DNA from: Callorhinchus milii | Taxonomy: Eukaryota | NCBI RefSeq assembly: GCF_018977255.1 | Contig: NW_024704742.1 | Coordinates: 135,782,001-135,846,000 of the forward strand | Direction: 5' to 3' | Length of the DNA stretch: 64,000 nucleotides | Shown: positions 1 to 64,000 of the stretch, in pieces | Layout: each line of letters starts with the position of its first letter | How positions within the stretch are numbered: the first letter of the stretch is position 1 | Notes under the pieces: model-generated | Seen by the model: the letters and a program-made list of their open reading frames with translations, nothing else | What the model was told of the DNA's origin: nothing | The model's database searches: none | Made by a program: the position numbers and the translations under genes

Positions 1-539
1 TGTCCGAAGGATGACACCTACAACAATGCAGCACATCTCCAACACTGCACTCTCAGCCTGGATTATGAGCCCAAGGATCTTGAAATTGATCCGCTGAAAA
101 ACATGGGCGTATGGGGAGGTTTGGGATGATGGACATGCAGATGATGGTGCATGTGAGGATGCGGGCAGCGGAGTTTTGAATGATTTGCATCTTAGTGGAG
201 TAGCAACAACAACTTGCGCTTTTCACACAAGTAACATCTCCCAGCGCTTAACAGCAGTGTGGTTTGACGTGGAGCTGGAAAGAGAGAGGTGGTGACCGAA
301 GGGATGGTCGAACTGTTTAGGTGTGATTTGAAGAGGAGGCAAGACAGGGTTAGAGCAGTGATTAAGGCAGGGAGTTCCAGAGATGTGGGGCTTAGTGGCT
401 GAAGGCACAGTTGCCAATGGTGGAGCAATATGCATAAGGGACATGCAAAGGTGGTGGAGTGGGGTGTGAGCAGATCGGAGAGGTAGGGGGGGTGCTAGTC
501 CGAGAAGCGATTTTAACTGCCTGTATTCTCACCCGTTCC

Positions 540-1870
540 ATACCCCCATCGCACTATCCGATGTGAAAGACAATATTTACTTTATACCCAAACCCCTCCA
601 GTCTGATTTCTGCCCTACTCACTGCAAAGACACAGCGCTTGTCAAAATCACAAATGATGTCCTCTCTCTAGGTGACCAGGGCTCCCTTTGGCTCCTTGTC
701 CTCCTGGACCTCTCCGCTGCAGTCGACATAGTTGATCATGCCATCCTCATCCTCCTTAGTGGGAACGAACTCGCCAGATTTGAGACTTAATCCACAAATG
801 TTTTTTCCTCCTGCCCCTACCTGGTCACTGCAGGGTACCGTACCCCAGTACGCTCCATCCTCGCCCCCCCCCCCCCCCCCACTTTTCTTATTTACATGCT
901 CTCGGCGATGTCATCCGGGCACAAGAGGTCAATATGTATGCAGATGACACCGAAATCTACATCTCCTTCTCCAGCTGCAACTCCAGATCCGCTGATGGAG
1001 TAGTCAGCGTGTTTATAGGACACCAAGACCTGGATGAGCGAAAACTTCTGGCAACTGAATGTCGACAAGACGGCAGCTGGACTCCTTGGCTCCTGTCAAA
1101 ATCTTCTCTCCTGCGGCTCTGACTTCCTCAACCTCCCCGGGCTATCCCTCAGACTCACCAATTCTGTACGTAACCTGAGCATCAGTTTCCATCCCCGCTT
1201 TCCTTCCTACTCCATGTCCGGTCTCTGATCAGGACCACTTTCCTCCACCTCCGCCACATCGCCCGCCTCCAATCGTACCTCACACCCTAAGCAGCTTAGA
1301 CCCTCGTCCACTCTTTGCCATCCCCCGCCTTCACTATTCTTCACTATTCTAATGCGCTCCTCGCCAGTCTCTCTCGGCTCCACTATCCAAAAAAACTCAG
1401 GAAATTCAGAACTGGGCTGCCCATATACTCACTATATCAGGATCACACCAGTCCATGCCAGGCTCCACTGGCTCCCTGTCACAGAACAGATCAGCTTCAA
1501 AATCCTCACACTCACCAACAAAACCCTTCACGCCCTGACACCTCCCTACCTCTCCAACCTGCTTATTCCCCAATCCATCACACGCTGCCTCTGCTCGGCT
1601 AGGTCCAGCCTCCTGCTTGTCCCTCATCCCCTCCGCTCCATCGGCGGCCGGGCTTTCAGCCACTTCATTGCAATGCTTTGGAACTCTCACTCTATCCCTC
1701 CGCCTTGCCGCCTTCTTACCCATCTTCAGATAATGCCTGAAGAACTGCCTCTTCAAGCGTGTTTATGGTCACCTTCCTCCTCCCCCAGCTCGGCATCATG
1801 CTCCAGAACTTTCAAACCATCTGAGACGCTGCCCCACGTGAAGGCCGCCATATAAATGCCAAGTTGTTGT
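540..1870 (+). mobile_element. Degenerate L2 LINE
   Basis: TALVKITND, LLDLSAA, YADDT, LHWLPV..ISFKIL fragments with many disablements. Confidence 0.88.
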
Positions 1871-2875
1871 GATGGGGGTGCGGAGCCTGGTTCGGGTGAG
1901 GACACAAGTGGCAGAGTTTCATATCATTTGGACCTTGTTTATAGTGGAGCTAGGAGACCATTAAGGAGAGTATTGGAAAAATCGAGGTGTGAGATGACGA
2001 AGGTGTGAATGAGTGTTTCAACAACATTGAGGAGTGTGAGGGTTTGGGCAATATAGTGCAAGTAAAGTCATCTTGGTGCGGGACTGGATGGGAAGTAAAA
2101 GGGAAAGCTGGGGATTTAATTGAATGTTAAGGTCGGGGAATATGAGAAAAATTTCACAGTATATATGGGAAGATGCACCCTGCTTATCTAATTCTGAGAG
2201 TATTAAGTGCAGGTTGGCGAGAGCCAAGGAGACTTCCTTCACTTTTCCAATAGCCCTGCAGGATGTTTAACCTGAATAGGCAGATGGGACCTTGGTTTAA
2301 CATCTCATCAAAAGGATGACACCTCCAATGGTGAAGGCTCCTCCAACTCTGCATTTGAGGGTCAGCCAGACTATAAGCCCTGATGCGGAGCTTGAACTCA
2401 CAACCTTCTGACTCTAAGGCGAGACAGTGACCGAATGGGCCAGGCTGACACCTAAATAATAATAATCCTTGCTTTTGATATGATAGTAATAACCCTCGCA
2501 TTTGTTATAGTGCCGTATCATGGCATTGCGACGCCTCAAACCGCTTCACAGAATATACTGTAAAGCGAATTTACATACACTTTGTGGGCGAAACGTTGCA
2601 GCCAATTGCGTACAGCAGTGTCCCACAAACAGTCGTTGATTGAGCGCCCAAATTATTCCTTTTTCTGGATGATTATTACCTCCGGAAAGCGATCCGCCAA
2701 TCGACTAACAATCAGGTTCCCACTTACTGCTCAGTAACAGAGGTGTGTGGAGTGAGGAAACTTCTGTAAGATTCCCCCACGCCTGGGAATGGTACCCGGG
2801 TCCTCTTACTTGCGAGGCGGGTGCTCAAGGTCTCCTCAGTCACCCGTTATAATCTGGCTAAATCGTGTCTCGCAG

Positions 2876-3038
2876 ATGAAATTGGCCTATAACCACGCTC
2901 AGATGGGGTGCCTCGACGGCAGGCCGTCCAACCTCAGGGAGTTGTCGTCACACGAGAGGAGGATCCTGGAGATGTTCGGGCCTGAGCCTGTGATGGGTGT
3001 GGGGGAGTGGAGCGTCGAGCTGGAGGAGGACCAATCTG
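2876..3038 (+). CDS. Myb/SANT-like paralog A, exon 2 (MKLAYNHAQMGCLDGRPSNLRELSSHERRILEMFGPEPVMGVGEWSVELEEDQS); exon 1 not in window
   Basis: TCTCGCAG acceptor, TG|GTACGG donor, same 163-bp length and phases as paralog B exon 2. Confidence 0.87.
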
Positions 3039-3085
3039 GTACGGTCAACGCAGATACTCACTTGTACACTGGATAACAGCGTAAC

Positions 3086-3445
3086 CCCACGCCCGCACAC
3101 CAGATACACAGGACCCGTACACCCGCACACCAGATACACAGCGCCCCCACACCCGCACACCAGATACACAGCGCCCCCACACCCGCACACCAGATACACA
3201 GCGCCCCCACACCCGCACACCAGATACACAGCGCCCCCACACCCGCACACCAGATACACAGCGCCCCCACACCCGCACACCAGATACACAGCGCCCCCAC
3301 GCCCGCACACCAGATACACAGCGCCCCCACACCCGCACACCAGATACACAGCGCCCCCACGCCCGCACACCAGATACACAGCGCCCCCACACCAGGTAAC
3401 ATAGCGCCCCCACACCCGATAACAGAGCGCCCGCACACCAGGTAA
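3086..3445 (+). repeat. 30-bp minisatellite (CCCGCACACCAGATACACAGCGCCCCCACA), ~10 near-perfect copies plus degenerate ends
   Basis: Head-to-tail repeats without spacers, in paralog A intron 2. Confidence 0.97.
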
Positions 3446-3568
3446 AAGCGTGGCCCCCGCACTCGTGCCCCGTTAACCACGCGCCACATAACCGCGTGTC
3501 CCCTTACCCGCTGCTTGGCCTGGCACAGACACACAGCCGTTTGTGTGGCCAACAGTGCAGGTGTGGAG

Positions 3569-3748
3569 GTGTGCACGGGGGGGGGGTTCTCGAGCTCTGT
3601 ACAGTGGTGAGCAGAGCAGGTGTGCACAGGGTGGGGGGGGGCTCGAGCTCTGTACAGTGGTGAGCAGGGCAGGTGTGCACAGGGTGGGGGGGGGTCTCGA
3701 GCTCTGTACAGTGGTGAGCAGAGCAGGTGTGCACAGGAGGGGGGGGGG
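3569..3748 (+). repeat. ~52-bp tandem repeat x3 (GTGTGCACAGG(G)nCTCGAGCTCTGTACAGTGGTGAGCAGAGCAG)
   Basis: Direct inspection. Confidence 0.9.
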
Positions 3749-3919
3749 TAAAGTGCTGCAACTCACAACGTGCGACGACCGTTGACGTGAGGCCGGTGCG
3801 TGCTGGCGGTTGACGTCGCGCGAGGCCGGTGCGTGCTGACGCTTGACGGCGCGTCCTCGGCGGTTGACGTTGCCAGGGTAACCGTGTCCACTCTCCCCCC
3901 CCCCCCTACCCCCCGACAG

Positions 3920-5049
3920 AGCTGCAGGCCGCGGCGGCGCAGCAGGGCGAGGAGGCCCGGGGCGGCGGCGGCGAGGAGGAGCCGCAGGAGGGGAGCGAGC
4001 CCTTCCCCACGGCTGGCCCGAGGCCGGCCTCGCACCCGGGCTCCATGTACTCGCGGGCCCGCACGGCGGGCGGCGGGGTGACGGGGGCCTGGGTGCGGGC
4101 CGGCGGCGGCGGCGGCGGGGTGTCGGTGTGGCACTCGGGCGGCGAGGAGGACGAGGAGGAGATGGGGGGAGTTGGCGGCCTGGTCGGCGTCGTGGGGGAG
4201 GAGGAAGGCGAGGACCTGGAGGGCGGCGAGCCGCACCCGCTGCCGGGGCAGCCGGTCAGGAGGCTGGGGAGCAGCCGGGCCCAGGCCAGGGCCTTGCCGG
4301 TGAGGCTGTCCGCGGGCCGGGCGGGGGCGGGGGTGGGAGCCGGGGCCGGGGCCGAGGAGCGGGGAGTGGGGCCCGTGTTCAGGCGCCAAATGCTCCGTCA
4401 GGGCGACGACACGGTGCAGCTGCTGATCGACATGAACGCGGCGGTGCGGAGCGGCCTGGCCCCGGTCCAGCGCTGCGCCGAGCAGCTGCCCGAGGCCCTG
4501 GGGGAGCTGCGGCAGGACCTGGTGGAGGAGATGAGCCTCCTGAGGGACGAGATGCGCTGCGGCTGCTCGGACACCGAGTCCCAGGCCGCTCACCCTCACC
4601 CTCCGGTCCCACCCCAGCCCACCCCAGCCCCGGGCCTCGACACCCAGGCTCTGCTCCAGGCCGTGGACAAGGCCATCGCCTCGGCCGCCGGTACGCTAAG
4701 CGCCGGGATCTCCCAGGCCCTGTCCGGCGGCTTCGCGGCGCTGGGCCGGCAGGTGGAGAGCTCCATGGCGGCGGGGTTCCGGCTGGTGGCCGAGGCCGCA
4801 GCCACCATCACCCTCCCTCCTCCTCCTCCTCCTCCCGCCGCCGCCGCCGCCGCCTGGCGTGGGGTGGAAGCCGGGGAGGAGGTGACTCAGAGCCGGGAAG
4901 CCTCCCCGCCGAGCCCCGGCCTCTCCCCGGTTACCTGGCACCAGCCCTCGGGAAGCTCGCGGAGAGGCAAGAGGAAAGAGCCGCCCACCCGCAGGGCTTC
5001 CAACAACCGCACAGCCTCGGGCAAGAGGCAGCACAGAGGTGATACATAG
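3920..5049 (+). CDS. Myb/SANT-like paralog A, exon 3 (ELQAAAAQQGEEARG...NAAVRSGLAPVQRCAEQLPEALGELRQDLVEEM...NRTASGKRQHRGDT)
   Basis: C-rich tract + GACAG acceptor, phase 1, in frame with ORF 4045..5049; start and end peptides align with paralog B exon 3. Confidence 0.85.
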
Positions 5050-5227
5050 GGACCCGCTCAGGGGGTGTCAGCCAACACCCACACGGACAGGACAGGACGG
5101 TCTGGATGGCCTCCCCCCCCTGTGCTGTAAAAGCTTCTCTCTCTCTCGGACTCTCAGGAAAGGGGAAAAAAAAGGGTGAGGGAGAGAAAGGCAGTGGATT
5201 GTAAATATTGTATCTGTAAATATTGTG

Positions 5228-5233
5228 AATAAA
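5228..5233 (+). terminator. PolyA signal AATAAA of paralog A
   Basis: AATAAA ~180 nt after the stop, preceded by two TGTAAATA and followed by T-rich sequence. Confidence 0.8.
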
Positions 5234-5438
5234 ACCAAACACTTGTTCTCACGCCGACTCCCTCCTCCTCTGGTGCTCGCACTCCCACCTCTCTTGTTTG
5301 TGGGGCACCTGCTGTGCGCCACTGTGTGTTTTAGGTACAAGGAACTACACGACGAGGTTTCCTTACCGTACAAGAAATGGCAATTGAACGCGGCTTAGTA
5401 TGTTTGAACAATTGGTTCGGCCATGCTGCAAGCCCGGG

Positions 5439-5444
5439 TTTAAT
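5439..5444 (-). terminator. Candidate POLI polyadenylation signal (ATTAAA)
   Basis: The only AATAAA/ATTAAA hexamer I found on the minus strand between the POLI stop and the convergent paralog A 3' end. Confidence 0.4.
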
Positions 5445-5922
5445 ATACACCGTATATATAAATGAAGATCAGCGGAAAGCTGCATTTAAACGCTTTCCTG
5501 AATTCCGCAGGAAATTCGATAGTAAACACAGAAGCAAAGACCAAGGGGTGTAATTCAGTTCGCTGATTAGCAGCAGAAAGACATTCCCCACCTACCGCTT
5601 AAAAGCCGCACAATGCCAACTGACTAACTTGGCCGAGAGTTGCGGGGACAAAATTGCTGCGTTTCCCAAAGTCATCTTGTTTAAGTGACGGTGTTAAGCT
5701 GTGTCGAACTCCCACGACTTCTGAGCAATGGTGGCTTTCGAACTAACTCCCGTTGCGCTGCCGTCTTGGGCTCCCAAGTCAACCGAGACCGGTTTTCATG
5801 CTCGAATAAGCCATCACTAATCCAGCATCATCTTCCAGGTTCTAGACTCTGCTGTATATGAAGAAGTCAATCCTGTTCGCGTGACAGCTCTGAGCACTGG
5901 ACTCCTGACAGCAGTTCACACT

Positions 5923-6758
5923 TCAGCTTGGTTTAAAGTACTTAAGGATCCCATGGTCCTGGCTGGACCTCCGGCCTCGCTTGACTCCTCGGCCAGATTC
6001 CCCTTTCCCACTTCTCGCTATGGGCCCTGCAGCCTGCTGCCTCCAGCCTGTCAGCAACTCCTTCTGGAGCCCGGGGGGCAGCTGTGAGAAGATCCCCGGG
6101 TCCACACCAGACGGAACCTCAACTGAGCACAGTAGGGGATCCCGGTCCTCTGAACCAGTGTGTGTCCTGGAAGGAGTGGGCTGACTTTTCTTCACCTGTG
6201 CCACTTCCCCCTGAGCTGCACTCTGCACCGAGCAGGACCTGCTCTCAGCTGGACCTGTGGGATGTGTGGAGACCTCACCCTGCTCAGGTTGTGTGAAGAG
6301 ATCACGGCAAATACCAAGCTTGCTCCTCTGGGCCCGCTCCCCACCAGCGTCAGCGAGGATTTCCATTTGGAGCTCAGTTGGAAGTTCCTTAAATACATCT
6401 GGATCAATCCCAGGCGGGAGGTCACGGTGTGATAACACCAGCTTGTTACTGCGTCCCAATGTTCCCGGAGCAAATGCCAGACGGTTCCCATTGGTGTCTC
6501 CTAAATCAGTGCTATCTCCTAAACTGGTGCCTTTTCGATTGGACACCAGCCCTCCTCTTCCTGCTGGCCCGCCCGGATTTGTGTTTTGTGTTAAGTAAAA
6601 GCTGATAGAGCCTGGGGCGGAGGCCGAGGCTACAGGCTGGGTGAGGTTGGAGAAGCAGACGCTGATTAGAGTTAGGTGGAAGCCGAGCTCAGCGTTCACC
6701 AACCTCCAGAACAGCTTCATCAGGATCTCGACCAGTGCGGACTTGGCATCGTGGCTAC
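5923..6758 (-). CDS. POLI: DNA polymerase iota terminal exon: end of little finger (ILMKLF...FHLTLISVCFSNL), UBM1 (LPPGIDPDVFKELPTELQMEIL), UBM2 (VPSGVDPGIFSQLPPGLQKELL), stop
   Basis: Acceptor CCGATAG at 6759-6760; two ubiquitin-binding motifs; the nine exons sum to 2019 nt = 672 aa + stop. Confidence 0.95.
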
Positions 6759-6764
6759 CTATCG

Positions 6765-8200
6765 GGATAAGAGAGGAGAGAGAGGGGGTGGGTCAGAGCT
6801 TGAGAGTAAACAACAGCAGAGGCTGGCGCTGTGGAAAATAAGCACGCTCGAAAAGAAATGTATTCAGGCGGGACTTGAAAAAGAAGTGGGCAAGGTGGGA
6901 GGGATTGAGGGAGAGTGTTACAGAGTTTTGGGGTGTAGTGGCTGGAAGCATGACCGGAGGGTGCGAGGGATGAGCAAGGGGCCGGTTCCAGTTGAGCGGA
7001 GACGCCGGGTGGTGGATTGGAGAGTGAGAGGTCGGAGAGGTAGTGAGGTGCCAGAGAGTGAAGGGATTTGAACACGAGAGTGAGGATCTTGAAGTCGATC
7101 CATTTGGTGATGGGAAGTCAGTGGAGTCTGGCCAGAACTGGCGAGATATTTAAGGAGTTTGGTCCGGGTCAGTATGTGGACGGCAGGGTTCTGAATGAGC
7201 TGGATCTTTTGAATAGTCGAGCTGGGGAGACCATTGAAGAGTGGGTTTGAGTATTCTAAACGGGAGGTGACAAACACATGGATTTCAGTTGCATTTGGGA
7301 TAAGTAAAATCGGAAGCGGGCAATGTGGCGGAGGTGGAAGAAGGCGTTCCTGATCAGGGACTGGATGTGGGGGAGGAAGGACAGCTGGGGTCAAACTAGA
7401 CACCCAGATTGCGCACTGGTTCGGTGAGTGTGAGGGACAGCACAGGGATGTTCAGATCCGCAGGAGTGAAGATGTTTACGGGACCCAAGGAGTATTCCGT
7501 CTTGTCCACACTCAGCTGCAGTATCAGGAGGATGTCTCAACGTGGAGTCCTGTAGCTCAGTGATTAGAGCACTCGCTTTGCAAGCGAGAGACCCGAGTTC
7601 AATTCCAGGCAGAGGGCGAAACCTTGGGCAAGTTTCCTTACTCCACACAGAGCCTAATAATAATCCCTCCAAAACCCAAAACAATAATAAATTGGTCATT
7701 TTCAATCTACGACTGTTTGTGGGACACTGCTGTGCGCAATTGGCTGCCGTGTTCGCCCACAAATATACAAGTCAATTGACTTTACAGTGTGTTCTGTGAA
7801 GCGCTTTGGGACGTCCTCCCGACGTGAAAAGCGCTATATCAAATGCAAGGATTATTATTATTATAACATGCTTCACATAACTGACTGTGTGGGGTGCTGG
7901 GGGGAGAGGTTGCAAAAGTGTATGGATCTTGAGCTGGAGAGGGATGGGCAGAGGGAATGGAGTTCGACAGAGCAGGGGAATAGCTTGTCCACGGATGGTT
8001 TAAGCAGGGGTCATGCCAGCCAGACAGCGTTTGCTGAGCAGAGAGAGCAACTGGGACAGTTTGGGTATAGGAAGTTGCAAGGGTAGAAATAGCAATGGCT
8101 GTGGAGGGCTTATGAAGGATGTTGAGTTTGATCTTCTGGAAGTTGAGAGCCAGTGGAGCTGAGATGGTCTCATGGGGCTTAGTGAGGGAGAGGACACGGA
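6765..8200 (-). mobile_element. L2 fragments filling POLI intron 8, interrupted by a SINE at 7543-7864
   Basis: FVTSRLEYSN, LIQNPAVHIL, FKSLHSLAPHYLSDL. Confidence 0.8.
7543..7864 (+). mobile_element. tRNA-headed SINE, young short subfamily
   Basis: GGAGTCCTGTAGCTCAGTG A box, GTTCAATTCC B box, L2-like 3' stem-loop, (ATT)n tail. Confidence 0.92.
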
Positions 8201-8221
8201 GCAGAGATCTGGAAGCATTAC

Positions 8222-8355
8222 CTTCGCTCAGTTTTCGTCTCAGCTGCAAGGGAACCGGACACTGGCGACTCTCCCGGTAGTTAAACCCTCTGTTGGTAGG
8301 GATACGGCGAATGGTCAGCCGTACTGTCCGTGCAGTCCGTCCAGCTCTCTGAAGC
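8222..8355 (-). CDS. POLI: DNA polymerase iota exon 8 (LQRAGRTARTVRLTIRRIPTNRGFNYRESRQCPVPLQLRRKLSE)
   Basis: Not in the ORF track; translated by hand. TVRLTIRR and RESRQCP little-finger motifs; phases 2 and 1 fit the neighbouring exons. Confidence 0.93.
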
Positions 8356-9065
8356 CTGTGGGGGTGAGATCAAAACATTAGCAGTGACTTGTGTTGACTC
8401 TTCAGTGAACGCAAGCGCCAGGCCCATATTTTTATAAAACACTAAAGAATGGCCGCCTTGTAGTCAAGACTGGATAGGCGGTTCCCTCATAATCACCTGC
8501 AGGAGTTCCCATTAGGAATTTCCAGGTTGAGAACCTGAGGATTGTCTCGCTGAAGCCCACCGCGGATCTGCCTCGATGAGGCCCACCCACCATGGAGCTG
8601 CCTCGCCGAGGCCCATCACAGAGCTGCCATACTGAGGCCCACGGTGGAGCTCACCGAGCTCATCTTAAAACCTTGGTTAGCAAGATTTGGTTAGCACTGG
8701 GAGAAATTAGAAAAAAAAAGCACTGGCAGAATTCCCGCTTTTGATTCTCATCCAGTAACCACGACCCCCACCTCTGGGAAATGCATGTGCAGATAGATAT
8801 CAGCAAGGATAAGATAAGGGCTGGGCTGTAATTACACTTTTCCTTAGCCTTCCAAAACTCATTATCTAAAATCAATCAAAAAGAATGGCCTCCTGGCTAA
8901 GATACTGAAGGAGTCTGGGACCCATAGGACTATTCTCAGCCTGAGGCCATGTCTTTAACAACAATTTAATTTTTGTATAAGGTCCTTTATGCGGGGCAGG
9001 CCAGCAGAGGTGGTGGGGGGGGGTTTGAAACTGAACACAAACATGAAGGGAAAGAGCTCACAAAC

Positions 9066-9157
9066 CTGTTGAGAAGACTCGTCAGCAGCACTTCAATTTT
9101 ACTTCTAACTTCGGCCTCTGAGGTGCATTTCCTGAAGGAATCTTCATCACTGAAGGA
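9066..9157 (-). CDS. POLI: DNA polymerase iota exon 7 (SFSDEDSFRKCTSEAEVRSKIEVLLTSLLNR)
   Basis: Matches the start of the Pol iota little finger (SFSEEDSF); canonical splice sites, 92 bp. Confidence 0.95.
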
Positions 9158-9748
9158 CTGAAGAGGAGATACCAAATAAGATAACCAAACGGTTTAGAAC
9201 AAGCCATCTTCCCCTGAGAGTCTGACTACGTTCAGCTGAAAGAGTTAAGCGGAGGTGAGAGAGCTTCACTAGGAAGAAGGAAACATTTGGATTTCTTCCA
9301 TTTCCTCCCATCTTCTGGGGCTCCACGTTTGTGGATACACTAATACCTGGTTCAAGTGGCCATTATTCAGTTGAACAGGTTTCATGCTAACCTCTGACTT
9401 TTTTGTGTCACATTAAGAAACTCATCACCGTCTTTAATAGTATCCAAACCAGCCTGAGATAACAATAAACACCCTCACAGGATCCCACTCAAATCTCTGC
9501 AAGGTTGTTTGGGATGTTTAACTATGTAAAAGATGCTATATAACTACAGGTTGTTGGTTGACTGGTGTAAAACAAGAGGAGAAATTCCACTTGTGTTGAG
9601 ACAGACTATTTACTGAGCATTTTACACAGGCAGAATTTGGCAATATTTTCCATATGGAACTGGTTTAAAAATTAAGGCTGCTTGTAATTGCCAAACAAAA
9701 TCGAGTAAATCTAGACTCAGGGGAAGCATAGCATTGAAGAAGCTTTAC

Positions 9749-9927
9749 CTGAGGTGGTCCCTTGGGAGTCACAGGAGATTTATCCTCTCCAAGGCTCAGT
9801 CTCTGGATGCGTTGAGCACCAGATGATCCCAGTTCCTTCTCCAGCACATGCAGGGGGATTGTCTGCAGACTAGACAACGTTCTGACTCCCAGAGCCTCCA
9901 GCCGCTTGGCAGTTTTATACCCAATTC
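9749..9927 (-). CDS. POLI: DNA polymerase iota exon 6 (thumb HhH GIGYKTAKRLEALG...GEDKSPVTPKGPPQ)
   Basis: GIGYKT helix-hairpin-helix; TTTCTAG acceptor, CAG|GTAAAG donor. Confidence 0.96.
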
Positions 9928-10234
9928 CTAGAAAATCCCAGACAGAAAGATTGATGGGATCAAAATCGACAGAAACAAATGAATGAGTTCAGACACAGAG
10001 TTGGTGGATGGGGGAACTTAGAATGGGAAGGTCCCGTGAGAAGCAACATGGATGATCTGTGAACCAATGTGTGAGGAGTGGTAGACACTACACCTTACAC
10101 AAAGCCTGTGAAGCGCTTTCAGATGTCTTTCCGACGTGAAAAGCACTATTGCAAATGCAAGAATGCCAGAAGTAGCAGCAGTAAATAAAAGCACTGAAGG
10201 TAAAGGATAAAAGATTAAAGCAGGGAGCTCTTAC

Positions 10235-10471
10235 CAATTAATTGCTGGGGTTGCGTAAGGCTCCTCATGAGCTGCAAGGTGCTGTCTGGAAGCAGTGTGG
10301 TTTGCTGGTTGGGTTTGAAGGTGCCGGAGACCATTTTAGCCAGCAGCTTATTGCAGGCGATTCCAGCACAGCCCGTCAGCCCCAGACGATTGTGCAACGC
10401 AGCCCGCATCTCAGCCGCAACCTGGGAGCCCAGCGCCAACCGCACCTGCTTCCCGTCGCTGGTGTCTAAAG
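10235..10471 (-). CDS. POLI: DNA polymerase iota exon 5 (RLALGSQVAAEMR...GLTGCAGIACNKLLAKMVSGTFKPNQQT)
   Basis: NKLLAK and KPNQQT motifs; canonical splice sites, 237 bp. Confidence 0.97.
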
Positions 10472-11030
10472 CTGCACAGATCAACAATGTTAACGTGCAA
10501 GAGTCGGCTCAGTCAGCCACAGTCTCGCCCCTGTGTCCAAGTCCCAACATCAGGGGGAGGCGCCCAAGCTGTCTGGATAACATTGGGAAAAAGCCACACT
10601 ATTGGGGAAGGCTATCCGCAAAAGTGTGAGACACTAAACCTAGTCTTGATATCAACACGGCAAGGAGGAGGATGGAGAAGGCTAATGAATAGGAAAGGTC
10701 AGAGAAGCAAGGATCCAAGATTACAGCAGAGAAAGTCGAGGGAGAGGGGAGAGAAAGGCAATTTGGAAAGAGAGGGGAGTGTTTTGGAATGAGAAGTCAA
10801 TTTTGAATGAAAGGCAATGTAGTTTAGCAAGAGAGGTGGTTCAGAAACAGAGAGAGACTATTTGGAAAAAGGATGTGTTTTGGAAAGAGATGATTTGGAG
10901 AGAGAGAGAGGATTTAGAGAGACAATTTGGGAAGAGCAGTTGGAGACGAGAGGATGTCTACTTTCCTCGGCATTACGGTGACCCATCTTGGAATTTTCGC
11001 CTGCCAATGTTCTGTAAGTGGAGCGCCTAC

Positions 11031-11186
11031 CCTGGTTGTTGTAGATGTGACCAGATACATAGATCTCTGTGGGGTCTCTGCCACCTCCTATCTGTCCCAG
11101 TCTCTTCTCCACCAATTTAGTTGCATCAATAAAGTTCTCATCAAAGCCAAGTCTCTCCACGAGCGGACTGAACTCCTCCAGTAATT
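11031..11186 (-). CDS. POLI: DNA polymerase iota exon 4 (LLEEFSPLVERLGFDENFID...SGHIYNNQ; catalytic DE)
   Basis: ERLGFDENF motif characteristic of Pol iota; canonical splice sites. Confidence 0.97.
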
Positions 11187-11390
11187 CTGAAATCAAAAGC
11201 CATGATTCTGAAATCATGAGTCAGAGGTAATTCATTCGCATGGGCAGCACCAGCCCCTACCCCTCCCCTGGTTATTGTTCAACAGGAGTCATGTGGAAGG
11301 AATCCCTGCCCCCAATGATTTGTTCCTAAAAAGGATCCAAGAAAGAAAGATTCCAAGCTTGTGGTGAAGTTTGACAGCAGCTTGAGGTAC

Positions 11391-11555
11391 CTGTGACCTT
11401 GTATGAGATTTCTCTGTAAGGGGTCAAATCCTCCCCGTTGACCATAACCAGCTCAGGACATTTCTCTTTGGCCTCGTTGAACAACATGAGTTTACTAACC
11501 CCACGCTTTCTGGCCTCATAATTGCAAGTGACCATCAAATACTTCTGGTGAACAC
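11391..11555 (-). CDS. POLI: DNA polymerase iota exon 3 (VHQKYLMVTCNYEARKRGV...NGEDLTPYREISYKVT)
   Basis: Y-family TCNYEAR and NGEDLT motifs; canonical AG/GT, 165 bp, phase 1-1. Confidence 0.97.
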
Positions 11556-11654
11556 CTGTAGAGAAGCAATATACTACATAAATCAGTCAATCAGTGATGC
11601 GTCAATCAACCCATCAACCCACCTGTCAATCAATACACCACCCACAATTATTGG

Positions 11655-13590
11655 GCAACAACAACGAGATAACATTTGTATAGCGCCTTTCACGTCAGGA
11701 GGTTGTCCCAAGGCGCTGGACAGTGTACAGCATTTCAGCCCCAAGCTGGGGTCGTGGGGAGGGGAGAAGGGAGGGGAAGGGGGGGTGGCCGGTGGCATGG
11801 TCGAAGAGGAGAATCTTGAGGCAGGACTTGAAGGAGGCTAAGAAGGGAGCGAAGCAGAGTGATTGGGGGATGAAGTTACACAGGTTTGGGGCAGAGTGGC
11901 TGAAGGCTCTCCCACCAATGGTGGACTGGGTGGGCCGGGGGACGTGGAGCAGCCAGAGCCGGCTGAGTGGAGAGAGCAGGCGGGTTGATAGGAAGTTACG
12001 AAGTCGCAGAGGTAGGGTGGGGCGAGGCCATGGAGGGCTTCGTAAATGAGGACCAGGATCTTGAACTGGATCCTCTGAAGGATAGGGAGCCAATGGAGAC
12101 AGACGAGAATGGGGGAGATGGGGTCAGGGAGGAGAAAGGATACGGGCTGCAGAGTTCTGGATTATCTGAAGCCTGTGAAGGGGGGAGTTGGGAAGGCCGA
12201 ACAGGCGTTTCACAGTCGAGCCTGGAGGTGATGAAGGCATGAACAAGAGTTTCAGTAGCCTGAGTGGTGAGATAGTGGCGGACTCGGGCGATGTTACGGA
12301 GGTGAGGGAAGGCAGAGTGGGTCATGGCTTGGATGTGGGGATGAAAAGACAGTTGAGGGTCGAACAAGACACCTAAGTTCCTGACTGGCTGGTGAGTTGT
12401 AGTGTGCAACCATGGAGGTTGATGCTGCCAGAGCCTGAGGTGCTGAGGCGTTGGCGCGAGGCAATCAGGAGGGCCTCAGTCTTGTTCACATTCAACTGTA
12501 GGAAATTTGCCATCATCCAGGACTTGATGTCCGACAGGCAGTCTGTCAGGACAGCAGTGGTCCTGGAGGTGAGGGTGGAGGCAGAAAGATAGAGTTGGGT
12601 GTCATCCGCATACATGTGGAAGTTGACCCCATGTCTGCGGATGATGTCACCAAGGGGGAGCATGTAGATATCAAAGAGGAGAGGGCCAAGGCAGAGCTCT
12701 GGGGGACGCCAGACGTGACAGTGTGAGGGCTAGAGGAGAAACCGTTAGAGGCAACAAAGTGGAGACAGTGAGAGAGATAGGAATCGAACCAGGCAAGGGC
12801 AAGTCTGTAAAGATTAAGTAAAGAGGAGAGGCGGTGTATGAGGATGGAGCGGTCGACAGTGTCGAAGGCGGCAGAGAGATCGAGGAGGACAAGGAAGCAG
12901 AGAGAGCCCTGATCACAGATGTTCAGAACGTCATTTGTGACTTTGACCAGAGCTGTTTCTGTGCTGTGTGCAGCGCGGAAGCTGGATTGGAGGGATTTAA
13001 AGAGGGAATGGCGAGAAAGAAAGGAGTGGAGCTGAGACCCGACGATTCGTTCCAGGACCTTGGAGAGGAATGGGAGTTTAGAGATGGGGAGGTAGCTGGA
13101 GAGAAGGGATGGATCCAGGGAAGGTTTTTTCAAGATGAAGGTGATGACAGCTGTTTTTAGTGGAGGTGGAAACTGAACCAGTGGACAAGGAGAGGTTGAA
13201 GACGTCGGACAAGAGAGGGGTCTGAAGGTGGAGCTGGGAGATGAGAGTGGGGATGGGATCGAGGGAGCAGGTGTTGGGCTTGAGTTTGCAGACAGTTGTG
13301 GTGAGGGAGGAGAAAGAAATAGGGTATAGGAGTATAGGGAGGGATGGGTGGGTGTGGATCATGAGGGAGAGGTGATGTGGGGGTGGCTGTGGACGGACCA
13401 GAAGTGGCTGAACGTATCCCCTCGATTTTGGATTGGAGGAAGTCCAGCATCTCCTCACAGTTGGAGTTTGAGGAGAAGATGGGCGAGGCGTGGGAAGGTG
13501 GACTGAACAGACAGTTTTTGGTGGAAAAGAGAAGCCGGGGGTTGTCCTTTGCCTCCAAGATAACCTTGGAGTAGAAGGAGGATTTGGAGA
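11655..13590 (-). mobile_element. L2 LINE, 5'-truncated and frameshifted, in POLI intron 2
   Basis: [32 protein letters not shown] in successive frames; L2 3' tail. Confidence 0.93.
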
Positions 13591-13848
13591 GCACTGGACT
13601 GTACACACATTCACTAGCACTGTACTGTACACCCACACTCACTGGGCACTCACTCACATTTGATCCAAGACCTTATGTGGGACACTACTGTGCCCAATTG
13701 GCTTCCGTGTTTCACCCACTAAATATACAATAAAATCACTTTATAGTATATTCTATGAAGCGCTTTGAGACATCTTGAAGATGTGATAAGGTGCTATATC
13801 AAATGCAAGAATTATTATTATTTGTTAAAGGAGGTACAGTTTGATTAC

Positions 13849-13980
13849 CTATAGGTTTGTTCCTTAATTTAGGGTTTCGGATCATTTCTACCTGTGCGTA
13901 GAAGCAATCCAGGTCGATGTGCACTATGACCCTGCCATCTGCGGCAGTGGTCTCTGGGGCAGCAAACTGGAGGCTTGAAC
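13849..13980 (-). CDS. POLI: DNA polymerase iota exon 2 (RVIVHIDLDCFYAQVEMIRNPKLRNKPIG; first catalytic Asp and steric-gate Tyr)
   Basis: Y-family motif I DLDCFYAQVE; acceptor TTTCCTCAG and donor G|GTAATC. Confidence 0.97.
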
Positions 13981-14499
13981 CTGAGGAAACACACAAGATT
14001 AACTGGAGGAGTAAAGTATTCAGTCAAATGGCGCATATTCCTCCTTCGTACACACTCGCGTAAAATAAGCAACAGAGTCTCGGCAACCAAATTGGCCACC
14101 TGTGGACTGTTACTGTGCGCAAATTGGCAGCTGCGTTTGCCTAAAATAGGCACAGTTAGTACACTTTACAGTAAATCGTGTGAAGCGCTTTGCAGTCAAT
14201 GTACCAATTGCAACGAGAACGGTTATTTATCAGCAACCGTGGCAGGGACAGTGCTTCCAAATGTTTCTGTTCTTAACGTTTGCAGAAACTTAAGCAAAAA
14301 AATAAATAAAAAGGAAATTCAAAACAGATTCTTTCCGCCTCACTGACTCTCTTAACGCAACTGAACCTGCACTGAACTCTCAACCTTCGCTCAAAACGCA
14401 CAGTCAATTCACTTTACAGCATACTCCGCGATGCGCTTCCAGACGCCTCAGCGACAGTGTCAAACGCAAAGGTTATCAGAGATAACGTTTGAACTCTCT

Positions 14500-15540
14500 T
14501 AACCTGCCTGGACGCCCGAGAGGAGTCAGGGGTTTGGGGTCAAAGCATTCAGCCCTACAGAGCCATTCCCTTTCGCCTTCCTCCTCCGAATCCATCGTCG
14601 TCTCTTCGGAGTCCGCGTGGGACCAGAAGCGGCTGTGCCGAGCGCTGCCCTCCAGGGAGGAAGGAGCCCAAGACATCTTCCCCCACTTGTCCCCCAAGTC
14701 GAACACCACCACTTGTGAGGCGCAGAGGCCCCCAATGGACAACCAAAACACAAGGCCACGCCCCAGAACAAACCATCTCCAATTATGCTGCGGATATCTG
14801 AGCCCCTTCCAATGGAGAAATGGCAGAATTTATAATGGGTTTAGCCCAAAGTCAACCAAATACAGACCCCCCCCCCTCCCCCACCAAAGCAGCACCTGAC
14901 GTCCTGTCGGTTTGTCCCAGTGGGCATTATTCGAAAGTTTCTCCCCCCCCCCCCCCCAAAGTTCTGCCTCCAAACACCCATAAAAATATAATATTTTTTT
15001 ATTTTCAAATTTAAAGTTGTTAAGGTTAAAAAAAAAACACACACGACTGCAATAGTTTTCAGGTATTTTCGGACCTCAGCGATTCAGCCCCTGTCACACA
15101 CTCTCCACTCCAACCACATGTGTGTGGGGGGGAAAAAAAACAACTCCGGTCAAACTACAGTCGGCCCTCACTGGGCCCTCCCTCGTGCGGAACGATATGC
15201 TTCTCGGCACCGCGGAGACAAGGCCTCTCTCTCGGCCCCTGATTTCGGAGGGTGAAGCCTTCGTTTCAAAACGCAACCGCCCGCCGTTCATTAACCGAAC
15301 CGGTGGCACGAGCCAGGGATGGGCAGTGGGGCGGCGCGGGCGGGTGACCGGTGCTGCGGGTTACGGGGCTGGAAACGCGGTGTGGGTGTCGCACTCTTTG
15401 GCCAGGCGGAGGAGGAGCCGGGCGGGAGGGAGGGAGTGAGCGGGCGGTTATAAGGCGCTGTTGCGCCGACAGCGACTCAGTCGGAGCGGCGGCAGCTCCG
15501 GAGGGCTGTGGTGCACAGAGCGGTCAGAGGTTCCCATCAT
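14500..15540. promoter_or_regulatory. CpG-rich POLI promoter region, possibly bidirectional
   Basis: CpG-rich blocks at 14500-14790 and 15140-15530; CCAAT motifs; GC boxes and plus-strand TATAAG at 15449-15454. Confidence 0.55.
14508..14595 (-). CDS. POLI: DNA polymerase iota, coding exon 1 (MDSEEEGEREWLCRAECFDPKPLTPLGRP-G)
   Basis: ATG at 14595 in strong Kozak context (ACGATGG) and an acidic N-terminus as in vertebrate Pol iota. Exon 2 needs a phase-1 donor, best met by CAG|GCAGGT at 14507. An in-frame upstream ATG lies at 14676. Confidence 0.7.
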
Positions 15541-16375
15541 CTGATAAGACATATCACTTATATCGGACATATCACTTATATATATATAAAAAGATCGAAC
15601 TCACCACAATTCCTGCCGTTGGCAGTCACTGGAGGGAAGTGTGGGATGAAGGGCTATTTCTCTGCTGATGAGTGTTCTGTTTATTTATAGAGTTTTATTC
15701 TCGCATCGTTTGTTGCTGAACCTCAAAAGACGGGACACATTTTCCCCGAGAGAGCCAATACCTAATCTCGGGACTGCAACCAGAAATGGAAGGCTATCTA
15801 ATTGATATTACATAATTAGCCGCAGTATTAATTGGCTAATATTAGCTGCATTGATACCTTATTTCCTGGGGTTGGTGCCTCTGTGAGGTCCCAACATGAA
15901 ATGCCCTCTTATCAATGTAAACTCGTTGCTGCGATAGGTTTAAGAGACAATAATAATAATTGCATTTGATATCGCGCTTTTCACATCTTGTAGACGTCTT
16001 AAAAGCGCTTCACAGAATAGACTGTAAAGTGAATTGACTGCATATTTGTGGGTGAAACGCACAGCAGTGTCCCGCAAACAGTCATGGATTGAAATGACCC
16101 AATTGATTGTGTTTTTTGAGGGATTATTAGGCGTGTGGAGTAAGGAAACTTGCCCAAGGTTTCACCCTGCCGGAAATCTCTTACAGGTGTGCGTATGTAT
16201 GTATATATATATATATGTAGAGTTGTACACGTATTCACTCATCTGTGCAACACATTCAAAATTATATATATATATATATATGTGTTGCACAGATGAGTGA
16301 ACACGGGTACAACTCTGTACACTTTTGGTGAAACGCACACAGCGGAGGACGCAGCCCCAAGAGAACGCATTTTGT

Positions 16376-16381
16376 TTTATT
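16376..16381 (-). terminator. PolyA signal AATAAA of paralog B
   Basis: AATAAA ~470 nt after the stop, in a context conserved with paralog A (TGTAAAT.TTGTGAATAAAAC). Confidence 0.75.
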
Positions 16382-16853
16382 CACAAGATTTACAGATATT
16401 TACACGCTTCCCCCCCCCCCCCTCCCCCCTCCGCCACCAACCACCAACCCCCACCATCAAAAAACTGGCCCGTCGGGTCTCGGCGGCGTCACGAGAAAAG
16501 CTTACAGCGCAGAGGGAGGCCATCCGGCCCCGTCTACTCCGCGTTGGCGCTGGCTCGCTCACCCCGAACGCAAGACTACCTGCCCCATGGACCTCCCCCC
16601 CCCCCCCGCCCCCCACAAGAAGCTACCTTCCCAACCCCCAATGGACCTACCAGTCCCCCCCCACTCTCCTCTCATGGACCTCCCGCCACACCCCAAATGG
16701 ACCAAACATCTCCCCCTTCAAGGGATCCATCTCAGGTCCTCCCAATGGGATCCATAACAACAACCCCCGCGCCAACTCCCCCCACAGTGGACCTGCAATG
16801 GTCCTCACAGCCTCTGCCCCCCATGTTCTCTTCTTCCCCCCCTCCCAATAACC

Positions 16854-17971
16854 CTATGTGTCTCTTTTCCGCGCCCTCTTGGCCGAGGCTGTGCGGTTAC
16901 CCGGCGCGCCGCCGCCGCCGCCGCCTTCTTTCCTCTTGCCTCTGTGAGGCGGCGGCGGCGCTGCTGCTGCTGCTCCGGGAGCGGGAGGGGAGGAGGAGGC
17001 GGGAGAGGAGCCGGAGGAGGAGGAGGAGGAGGGGGGTGGCGGCCGCCGGGGGGCCTGACCCGGGCCCGGCTGGTGCTGCTCCTCCAGCGGCAGGTCCCAC
17101 CACAGGGCCTGGGTGTCCCAGGCCGCGGGGGACGAGGACTGACTGGCGGACGGCGTGTCGGCGGCCGCGGCGAAGCTCTCGTCCGTCTGCTGGGCCACCG
17201 ACACCTGCTGCCGGCGGCGCGGGGCCGAGGCCGAACTCGAGCCCGAGGCTTCTCGGCGCCGCAGGGCCTCGGCCAGCAGGAGGAACCCGGCCGCCATGGA
17301 GCGCTCGAGCTGCTGGCACAGCGCGGCCAGGCCTCCCGCCACCGCCCGCGACAGGGAGCCGGTCGCCATGGACACCGAGCGCTCCAGGGCCTCCACCAGA
17401 GCCTCGGGGTCGGGGTGGGGCGAGGGCCGAGGCGGGTGCGCGGGGCCCGGGCAGCGCATCTCGTCCCTCAGGAGGCCCATCTCCTCCACCAGGTCCTGCC
17501 GCAGCTCCCCCAGGGCCTCGGGCAGCTGCTCGGCGCAGCGCTGGACCGGGGCCAGGCCGCTCCGCACCGCCGCGTTCACGCGGTCCAGCAGCAGCCGCAC
17601 GGGGTCGTCCTCGGCCGGCGAGGCCGAAATCGAGGTCGGGGTCGGAGGCCGACGCGGCACTTGACGCCGCCTGAAGCCCGCGGGGCCCACGCACTCGGGT
17701 CTGAGCCTCGCCTGCGGGAGGGCCTTCCGGGCCTCCAGCTCCTCCTCGTCGGACACGGCCTCGGTCTTTATTCGCTCTCCCTCCTCCCCCTCGGCCCCGT
17801 CCTCCTCCAGGCTCCGGCCCGCGGGCCAGCCGCGGCCCGCCACCCGCCCTGGCCGGGCCCGCACATGCCCCGGCCCCGGCCTCGGGTAGCCCTCGCTGCC
17901 CTCTGCCGGCGGCTCCTCGTCTGCTCCGCGGGTCTCCTCGCCCTGCTGGGCCCCCGGGGCTTGGGGGTCTG
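16854..17971 (-). CDS. Myb/SANT-like paralog B, exon 3: acidic/disordered linker, coiled-coil/amphipathic helices, basic C-terminal NLS-like tail
   Basis: CAGCAG (NAGNAG) acceptor, phase 1; open to TAG at 16854; three exons total 1509 nt = 502 aa + stop; homologous to 3920-5049. Confidence 0.85.
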
Positions 17972-17973
17972 CT

Positions 17974-18855
17974 GGGGAGAGAGGGGGGGGGGGGGAAGAG
18001 AAGGGGAGAGAGAGGCGGGGGAGGGGGAGAGAGAGGGGGGGAGGGGGAGAGAGAGAAGGGGAGAGAGAGGGGGAGAGAGAGGGGGGGGAGAGAGGGGGAG
18101 AGAGGGGGGGAGGGGGAGAGAGAGAAGGGGAGAGAGAGGGGGGAGGGGGAGAGAGAGGGGGAGGGGAGAGAGAGAAGGGGAGAGAGAGGCGGGGGAGGGG
18201 GAGAGAGAGAAGGGGGAGAGATGGGGAGAGAGGGGGGGAAGGGGAGAGAGAGAAGGGGAGAGAGAGGGGGGGAGGGGGAGAGAGAGGGGGGGGGAGAGAG
18301 AGGGGGGGAGAGAGAGAAGGGGAGAGAGAGGGGGGGGAGGGGGAGAGAGAGAAGGGGAGAGAGAGGGGGGAGGGGGAGAGAGAGAAGGGGAGAGAGAGGG
18401 GGGGAGGGGGAGAGAGAAGGGGGGGAGGGGGAGAGAGAGAAGGGGGGAGAGAGAGATGGGGGGAGAGGGGGGGGAGGGGGAGAGAGAGAAGGGGGGAGAG
18501 AGAGATGGGGAGAGAGGGGGGAGGGGGAGAGAGAGGGGGGGAGGGGGAGAGAGAGGGAGGGGGGGAGGGGGAGAGAGAGAGAGATGGGGGAGAGAAGGGG
18601 GGAGGGGGAGAGAGAGAGAGATGGGGGGAGAGAAGGGGGGGAGGGGGGGAGAGAGAGGGGGGAGGGGGAGAGAGAGCGGGGGGGGGGGAGGGGGAGAGAG
18701 AGAAGGGGGGGGAGAGAGATGGAGAGAGAGAGAAGTGGGGGAGAGAAAGCGGTAGAGAAAGAGAGAAGGGGTTAGAGAGCGAAGGGGGGGAGACAGAGAG
18801 AGAGAGAGACAGACAGACAAGGGAGAGAGAGAGGAGGGAGAGAGATGAGGAGAAG
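17974..18855 (+). repeat. ~880-bp polypurine (GA/GGA) tract
   Basis: Almost only G and A on the plus strand. Confidence 0.98.
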
Positions 18856-19204
18856 TCAATCCTTGGCTCTGGCCTCATCGCACCTCTCCGACCTCCTCAC
18901 CCCCCAATCCACCACCCGGTCAACGCCTCCGCTCGTCCCTCGCACCCTCCGACCCACCATCGGTGGCCGCACTTTCAGCCACCGCTCCCCAAAACTGTGC
19001 AATGCCCTCCCTCGACCCCGCGGCCGTGCCCCCCCTCTCCCCCCTTTCAAATCCCACCTCTCAGACACAGGTATAGAGAGAGAGACGCACATACACAGGG
19101 ATTCGCACACACACTCACAGAGCGACACGCATTCTCAGACGCACACGCACGTAGAGACACTCATGAACACATAGAGAGTCACACAGAGAGGAAGACACAA
19201 ACAT

Positions 19205-19620
19205 ACTCAACAACAACAACAACAACAAGATTCCATTTATAAAGCGCCTTTCACGTCGGGAGGACGTCCCAAGGCGCTGCACAGTTGGGTCATGACCCGA
19301 GCAGGGGGGGAAATGGTCAGGGTGAGGGGAGGGAAGGGAGGAGCGAGGAGGGGGGAAATGGTCAGGGTGAGGGGAGGGAAGGGAAGGGAGGGAGCGAGGA
19401 GGGGGGAAATGGTCAGGGTGAGGGGAGGGAAGGGAGGGAGCGAGGAGGGGGGAAATGGTCAGGGTGAGGGGAGGGAAAGGAGGGAGCGAGGAGGGGGGAA
19501 ATGGTCAGGGTGAGGGGAGGGAAGGGAGGGAGCGAGGAGGGGGGAAATGATCAGGGTGAGGGGAGGGAAAGGAGGGAGCCAGGAGGGGGAAGAGAGTCGA
19601 GAGGGGAGCTGAAGGCTCGC
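19205..19620 (-). repeat. L2 3' tail with ~7 tandem copies of a 37-46-bp unit (GGGGGGAAATGGTCAGGGTGAGGGGAGGGAAGGGAGGGAGCGAGGA)
   Basis: The unit occurs once in other L2 tails (38750-38795) and three times at 48040-48175. Confidence 0.92.
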
Positions 19621-19737
19621 ACAGAGAGACACACAGACACTCACAAACAGAGAGAGAGAGAGAGACATACAGACACACACAAATGCACATAGAGACAGAC
19701 ACACACAATCAAACACACAAACACACACAGACAAGTA

Positions 19738-20129
19738 TTTGGGCGGAGGAGGGTATTTGTGGCAGAGGAGGGTTTGTGGCGGAGGAGGGCATTTGTGACA
19801 GAGGAGGTCATTTGAGGCGGAGCGGGACGTTTGTGGTGGAGGAGGCTGTTTGTGGCGGAGGAGGGTTTGTGGCGGAGGGGGGCGTGTGATTGAGGAGGGT
19901 TTGTGGCGGAGGGGGACGTTTGTGGCGGAGGAGGCTGGTTGTGGCGGAGGAGGGTTTGTGGCGGAGGAGGGCATTTGTGGCAGAGGAGGTCATTTGAGGC
20001 GGAGCGGGACGTTTGTGGTGGAGGAGGCTGTTTGTGGCGGAGGAGGGTTTGTGGCGGAGTGGGGGCGTGTGATTGAGGAGGGTTTGTGGCGGAGGGGGAC
20101 GTTTGTGGCGGAGGAGGGTTTGTGGCGGA
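19738..20129 (+). repeat. 17-19-bp satellite (GGAGGAGGGTTTGTGGC) with a ~180-bp higher-order duplication
   Basis: The same series of variant units recurs at ~19760-19930 and ~19940-20110. Confidence 0.92.
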
Positions 20130-21596
20130 TTCTGCGGAAACAGTGCAGCCGCACTTTTCTGTTGGCCCAGCGGATAACCACATATCTCCCTTACCCGCTT
20201 CCCAGATAACTGCTTGTCCGCTTTACACACATGCTGGACAACCTCTTGCCCTCCTTATCTGCAGACCGGATAATCCCGATAACCGCATGTTCCCCTTACC
20301 CACTCGATTTATAGTGACCAGGTCACGACTTTAACCTCAGAAACGCGAGGTCTATGTGATCCAGGTCAATATAGCAGATTCTGCTCCCTGTTATAACGCA
20401 GGAACCATCATCCTGTGGAGGGGGGTGGGGGACGAGGGGAGGTAAGTGGCATCTCCTTCTACCTGAAGTAGGTCCAAGGTGAAATGCCCGGCAACGGAAT
20501 ATCGGAATCGAGCCAGCCCTCTGCGGTGGTCAGGGTGGTCTGGCTCCTGCTGATGACAGCAAAGCCCAGCCTGGCTCATCATCGGGGCCCGGAAGGGCAG
20601 ACTAGTCACTACATGCAGGATATCCTCCCTCTCAGCTCCTGCAAGCCAAAGCCCTAACAGGTAGGGTGGTCCTAGCTGGGCAAGCAGTCGGGGAAAGCTT
20701 GCCAGACAGCGATGTCAATGGCAAGCTATGCGGGTTTAGCTGGTTAGATTCCAGCTGTATTCCAAACCACATTCCCAGGTGCCTAAGCCAACCTGTGCCT
20801 AATGCTTTCCGGAATTAGGTAAGCAGGATGTGTCCCTCCGGGGAGAGAGAGCGCATTCCGTTCCAACAATCTTATCTCTGGGATTTCCATGTGTAGGTGG
20901 GACGTGGAATTCTCAGTTTTTCAAATCCCACCTGAAAATCTTCCTCTTCGTCCGTGCTTATCGCCACCTCCCCCTCCTCCAACCTCCACCCCCCCCCCCC
21001 CCCGGCTCAGAGTCAGGCTCCACCACTGTTAGACACTCTTGAGACGCTACTCTGCTTGGAGTGCAAATTGTTGTTCCGAGGATGGTACGCAAGTCCAACT
21101 TGCAGGAGATAATGTTAGCAGCGACCTAGAAGGTGTCAAACTTTAGAGTGGGAAGCCAGCTTGTTAGTTGGAACTCGGGTGTATCAAGTCTATGGTGAGT
21201 AGAATGAGGAGGTTATATGGGTCCATAGTAGACCCGCACTCTTGAAAGGCGCTATAATGGGGTTTTCCCTATAACTTGCAATAAAGAGAGAGATACTGTT
21301 AAAGGGGGGGACGGGAGGTAACGCATACACACACGAGAGGCATAGAGAGACACGCACAAGCACACAAAGACCCATTATCTGCACTGTTTTCATATCCACA
21401 ATGGGGCTGCTTTCAATTAGTGCAGATATCAGGCTCCTTAACAAGTCGGTTCCCAGCAATTCCATAGATTGCGCTGGGGAAGAATGGAGTGAGGTTTTCC
21501 CGTTAGGAGAACGCGTGCACAACTCACCAAGGAATCCCGTCAACAATGACCCCCTCCTAACAGCGGGGAGGGGAGTGGGGGAGGGTCATTACCCAC

Positions 21597-21759
21597 CTGT
21601 TTGGTCCTCCTCCAAGCCCACGTTCCACTCCCCCACTTCCATTGCCGGCTCCGGCCCGAACATCTCCAGCATCCGCTCCTCGTGTGGTGACAGCTCCCTG
21701 AGTCCGGGGGGCCTGCCATCGAGGCACGCTAACTGAGCTTTGTTATACGCCACTTTAAG
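21597..21759 (-). CDS. Myb/SANT-like paralog B, exon 2 (LKVAYNKAQLACLDGRPPGLRELSPHEERMLEMFGPEPAMEVGEWNVGLEEDQT)
   Basis: 163 bp, TTCTGCAG acceptor, CAG|GTGGGT donor, phase 0-1; 39/54 aa identical to the exon at 2876-3038. Confidence 0.88.
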
Positions 21760-21839
21760 CTGCAGAACAGAACATGGCAGCACTATTATAATATTAATAT
21801 AATAATCCTTATATTTGCCCACATACACAGTCAACATCA

Positions 21840-22285
21840 ACAGCAACAACAAGATTCCATTTATAAAGCGCCTTTCACGTTGGGAGGACGTCCCAAGGTG
21901 CTGTATAGTTAGGTCAGGACCCAAGCAGGGGGAAAATGGTCAGGGGGAGGGGAGGGAAGGGAGGGAGCGAGGAGGGGGTAGAGAGTCGAGAGGGGAGCTG
22001 AAGGCACGGTCAAAGAGAAAGGTCTTGAGACCGGTCTTGAAGGAGGAAAGGGAGGAAGCGGCGAAGGCACTGGGGATAGAGTTCCAGAGCCTCGGGCCTG
22101 AGAGGCTGAAGGCCCGGCCACCGATGGTAGGGCGGTTGGGGCGGGGGACGTGGAGCAGACCGGAGCCAGAGGAACGGAGGGTACGGGCAGGTAGGTAGGG
22201 GGATAGTAGGTCGGAGAGGTAGGAGGGAGCAAGGCCGTGAATGGCCTTGTAGGTGAGGATGAGGATCTTGAAGTCAAATCCATTT
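21840..22285 (-). mobile_element. Young L2 3' fragment
   Basis: Near-identical to 38445-38880 and 58205-58640. Confidence 0.9.
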
Positions 22286-22676
22286 TACAATAATTTCTGT
22301 GAAGCTCTTTTAGACGTCTGAACGACGTGACGAGGCAATAAAAAACTCAAGGATTAATACTATTTTGACATTGCGTCTTGTAAGTCTTCGAGATATCTCA
22401 AACGTGCTTCACCGAATGTGATGCCTTATTTATAGCATTATATCCCCACAAACAGCCATGAAGAGAATGACTGATTTTATCGGGGGGATTATCAGCCAAG
22501 GAAACCAGGAGAAACTCCTCTTTTCTGATTGGGATCTTAAACTCCACATGAAGAGGCCCAGAAGACCTCAGTTTAATATTTCATCCATAGGACGGACCCT
22601 CGAATATTACAGTTCTCCTGTATTGGAATGGGAGTGGGCAGCACTCTCCCCAATGAGTCAGAAGGTTGTGGGTTCA

Positions 22677-22677
<1 letters not shown>

Positions 22678-22709
<32 letters not shown>

Positions 22710-23016
22710 CCTTGCATTTGATATAGCGCTTTTCACGTCGGGAGGACGTCCCAAAGCGCTTCACAGAACACACTGTAAAGTGAATTGACTGTATATTTGT
22801 GGGCGAACGCGGCAGCCAATTGCGCACAGCAATGTCCCACAAACAGTTGTAGATTGAAAATGACCAATTTAATTATTGTTTTTTTTTTGGAGGGATTATT
22901 ATTAGGCTCTGTGTGGAGTAAGGAAACTTGCCCAAGGTTTCGCCCTCTGCCTGGAATTGAACTCAGGTCTCTCACTTGCAAAGCGAGTGCTCTAACCACT
23001 GAGCTACAGGACTCCA
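22678..23016 (-). mobile_element. tRNA-headed SINE, young short subfamily, inserted inside a DeuSINE
   Basis: Near-identical to 7543-7864; long (TAA)n tail; host SINE continues on both sides. Confidence 0.92.
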
Positions 23017-23279
23017 AAATCCCCCACATGTTGGGACCTTGAGCTCGTTCTAGCCTGATGTTCCAATACAGTGTTGGGGAAGAACAGCATTGATGGAGGT
23101 GCCTTCCTATGGATGAGATGTTAAACTGAGGTCCTGGCTGCCTGTTCAAGTGGATATAAAAAAGGGAGTTTCTTCTGCTGTCCCAGCCAGCAATTGCCCA
23201 AATAAAATTGGTCCCTCACTTCATGCTGTTTATGGGATGTTGCTGTGCGCAAACTGGCTGCTGCTTTGCTAACCCTAAC

Positions 23280-24038
23280 CCTCCATGGTTGCACACTTCA
23301 ACTCACTGCCAGTGAGGAACCTCGGTGTCTTGTTCGACCCTCAACTGTCTTCTTCCCCACATCCAAGCCATGACCCGCTCTGCCTTCCCTCACCTCCGTA
23401 ACATCGCCCGACTCTGCCACTACCTCACCCTCAGGCCACTGAAACTCTTGTTCATGCCTTCACCTCCAGGCTCGACTATGCAAACGCTCTGCTTGTCGGC
23501 CTTCCCAACTCCTCCCTCCACAGGCTGCAGATAATCCAGAACTCTGCAGCCCGTGTCCTCTCCCGCACCAAACTCTGTGACCCCATCTCCCCCACTCTCG
23601 CCCGACTCCACTGGCTCACTATCCTTCAGAGGATCCAGTTCAAGATCCTGGTCCTCACATGGTCTCCATGGTCTCGCCCCACCCTACCTCTGTGACCTCC
23701 TAACCCCCTACCAACCCGCCCGCTCCCTCCGCTCTGCCGGCTCCGGCCTACTCCACATGCCCCAACCCACCATTGGCGGGAGAGCTTTCAGCCACTCTGC
23801 CCCCAACCTCTGGAACTCCATTCCCCAATCACTCCGCCTCGCCCCCTCCTTAGCCTCCTTCAAGTCCTGCCTCAAAACCCTCCTCTTCGACCATGCCATC
23901 GGCCACCCCCCTTCACCTCCCTTCCCTTCTCCCCCTCCCTGACCCCAGCTCGGGTCTGAAATGCTGTACACTCTCCAGCGCCTTAGGATGTCCTCCCGAC
24001 GTGAAAGGAGCTATACAAATGTTGTATCTTGTTGTTGC
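23280..24038 (+). mobile_element. L2 3' fragment
   Basis: [26 protein letters not shown], 3' stem-loop tail. Confidence 0.9.
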
Positions 24039-24992
24039 TTTGACCTGGAAAAGTCACTCCACTTTACAGATATCTTTGTGAAGCGCTTTAAGGCGAGGTG
24101 GTAAATTATGATAAACAATCCTTACGTTTGATACAGCGCCTTTCACGTCGGGTGGATACCTCAAAGCGTTTCACAAGATACACTGCAAAGTGGCGTGACT
24201 GTATTTTGTAGTTGAACCCAATAAGGCAACGATTAATTACAATAAAAGGTAAAAGGCAAATCATCGTATCCTGTGCCCTTTACCATTCCAAAAACCTCCC
24301 TTCCCAATCTCTCCCCAAGACAGCGAATGAGAGACGAACTATTTTGCCAGCAATTCCACCCACAGTGGGGAAATGTAATGTTAAATGTTTAACTGTGGCC
24401 ACTTTTAAATAATCCTATCTTCGAGACGTCTCAAAGCGCTTCACAGAATATACGTAAAGTGAATTCACTGTATATGTGGACGAAATGCGGCAGCCAATTG
24501 TGCACAGCAGTGTCCCACAAACAATCGTAGATTGAATGACCAATTTTTTTTATGATTATTACCCTTGGAAAAGTGATCCGCCAATCAACTAATAACACGT
24601 ATTCCTAGTTACTGCGAGGTAAACAGGTGTGTGGAGTCAAGAAACTTGCCTCACGTTTTGCTCTGCCCGGGAATCGAACCCCAGTCCTCTCGCTTGTGAG
24701 CCGAATGCTCTAACTACTAAGCTTCAGGAATCCACTGACCCTTTGCCCAACCCTTCAAACATAGTTTTCTTTTAGGAAGTAACATTATGAGATACAGTAC
24801 ATAGGTAGTTTGGGACATATGTGCATGCCGAGAAGGTGGAAAGTGAACTAGATGGACCTCGGTCTTTTTTTGTCTGGCATTTCTTACGTTCTTATGCGTA
24901 CCCCAAGTTGGACTTTGCAGTAGTGTAGTTCCTCTATTACATTGTGTTCAGTTGGTGTCACAATTCTGTAGAGTCCCCAAACCAGACGAGGT

Positions 24993-25340
24993 GTCAGCCT
25001 GGCTCAGTAGGTAGCACTCTCGCCTCTGAGTCAAAAGGTTGTGAGTTCAAGTCCCACGTCGGGACCTTTGAGCTCGCAGTCTAGGCTGACCCTTTAATAC
25101 AGTGTTGGGGGAGCACTGTACTGTCAGAGGTGCTCTCTCTTGGATGGGATATTAAACCGAGGTCCAATCTGCCTATTCGGATAGATCTTTAAGCACTACT
25201 TCAAAAGAGAAGGGAGTTTCTCGCTCCCAGAATCCTGGAGAACAATCACTCAAATAAAATAGCTCATTCACTTCTCTTTGTTTCACCACAGCTGATTGCA
25301 GGGCTTTGCTGTGCACAAATTGGCGGTCAAGTTTCCCCAG
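24993..25340 (+). mobile_element. DeuSINE-type SINE (SacSINE1/AmnSINE1-like core); other copies at ~2230-2450, 33830-34100, 35105-35440, 44600-45010, 51590-51830, 53400-53640, 56320-56590, 61885-62285, 63500-63990
   Basis: tRNA-like head GCCTGGCTCAGTAGGTAGCACTCTCGCCTCTGAGTCA and Deu-like core GTCAGAGGTGC...GATGAGACGTTAAACCGAGGTCC...AAAGATCCCATG, recognised from memory of the family. Confidence 0.75.
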
Positions 25341-25852
25341 AACAACAACAGCAAAATAACATTTGTATAGCGCCTTTCACTTCGGGAGGACGTCCCAAGG
25401 CACTGAACGTAGGCATTACATTTTACAAGGAACCTTTGAGACGTCTCCCAAAATGCAGTGGAACCAGGGTGAGGGGGACGAGGGGAGGGCAGAGCCCAGA
25501 GTTGGGGTGATGATGCTCGTGTGGAACTCGGGGTGGGGTGGAGGTAAGGGTAAGAGCCTCGGAGTGCGGAGGTTGTAGGCGGTGGGGGCGTCGGTGAGGA
25601 TGCGAGTGTGGAGCCAGGGGTGGGGGAGGAATGATGATGGGAGTGTGGAGCTCAGAGTGGGTGGGGGGTAGGAGGACATGGATGATGGGAACATAATGGG
25701 TGGGGAGCACAGAGCCCGAGGTTGACGATGGGAGCTCGGAGGGTGGGGGAAGAGTGTTGGGGAGGGGTGACAAGCGTGAAACGCGCAGCCCAGGGGAAGG
25801 GGAGAAGATGAGAGTGGAGCCCAGAGAGGGGTGAAAGGGGGGCAATACTCAC

Positions 25853-26080
25853 CCTGGCGCTCTTCTTGAGGTCATGGATCTTCTTCCTGCACTCCTCCCA
25901 GGTGCGGGTGGTCCTCTCCTCGGCGTTGACCAGCCGGACCACCTCCCTCCAGCCCTGCAGCCTGGCCTGAACCTGCGACTGCATGACCCCGGTGGAGAAG
26001 AGGATGTGTCGGCGGGCCATGACAGCGTAAGTCAGCGCCGTCAGCCCGTTCTCCGTGAACCTCCCCTTGCGCTGCACCAT
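25853..26080 (-). CDS. Myb/SANT-like gene paralog B, exon 1: DNA-binding domain (MVQRKGRFTENGLTALTYAVMARRHILF...QGWREVVRLVNAEERTTRTWEECRKKIHDLKKSAR)
   Basis: Pattern RK..F..........V......LF ... W..V...VN......RT..EC.KK..DL is the Myb_DNA-bind_5-type signature of NAIF1/MSANTD/Harbinger Myb proteins. Strong donor AGG|GTGAGT, phase 0. ATG 26080 has good Kozak context; alternative in-frame ATG at 26119. Confidence 0.88.
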
Positions 26081-26680
26081 CCCCCCGTCCCGGCGGAAAT
26101 CCGCCCTCCACATCTGCATGGCTGGTCAGACCGATCGCCCCCTTTAAACGCTCCGATTCCGGGCTCGATCGCCCCTCTCTCTGGCGGCCGAAACGCTGAC
26201 CGTCCAGCGGCTCGGGACGTCCTCCCAACTGTGGAAAGGCACTGATACCAATGCAATGTTGTTGTTGTTGTTGTTGTTGTTGCCGGCGCCTGGCCGTAGG
26301 GGGTGTGTGTGTGTGTGTGTGTGACTGGGCTGCGCCGAGGGAGGGGAGGGGAGGGGGGAGCGGCTGTGATCCCCGTGGCCGGGGGGCGTCTCTGCCGGTG
26401 GCTGAAGGTCTACGCTCCCCACATGGGAAAGCAGCTCATCGGCTCCCGGAGACGGCGCAGCGTAGAGCCTTTGTCTGCTCCGAGAGGTGGACAACCATCA
26501 GCACTGGGGCCGATTCCCGGGAAAGGTTCCCACCACCGTCGTCACCACCGACGACACCGATGTGGCTTCTGTGCGGTCGGATCAGCGACAACGACAACTT
26601 GCATTCGGTGACACCGCACCCCTCGCGCGAGGAGGCTCACCGAGAGCAGCGAGCACCGGGAACGGAGTCGGAGGCTGTAA
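25860..26680 (-). promoter_or_regulatory. CpG island / promoter of paralog B with TATA-like TTTAAA at 26143-26148
   Basis: High CpG density spanning exon 1 and ~600 bp upstream; TTTAAA ~65 bp upstream of ATG 26080. Confidence 0.55.
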
Positions 26681-28339
26681 AAACTAATAATAATAAAACT
26701 GGGACTTGATGCAGTGTCGCACGTCAGGACGATGTCTCAAAGCACTTCACACGATTTACTGTAGAGCAATAATAATAAAAGCATTCCCTGCTTTGGATAT
26801 AATAATAATATAATAACCCTTGCGTTTGTTACAGTGCCTTATCAAGTCGTTGAGACGTCTCACAAAGCGCTTCTCAGGATGTACCGTACATTTTGAGGGC
26901 GAATCACGGCAGCCAATTGCGCGCAGCAGCGTCCCACAAACAGTCGTGGATTGAAGTGATCAATTTTTTTTTTGAAGGGTTGGCTTATCCCTCCAAATTC
27001 TGTAGCCCAGAGGTTCAAGCACTTGCCTCACAAGCGAGAGACCTGGGTTCAATTTCCGGCAGGGAGAAACCTTGGCCGAGTTTCCTTACTCCACACAGAG
27101 CCTAATAATAATCCCTCCAAAACCAAAAACAATAATAAAATTGGCATTTTCAATCTACGACTGTTTGTGGGACATTGCTGTGCGCAATTGGCTGCCGCGT
27201 TCGCCCACAAATATACAGTCAATTCACTTTACAGTGTGTTCTGTGAAGCGCTTTGGGACGTCCTTCCGACGTGAAAAGCGCTATATCAAATGCAAGGATT
27301 ATTATTATTATTATTATTGGCCGAGTTTCCTTACTCCACACGCCTGATAATAATCCCTCAAGCAAGAACATTTTTTAAAAATAATAATTTGGTGACTCAA
27401 TCCACGACTGCGCAACTGGCTGCCACATTTCACCCACTAACTATACCGTCCATTCACTTTACTACTTCACTATTCTGTGAAGCGCTTTGAGACGTCTAGA
27501 AGATGTGAAAAGGTGCTATATCAAATGCAAGGATTATTATTATTATTATCCCCAGAAAGCAATGCGCCAAACACTTCAGGGAGACATTTCAAAGCACTTC
27601 ACGGGATTTATTGTAGAGCAATAATCATTAGAACATCCTTGCATTAGATTATACCGCCGTATTCACATCTTAAAGACGCTTCCCAGGATTCTACCGTGAA
27701 GTATCGTGACTGTCTATGTTCTTGGTAGAGGCAGCAGCCAATATTTGAACTACAACTTTCCGCAAACAACCATGGATTAAGGGACCGAATTTATTCCATG
27801 GATTGTTGGCCGTGACACCAGGAGAAACTCTCCGGTGGTAAAACAGGACTGAATCGCCTTGTGCCATGGCCGGATCGGAATCGGGATGGGAGATTTATAC
27901 AGAAAAATACAAAGAAAGTTGGCATCGGCAGGACTGACAATACCAGCGCTCTGCCTTTCTCTCCCCTCAACAGCTGCTCTGGACAGAAAGCTGTCCAGCA
28001 CCGTGTTGAATTTGCACCATGTGCAGACAACAGCAACTTGCACTTATATAGCACTCTCCACGCCGGGCGGAGTCTCAGAGCACTTAACCATAGCGGAGCC
28101 CAAGGCCAAACCAAGGGGAAGGTGACCATAGGCGCCGTCCCAAAGGTCCTCAAGCGCGACTCCCACTCCCCACCTTGTGAGTTTGTGTTTGATCCAGTGC
28201 TGGAACATGTGTGATTGCATGTGTCTAAGAGACTGGGGTTGATATCAGGGTAAGGATGGGGCTGGGATCAGAATGGGGCTGGGGTTAAAATGGGGTCAGT
28301 ATAGGGTTGGGGCTTGGATTGGAATGGGATCAGATTAAG

Positions 28340-29058
28340 TTGACATGAAGCTGGATTGGGGCTGAGTATCAAGGGGGTGAGGTTGGGGAGCAGGTGGGGT
28401 TGGGGAGCAGGTAGCGTTGTGGAGCAGGTGGGGGTGGGGTTGGCGAGCGGGTGGGGTTGGGGAGCGGTTGGGGTTGGGGAGTGGGTGGAGTTGGGGAGCA
28501 GTTGGGGTTGGGGGGCGGTTGGGGAGGAGGTGGGATTGGGGAGCAGGTGGGGTTGGGCAGAAGGTGGGGTTGGGGGGCAGGTGGGGTTGGGGAGCAGGTG
28601 GGTGGGGGTTGGGGTTGGGGAGCAGGTGGGGGTGGGGTTGGGGAGAAGGTGGGGGTTGGGTTTGGGGGGGTCAGGTGGGGGTGGGGAGAAGGTGGGGGTT
28701 GGGGTTGGGGGCGGTTGGGTGGGGGTTGGGGGCAGGTGGGGGTTGGGGGCAGGTGGGGTTGGGGTTGAGGGACAGGTGGGGTGGGGGTTAGGGAGAGGTG
28801 GGGGTGGGGTTGAGGTTGGGGAGAGGTGGCGTTGGGGTTGGGGAGAGGTGGGGTTTGGGAGAGGTGGGGGTGGGGTTGGGGTGAGTTGGGGGTTGGGGTT
28901 GGGGGGTGGGGGTTGGGGGGCAGGTGGGGTTGGGGAGAGGTGGGGGTGGGGTTGGGGAGAGGTGGGGTTGGGGAGAGGTGGGGTTGGGGTTGGGGTGAGT
29001 TGGGGGTGGGGGTTGGGGAGAGGTGGGGTTGGGGTTGGGGTGAGTTGGGGGTTGGGGT
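28340..29058 (+). repeat. G-rich degenerate (GGGGTT/GGGGT) tract
   Basis: Dozens of G4-G6 runs separated by 1-7 nt. Confidence 0.95.
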
Positions 29059-29198
29059 CACTCAGGGAAAGCCGCTGATCGGCCGCGGCGGCTACAGTGT
29101 TGCCAATGAACAGACGGCGCGTGCGCAGTGCGGTCTGAATGTAACAACTGCTCCAGAGGCGGAAGTGAGTTTCTGTCAGAAAGTGAATGAGATTCAAT

Positions 29199-29830
29199 GA
29201 GACTCTGAGAGTGAGACCCTGAGAGTGAGAGAGAGAGAGACTGAGACCCAGAGAGTGAAAGAGAGACTGTGACCCTGAGAGTGAGAGAGAGAGACTGAGA
29301 CCCTGAGAGTGAGACTGAGACCCAGAGAGTGAGAGAGAGAGACTGAGAGTGAGAGAGAGAGACTGAGACCCTGAGAGTGAGACTGAGACCCAGAGAATGA
29401 GAGAGAGACTGAGACCCTGAGAGTGAGAGAGAGACTGAGAGTGAGAGAGACTGAGAGTGAGAGAGAGAGACTGAGAACCAGAGAGTGAGAGAGAGAGACT
29501 GAGAGTGAGAGACTGAGACCCTGAGAGTGAGACTGAGACCCAGAGAGTGAGAGAGACTGAGAGTGAGAGAGAGAGACTGAGAACCAGAGAGTGAGACTGA
29601 GACCCAGAGAGTGAGAGAGAGACTGAGACCCTGAGAGTGAGAGAGAGACTGAGACCCTGAGAGTGAGAGAGACTGAGACCCTGAGAGAGAGAGAGTGAGA
29701 GAGAGACTGAGACCCTGAGAGTGAGAGAGAGAGAGAGAGAGAGAGACTGAGAGCCAGAGAGTGAGAGAGAGACTGAGACCCTGAGAGTGAGAGAGAGACT
29801 GAGACCCTGAGAGTGAGAGAGACTGAGACC

Positions 29831-29869
<39 letters not shown>

Positions 29870-29960
29870 AGAGCCAGAGAGTGAGAGAGAGACTGAGACC
29901 CTGAGAGCGAGAGAGAGACTGAGACCCTGAGAGAGAGAGAGAGAGAGAGAGACTGAGACC

Positions 29961-29997
<37 letters not shown>

Positions 29998-30652
29998 AGA
30001 CCCTGAGAGTGAGAGAGAGACTGAGACCCTGAGAGTGAGAGAGAGACTGAGACCCTGAGAGAGAGAGAGAGACTGAGACCCTGAGACTCTGAGAGTGAGA
30101 GAGAGAGAGAGACTGAGAGCCAGACAGTGAGAGAGAGAGACTGAGACCCAGAGAATGAGAGAGAGACTGAGACCCTGAGAGTGAGAGAGAGACTGAGACC
30201 CTGAGAGTGAGAGAGAGAGACTGAGACCCTGAAAGTGAGAGAGAGACAGGGACCCTGAGAGTGAGAGAGAGACTGAGACCCAGAGAGTGAGAGAGACTGA
30301 GACCCAGAGTGTGAGAGAGAGAGACTGAGACCCTGAGAGTGAGAGAGAGAACCTGAGACCCTGAGAGTGAGAGAGAGACTGAGACTCTGAGAGTGAGAGA
30401 GAGAGAGACTGAGAGCCAGACAGTGAGAGAGAGAGACTGAGACCCAGAGAATGAGAGAGAGACTGAGACCCTGAGAGTGAGAGAGAGAGACTGAGACCCT
30501 GAGAGTGAGAGAGAGAGACTGAGAGTGAGAGACTGAGACCCTGAGAGTGAGACTGAGACCCAGAGAGTGAGAGAGACTGAGAGTGAGAGAGAGAGACTGA
30601 GAACCAGAGAGTGAGACTGAGACCCAGAGAGTGAGAGAGACTGAGACCCAGA
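29199..30652 (+). repeat. Compound (GA)n satellite with unit GAGACTGAGACCCTGAGAGT(GA)n
   Basis: ~1.45 kb tandem array; source of the spurious Ser/Leu ORFs. Confidence 0.97.
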
Positions 30653-30659
30653 GGTTGTG

Positions 30660-31270
30660 TGTGAGAAAATTGATTGAAGCACCGTCCAAGATATATTTGT
30701 TGAGGTGAACCTTCAAGGGAAGGGATGAGTCGAGGCGTCTCCGGGATGGAAATCCCTGAAGTGGGGGCAGATAGTCTGACAGCCTGACCATCGATGGTGG
30801 GATGAGGTGGGTGGGATGGGGCCGTTGAGTTGGGGGGGAGCAGCCTGTTGGGTAGCGTTCGAGGAAGTGGCAGGGGCCCGGCTCGGGCAAAACCACGGGG
30901 TGATTTTAGGGTTAAATTGAAGCGCTCTGAGGCGCTACCCTGTGGGGAGGGTGCTGCATAAGTGCAAGTGGTTGTTAAGAGCTTGCACTCAATCCGTTCG
31001 GGGAGGAGAAGCCAGCGGAGGCAAGCGAGAATGGGGGTGATGGGCTCACAGGATCTTGTGTAGGAAGGACAAGAGTTGCGGAGTTCTGGATCGTCTGCAG
31101 CTTGTGAAGGGAAGTGGCAGGTAGTCCTGGTGAGTGGAGGGTTGGCGTGGTCTGGCCTGGAGGTGACGCACGGATGGATTACTCTTAAGCGTCCTGAGGG
31201 GAGAGGTGGAGGCGGCGGAGACGGGTAACGTTCCAGAGTTGGGGAAAGTGAGATTGTCGGCACACAAAGT
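30660..31270 (-). mobile_element. Old L2 3' fragment
   Basis: PITPILACLRWLLLPERIECKLL, degenerate. Confidence 0.7.
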
Positions 31271-34200
31271 GTTTTCAAAGAACCGATCAAAGACGCAGAG
31301 TTTCCGCACAGCCCTGTGGTAATAGATAATGTACAGCGAGTGAGGTACACAGATAATACTCTTAATAATACCTAATAAATAATACCCCTACAGGGTTAAT
31401 GTGCGTAGACATGTTGTCTTAGCCCCATTGTGTTCAAAATTACGCGCATTCTTCGATTTTTTTAAGACAGCGAACAGCGTTAAGACCTCAGAACGTGGGA
31501 GTTTTAAGGTTTTTTTTTTGGTGGTGGGTTGAGCAGTGGATGACATTGCACCAAACGAACAGCAGATAGCACCAAAGCTGCACCGATCCCAGCCCAGTGC
31601 CAATTGGTTCTCACTTGCTCTTAAGCCTGAAACTTAGTGACTGCAGCAACATTGTGGAAGAGCGAAGCGGTCAAAGCTTTGATGGAGTGAGGATGCATTG
31701 GAGGAGACGGGGGAAGAGAACACCGGAGAAGACTGGATGAGGGTGTAACCTCACCGCGTTTAATACCGCGACAAGAATGAAAACACCTTGAAAGTACTTC
31801 AAAGAGAATTGCTGCGAGGTCTAACGAACGCGTATTTGTGGGCGACTGCAGCAGCCCTTTGACTCACAGCGATGACCCACAAACCGCCGTGAAGCCAATG
31901 GCCAATTTTATCTGGGGGAGGGGTGGGGGGGGTTATTTTTTGGTGCAGGCCACAAGGAGAGACTCCCTTCTCTTTTCGAGTCGCGCCATGGAATCACAAG
32001 GCGCCACGGCACTGTTTCAAAAGATACAGCAGTTTCTCCTGATGTCCTGGCCATCAATTTCCTCGATGTATTAAAAAAAATCATTCACTCCGTGGCTGTT
32101 TGCAGGCAGCTGCTACGTGCAAGTTGTTCACTGCGTTTGCCTGTAAACTGTACGGTCACTACATTTTAAAGAAAATCTCTTTTGAAGCACTTTTTGGCTT
32201 GTACTTATCTTGTATTTATATAGCGCCCTTCACGCAGGGTGGTGTCTCGGAGCTCTTAACAGCGCCTGACGCTGAGCCGGGGAGTGGGGAAGGATGTGAC
32301 TTGTCAGCACTGCGAAAGGGGAAGGTCAAAAAGTAGCCGCAGTCTCTTTCCACAGTCACTACACTTGACAGGGAATGACCTTTGAGGTTCTTGCGGCATT
32401 GTGATTTTGTAAGGTCTCGGAAAATCCATTTCTTTCTCTACATCAGTGAAAGCCATTCAGACCTCTGGGTGTTTGAAAATGCAAAACAAAAATGTAGACT
32501 GGGGAGGGGGCTGGGGGGCAACATGAGGAGAAAATCTCATTTGATATTCTCGTTGTACACAGCGGGATCTTGTAGACGTGACAGACGAAAGAAAATCTCC
32601 CTCCATGGGGTATACAGTGATGTCAAAACGTTCATGAATAATCCAGCAACGCAGAGGGAAGCAATGGGCTCTGACTCCGAAAACCATTACTTCCTGCTTC
32701 ATCCCCACTTTCCGACCCATTCCCAGGCCTTGCGCTGAACCTGTCCGCAGCGACGAAACAGGAATTAACTGTGGAGTCTTGTAGCTCAGTGGTTACCGCA
32801 CGCGCCTCGCGAGGGAGAGGACCTGAGTTCGATTCCCGGGCAGGGCGAAACCTTGGGCAAGTTTCTTTACTGAGCAAGCGTCTGTTTACCCAGCATTGAG
32901 GAGGAATCCAGTTGTTAGTCGATTGGTGGATCACTTTCAGGGTTAATAACCCCTTAAAAAAAGGTCACTCGATTCGTAAATGTTTGTGGGACGCTGCTGT
33001 GCAATTAGCTGTCGCGTTTCACCCACAAAATATACGGACACTCCACTTTACAATCTAATCTGTGAAGCGCTTTGAGACGTCTCAGCGACGTGATAAGACG
33101 CTATATCAAATGCAAGGATTATTATGATTATTATTAGATCTTATCCATCTGAATTCCTGATCCATTGTCCTCCCATCACAGCATCAAACTGCCTCTAAAG
33201 GAGCCCCAGTGTCCTGGCCTCATCCGCCCTTCCTGATAACTCCTGTTCCAGTCATCTGTTACCCTCTGGCTCAAGAAATAGTTCCTGGTGGCTGGCCTGA
33301 AATGGTCCTTTGCTGCGGTGTCCTCTTGTTCTGATACATCTTGTCTGTATGTATCGTAAGGTCCATTTTTAAAAAACAAAATCCCATTAAAAATTTGATA
33401 CAACTCTATAAGACCTCTGTCAGGAGGGAGAGAGAGACGCAAGAGAGAAAGAAAGAGGAGCAAGAGAGAGAGAGATGTGAGCAAGATGGAGAGAGAGAAA
33501 GAGAGATGCAAGACTTGACTCCACAGGAGCCCTCACTTGCCTAGTCGTTACCCATAGCTCATTCCTCTTAACACTGGGGATCAGCCTCATTGCTCTCCTC
33601 TTCCCCCTGCCTTCTGTCACAGTGAGCGGGAGCGTCCCCGCACTCCAGGTGAGAGCTGACCAGGGCACTGTAACAGCTTGCCTTCGACGTCTGGGAACCT
33701 GAGCTCAACTGATTTGAGATTAAGTCCCAGTATCATCTTTCCCTCGTTTGCTGCAGCCTCACGCTCTTCATAAAAGCGAAGATTCAACTAATTACACCCA
33801 TAGATCTTTGTCAAACGTAGTGATTGTGTATTTCTAGGCAGTCACAGCAGCCAATTTGTGCACATCAATAGAAACAGTCATCCCGTGAATGACAGATTTA
33901 CCTGGGGGATTGTTGCCCAAGACACCAGGAGATAGAAACTCCCTTTTCTTTTTGACTAATGTCATGGGATCTTTAACGTCCACCTGAACAGGCAGATGTG
34001 TCCTCGGCTTATTGTCTGATCTAAAGGACAGCGCTAAATTCATTTGAAAGGCTTCACCTGCGAGCCTCCCCAGCCCAGGCTGACACTCACTCATACTGGG
34101 AGTGCAAGCGCTCTAAGCCGCTACGCTATGTGGAGAGCGCTGTATAATAATAATCCTTGCATTTGATATAGCGCTTTTCACGTCTTCTGGATGTCTCAAA

Positions 34201-37200
34201 GCGCTTCACAGGATAGTCTGTAAAGGGGGTTTGACAGTATATTTTGTGGGCGAAACGCAGCAGCCAATCGCGCACAGCAGCGTCCCACCATCAGTCGTGG
34301 ATGAAGTGACCAATTTCTTTTTGAGTGATTATTATTCCCGGAAACCGGTCTGCCAATCGTCGAACAACCGGGTTCCGTCTTACAGCTCGGTAAACGGAGG
34401 CGTGTGGAGTAAGGAAACTTGCCTACTGTTTTGCCTCACCCATCCTAGAAATCAAACCCGTGTCCTCTCGCTCGCGAGGCGAGCGGACTAACCACTACAC
34501 TATGGGATTCTAAGCTCCTGTTACCAGCGTTGAAAAGAAAGGCATCGCTGTGGATAATTCACGTCTGACTGTGAGCTGCTACTACCTGGGTAATGGACAG
34601 TAACTTGTGTGTAATGTTATTTCTATTCCTCGTTGACCCGCTGTGGTGATCTATATCTTTTAATTATATTTGTTGGGCTAGGAAAGGGGGGGGCGGGGTT
34701 AGCATTCTTGAACAGCTGATGACAGCTCAGCTAACCTCCCAGTGCCCGCTATGCTTTTCATGTATATCTAATGCTTTCACTGGTTCAAAAACAGGCTCTT
34801 AAGCATTATTATATGCCTTCAAGGCAAATCCTGTCATCTTATTTTTCCTTTGGAAGTGGATCGTGTGTCTTGAGTCCATGTATCAAGCCTCAGCTGTTTT
34901 GCTTGCATCCCCAGTGAAAGTGCAAACATATCTTCTCACTGTTGTCTAGGCTGTGAGTGTGTGTTTTTTTTATTCGACTGAAAAATAACAGTGAAAAAAG
35001 CCAGAATAGGATAGATTCAGCTCCCTCCCCCCTTGATCGTTCTCTCTGTTTAAGCCAGGAGATGCGAGATGGTGGGGGAGAAAGGAGAAGGAAGGAAGTC
35101 ATTTATAATAATAATAATCCTTGCATTTGATGTAGCGCCTTATCATGTCTTCGAGACGTCTCAAAGCGCTTCGCAGAAAAGACTTAAGTGAATTGACTGT
35201 ATATTTTATACTGTAAAGTGGAGCGACTGTGTATTTTGTGAGCAAAACACAGCAGCCAGTTGCACACAGCAATGTCCTACAAACAGCCATGGAGTGAGTG
35301 ACCAATTATATTTGGGGGACTGTTCGCCAGGACACCGGGAGAGAGAAACCCCCTTTTCTTTTCGAATAGCGCTACAGGATCTTTAACATCCACCTGAACA
35401 GGCATCGGGACCTTGAATTAACGTCTCATCTGATGGATGGGTGTTAAGGCGCGGGAAGCAGAGGGAGCACCGGATGGAGTTTCAGAGCGTGCGGAGGGCG
35501 GGGGAGTTGGGGGTGGAAGAATGGCTGAAAACTGACCGTGCAAATTGGACGCCTCTCACCAGTGATTGCGAGAACCAGCTTTCTGGAGAGAGAGAGAGAG
35601 AGAGAGAAGTAGATGAATGCCGGTGCCCAGATTGGAAGGATCCAAACACATGCCTGACGGGTGTGAATTATATATGATGCTCCGTCCTGGCTCTGTCGGT
35701 AGCACTCTCGCCTCTGGGTCAGAACATTGTCAGCTCCCCACTCTCCCCCCCCACCATCCCCACCCCCCCCACACACACACACTGGGACTCAAGCTCATGA
35801 TCAAGGCTCACACACTAGATCAGCACCGGGGGGTGTGGAAGGGAGGCATCATTTCTGGGGGCACCGTGAGATGTTAATCTGAAGCCTGAGGTGATGCAGA
35901 TGGTGGGGGGGGGAGAGTGGGGATCTTACAATGTTCTGACCCAGAGGCGAGAGTGCTGCCGACAGAGCCAGGACGGAGCATCATATATAATGCAGATTAA
36001 GAGAGAGAGAGAGAGAGAGCATGGAGTTTCTCACTGGCTACTATTGCTCCTCTTTGCTCCCAAATTTCCCTACATCAATTGGCATTACTTGCCTCCCCTT
36101 TATTTGGGGAATGGATGACAATAGAGGGGGCCCGGGGTGGGTGGAGGCTGGTGGGGGGCTTGTTGGGGGAAAGAGATGCACAGTTTTAGGACTGTTGAAA
36201 GAATTTTGTTGTCAAGGAGCCTACGCCCGTTCCTATGACTGCAGGCATTGGAGAACACACTCGCCACCCAAGCGAGAGGACCCGGGTTCGATTCCCGGGC
36301 AGGACGAAACCTTGAGCACATTTCCTTACTCCACACGCCTCTGTTTACCTAACAGTAAACAGGAACTCCAGTGGCTGCCAAGTTTCACCCCAAAAATACA
36401 GTCAATTCACTTTACAACATATTCCGTGAAGCACTTTGGGACGTCTCAAAGACGTGATAACGTGCCGTACCAAACACAAGGTTAATAATAATATTCCTTG
36501 AGCTCGATATAGCTCCTTATCACGTAGCTGTAAATGCAAGGATGATGATTATTATAATCACGGTTAATGTAGAAACGGAGGAGAATATAAAGGACGGCGC
36601 TGGCAGAAATGAGGCTTTCTTAAAACTCTTGAGTGCCCCCGTGCGTGTTTATATATATTTAATGAAACAGAGCTGTTTCTGCTGCTATCGGGTGTCTTGC
36701 TGTGCAGATCTCCCTGAGCTGCCTTGATAGCACAAGGCCAGACCGACGCGAGCGAGTTCTGTCGGGCTGTGAGTTGATCAGCCTGGAATTGGAAACGCTC
36801 CAGGACTGAGCTTTCCCACTGCCGTGTCCACAGCCATAACACATCAATCACAGACGCACTGAGGGTTCGCTGGATGCACTGCATCCAAACACATGTCTCT
36901 GAGAGGCAGCCAGGCTCAGTGGGGTATCGCTCTCGCCTCTGAATCCACCCTCGCCCGGCTCCACCAGCTCCCCGTCCGCCCAGAGGATACAGTTCAAAAT
37001 CCTCGCCCTCACTTTCAAAGCCCCTCCACAGCCTTGTTCCCCTCCTGCCTCTGTGACCTGCTAACCCTATGCCAACCTGTCCGCTCCCTCCGCTCAGCCC
37101 CCACCCTCTGAAACTCCATCCCAGAGCCCCTCCGCCTCGCCGGCCTCCCTTGACCTCCTTCAAGGCCCCATCCTCAAGACTTTTCTGTTCAATCAGCCGC

Positions 37201-37269
37201 CCTCCCACCTCCCCTTACCCTCCACCCCTCTTGATTCCAAACCACACAGTTCGGGCGCAAACTATTTAA

Positions 37270-38882
37270 CCGTCCACTTTCTTGCCCCACATATCACCGG
37301 CATCATCAACCTGTCCCTCTCCTCTGGCTCTGTCCCCATTCCCTTAAAAACTGCCATCATCACGCCCACCCTGAAAAAACCCTCCCTTGATGCGTCGCAG
37401 CTATCAAGCTACCGGCCCATCTCCAACCTCCCCTTTCTCTCCAAGGTCTTGGAAAGAGTTGTCGCCTCCCAACTGCGCTCTTTCCTTTCCACCCATTCTC
37501 TTTTCGAACCCCTTCAGTCAGGTTTCCGTGCTGCCCATAGCACAGAAACTGCCCTGGTCAAGGTCACCAATGATATCCTGACCATCTGTGACCAGGGCTC
37601 CCTCTGTCTCCTCGTCCTCCTCGACCTATCGGCAGCATTCGATACGGTCGACCACGCTATCCTACTCCACCGCTTGTCCTCCCACCTCAACCTTCAAGGC
37701 ACTGTCCTTGAATGGTTTAGGTCGTACCTTTCTCACCGTCTTCACTTTGTCTCGACGAATGGCTTCTCCTCCACCCCCCGTACTGTCTCATGTGGTGTCC
37801 CTCAGGGCTCTGTCCTCGGTCCCCTCCTCTTCACCCTCTATATGCTCCCCCTCGGTGACATCATCCGCAGACATGGAGTTAACTTCCACATGTATGCGGA
37901 TGACACCCAACTCTACCTTTCCTCCTCTACTCTCAACTCCACGACCACCGATGTCCTGACAGCCTGCCTGTCCGACATCGAGTCCTGGACGAGAGACAAC
38001 TTTCTTCAGCTCAACGTGCGAAAAACCGAGGCCCTCCTGATTGGCTCACGTCAGCGCCTCCGCACCTCAGGCGCTGACACCATCAGCATCCAAGGCTGCA
38101 CTCTCCACCTCTCAAAGCCAGTCAGGAACCTCGGCGTTTTGTTCGACCCTGAGCTGTCCTTTCTCCCTCACATCCGCACCACAACTGGCACCGCCTTCCA
38201 TCACCTCCGGAACATCGCCAGACTACGGCACTACCTCACCCCTCACGCTGCTGAAACCCTGGTCCACGCCTTTGTCACCTCAAGGCTGGACTATGGGAAC
38301 TCTCTCCTCGCCGGCCTTCCCGCCACCTCCCTCCACACTGCAGGTCATTCAGAACTCTGCAGCTCGTGTACTGTCCCGCACCAGACACCGCGACCACATC
38401 ACTCCCACCCTCGCTCGCCTCCACTGGCTCCCCATCCCCCAGAGGATTGATTTCAAGATCCTCATCCTCACCTACAAGGCCATTCACGGCCTTGCTCCCT
38501 CCTACCTCTCCAACCTACTATCCCCCTACCTACCTGCCCGTACCCTCCGTTCCTCCGGCTCCGGTCTGCTCCACGTCCCCCGCCCCAACCGCCCTACCAT
38601 CGGTGGTCGGGCCTTCAGCCTCTCAGCCCCGAGGCTCTGGAACTCTATCCCCAGTGCCTTCGCCGCTTCCTCCCTTTCCTCCTTCAAGGCCGGTCTCAAA
38701 ACCTTTCTCTTTGACCGTGCCTTCAGCTCCCCTCTCGACTCTCTACCCCCTCCTCGCTCCCTCCCTCCCCCTCACCCTGACCATTTCCCCCCTGCTCGGG
38801 TCATGACCCAACTGTGCAGCGCCTTGGGACGTCCTCCTGACGTGAAAGGCGCTTTATAAATGGAATCTTCTTGTTGTTGTTG
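37270..38882 (+). mobile_element. L2-clade LINE, 5'-truncated, nearly intact reverse transcriptase with one frameshift near 38340
   Basis: [59 protein letters not shown]; 3' stem-loop and (TTG)n tail. Confidence 0.95.
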
Positions 38883-39566
38883 CTGTCCAGAGCCTTGGGA
38901 CGTCTTTCCAATTTGAAACGTAATAATTTTCTTCTTCCTGTTAAACAGTTTCCATCTGTGCCGGTTCATGTGGAAGTCAAAGATCCCTTTTGCCACTGTA
39001 AGAAAAGAAAAAAGAAATTTGAGTCTGGTCATTCAATCCACGACTGTTTGTGGGACGCTGCTGTGCGCAATTGGCTGCCACGTTTCGCCCACAGAATACA
39101 CAGTCACTCCACTTTACAATATGCTCCGTGAAGCGCTTTGAGACGTCTCGACCATGGGATAAGGAGCTATATCAAACGCAACCATTATTATTATAAATCG
39201 CAGCATAAATGGAAAGAAAATTAGGTTGATTAATGCACTGTACTTTCACAGTGTCACACCAGCAGGTGGCATGTGTAGATTAGGAATAAGGAACCAGGTT
39301 CCAAGCTAAATGGAGCAGAATTAGTTTTCACAGATCAGGGGATGGTTTGTTGGCTTTCTAAACAAATCATTTTAATAAATAAGAATAACAACTGCTGTGC
39401 GCAATTGGCTGCCGCGTTTCGCCCACAAATATACAGTCAATTCACTTTACAGTCTATTCTGTGAAGCGCTTTGAGATGTCGAGAAGACCTGAAAAGTGCT
39501 ATATCAAATACAAGGATTATTATTATTATTATTATTATAACTGGATTCAGTTTCTCTCACCTCTGG

Positions 39567-40618
39567 AGCATAATAATAATGATCCTTGCATTTGATATAG
39601 CGCCTTATCACATCGTTCAAATGCCTCAAAGCACTTCACAGAATATGTTGTGAAGTGGAGTTACTGTGTATTTTATTGGTGAAACTCAGCAGTCAGTTGC
39701 ACACAGCCGTGTCCCACAAACAGTCGAGGATTGAGTGACCAAATTTTTTTTAATTGAAGGGATTATTGCCTCTGGAAAGCAATCCGTTAATTGACTAACA
39801 ACCGGGTTCCTACTTACTGCTAGGTAAACGGAGGCGTGTGGAGTAAGGAAATCTGCCTAATTTTTTTTTTGCCTTGTCCGGAAATTGCCAGGTCCTCTCG
39901 CTTGCGAGACGAGTGTTCTAACCACTACGCTACAGGACTCCACAAATGACTTGGCCGACAACTGCTGATAGTCAATCGGGGTTTTAAGCAGTAAGATTGA
40001 AGGAACATTTGTTCGGATTACTCTTGGTAGGAACACCCAACAGGGAAATCTGCAATAGTAGCTTACAATCAGTGTGCCCGAGGGTGGTGATATTTAAGAG
40101 TCCGAATGTGAGCAGTCAAACACTAAATGTGCTTTAACTGTACGGACGTGAGAGATCTTTGCTTGTGATTTACTTTTCTCAAAACTTACGCCCCAAAAAA
40201 GCCCATCTGAACCTCCGTAAATAGAGAAAAGCTCTAATAATAATCCTTGCATTTGATATAGTGCCTTATCACGCCGTTGAGATGTCTCAAAGAGCTTCAC
40301 ATGATATACTGTAAAGTAGGTTGACTGCCTTTTTGTGGGCGCAACGCGGCAGCCAATTGCACACAGCAGTGTCCCACAGACAGTCTTGGATTGAGTGACC
40401 ACATTATTTTTTGGAGGGATTATTATCCCCAGAAAGCGATCCGCCAATCGACTAACCTCAACAACAATTCACTAACAACTGTGTTCCTACTCACTGCTGG
40501 GTAAACGGAGATGTGTAGAGTAAGGAAACTTGCATGAGGTTTCTCCCTGCCCGGGAATCAAACCCTTGTCCTCTCGCTTGCGAGGCGAGAGCTCTAACCA
40601 CTACACTACAGGCCTGCA
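39567..40618 (-). mobile_element. Two full-length copies of the longer tRNA-SINE subfamily (39567-39942, 40235-40618); further copies at ~2460-2830, 24416-24733, 32771-33137, 34144-34510, 41568-41910, 44246-44556, 55200-55620, 57520-57850, 59254-59615
   Basis: Same head and tail plus internal block CTGTTTACCTAGCAGTAAGTAGGAACCCGGTTGTTAGTCGATTGGCGGATCGC. Confidence 0.88.
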
Positions 40619-43262
40619 CCCTCCTGCTATGTGTTTGACTCTGATTGTAAAGCACTCTGAATAATGTTACTCTGTGAGGTGCTGCACAAAGACAAATTGT
40701 TGTTCGGGAGCTGTGGTTCTTGACAGATGCTCAGTTTGTTGGCAGTGTAATAGCATTATGCTGCCTTTAATACCCAGGACCGTAATTGTAATCTTGTCTC
40801 CCTGGACTCAATACTAATCACATTCCAGCCAGCGACTTTCAGCTATTCTACTGGCTTGCAGATAGCAATGCTCTCAAAGCCATCTCCTTGATTAATAGCT
40901 GTCCCTGAACTTGATGCACCGACTGTAACGTTACAGCATCTCAAAGCGCTTCCCAGGAAAGTGCTGTCGCGTGTAGTGACTGTCAAACGCAGCATCTGTG
41001 CTGCACGCAGCAATGTCCCACAAACCGCTGTGCGCAATTGGCTGCCACGTTTCGCCCACAAAAGATACAGTCAATTCATTTTACAGTGTATTCTGTGAAG
41101 CGCTTTGAGATGTCTCGAAGACGTGATAAGGTGCGGCAAGGATTGTTATTAATATGATAAACAGCCATGGAGTTAGTGAGCGAGAGAGTGTGAGAGAGTG
41201 TGAGGGAGAGAGTAAGAGAGTGTGTGAGACGGTGTAAGAGAGAGAGTGTACATGCAGCCATGCTGCACAGAGCCACAAAGGAAACGCAATTAATCTGAAG
41301 AATTGTCAGACAGGCAGGAAAAACTGCCTTCTCTTTTCCACCAACTCTACACAATCTTTAAAGTCCAACTGAGCAGGCAGACAGGAGCTTGGATTAATGT
41401 TTTATTTGAAGGACAGCACCTCTGACAACCCAGAGCTCTCTCCCAGTCCGTACTGAGGGTATGTGAGGGGCGCGTAAATTGCTCACAGCCTTTCTCGGGT
41501 GACGGAGGGGAAATGTAGCAAAGGTTCCTGCTCTGTTCACTCTACAGCACCCACTACTGGTCCTTTGTGAGTCCTGTAGCTCAGTGGTTAGTGCATTCAC
41601 CTCGAAAGCAAGAGGACCCGGGTTCGATTCCCAGGCAGGGCGAAACCTTAGCCAAGTTTCCTACTCCACCCGCCTCTGTTTACCTAACAGCATGTAGGAA
41701 CCCGGTTCTTGGTCAATTGGCAGATCATTTTCCGTGGCAATAATCCCTCCAAAAAATAATTTGGTCACTCAATCCATGGCTGTTTGTGGGACACTGCTGA
41801 GCGCAATTGCCTGCCGCGTTTTGACCACAAAATACACAGTATATTCAGTGAGGGGCTTTGAGACGTCTCAAAGACGTGATGAGGCGCTGTATCTAATGCA
41901 AGGATCGTTATGATAGCTGGGTGAGGGGAGGTCAGGCTGAGCTGCGGCATCCTCTAGTGGTGACAACACTCTCTGCCAAGGCTCATGTGGCCACCAATGA
42001 AGGGCACTGGAGAGGCCTCAGTGTCCAACCAATGGGGGAGACGAGGGGGGCGAAGGAGCAGAGAGAGACGCAAGCCAAGTTTTTATGAATTGGGATTGAA
42101 TTTGTGACTAATCTTTCCCATCTCTGGTCTCTAATTATTTATAGCATCGCTGGCTCTTTAGACATGGATGGAAGCCAGACGTTATGAAGCACTTAATCGC
42201 CCCAGAGACTGACTAATTCTCCTCAAGACGCTCTTTAAAGTCGAATTCCTCCTGGTTCAGCCAAACCACGAAGTCAGCCTGAGGTCATTAATACAAGCTG
42301 ACAGTCCAGAGCAGTATAATAATGATAATAAGCCCCAGGCAGGGCGAAACCTTAGACAAGTTTCCTTACTCCACACGTCTCTAATTACCTTGCAGTAAGT
42401 AGGAACCTGGTTGTCAGGCAATTGGAGGATCACTTTCCCTTAAAAAATTGTGATCGCTCAATCCATGACTGTTTGGCTGCCACGTTTCGCCCACAAAATA
42501 CACAGTGTATTCTGTGAAGCGCTTTGAGAAATCTCAACGACATGATAAGGCGCTATATTACACACAAGAATTATTAATAATATTATTATGCACAGGATGT
42601 CAAAGTGTCCCTTAGTGCTCTACAGCAAGCTCTCAAGTTGCTAGGAATGTGTGCCAGCCTGGCTCAGTTCTGAAGTCAGGAGGTTGTGGGACCTACTAAA
42701 ATGTTACCAACCTGTCCGTTCCCTCAGCTCGGCGGGCATTGGCCTGCTCCATGTCTCTCGTTCGGCCCGCTCTACCATCAGCGATCGGGCCTTCAGCCTT
42801 TCTGCCCCCACCCTCTGGAATTCCATCCCAGAGCCCCGCCACCTCACCCCCTCCCTTGCCTCCTTCAAGGCCTGTCTCAAGACCTTCCTCTTTGACCGTG
42901 CCTGCGGTCACCTTCCTTAACCCTCCACCCCCCTTGGCTGCAACCCCCAGCTCGGGTGCAAACCCTTCACTTCCAACACCTTTCATACATCCTCCCGCTA
43001 TGAAAGCCGCTGGATTTAAAATCTTCTATATCTCCAGAAAGTTATTCTGAGACGAACCCTTTCGAGATTGAAGAGGCCCTGGTTTACCTAATCATTGCAC
43101 GCAGCTGAGTCCTCCAACACTGAGGATCAGGCTCATTGTTTGCCTGGGCGGTCCCTTATGTTGCAGCACAGAGCTCCAGGCGAGGTCTGACCAGAGTTCT
43201 CACAGCTTCAGTGTGATGTCCGGGGATCTGATCTCAACTGATCTAACATGGCAAAGCTGACC

Positions 43263-43717
43263 CTGTAACCCCTTGTCGTGTCTCGGTGTATCTGGAAGTG
43301 ATGTGCCACTCAATCCCATTCAGGTGCCTCTTACGGAGACAACTCCTGTTAACCCTGCAAGCCAAAGGCTTAACAGGTAGGGTGGTCCAAGCTGGACAAG
43401 CAGCGGGAAATCTTGTCAGACAGCGATACCAACGGAAAGTTATGCAGCGTTACGCGCCAGCAGTTACTCCAACTCACACTCTGGGATCTCCCCAAAGCCT
43501 TGGCTCTTGCCAATCTGCGCCGAATACTTTCTGGAGTTAGATAAGCAGGATGTGTCCCTCCAGGGAGAGAGAGAGAGCGCATTCCGTTCCAACAAACTAT
43601 CTCTGGGGTTTTCATGTGTAGGTGCGATGCAGGGAATTCTCAGCTTGGTTTGGATGCTCTTAAGCATCGGTGATGGGTTTCTGTGTGTATTAGACACCCG
43701 GCTGACCAAAAAAAAAT
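43263..43717 (+). mobile_element. Unclassified interspersed repeat ending GACACCCGGCTGACC(A)n; other copies ~20640-20920, 53200-53275, 63250-63494
   Basis: Four mutually alignable copies, three sharing the same right-hand end. Confidence 0.75.
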
Positions 43718-46700
43718 GTAGTTAAAAATAACGAGCAGCCCCCAGCTTGTCTAACGGTTACTCAAAGCTCGTTCCTCTGTTGAAATCAACTGGGATGAGT
43801 TCTGCCACACTGTAGCCGGGCGGGGGTATCAAATGGACCTTTTTCTCTCTCTCTCTCTCTCTCTCTCTGGCCGCCTGTCACTCTGTTGTCTCCTCGTGTT
43901 CAATTAGGTTACAAAGCCATTCGATAAGGAATGGAGGCAATTAGAAAAGGTCAGGATGAATAAATGCTGTTGAATCATCCTTTTGCTTCCCCGTTGGGTA
44001 TATCAGCCACAGTAATCCTGATATAGCACCTCTCTCCACTGACGCTCTGACCTGACTACACTGCAGATCCATCCTCATTGTGCAACACAGTCACAGAGGT
44101 TTGTCGGTGTACCTCAGCCCTGAAATTCTACTCGGTCCTAGCCCCGAGACCATTTTGTCTTAAAGATTGGAGATTTTTGATGCGGCTTTTTCCGGTGCTG
44201 ATTTTTTTTGGGTGGGGGGGGAATTTACATTCTGTCTTCATTATTGGTCCTGTAGCATTGTGGTTAGAGCGCTTGGCTTACAAGTGAGAGGGGACCCGGG
44301 TTTGATTCCTGGACAGGGCGAAACCTTTAACAAACTTCCTTACTCCACAGGCCCCTGTTTACCTAGCAATAAGTAGGAACCCCGTTGTTAGTCGATTGGC
44401 GGATTGCTCTCTGGGGGTAATAATCTCTATTATTCTTACATGTTTCGCCTACAGAATATTCGGTCACTCCACTTCACAGTATATTACGTGAAGTGCTTTG
44501 AGATGTCTCATTGACGTGATAAAGCGCTATATCAAATGCAAAGATTGTTATTATCATTAATCTTTTTTTCAATAACTGTGGAAATTAGGCTGTGGGTATC
44601 AGTCAGGCTCACTCGGTACTGTTGTTGCTTGGATTCAGACAGACGGGCTGACACTCCAATGCAGTGCAATGCCGTGCTGGGCATCATGCTGCATTCTCAG
44701 AGACACCATCCTTCAGACGAGATGTTAAACCGAGGTCCCATCTGGCTGTTGAGGTGGATGTTAAATATCCCATGGAGCTATTTGAAAAGAGAAAGGACTT
44801 TCTCTCCCCCGGAGTCCTGGTCAACAATCTCCAGATAAAAGGGTCATTCACTTCAAAGCTGTTTCTGGGTCATTGCCGCGTGTGAATTGGCTGTCGCATT
44901 CACCTACAAAATACACAATCATTCCACATCACAGTCGTTTCCCGTGAAGCGCTTTGGGAGGTCTCGACAGTGCGATAAGGCGCTGTATCATCGCTGCAAG
45001 GATTATTATTAAGGTTATTTGCTCAAGTCCTATGTCAGGGAGTTTTGAGTTCACAGTCCAGACTGTTGCTCTGGCACCAGCCGGGAGTGGGGGAAGAGCG
45101 CCCACATTGCCACATTAAAAAATTGGTGATTGACTTCATGGCTATTCGCTGGGACGTTGCTGTGCGCAACTTGGCTGCTGTGTTTTGCCCACAAAACACC
45201 TAGTCACTCCGCTTTACAGTAAACCCTGTGAAGCACTTTGGGGGCGTTCCGACATTGTGGGCGCGGTATCAAAAGTGAGGATTATTGTGGAGTCCTGTAG
45301 CGTGGTGGTTACAACAGCAACAACAACAGCTTGGATTTATATAGCGCCCTCCACGCCCGGACGGCGTCTCAGAGCGCTTCACGGTAGCGGATCCCGGGAC
45401 CGAGCCAGAGGGAGGGAGAAAAAAAAAGGCGTGGTCGAAAAGAAAGCACTCGCGTCGCAAGCGAGAGGACCCAGGTTCGATTCCCGATCGGGACAAAATA
45501 TTAGGCAAGTTCCTTACTCCACACTCCTCCGTTTTTCTAGCAGTAAGTAGAAACATGGTTGATAGTCGACTTGTGGATCGCTTTCTGGGGATAATAATCC
45601 TTGAAAACCCTGAACAATCGCCTATAAAATACACAGTTAATCCACTTTACGGTATATACTGTGAAGCGTTTTGAGACATCTCGACGACATGGTAAGGTGC
45701 CATATCAAATTGCAGGGCTTATTTTTATTATTATTATTATTAATATGCCCACATTCAGCTGCATTGGTCTCTGATCACTCCTGTTCTCCCGGCAAACTAC
45801 AAAAAATTTGCTCGGCATCTCGAGCCATTAGCATAATTTCATCCAACCCTAAAATAAAAAATAAAAAAGCGCACTTTGAGGCGAACATTTTCTCCTGACT
45901 GAGGAGCGTTTATAGGTTCAGGGCGCCTTGTACCATTCAGTGAGCTCGCCCGCTGCTCGACAAGCCGGCTAAAACACACACAGAATAAACCATCAGTGTC
46001 AAGATTAGAGAGCTTTTAAATTGGATTCCGTGTTGACACGTTTCTCTTGGCCGATGATTAGAAAGGGAGATGAGCTCTCGTTCCATGTTAATGAGTGTCT
46101 GCGGAGTCTCGGTGATCGGGGAGAAGGAGGAGGAGGGGTGGGGGGGGCGAGGGGGGAATGGATCTGCGTGCGGGTGGGGGGGGGTGGTGGGGGGGTGGGA
46201 GGGCGGTGTGGGGGGGTGTGTGTAAAGAGCCCGGGGATAGCAGGCGATTTTTGCAATGTACAGAACTCCGGGGATATGCATTTAATTTGAGTTACCAGCA
46301 GGCGGTGTGACATTGGCTTTCAGTGATAAAGCAAATCTTTAATGATCTCTGGTCAGCAATCAGTGACAGCTCCCGGTAAGTGAAACAGTATCCAATTTCA
46401 AACCTCCTGCACTCAGCACATGTAACCACTGAAATGAATTAGTTCTCTCGCCAGAGGATTAGATTTGTGAGTTTCGGCTCAAAGCGTCTCGACGACTGAT
46501 GGCTTCTCTTATTGCAGGAACGGCGCTTGCGTTTGATGTGGCGCCTTTTCACCCCTTCGAGACGTCTCGAAGCGCGTCACAAGAACTCGCTGCAAAGTGA
46601 GGTGGACTGTATATTTTCTGGCAAAGGCGCGGCAACCGTCCGCGCGCCGCAGCGTCCCGCAAATAGCCCGTGGACTGACGGACGCAATTGCTGTACGGTT

Positions 46701-46750
46701 TTTTTAAATTTGAATTTTTTTAAAAAATTTTAAGCCATCATAATAATCCT

Positions 46751-47068
46751 TAATAATACTCCTCGCATTTGATATAGCGCTTTTCACGTCGGGAGGACGT
46801 CCCAAAGCGCTTCACAGAACACACTGTAAAGTGAATTGACTGTATATTTGTGGGCGAACGCGGCAGCCAATTGCGCACAGCAATGTCCCACAAACAGTCG
46901 TAGATTGAAAATGGCCAATTTATTATTGTTTTTGGTTTTGGAGGGATTATTATTAGGCTCTGTGTGGAGTAAGGAAACTTGCCCAAGGTTTCGCCCTCTG
47001 CCTGGAATTGAACTCAGGTCTCTCGCTTGCAAAGCGAGTGCTCTAACCACTGAGTTACAGGACTCCAC
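46751..47068 (-). mobile_element. tRNA-headed SINE, young short subfamily
   Basis: Near-identical to 7543-7864 and 22678-23016. Confidence 0.92.
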
Positions 47069-47529
47069 ATAGAAACAGGGGGAGGCCATTCAGGCCCTCA
47101 AGGCTGTTCCGCCATTCTACAAGATCATGGTTGATCTGTACCTCAACTCCAATTACCTGCCCTTGCCCGATATTCCTTGATATCCTGACCTAATAACCGG
47201 GTAAACAGAGGCGTGCGGAGTATGGGAACTTACCGAAGGTTTTGCAATGCCCCGGAATCAAACCTGGGGTCCTCTCGCTTGCGAGGCGAGTGCTCTAATC
47301 ACTGCCCCACAGGACACCATCTGCCAATCGACTAATAATAATCCTCATATTTGACACAGCGACTGTAACATCAACACGTCTCGGAGCGCTTTGTTCCTAG
47401 GGAAATTTCTGTTAAGTGTAGTGACCGTGTATTTACTTGGAATTGCAAAGAAATTGTCGTCAGGTTGCCCGTGAGGGGAGGGAGGGCTTTTATACTGCCT
47501 GTGAGTTTTCACCCCACCACCACCACAAC

Positions 47530-49490
47530 AACAACAACAAAATTACATTTATAGAGCGTCTTTCACGTCGGCAGGAGGTCCCAAGGCGCTGGACAATCAG
47601 GGGTCAGGCCCCGAGCATGGGGGAGGGGTGGGGTGAGGATGAGGGAAGGCAGAGCGGTGGGAGGGCGACCGAAGGCACGATCAAAGAGGAGGGTCTTGTG
47701 ACCGGCCTTGGAGGAGGCAAGGGAGGAAGCGAGGCGAAGGGACTGTGGGATGGAGTTCCAGAGTGTGGGGGCAGAGAGGCTGAAAGCTCGGCCACCGATG
47801 GTAGGGCGGGGGGGGGGGAGGGGGGCGGGTGGGAGACATGGAGCAGTCGAAGCCCGATGAATGGAGGAAGCGGGCAGGTTGGTCGGGAGTCAGCAGGTCA
47901 GAGAGGTAGGAGGGGGATAACCTTGAAAGTGAGGACGAGGATCTTGACCTCAACCTCACTAAGCGAGTCAGGAACCTGGGTGTCTTATTTGAACTTCTCT
48001 TTGACCGAGCCTTCAGCTCCCCTATCGACTCTCTTCCCCCTTCTCGCTCCCTCCCTCCCCTCACCCTGACCATTTCCCCCCTCCTCGCTCCCTCCCTTCC
48101 CTCCCCTCACCCTGACTATTTCCCCCCTCCTCGCTCCCTCCCTTCCCTCCCCTCACCCTGACCATTTCCCCCCTGCTCGGGTCATGACCCAACTGTGCAG
48201 CGCCTTGGGACGTCCTCCTGACGTGAAAGGCGCTTTATAAATGGAATCTTGTTGTTGTTGTTGTTGAACTCGATCCTCTGGGGGATGGGGAGCCAGTGGA
48301 GTCGGGCGAGGGTGGGAGTGATAGGGTCATGGAGTCTGGTGCGCGAGAGTACATGAGCTGCAGAGATTTGGATGATCTGCAGCTTGTGAAGGGAAGAGTT
48401 GGGAAGACCGATGCGGAAGGAGTTCCCATGATCGAGCCTTGAGGTGACGAATGTGCGGGTGAGGGTTTGGGCAGCCTGAGGGGTGAGACAGTGGCGGAGT
48501 CTGGCAATGTTGCGGAGGTGGTGGTAGGCAGTGCCGGTCGTGTCGCGGATGAGGGGGAGAAAGGACAGTTCAGGGTCAAACAAGACACCCAGGTTCCTGA
48601 CTGGCTTAGTGAGGTTGAAGGTGCAGCCCTGGAGGCTGATGCTGCCAGTGCCTGAGGTGCGGAGGCGCTGGCGCGAGCTAATCAGGAGAGCTGACGTTCA
48701 GTTGGAGAAAGTTGTCAGGACTTGACTTGATGTCGTCCAGGACTTGATGTTGGACAGGCAGTCGGTCAGGACCCCAGTAGTCCTGGAGTTCAGGAGGGAG
48801 GTAGAGAGATAGAGTTGGGTGTCATCCGCATATATGTGGAAATTTACCCCATGTCTGGGGATGATGTCACCAAGAGGGAGCATGTAAAGGGTGAAGAGGA
48901 GGGGACCGAGGACAGAGCCCTGGGGAACACCGCACAAGACGGTGCAGGGGCTGGAGGAGAAGCATTTGCAGAGACGAAGTGGAGGCAGTGTGAAAGGTGG
49001 GACCTGAATCAATCAAGGATAGAACCTTGAAGGTTGAGGTGGGAGGAGAGGCGGTGGAGGAGGATTGAGTGATCCATGATGTCAAAGGCGGCGGAGAGGT
49101 CTTAGACAGACAAGGCAGGTGGTGTATGGGCCAGTAGCTGGATAGCTGTGATGAGTCAAGGGAAGATTTCTTAAAGGTGGGGGTGATAGTGGCTGTTTTG
49201 AGGGGAGAAGGAACAGTGCCAGATGACAGGGAGGGGTTGATGATGTCGGCGAGCAGTGGGGCAAGGAGGTGGAGCTGGGATTCAAGGAGAGCGGTTGGGA
49301 TGGGGTCCAGGGAGCAGGTGGTGGGCTTCATGGAGAAATATGGTGGTGAAGACAGAGGAAGGGGTGACAGGTGCAAAGGTGTGGAGGAGGGATAAGTAGT
49401 GTTCGGAGTGTGGGGTGGGGGGGTTAGGGAGGGGGCGGAAGTTGGGAGGGCAGTGGATTTTTTTGGGGACTCGAGGAAGTCCAGTATTTC
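47530..49490 (-). mobile_element. Cluster of nested L2 pieces (minus-strand RT fragment 48267-49490, plus-strand tail with tandem repeats 47993-48266, minus-strand 3' piece 47530-47990)
   Basis: [29 protein letters not shown] motifs; L2 tails in both orientations. Confidence 0.88.
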
Positions 49491-52400
49491 TCCCCCGTAA
49501 GAAGAACAGGAGAAAGACTCTCCCCCGGATACATACCCCCCACACACACACATTTGCTGACCAAACACAGCGGCCAATTTACAAGATAGTACATACGTTA
49601 ACAATCCTGCGACCCTATCACAAAAGGGAAGCGTATCCTCACTGGTGCCCTGGACGACAGTTCCCCCACCCCCTCCACCCACCACCGTCCGGATAAAGAT
49701 GGTCATTCCCTTTACTGCATTCGGTGAAGTAGAGAAGAGACACGACATGAACAGACTGCAGAAACAGTCTCTACACTTGAGAGTAATTAATAACAATGAC
49801 GATCCTTGCGTTTTGATATCATATTTTGCCTCGTCACGTCATCGAGACGTCTCAAAACGGGGTACACTGTATTTTGCGGGCGAATCGCGGCAGGCAATTG
49901 CGCGCAGCAGTGTCCCGCTGTGAAACACGTTGAAATTAAAATTAATTGTAATTATTGGCACTTGAGGCACACAGAAAAGCACTCATCTACACCGGCTGCT
50001 TCACTGCCCCCAACACAACAACAACTTGCATTTATATAGGGGGGGGGAGAGAGAAAGGAAAAACGTTATTCCATTCGCTGATCTGTAGCTAAACTTCAAT
50101 TACCATTTAAATACCCTCAAAAAAAACCTTACTTAAACCTGTAACTGCAGAGCTAAAGAGTTTTCAAATGGAGTTTAAACGTCAGAATGACAGGCTGTGG
50201 CAGCGGTAAAGACTCTTTAAACAAAGATGGACAGAGGACGTGATTGGGATTTTAAACTCAGCCGCGAGAGTGAGCGGCAGCACAGAATAACGGGCAAAGT
50301 TTGGGGCGTTTTCCTGAGCGCATTCCTTGTCGAAATTCGCAACAACAATTTACATTTCTAAGTTTTCACATCACACGTTGTTGGCGGGGTGGTGGGGGGG
50401 GGAATGGATAATAATAACACTTGCATTTGATACGGCGCCTTATCACGTCATTGAGACGTCACAAAGCGCTTCACAGGATATACTGTAAAGTGGAGTGACT
50501 GTATATTTTGTGGGCGCGACACTGTCTATAAAGCTGACTTACGCTTTAGAAATTCCAGTTCTCATTGCTTATAAGGGATTTTTCCGTATGAGGAGTATGA
50601 ATATTGTCCGAGGAATCCTGGAGGATTCACTCCTTAAAAGGAGTTAGAACCAAGGCTTAATTGGACACTGAGTCTAATTAAGGAAGAAACGTACAGCGAT
50701 TGCTGGTATTAATTAGCATAAGGAAGGTGTTAAGGAACACCGCAAATTTTACCATGTAGAAATTTTCAGCAGTGCTCCAAAGTGCTATACAGGATTGACT
50801 GTAAAGTGTAGTGACTGTGCATCTCAGCGATGTGATAATTAACTCATCACACAGCGTTATAACCCGTTATAACCATTCATAACCCTCGTGCATTCCCACT
50901 ATCAAATTCCAGGCATTTCTCTTGCGTCGTATTAATAATTTTTTCGGGAACCATTGTTGGAAGCGACATAAGGAAACACCCTGAAAAATTAATAAGCTGG
51001 AAATCCGACACATTGACTGAAAGGTTTATCAGTGATTTTAATTCCCCGTAAAATGTAATTACTGAAGGAGTCAGGAACTTGTTCACGCAAATGGGATTTT
51101 GTTCGAATCAATTATCACAATTTTTATAATTCCCATAAAATAATTACACATTACTACTCCGTAAGGGCTTCATCAAATAAACTAGTGTTGGTCGTTATTT
51201 TGTTACAGATTGATATCTGTCGGACATTGGGTTTCTGAACTTATGTGGAGTCCTGTAGCTCAGTGGTTAGAGCACTTGCCTTGCAAACGAGAGGACCCGG
51301 GTTTGATTCCCGGGTGGGGCGAGACCTCAGGCTCCGCCCTGCCTCTGCAACCTCCTAACCCCCTACCAATCTGCCCGCTCCCCTCGCTCAGCGGGTTCCG
51401 GCCTGCTTCACGTCCCCCACCTCGCCCGCCCCACCATTGGTGGGCCTTCAGCCACTCTGCCCTCATCCTCTGGAACTCCACTCCGCAGTCCCTCCTTTGC
51501 GCCCCCTCCCTTGCTTCCTTCAAGACCCATCTCAAGACCCTCCTCTTCGACCGTGCTTTCGATCACTCTACTTGATTAATGCGCGTATCATTGTCCCACA
51601 AACAACAGCAAACAGCCATGAAGTGAGTGACCAATTTATATGTTATCTGGGGGATTGTTGGCCAGGATACCAGGAGGAACTCCCTTCTCTTTTTGACAAT
51701 TGTCATGGAATCTCAATCACCCATTTCAACAAGGCACGGACAGGACCTCAGTTTAACATCTCATCCAAAGGACAGTAACTCTGGCAATGCAGTGCCACCC
51801 AATGCACTAACATTGATGTGCCAGCCCAGATACCCACCTCAAAGACCCGATGCTCCTGATGCTAACTTCCTCTCACTCGACTACAAATCCCTTCACTCCC
51901 TGGCATTTCACTACCTTTCTGATCTCCTTTCTCTCCACTCCACTACCCGCTGCCTCCGCTCGGCTGGCTCTGGCTTCCTCCTAGTCCCTCGTCCCCTCCT
52001 CTCCGCCATCGGCGTCCGTGCTTTCAGCCACTCTGCACTGAAGCTTTGGATCACTTTCCCTCAATCCCTCCGCCTTGCCCATTCCTTCCCCTCTTTTAGA
52101 TCACTACTGAAGACCTTGCTCAGTCACCGTGCTTGTGGTCACCTCTTCCCTCCCCCCGGCACAGCCACTGTTAAGCACTCCCAGGCACTGCCTATTCATT
52201 GAATGGATTCTTACCCTAGCAGTAAGTAGGGACCCAGTTGTTAGTTGACTGGTGGATCGCTTTTCTGCGGGAAATAATCCCCAAAAATAAAATGAAAAAA
52301 TAATAGTAATTTAGTCACTCGATCCACGACTGTTTGTGGGACGCTGCTGTGCGCAATTGGCTGCCGCATTTCGCTCACAAAATATACATCAATTCACTTT

Positions 52401-53714
52401 AGAGTATATCCTGTGAAGCGCTTTGCGATGTCTCAAAGACGTGATAAGGCGCAATATCAAATGCAAAGATTATTACACGTATTATATTTCGCTGTGGTGA
52501 TCAATCCTCCGCACGATATTGCATTTTGAAGGCAACGCTCTTAGGCCTAAGAATGTGAGAAATTTGGGGCTTCTGTCCAAGTTGTGTCTCCGTGACAACG
52601 AAGCAGGCTTGATAGCAAAGTGTGACAGCAAACTGCAACCAGCGGCAAGGTCTCTTGTTCTGTCCACATTGGCACTGACGTCATGTGTCTTTTGGCAGAA
52701 ACGCGGAGTGCCAAGCAATGTTTATGAAAAGTATTGAAGCTGACAGTGCAAAGCGGCTCCAGTAACACCTCTAGATACTGCTCTCCCAGTCTCATGTTAA
52801 TGACTGCATGACCACAGAATTAGTCCACTTCCCTCGTTCTGTTTGGTCTCAGTGACTCATCAAACCTTGTGCCGTGAGCACTGCTTAAAGGTGCAGGGTA
52901 AGTGCCTTCCAACGAATGAGTCGACTCACGTAGTGTAGTTTGATATAATAACTTGCATTTGATATAGCGCTTTTCGCGTCTTCGAGACGTCTCAAAGCGC
53001 TTCACAGAATATACTGTACAGTGAATTGACTCTAACCACTGAGCCACAGGACTCCACAAACTGAGAATTCCATGAGCTTCTGATAATTATCCCCTACTAC
53101 AAAGGGGAGGTGTAATAATAATAATCCTTGCACATCAAATGCAAGGATTATTATCATTACACCTGCCTTTTGTAGCAGGGGATAATTATCAGAAGCTCAT
53201 GGAATTCTTAGTTAGGGATTGTATGCTCTTAAGCACTGTGTTGGGTTTCCACATGTGCCAGACACCCGGCTGACTCCAAGACATCACTGCAGATTATTTC
53301 TTTTAATACATGCCCTGCTTCACAGATGGACCTGGATGACCTGCGAGGCTTATTAATAGGAATAATGTTAAAAAGAGTTTAATGTGACTATTTCTCTCAA
53401 CTGTAGTGACTGTGCTTTCATATGGCAGCCATTTTGCCCACAGCAAGGCCTAACAACCAGTCGTGAAGTGAACGACCAATTTCACCTGAGGGATTGGATA
53501 GTGTTACCAGATCTTTAACGTGCACCTGAACAGGCAAAGAAGGGACTTGGTTTAATATGTCTCACTCAAAGGACAGCGTCTTCGACAATGAAATGCGCCC
53601 CCAGGACTACACTGGAACGTCAGCCTCGACTGGGAGCTAATGTATTGTAAGACGGAACAGGTGAAGGAGGGGGAGCAGGGGGCATGGAAGGGAGGAGGGT
53701 TCAAAGGGATATCT

Positions 53715-53965
53715 CATATCCCCAAGAGATCCCTGAGTGTTTTTTAAGGTTCTAAAGGGACTGGATAATCATGATTAGCTGTTTTATCCTGTAATAAACA
53801 GTAGAACCAGAGGACACGGCCTGCGTTTGAAGGGCGGTAAGTTCGGAACAAATCTACGGAGACATGGAACAGGCAGCTCCCTAGGGAGACCGGGTGGAAG
53901 CAGAAAGTGTTGATTCTTTCCAAAGCAAATTAGATTGATTTATTTTAGGAAAGAATACCTCAGGA
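53715..53965 (+). mobile_element. CR1-like LINE 3' fragment (similar pieces at ~33170-33420 minus and ~57230-57400 plus)
   Basis: Resembles the CR1 ORF2 end (VFKVLKGLD...RTRGHGLRLKGGKFGTNLRR); degraded. Confidence 0.6.
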
Positions 53966-56900
53966 TACAATATATAGCGTGGGACACTGCTGTGCAGAAA
54001 TTGGCTGCTGTGTTTGCCTACAAAATACACAGTCACTCCACTTTACAGTGTTTGTTGTGTAGTGCTTTGAAATATCTCGTCGATGTGATAAGATGCTATA
54101 TCAAATGCAAGGATTATTATTATTATTAATATTATTATCCTCCAGACATGAAAAGCATATGTCAAATGTAAGGATCATTATTATCTGCTAAAATCTGATA
54201 AGACGATGGAGCAGGCTTGATGGGCTGAATGGCCTCTTCCTGTTTTCTTAAGTTGCCGCATGTTTCACAGTGTGAGCAACGGAGATTTGTTCAGATGAGA
54301 TAATGAGCTGTGCCTAACCCTGTGACTGACATCCCAGAGCTGTGTGTAATGTCTGTAGGTCTCTCCCTGTAGGCAGAATGAAGTTGATCCAAATGGAGCT
54401 GTTTCTTATCAACAAGATTACATTGATGCAGCGTTGGGAAGACACAAAACGCTTCACGCAAAAGACTGGAGGCAGGCTGGGTGTGGGAGTGGTGGGGGAA
54501 CTGAGAAGGGAGGGGGGCCTTCTCAGTTCCCCCACCACTCCCACACCCGAAAGCACGGCCGAATATAGGTCTTCAGTGGGGGCTGAAAGTCACGAGGGCG
54601 GGATGAGGGAGGGTGGGAGACAAGGCTGAGGGAGGAGGCAAGGGGTTGGGAAGAGGGTGAGGGATTGAGGCCAAGGAAGTGGAGAGGTTAGGGATGCTGA
54701 TGAGGAGTTGTAGGGGGGGGTCGTTCGCTGGCAGTGAAGACTCATCTACCAACGGTGGGGCAGATTGGACGGTGGGGGGGGGGGGGTTGAAGCAGGCACA
54801 TGTTTGCTAAGGTACGTATGGTAAAAATGGAGGGGAGGTGGAGTTACTCTGTTAAACCATGCGTCTAAAAGCAAGTAAATCAAGCTTCCTAAATCCCTAA
54901 CCGTAACGATACGGTAATTAAATATTGACTGTTTTGTAACCTGGATTAGCGGAGTGGTGAACACTGGTGGTTACAGCGCTAGGTATTAACTGGTTGACAA
55001 AAGGATCAACCATTGCTAGTTCAGGTTGGGTTTATGGCTATAGATTTGCGACTGAAACAAGCTGGGGATGTTATTACTGCTCCGGCTAAACCAGGAATCA
55101 CTTCGTCAGGACCGGGACACACACTAATAATTAATAATCATTGCATTTAATGTAACTTGTTGTTAATAATAATGATTATTGAGTTGTAATAATTATTATT
55201 GTGTCTGGAAGATGTGATAAGGCACAATGTCAAATGCAAGGATTATTGTTATGAATAATAATAAAGTGCACTGTAAAGTGTATTGACTGTGTATTTTGTG
55301 GTCGAAATGCACAGCCAATTGCACACATCAATGTCCCACAAACAGCTGTGGATTGAGTGACCACTTTTTTTAAGGGGGCAGCCAATTGCACACAGCAGTG
55401 TCCAACAAACAGTCGTGGATTGAGTGACCAAATTCTTCTTATTTTTTGAAGGGATTATTACCTCCGGAAAAGCGACTAACAACCGGATTCCTACTTACTG
55501 CTAGGTCAACAGAAGCATGTGGAGTAAGAAAACTTGCCTAAGGTTTTGCCCTGCCCGGGAATCAAATCCAGATCCTCTCACCTGCAAGGTGTCTGCTCTA
55601 AGCAATATGCTACAGGACTAAATGTAAGGCTGACTGTTAATGATTATTATTATTTTTTTCACCCCTCACTAAAAGCACTGCTTGAGCCAATCCATTGATT
55701 ACCGGGTCGGCCCATTGCCTTTCCTACCCTCAGATGGAGCTGAACGATGTTTAATGGAGAGCTGAGGCAACAGTCCATCAATCAGACTTCAGCTGAAATG
55801 AGGTGTGACCAAACCCTCCTTCCCTTTAGCGTGTGAACGAACACTTAAGGAGTTGATGAAGAACCTTTATTAGGTTCCTGCATAAACACATCAGAGAGAA
55901 GAGGCAACAGTGATCAATGTATATACTCCAACAGATCCCAAACCCAACTAAATGTCACTAGTGAGAGGAAGGTTCAATTCCCGGACGGAGCAAAATCTTA
56001 TGCAAGTTTCCTTACTCCACACGCCTCTATTTACCAAGCAATAAATAGGAAATCGGTTGTGAGTCAATTGGCAGATCGCTTTCTGTTTGTGGGACACTGC
56101 TGGGTGCAATTGGCTGCCGCGTTTCGCCCACAAAATGCCAGTCAATTCACTTTACAATATATCCTGTGAATCGCTTTGAGACGTCTTGAAGACTTGTGGA
56201 TTGAGTGATCACATTTTTTTTTGATAGTGGAAACTTGCCCAATGTTTCCCCCAGGTCCCCTCGCTGGCGAAGCGAGCGCGCTCTAAAAAGCAAGATACAG
56301 GATTTATGGCAAAGCAATAATAATAATCCTTTCAGAGATATCTGAAAAGGCTTCACAGGACATGCTGTAAAGTGGAGTGACTGTGTATTTTGTGGGCAGC
56401 CAGTTGCACATAGCAGGGTCCCACAGACAGCCATGGAATGAGCAACAAATTTTATTTGGGGGAATTGTTGGCCAAGACACCAGGAAAGAGAAACTCCCTT
56501 CGCTTTTCAAACAGCAACATGGGATCTTTAGCATTCATCTGAACAGGCAGACGGGAACTCGGTTTAACATCTCATCCAAAAGATGGATTTCTCTAATGCA
56601 AGCTCACTTTAAACATCCTAAAGTGTGCACCAGAAATGTTATAGAAGTTCCCCAATAACATATATGAATTTCACCTAATTTTTAAGAGCGAGTGCTTCAG
56701 TAGGAAAAATGCTTCCACTCTAAATGTCTCCAAATTGATGGCGGAAATGTTTCAGTTAATAGTGCTAATCACCTCCACTTTATCATAACCTCACAATTGG
56801 GAATAACACTTAACCTCAGCCTTATGGAGAGATCTAAAGTACTAACAACCATTAGGACAATATAACTGAACGATATCCCCAGAAGCACGTAGACAGCAGA

Positions 56901-58105
56901 ACAACAACAACAAAATTATATATATATATACAGTGCCTTTCACGTCGGGAGGATGCTGGACAGTGAAGGATGTGCACCCGGGCTGGGGGTTGGGATCAGG
57001 AGGGATGGAGGGCAGGGAGGGTAGGGCTAGGAGGGCGACCAAAGACATGGTGTATGAGGAGGGTTTTAAGACCTTGAACAAGGGAGGGAGCGAGGTAAAG
57101 GGACCGTGGGATGGAGTTCCAAAGGATGGAGGCAGAGAGGCTTAAGGGCTGACCGCCGATGGTGGGGCGGGTCAGACGGGGGACGTGGAGCAGCCCGGAG
57201 CCCGTTGGACAGAGGGAGTGGACATGACATAGGTTTAAGAGTTGCAAAGAGTAACTTTAGGTGAGATGCTACGAGGTTTTACCCTCGTTACGCAGACAAT
57301 TACACGGTAATTAACAACTGGAATGGGGTGGTTGAGGCGAGGAGAATGGAGTCATTTGTAAAGCAGCTTGATGCTGTGATGGGAGGATGATCAAATGTGC
57401 TGAAAGCCCTTCTTCATCCAAACGAGTCTTGTGATGTTGCTCCTTGCAGTGTGATGGTCTGAAACAAGGTTATGAGTTCGTTTCTTTCTCTTGCTCAGGA
57501 TGTGTGGAGCAGATCAGTCAGCCAAGTTAGAGAAGTCACCCAGCAAGCAAGATGACCCGGATTCGAATCCCATGAGGGCAGGGCGAAACCTTAGGCAAGT
57601 TTTCTTACTCCACACACACCTCTGTTTACCTAGCAGTAAGTAGAAACAACTAATTAGTCGATTGGCATGTCGCTTTCCGGGGGTAATAATCCCTTCGAAT
57701 AAAAAATAATAATAATTTAGTCACTCAATCCCTGACTGTTTGTGGGCAATTGCTGCCTGCAATTGGCTGCTGTGTTTCGCCCCCAAAATATACAGTCAAT
57801 TCGCTTTACAGTGATACAGTGACACTTACAACATGATAAGGCTCTCTATCGACAACAACAACAACTCGCACTTATATAGCGCTCTCCAGGCAGAGTAGCG
57901 TCTCAGAGCGCTTGAAATGTAAGGATTAATGGTATTATTATTCTCATCTCATTCTCTTTTCTCTCACTCTCTCATTTTCTCTCTCTCTCTCATTCTGTAC
58001 TAAAATCTAAAGCTGTCTTCCCGTTTTGATCCAGTTGTTCAACCGCATTCTGTGAACCCACTTACTCCACTGACCATGGTAGTAACAGTTAGTTGGTAAC
58101 AGTTA

Positions 58106-58642
58106 GTTCAGAACTCTGCAGCTCGTGTACTGTCCCGCACCAGGCTTCGCGAACCTCACTCCCACCCTCGCTCGCCTCCACTGGCTCCCCATCCCCCAGA
58201 GGATCGATTTCAAGATCCTCATCCTCACCTACAAGGCCATTCACGGCCTTGCTCCCTCCTACCTCTCCGACCTACTATCCCCCTACCTACCTGCCCGTAC
58301 CCTCCGTTCCTCTGGCTCCGGTCTGCTCCACATCCCTCGCCCCAACCGCCCTACTATCGGTGGCCGGGCCTTCAGCCTCTCAGCCCCGAGGCTCTGGAAC
58401 TCTATCCACCAGTGCCTTCGCCGCTTCCTCCCTTTCCTCCTTCAAGGCCGGTCTCAAAACCTTTCTCTTTGACCGTGCCTTCAGCTCCCCTCTCGACTCT
58501 CTACCCCCTCCTCGCTCCCTCCCTTCCCTCCCCTCACCCTGACCATTTCCCCCCTGCTCGGGTCCTGACCCAACTGTACAGCGCCTTGGGACGTCCTCCC
58601 GATGTGAAAGGCGCTCTATAAATGGAATCTTGTTGTTGTTGT
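58106..58642 (+). mobile_element. Young L2 3' fragment
   Basis: [30 protein letters not shown]; near-identical to the 37.3-38.9 kb copy. Confidence 0.92.
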
Positions 58643-60171
58643 AGTTGAGCTCCATTGGTGGTGAGAGCTGAAAGACATTGTAAGGCCTCTGGAATTGAGA
58701 CAGTGTGTACCGCAGAAAAAATTCCGTGCATTTGCACACACAACCTCGGTGCTCCTGTGGGAATGGTTACATGCCAGCCGTGTGCTGTATCTTGTGCGAT
58801 TGCCAGTCAACAGGAAGACCTAGATATCTATGACTAGATATCTTTTACAGATATCAATGCTGCTTACTCCCCAATCCACTACCCACTGCCTCCGCTCAAC
58901 TGGCTCCAGGCCTCCTACATGTCCCTTGTGCCCTCCGCTCCACCATCAGCAGTCGCGCTGAGTCCCCGAAACTCTAGAACACTTTCCTCAATCCCTCCTC
59001 CTTACCTTTCCCATCTTCCGGTCGCGTCTGAAAATCTTCCTCTTCAAACGTCACCTCCTCCACTGTCAGCTGTTATATTTGTTAGGTCAGGATATTAAGG
59101 AAGGGATATGGATCAAGGGAAATCCAGAGTTAAGAGTTAAAGAGTGAGGCAGAGAGAGAGAGAGAGAGACACACACACACACACACACACAGGGAGAGTG
59201 GGAGAAAGAGACAAAGTATGACAAGGAGAAACACACTCACACAATCTCAGTTTTAATAATAATAATCCTTGCATTTGATATAGCGCCTTATCACATCGTT
59301 GAGACGTCTCAAAGCGCTTCAGAAAATATACTATAAAGTGGAGTGACTGTATATTTTGTGGATGAAATGCAGCAGCCAGTTGCACACGGTAGTGTCCCAC
59401 AGACAATCGTGGATTGAGTGACCAAATTGTTTTGACGGATTAATACCACCAGAATGCGATCCGCCAATCGACTAACAACTGGGTTCCTACTCATTCCTAA
59501 GTAAACAGAGGCGTGTGGAGTAAGATAACTTGCCTAAGGTTTTGCCCTGCCTGGGAATCAAACCCCGGTCTTCTTGCTTGTGAGGTGAGCGCTCTAACCA
59601 CTACGCTATGGGACTTCAAACCTGCCAGGGTTTGTGTTGCGTGAAGCGAGCAGTGAGGTCAGGACAGTGACGGGCATTTTATCTTTCACCCAAGTCCAAT
59701 ATGATACCTGCACAGTGGAATGCTGACCTTCTGTGCTGAAGAGATACGATTCAGATTCAGTCAGTGTCCTCAAGTCTCCAGAGAGAGAAAGAGAGAGAGA
59801 GAGAAAGGCTGTGAGTCAGAGAGAGAGGGGAAAGAGCACACATACACGTAGAGAGGTAGAAAGAGACACACACAGAGGGGCAGAAACAGTCGCGGAGTGA
59901 GGCAGAAAGGCACACGGGGGGCAGTATGGGGAGAGAATAGCAATAATAATAATCCCTGCATTTGATATAATGCTTTTCATCTCTTCCAGATGTCTCAAAA
60001 TGCTTCACAGAATATACTGTGAAGTAAATTGACTGTATTTGTGGGCCATTCAGCCCATCAAGTCCGCACCAGCTCTCAGAGTAGGTTGATTATTCAATGC
60101 CACTGCCACAACCCATCCCCATACTCTTTTCAAGCCTTTCGTCCATATACTTCTTGCTATTTTCTGTCCAT

Positions 60172-60651
60172 TGGAGTCCTGTGGCTCAGTGGTTAGAGCA
60201 CTCGCCTCGCAAGCGAGAGGACCTGGGTTCGACTCCCGGGCAGGGCGAAATGTTGGGCAAGTTTCCTTACTCCACATTTCTCTGTTCACCTCATAGTAAG
60301 TAGGAACCCAGTTATTAGTCAATTAACAATAATAATAATAATCATAATTCTTGCATTTGATGTAGCGCTTTTCATGTCTTCTAGATGTCTCAAAGCGCTT
60401 CACAGAATATATTGTACAGTGAATTGACCGTATATTTGTGGGCGAACGCGGCAGCCAATTGCGCACAGCAGCGTCCCACAGATAGTCGTGGATTGAGAAT
60501 GACCAATTTATTATTGTTTTGTTTTGGAGGGATTATTATTAGACGTGTGGAGTAAGGAAACTTGCCCAAGGTTTCACACCTCTGCCTGGAATTGAACCCA
60601 GGTGTCTCGCTTGCAAGGCGAGTGCTCTAACCACTGAGCTACAAGACTCCA
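60172..60651. mobile_element. Two tRNA-headed SINEs tail-to-tail (plus 60172-~60325, minus ~60325-60651)
   Basis: A/B box heads at both outer ends. Confidence 0.88.
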
Positions 60652-63600
60652 GTTAACTTAACTGGAGCTAATTTAACAGTTAACTTAACCAGAAGCTTCC
60701 TGCTGTACAAAATGTGGTTAGGCGGATCGCTTTTCCGGGGTAATAATTCCTTCCAAAAAAAAATAATAATTTGGTCACTTTAATCCACGACTGTTTGTGG
60801 GACGCTGCTGTACGCAATTGGCTGCTGCGTTTCGTCCATATAATATACGGTCAATTCACTTTATATTATATTCTGTGAAACGCTTTGAAACGTGATAAGG
60901 CGCTATATCGAATGCAAGGATTATTATTATATTATTACTGTCTGCTTGACAAGCCTGAGATGCTATCCTGTGTGAGAGGCGCTATATAAATGCAAGTTGT
61001 TGTTGTTGAAACCCACAATGTCTGTCAGACATACCACATTATCTGTCAGTTCATTCCACATCCTAATAACTCTGAGTGAAAAACATATGAAACAAAGACA
61101 GGCAGCGAAGCAAAGGGACACAGACAGTTTTTTCACTGAGTGTCTGTCTCACACACACAGGAAGAGAATGAGATGGACAATGAGGCCGAGAGAGAGAGAC
61201 GTACACACACACACAGTAAAACACATACACGCACAGAGTCCGTGAGAGACATCTACAGAGAGAGATGCACACTTAGAGGCAATGGGACTGAGTGAAAGAG
61301 ACACAAATGCAGAGAGACACACACATTGAGGCAGAGGAAAGAGGGAGACACACACATACAGACAGAGACACATAAATACACATTGAGGCAGAGGAAAAAG
61401 TGAGAGACTCACACACACACGTACAGATACACACACGCACTGAGGCAGAGACAGAGGGAGATACACACGAGCATAGAGGCATAGAGTCCCAATACTCTCA
61501 GCACCTGAAATCCCACACATCATCAGTAAATGCCCTCCCTGACCCTAACACCAGCTGACCCTCGAGCTGCGGCTGAGAATAGAGCAGAACTGAACGTTCA
61601 AAATAAAAAAACATTATTATTTTGCAACTTCATAACTGACATCCTAGTGTTTGATCTCATTCCAAATCGCTGCAAATCAGCCAGTTGTTTAGCTTATGAA
61701 TTCCACTGGGAACATTACCATCATAATAAGCCGTGTCTTTGATGTGACCAGTCATTATTGAGATGTCGCGAGGAGCTGATTATAGATAATACTCCTGATA
61801 TTGTAAATATCCCGATTTCAGTCATTCTTTTGTCCATGAAATGCATTTGTTGAAATACACGCGATGAGAGCAGTGGAGACGAATAATAACAATAATAATC
61901 CTTTCATTTTATTTAATGCCTCTCACATCGAGAAGACATCTCAAAGCACTTCTCAGAACTTACTGTGAAGGATGGCGATTGTGTGTTTTGTGGGCGAAAA
62001 TGGCAGCCAGTTTGCACACAGTGAATAACCAATTTTATTTGGGGGATTATTGGCCAGCCCGGGAGACAGAAACTCCTTTCTCTTTTCGAATAGTGCCGTG
62101 AGATTTTTAACGTCCAAACAGACGGGACTTTGGTGTAACGTCTCATCCAAAGCACGGCATCTCTGACAATGCAACACACCCCAGCTCTGTGTGAGAGTGT
62201 CAGCTTAGACTATGTGACTCTAGGTCCTGGGCTTGAACCCACAATCTTCTGACTCAGAGTGAGAGTGTTACCACTGAGACAGTCTGATACGTCAATACCT
62301 CTGCGACCCAAGTCTCCATCTGTTTCTATTGTAAACATCCCAATTGATCCCACCACTACAACTCTCTATGTGAAGAAATGCTTCCTCATCTCAATCATAA
62401 TAGTTATTATTATTTATTATTATAGACTCACGTGGTTCTGATTCTGTGCCCTTGACCAGAGGAAGTGGAGTCCACTGTCCAACTGAGACTTGAAGGTCAG
62501 AAAGGCCTCTCCCCAAAGTTTCAAATCCTACGAAACCTTAGGCAAGTTTCCTTACTCCACACACATCTGTTTACCTAGCAGTGACTAGGAACGCCAGTGA
62601 TAGTCGATTGTCGGATCGTTTTCCGGGGATAATAATTCACATGAAAAGCGGTGACCAATTTGCACTCAGCTACGTTCCTGCAAAACAGCCATGGAGTGAG
62701 TGACTTATTGATCTTTCACTTTCGCCTGTCTGTCTATCTGTCTGTCCGTCCATCCGTCCCCATCCGTACGTCCATCTGTCTCTATCCCCAGCTTTGCATC
62801 AGGCCACTGTTAAGCTCTCCGAGACGCTGCCCAGCATAAAAGGCGCAATATAAATGCACGTTGTCGTTCTCTCTCCCTTTGTCTTGCTGTCTCTGTCTCT
62901 AATCATATTGTGTGTATTTCTGCATTCATCGGCTGTAATTACCTTGTATCAATCCCACTTCCCTCCGTCTGCCAGTTCAGGGAATTCAAGTGAAGCGAAC
63001 CTTCCCCTCCACCTCAGGAGGCATGGCTTTGGCAGGTCGAGCTTGTTCCCTGAGATAGCTGTGAGCAGTGCCCCCAGTCACAATCATACACTTTACACTC
63101 CAGCTGCACAGCTCAGCTTTACAGTTCCTGTGGAGTTCGGTAGCTCAGTGGTTAGAGCGCTCGAGAGGAGCCGAGAGTGAACTGTGAACTTTCCTTTTAA
63201 CATTGATTTAAAAGCCTCTCAAGTCTCTCTTCGAGCCATCTTCTCTGAGTGCTATGCGGTTTTTAGCTGGTTAGACTCCAGCAGTTACCCCAGTGCAGAC
63301 TCTGGGGTCCTCCAAGCCTTGGCTCTTGCCAACCTGCGCCTAATACTCTCCGGAATTAGATAAACAGAATGCGTCCCTCCAGGGAGAGAGAGAAAGAGTG
63401 CATTCCATTCCAACAATCTCTCTCTTGGTTTGGATACTCTTAAGCACAGTGATGGGTTTCCGCCTGTGTCAGACACCCGGCTGACCGAAAAAAACCGGGC
63501 CAGCCTTGCTCAGTAGCTCACGCTCTCGATGCTGGGTCAGCAGGTTGTGGGATCCCCCCATGTTGGGACTTTAAATTCACACAGTCCAGGCTTACGTTCC

Positions 63601-64000
63601 ATTACAGTAGTACTGGGGTGGGAGTGGGGAGAGCCACTAGATTGTCAGAGTTGACGCCTTCTGATGCGACGTTAAACCTCTCTCCGCCTGTTCAGGTGGA
63701 CTTTAATGATGCCACTATTTCAAAATAGAAGCGCGTTTCTCCCCTTGTTCTGGTCGACAACGTACCAGACAAAAATTTAATTAAACAAATAATAATTTGG
63801 TCACTCAATCTACGGCAATTGGTGGGAAACTGCCGGACGCAATTGTTACAGTGTTATACCCACAAAATACACAGTCAATTCACTTTACAGTCAAATCCTG
63901 TGATATGAAAATGCTATTAATCTTATGTTTCTCCCACAAAATATACATGTCAATCCATTTTACCACAATGTGATAAGGCGCTATAACAAATGCAAGGATT

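Follow-up and report, generated by a model that had tools for sequence, protein, structure and literature searches.

Two facing Myb/SANT-like genes around POLI

The window, that is, the whole stretch of DNA that was analysed, comprises 64,000 nt of Callorhinchus milii (assembly GCF_018977255.1, NW_024704742.1:135,782,001-135,846,000, forward strand). It holds two related genes, A and B, which face each other with the whole of the DNA-repair gene POLI between them (Table 1). A preliminary description of this DNA had placed A and B in inverted orientation on either side of POLI and had taken them for spliced paralogs with the same 163-bp middle exon, the same phases and similar last exons; we confirmed the exon boundaries and the frames, with intron phases 0 and 1 in A as in B. 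The first exon of A, which the window does not reach, was found 3.4 kb to its left. Both genes are intact and have three exons, with products of 519 aa (A) and 515 aa (B). Exon 3 of A encodes an acidic/Gly linker, two amphipathic helical blocks and a basic tail, and the C-terminal ends are NRTASGKRQHRGDT in A and NRTASAKRARKRDT in B. A second ATG of B, at 26080, aligns with the start of C, a paralog elsewhere in the genome.

The CpG island noticed earlier at the start of B was also found here, with a GC content of 0.61 and a CpG o/e of 0.81. The 398-bp tract upstream of B is covered by RNA-like contigs and is thus likely to be 5' UTR or promoter. Farther out, the block common to the two genes is made up of two minisatellite arrays and approximately 210 unique bases, and its best local alignment has 257 matches and 21 mismatches in 297 columns. 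In the open-access literature, no paper on the A-POLI-B locus was found.

Table 1. Position of the features of genes A and B and of POLI (window coordinates; negative values lie to the left of the window)
Feature	Position	Strand	Remarks
A exon 1	-3706 to -3440 (G000:C1:135778294-135778560)	+	Carries the Myb domain; outside the window
A exon 2	2876..3038	+	163 bp, AG..GT, phase 0 to 1
A exon 3 and 3' UTR	3920..5233	+	CDS 3920-5049; up to AATAAA 5228-5233
A 101-bp tract	4433..4533	+	Identical to B 17578-17478; helical block 1
POLI coding span	5923..14595 (about)	-	9 coding exons read; IMS and UBM domains
B exon 3 and 3' UTR	16376..17971	-	CDS 17971-16854; AATAAA 16381-16376
B 101-bp tract	17478..17578	-	Identical to A 4433-4533
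B exon 2	21597..21759	-	163 bp
B exon 1 CDS	25853..26119	-	Myb/SANT-like domain PF13873
B upstream non-coding tract	26354..26751	-	398 bp, identical to tract upstream of A
Upstream block common to A and B	28168..30660	-	A counterpart: -5413 to -7900

Domain content and predicted function

Exon 1 of B, previously read as Myb/SANT-like, matches the Pfam family Myb_DNA-bind_5 (PF13873) above the cut-off (E 2.4e-9), while the other four of the five exons scanned against Pfam gave no match. The same family is matched by C (E 3.5e-12), and the top Atlas matches, with scores of 0.90-0.93, are PF13873 clusters. Helical periodicity of 3.5-3.8 was found in all eight blocks (8/8), a result reached by at most 3 of 500 shuffles. 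For the C-terminal helical region there was no usable Atlas match, 0 matches among PDB sequences and no homologue in the protein searches. We consider it reasonably likely that the A and B proteins function like NAIF1/MSANTD proteins, by analogy with which the N-terminal trihelix would bind DNA, the two amphipathic helical blocks would mediate dimerisation, and the basic tail RGKRK..KR would direct nuclear entry.

Dispersed relatives of the pair

Paralog C lies 40 Mb away, has an intact frame of 552 aa and a protein record, and is flanked by what we take to be the 3' end of a GKAP1-like gene and a ubiquilin gene. Two further dispersed relatives, D and E, have open frames, and about nine others are dispersed, decayed relics; of the 14 matches that exon 1 of C has in the genome, 9 are broken or truncated. 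E is not the DTD2-NUBPL gene, the Tyr_Deacylase matches lying on C3 and C9. The intron-bearing relatives sit in unrelated neighbourhoods. All three exons are common to A, B and C, and D shares them all more distantly. Exon 2 measures 151 bp in C and 163 bp in D, which makes the 163-bp exon the ancestral one. With exon 2 as the query, at least four of five candidates matched, and with helical block 1 at least three of three. In the tree, A and B are sisters (support 97/98). The earlier view of a locally duplicated family thus holds for A and B, but not for the family as a whole, since C, D, E and the relics are dispersed.

The protein searches returned no record of A or B and no relative outside Callorhinchus milii, shark proteome coverage being uncertain. 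Exon 3 of C had one match among 7601 candidates, namely itself, and exon 1 of B matched 0 of 41 longer proteins. A phmmer search in which the 441-aa record, which lacks the Myb exon, was compared with 1.84 billion representatives returned that record and one beetle match of 37 residues, which was rejected as low-complexity noise. These blanks are weak evidence for the lineage-specific family that had been considered possible, because cluster representatives can hide exons (that of C lacks exon 1) and because of the uncertain shark coverage.

An identity mosaic between A and B

The two genes resemble each other to very different degrees along their length. Exon 1 differs at 26 of 267 bases and exon 2 at 35 of 163 (21.5%), whereas 398 upstream bases and 101 bases of exon 3 are identical, and tracts of intermediate identity (93% and 90%) are also present. 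The divergence of approximately 21% given in the preliminary description is therefore correct for exon 2, but it is not typical of the pair, which ranges from introns with no detectable homology, where the only common sequence consists of dispersed repeats, up to 100% identity. In BLASTP, exons 2-3 of A match B with an E of 4e-80. The dS between A and B is 0.60 in exon 2, 0.52 in helical block 2, 0.19 in exon 1 and 0.04 in helical block 1, a heterogeneity with a chi-square p of 2.4e-4, and Sawyer's permutation over 94 fourfold sites gave a p of 0.0035. Identity at silent and non-coding sites is thus clustered, the pattern looked for as a sign of interlocus gene conversion. A 391-bp tract is found at full length and 100% identity at only two of its 15 genomic matches, A and B, and in each of the DNA runs X8 and X9, the shared tract is collapsed into one 453-bp contig. 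The GC3 of A and B reaches 0.74-0.93, versus 0.58 in POLI, 0.63 in the DCC-like gene and 0.47 in C.

Given a dS of up to 0.6 and introns that share dispersed repeats only, A and B are, as judged from their sequences, old duplicates (dS about 0.5-0.6 in the unconverted blocks). The identical patches were likely copied between them by mosaic gene conversion of inverted arms. A shaping of the pair by gene conversion does not figure in the preliminary description. We also considered that other animals might have the first codons of B converted to the A type, but rejected this, as contig bubble-popping explains the observation equally well.

Transcription and selection

In run X1, an RNA contig (record 3) joins exons 1 and 2 of B exactly, and a 1489-nt contig has 1168 letters past exon 2 of B. 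Record 7 covers exon 2 of A to the donor and has 157 more letters, which agrees with the length that exon 1 should add. Splicing of B in RNA is thereby shown and that of A is likely, by boundary and length, with the reservation that none of the runs is recorded as RNA, so that their being RNA is a guess supported by the splice junctions alone, both of which come from one study.

Over the conserved blocks, dN/dS amounts to 0.14 for A-C, 0.23 for B-C, 0.25 for C-D and 0.47 for A-B, below 1 in every case, and dN is smaller than dS with Fisher p values of 4e-25, 4e-17, 9e-12 and, in the unconverted blocks of A-B, 0.002. From these comparisons, A and B are under purifying selection; the constraint is weaker than in NAIF1 and MSANTD2-4, since 0.47 is far above the omega of about 0.02-0.06 given for those genes in the supplement of PMC9392472. 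Against the reading as host-gene constraint, dN/dS among dispersed copies can reflect selection during the life of a transposon.

Origin of the genes and alternative explanations

No transposase and no Harbinger-type TIR were found near A or B, in agreement with the preliminary description. Many dispersed copies with TIRs and TWA duplications, there named as the opposite case of an active Harbinger, were not found: the 4-kb flanks of A-D contain no perfect inverted repeat (>=11 bases) of this type, and the near-identical copies detected are few. None of the relics has a linked transposase, and among 49 loci and the window only the two-gene Harbinger fossil L088 matched. With a score of -7.5, this fossil is narrowly ahead of all 220 control windows (best -8.5), but its window was chosen post hoc and its pairwise matches are not significant (E above 0.3). 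It shares a repeated TGTAAAT 3' motif, which D lacks (0 in 1790 bases), and 3' motifs rich in TGTA may have arisen convergently as polyadenylation elements. Descent of A and B from the DNA-binding Myb-like gene of a Harbinger transposon is nevertheless likely. Harbinger elements are reported to be absent from this genome (PMC9179366). We most probably deal with host genes of such descent, shaped by an old inverted duplication and by conversion, whose products are predicted to be dimeric nuclear DNA-binding regulators. The view of domesticated local duplicates rather than a live transposon is supported by the intact frames, dN/dS below 1, splicing in RNA and the lack of a nearby transposase or TIR.

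In the course of events that we propose, a Harbinger lineage would have scattered intron-bearing Myb-like copies, most of which decayed; open frames would have survived in C, D, E and the ancestor of A and B. About 13 kb around one copy would then have been duplicated in inverted orientation across POLI. The arms, 11-35 kb apart, would recombine ectopically, with short tracts being copied across, and conversion would have homogenised helical block 1, the 5' leader and a large part of the Myb exon, with a rise of GC3 to approximately 0.9 as a likely consequence. The inverted orientation would permit exchange without deletion of POLI, and a crossover between the arms would flip the A-POLI-B block.

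It could be argued that the family is nothing more than NAIF1 of the chimaera, or some other named orthologue of the MSANTD type, that has duplicated locally, which we regard as improbable. XP_007905016.2, a 552-aa member of the cluster of C, is indeed named "nuclear apoptosis-inducing factor 1" by NCBI, and approximate searches found no other NAIF1 in the genome (of two degenerate motif patterns, one had two matches, neither an open Myb frame, and the other 0; the search via the NT-C2 neighbour also gave 0). Human NAIF1 has about 327 aa, and when residues 1-125 of C were compared with proteins 303-966 aa long, none of 116 candidates reached E<=0.01, which is indirect evidence. Moreover, the neighbours of C are not known to flank NAIF1 in human, and the genes that we take to be MSANTD4-like and FSBP-like are found at other loci and form a separate group in the tree, with modest support (87/89). 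According to PMC9392472, NAIF1 occurs in cartilaginous fishes and is very conserved (omega 0.02), so that a match to C would be expected if the label were right. The label is probably wrong and C not a NAIF1 orthologue. Still less credible is an assembly artefact, in which one locus was pasted into both places, even though 398 bases show no difference, the short-word contigs cannot phase the tract, and the assembled leader of A lacks 34 bases carried by X1, X2 and X8 contigs, which indicates local errors or variants. In X8, the shared contigs fork where predicted into contigs specific to A and to B, and their depth of 13.6 and 18.3 exceeds the 4-11 of unique pieces (depth is not copy number). 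In X1, the shared depth of 35.4 is close to the sum of 12.7 (B) and 20.7 (A), and the tracts of intermediate identity do not fit a pasted locus either.

The identical tracts could also mark recent transposition, with A and B being a recently active non-autonomous Harbinger after a local hop. Inverted local copies are typical of such DNA-transposon hopping, and the dispersed intron-bearing relatives in unrelated neighbourhoods would fit as well. However, perfect inverted repeats (>=11 bases) with TWA and (R)GG ends are missing from the 4-kb flanks of A (0/42), B (0/30), C (0/3) and D (0/15), DDE_Tnp_4 had no match (0/11) within 1.5 Mb of A-D, the introns and the dS of up to 0.6 speak for age, and the identity is patchy rather than uniform, which leaves this explanation very unlikely. 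We give an equally small chance to A and B being transcribed but decaying, with conversion as a neutral by-product of nearby inverted repeats and no regulatory function left. The A-B dN/dS of 0.47, the low-complexity linkers that align poorly and the missing protein records point that way, but neither frame is interrupted along 1.5 kb, even though in-frame indels are numerous and dS is 0.5-0.6, whereas 9 of 14 relatives are broken, and dN is below dS in the unconverted blocks. Neutral conversion as such is compatible with the host-gene explanation; loss of function is not.

Comparison with known systems and significance

In PMC9392472, NAIF1 and MSANTD1-4 are described as single-copy vertebrate genes from Harbinger Myb-like ORFs, with conserved positions in jawed vertebrates. 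A and B resemble them in the single N-terminal PF13873 trihelix, few exons, purifying selection, expression and absence of TIR or transposase. In contrast, the A-D family is multi-copy, its members have 515-552 aa and are less constrained, the C-terminal helical region has no homologue found, and two copies likely undergo conversion. The autonomous Harbinger Myb-like ORF (PMC9179366) offers the same domain, dispersed intron-bearing copies and a marginal collinearity with the two-gene fossil; unlike it, A and B have no transposase partner, TIR or TWA duplication found, intact copies are few and the introns carry other repeats. BMP8A/BMP8B (PMC2720389), a case of mosaic concerted evolution, is likewise an inverted pair in which homogenised segments adjoin divergent ones and GC3 is raised, but A and B are likely transposon-derived, their arms lie 11-35 kb apart around one gene (versus about 235 kb in BMP8A/B), and it is the 5' leader that forms their longest tract. 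MYPOP, TSNARE1, ZSCAN20 and PRDM11, set beside the family by description, have a Myb-like domain of putative Harbinger origin (PMC9392472); the search with C residues 1-125 showed no close match among proteins of 303-966 aa.

A more far-reaching possibility, which we consider rather unlikely, is a chimaera-restricted, multi-copy, Harbinger-derived transcription factor family in which selection would restrict ongoing A/B conversion to the dimer helix, the DNA-recognition exon and the shared leader, and the 35-kb A-POLI-B block would flip as an inversion polymorphism. Co-expression of A and B and their capacity to heterodimerise would then be preserved even as linkers and tails drift apart.

Neither A nor B seems to be present in the protein collections that were searched, and the probably wrong NAIF1 label on C could mislead presence/absence tables. 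For cartilaginous fishes, the locus offers a compact example of probable mosaic gene conversion accompanied by GC gain. The vertebrate genes described so far as derivatives of the Harbinger Myb occur as single copies and date back about 430-500 million years (PMC9392472). The A/B pair is likely a multi-copy version of this normally single-copy class of transposon-derived regulators: the same co-option would here have led to a small multi-copy family, with intact genes beside relics, in a genome reported to be without Harbinger elements.

Gene models and transcripts of the inverted pair

The spliced models proposed in the preliminary description for the two Myb/SANT-like genes, A (plus strand) and B (minus strand), held up: both form open frames with an exon 2 of 163 bp (35 bases differ), intron phases 0 and 1, alignable last exons ending NRTAS.KR....DT*, and an AATAAA beyond (5228-5233 in A; 16381-16376 in B, whose exon 3 ends at 16854). 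As expected of a Myb/SANT-like exon, B exon 1 matches PF13873 above the Pfam cut-off, and the whole of POLI lies on the minus strand between the two facing genes. A exon 1, sought to the left, was located 3.4 kb beyond the window edge, with 87% protein identity to B exon 1; including it, the proteins have 519 aa (A) and 515 aa (B). Both carry a basic tail, and amphipathic periodicity is seen in the two helical blocks of exon 3 in all four genes compared (A, B and the relatives C and D). None of the protein searches made returned the A or B protein.

The B leader spans at least 665 bases (window 26119-26784), with five upstream ATGs that are common to A and might exert translational control. 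Relative to the B leader (26142-26279), the assembled A leader (L027, ~1250-1290) is without one 96-base and one 34-base piece. The 96-base piece is a branch point for contigs from the RNA-like runs X1 and X2 and the DNA run X8, whereas the 34-base piece is present in them, so the 34-base deletion would be a variant or an assembly slip.

Of the RNA junctions sought, that between B exons 1 and 2 was recovered exactly, as a 1,489-nt contig of X1, a run presumed by the tool to be RNA, joins 26010-25853 to 21759-21597 with zero mismatches; its other 1,168 letters fit B exon 3 in length. The exon 2 borders are also end points of contigs from X2 and X3, which belong to the same study as X1. For A, a 321-nt X1 contig contains exon 2 up to the donor plus 157 letters, as many as A exon 1 has when counted from where A and B branch; contig boundary and length point to an exon 1-2 junction, the sequence of the second piece not being listed. 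Among the matches listed for X7, from another study, there was no A or B junction. Within A intron 1 (L027:6165-6789), an X1 contig skips a GT..AG interval in LINE-derived sequence, a cryptic spliced transcript.

Mosaic identity of A and B

A feature absent from the preliminary description is that the identity between A and B is mosaic. Their introns have only dispersed repeats in common, dS ranges from 0.60 (exon 2) and 0.52 (helix block 2) to 0.19 (exon 1) and 0.04 (helix block 1), and exact runs measure 398 bases (upstream), 83 bases (exon 1) and 101 bases (exon 3). The dS heterogeneity among blocks has p 2.4e-4, and the Sawyer test gave p 0.0035 on fourfold sites and 0/20000 on third positions. 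Since the upstream tract, which RNA-like contigs cover, is unique to A and B in the genome, it is not a mobile element; a further shared block (~93% in its unique part) extends 4 kb upstream, bringing the arms to ~13 kb. An assembly error is unlikely to explain the identical tracts: the DNA runs X8 and X9 each collapse the upstream tract into one contig, and in X8 this contig branches into A-specific and B-specific ones.

We infer that gene conversion between the arms would have produced the mosaic. GC3 is 0.74-0.93 in A/B, 0.58-0.68 in neighbours and 0.47 in C, as expected from GC-biased conversion, which the available part of PMC2720389 describes for BMP8A/B, likewise an inverted pair. With one genome compared, the tract positions may reflect selection or merely surviving homology. 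Exchange would be tolerated, given that inverted arms do not delete POLI.

A dispersed family and its neighbourhoods

Features of the Myb-like family and related loci (G000, C. milii genome; C1 to C326, its contigs; L, local stretches with their own numbering)
Feature	Location	Strand	Description
Paralog C	C1:95.28 Mb		552 aa, GC 49%, all three exons; genome search
Gene D	G000:C2:91.17 Mb, L018:3180-7240	+	Open three-exon frame, ~414 aa
Gene E	G000:C4:30.90 Mb, L073:8271-8759 and 7378-8109	-	More distant intact Myb-like gene
PF13873 frame	G000:C326:68032-68271 (L037 / L076)		Small contig
Harbinger fossil	L088:2750-6224 (G000:C1:35.92 Mb)		Decayed; transposase + Myb-like gene
Harbinger-type transposase frame	L047:958-2214 (C19)		Intact
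Harbinger-type transposase frame	L048:1336-2448 (C21)		Intact
Multi-exon cupin gene	L014:5197-9771, ~20-25 kb left of window	+	Pfam Cupin_1

The proposed local duplication is likely for A and B, which are sisters (support 97/98; deeper branches weak), but not for their relatives C, D, E and relics, which are dispersed. Open genes account for five of the 14 matches to C exon 1; the remaining nine are disrupted or truncated, three relics keeping later-exon traces in order. The ancestral C blocks retained by A differ from those retained by B, and A exon 3 is 52% identical to C over 152 aa; the Myb domain of D is short at its start, and exons 1 and 2 of E are fused. The PF13873 frame on the small contig adjoins retroelement-like frames and low-complexity arrays.

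Neighbouring genes, whose domains were assigned with Pfam, differ between the three neighbourhoods. We take the orders to be cupin, C18orf54-like, A, POLI, B, DCC-like; GKAP1-like, C, ubiquilin; and carbonic anhydrase, D, DUF4665. Copies that keep their introns and have no neighbours in common would be more readily explained by DNA transposition than by retroposition or segmental duplication. A CpG-island region (L015:7700-8500) is common to C and the ubiquilin gene, head to head, and may serve C as a borrowed, bidirectional promoter. The cupin gene, presumably in the position of human DYNAP, would have a germin/oxalate-decarboxylase-like fold, to our knowledge unusual among vertebrates. B and A take the positions that in human we assume to be those of MBD2 and STARD6, respectively. 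The stretch from B to the DCC-like gene yielded neither MBD2 exons nor a CpG island, and STARD6 was not found in the interval separating A from the C18orf54-like gene (window 27000-64000 and L067-L069). None of the five MBD-domain matches falls on C1, and the region has no N gap.

Paralog C bears the NCBI name "nuclear apoptosis-inducing factor 1", and genome searches found no other NAIF1 locus in C. milii; a protein record identical to its exon 3, labelled C. milii, also exists. Its neighbours, however, are presumably unlike those of human NAIF1. Moreover, its Myb region retrieved none of 116 candidates in a protein search, although NAIF1 is highly conserved according to the available part of PMC9392472. 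C is thus probably not the chimaera NAIF1, and the label is probably a best-hit name.

Probable domestication and a proposed Harbinger link

The view of A and B as domesticated genes, not a live transposon, agrees with the constraint on them: dN/dS is below 1 for A-C (0.14), B-C (0.23), C-D (0.25) and A-B (0.47; 0.30 in exon 2 alone). Dispersed copies with terminal inverted repeats had been named as the sign of an active element; dispersed relatives exist, and Harbinger-type ends are absent from the perfect inverted repeats in the 4-kb flanks of A-D. As first noted for A/B, no transposase accompanies these genes (0/11 transposase-domain matches near A-D), and two transposase queries against 49 loci and the window matched the L088 fossil alone (tblastn E 1e-9). 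Harbinger elements are reported absent from C. milii in the available part of PMC9179366.

The Harbinger link is drawn from the Myb domain, the accessible text of PMC9392472 and a collinear match of marginal strength to the Myb-like gene of the fossil, 1 bit beyond all 220 controls, pairwise matches being not significant. That gene has a similar exon layout and eight TGTAAAT repeats at its 3' end; the repeated motif occurs twice at the 3' end of each of A, B and C and in 3 of 3,520 control bins, and is absent from D. It is likely that one of the two intact transposase frames is HARBI1, and possible that a further domesticated transposase is encoded by the other.

The A/B proteins are predicted to bind DNA, dimerise and enter the nucleus, on the model of NAIF1 as outlined in PMC9392472. 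No link between them and POLI function was found, and the bracketing of POLI is probably incidental. We found no published account of the locus in the open-access literature, and the available part of PMC9004415 has nothing on Myb genes. While the gene class (domesticated Harbinger Myb-like) is already known, what is new here is its multi-copy status, with relics, and the apparent concerted evolution of the inverted pair.
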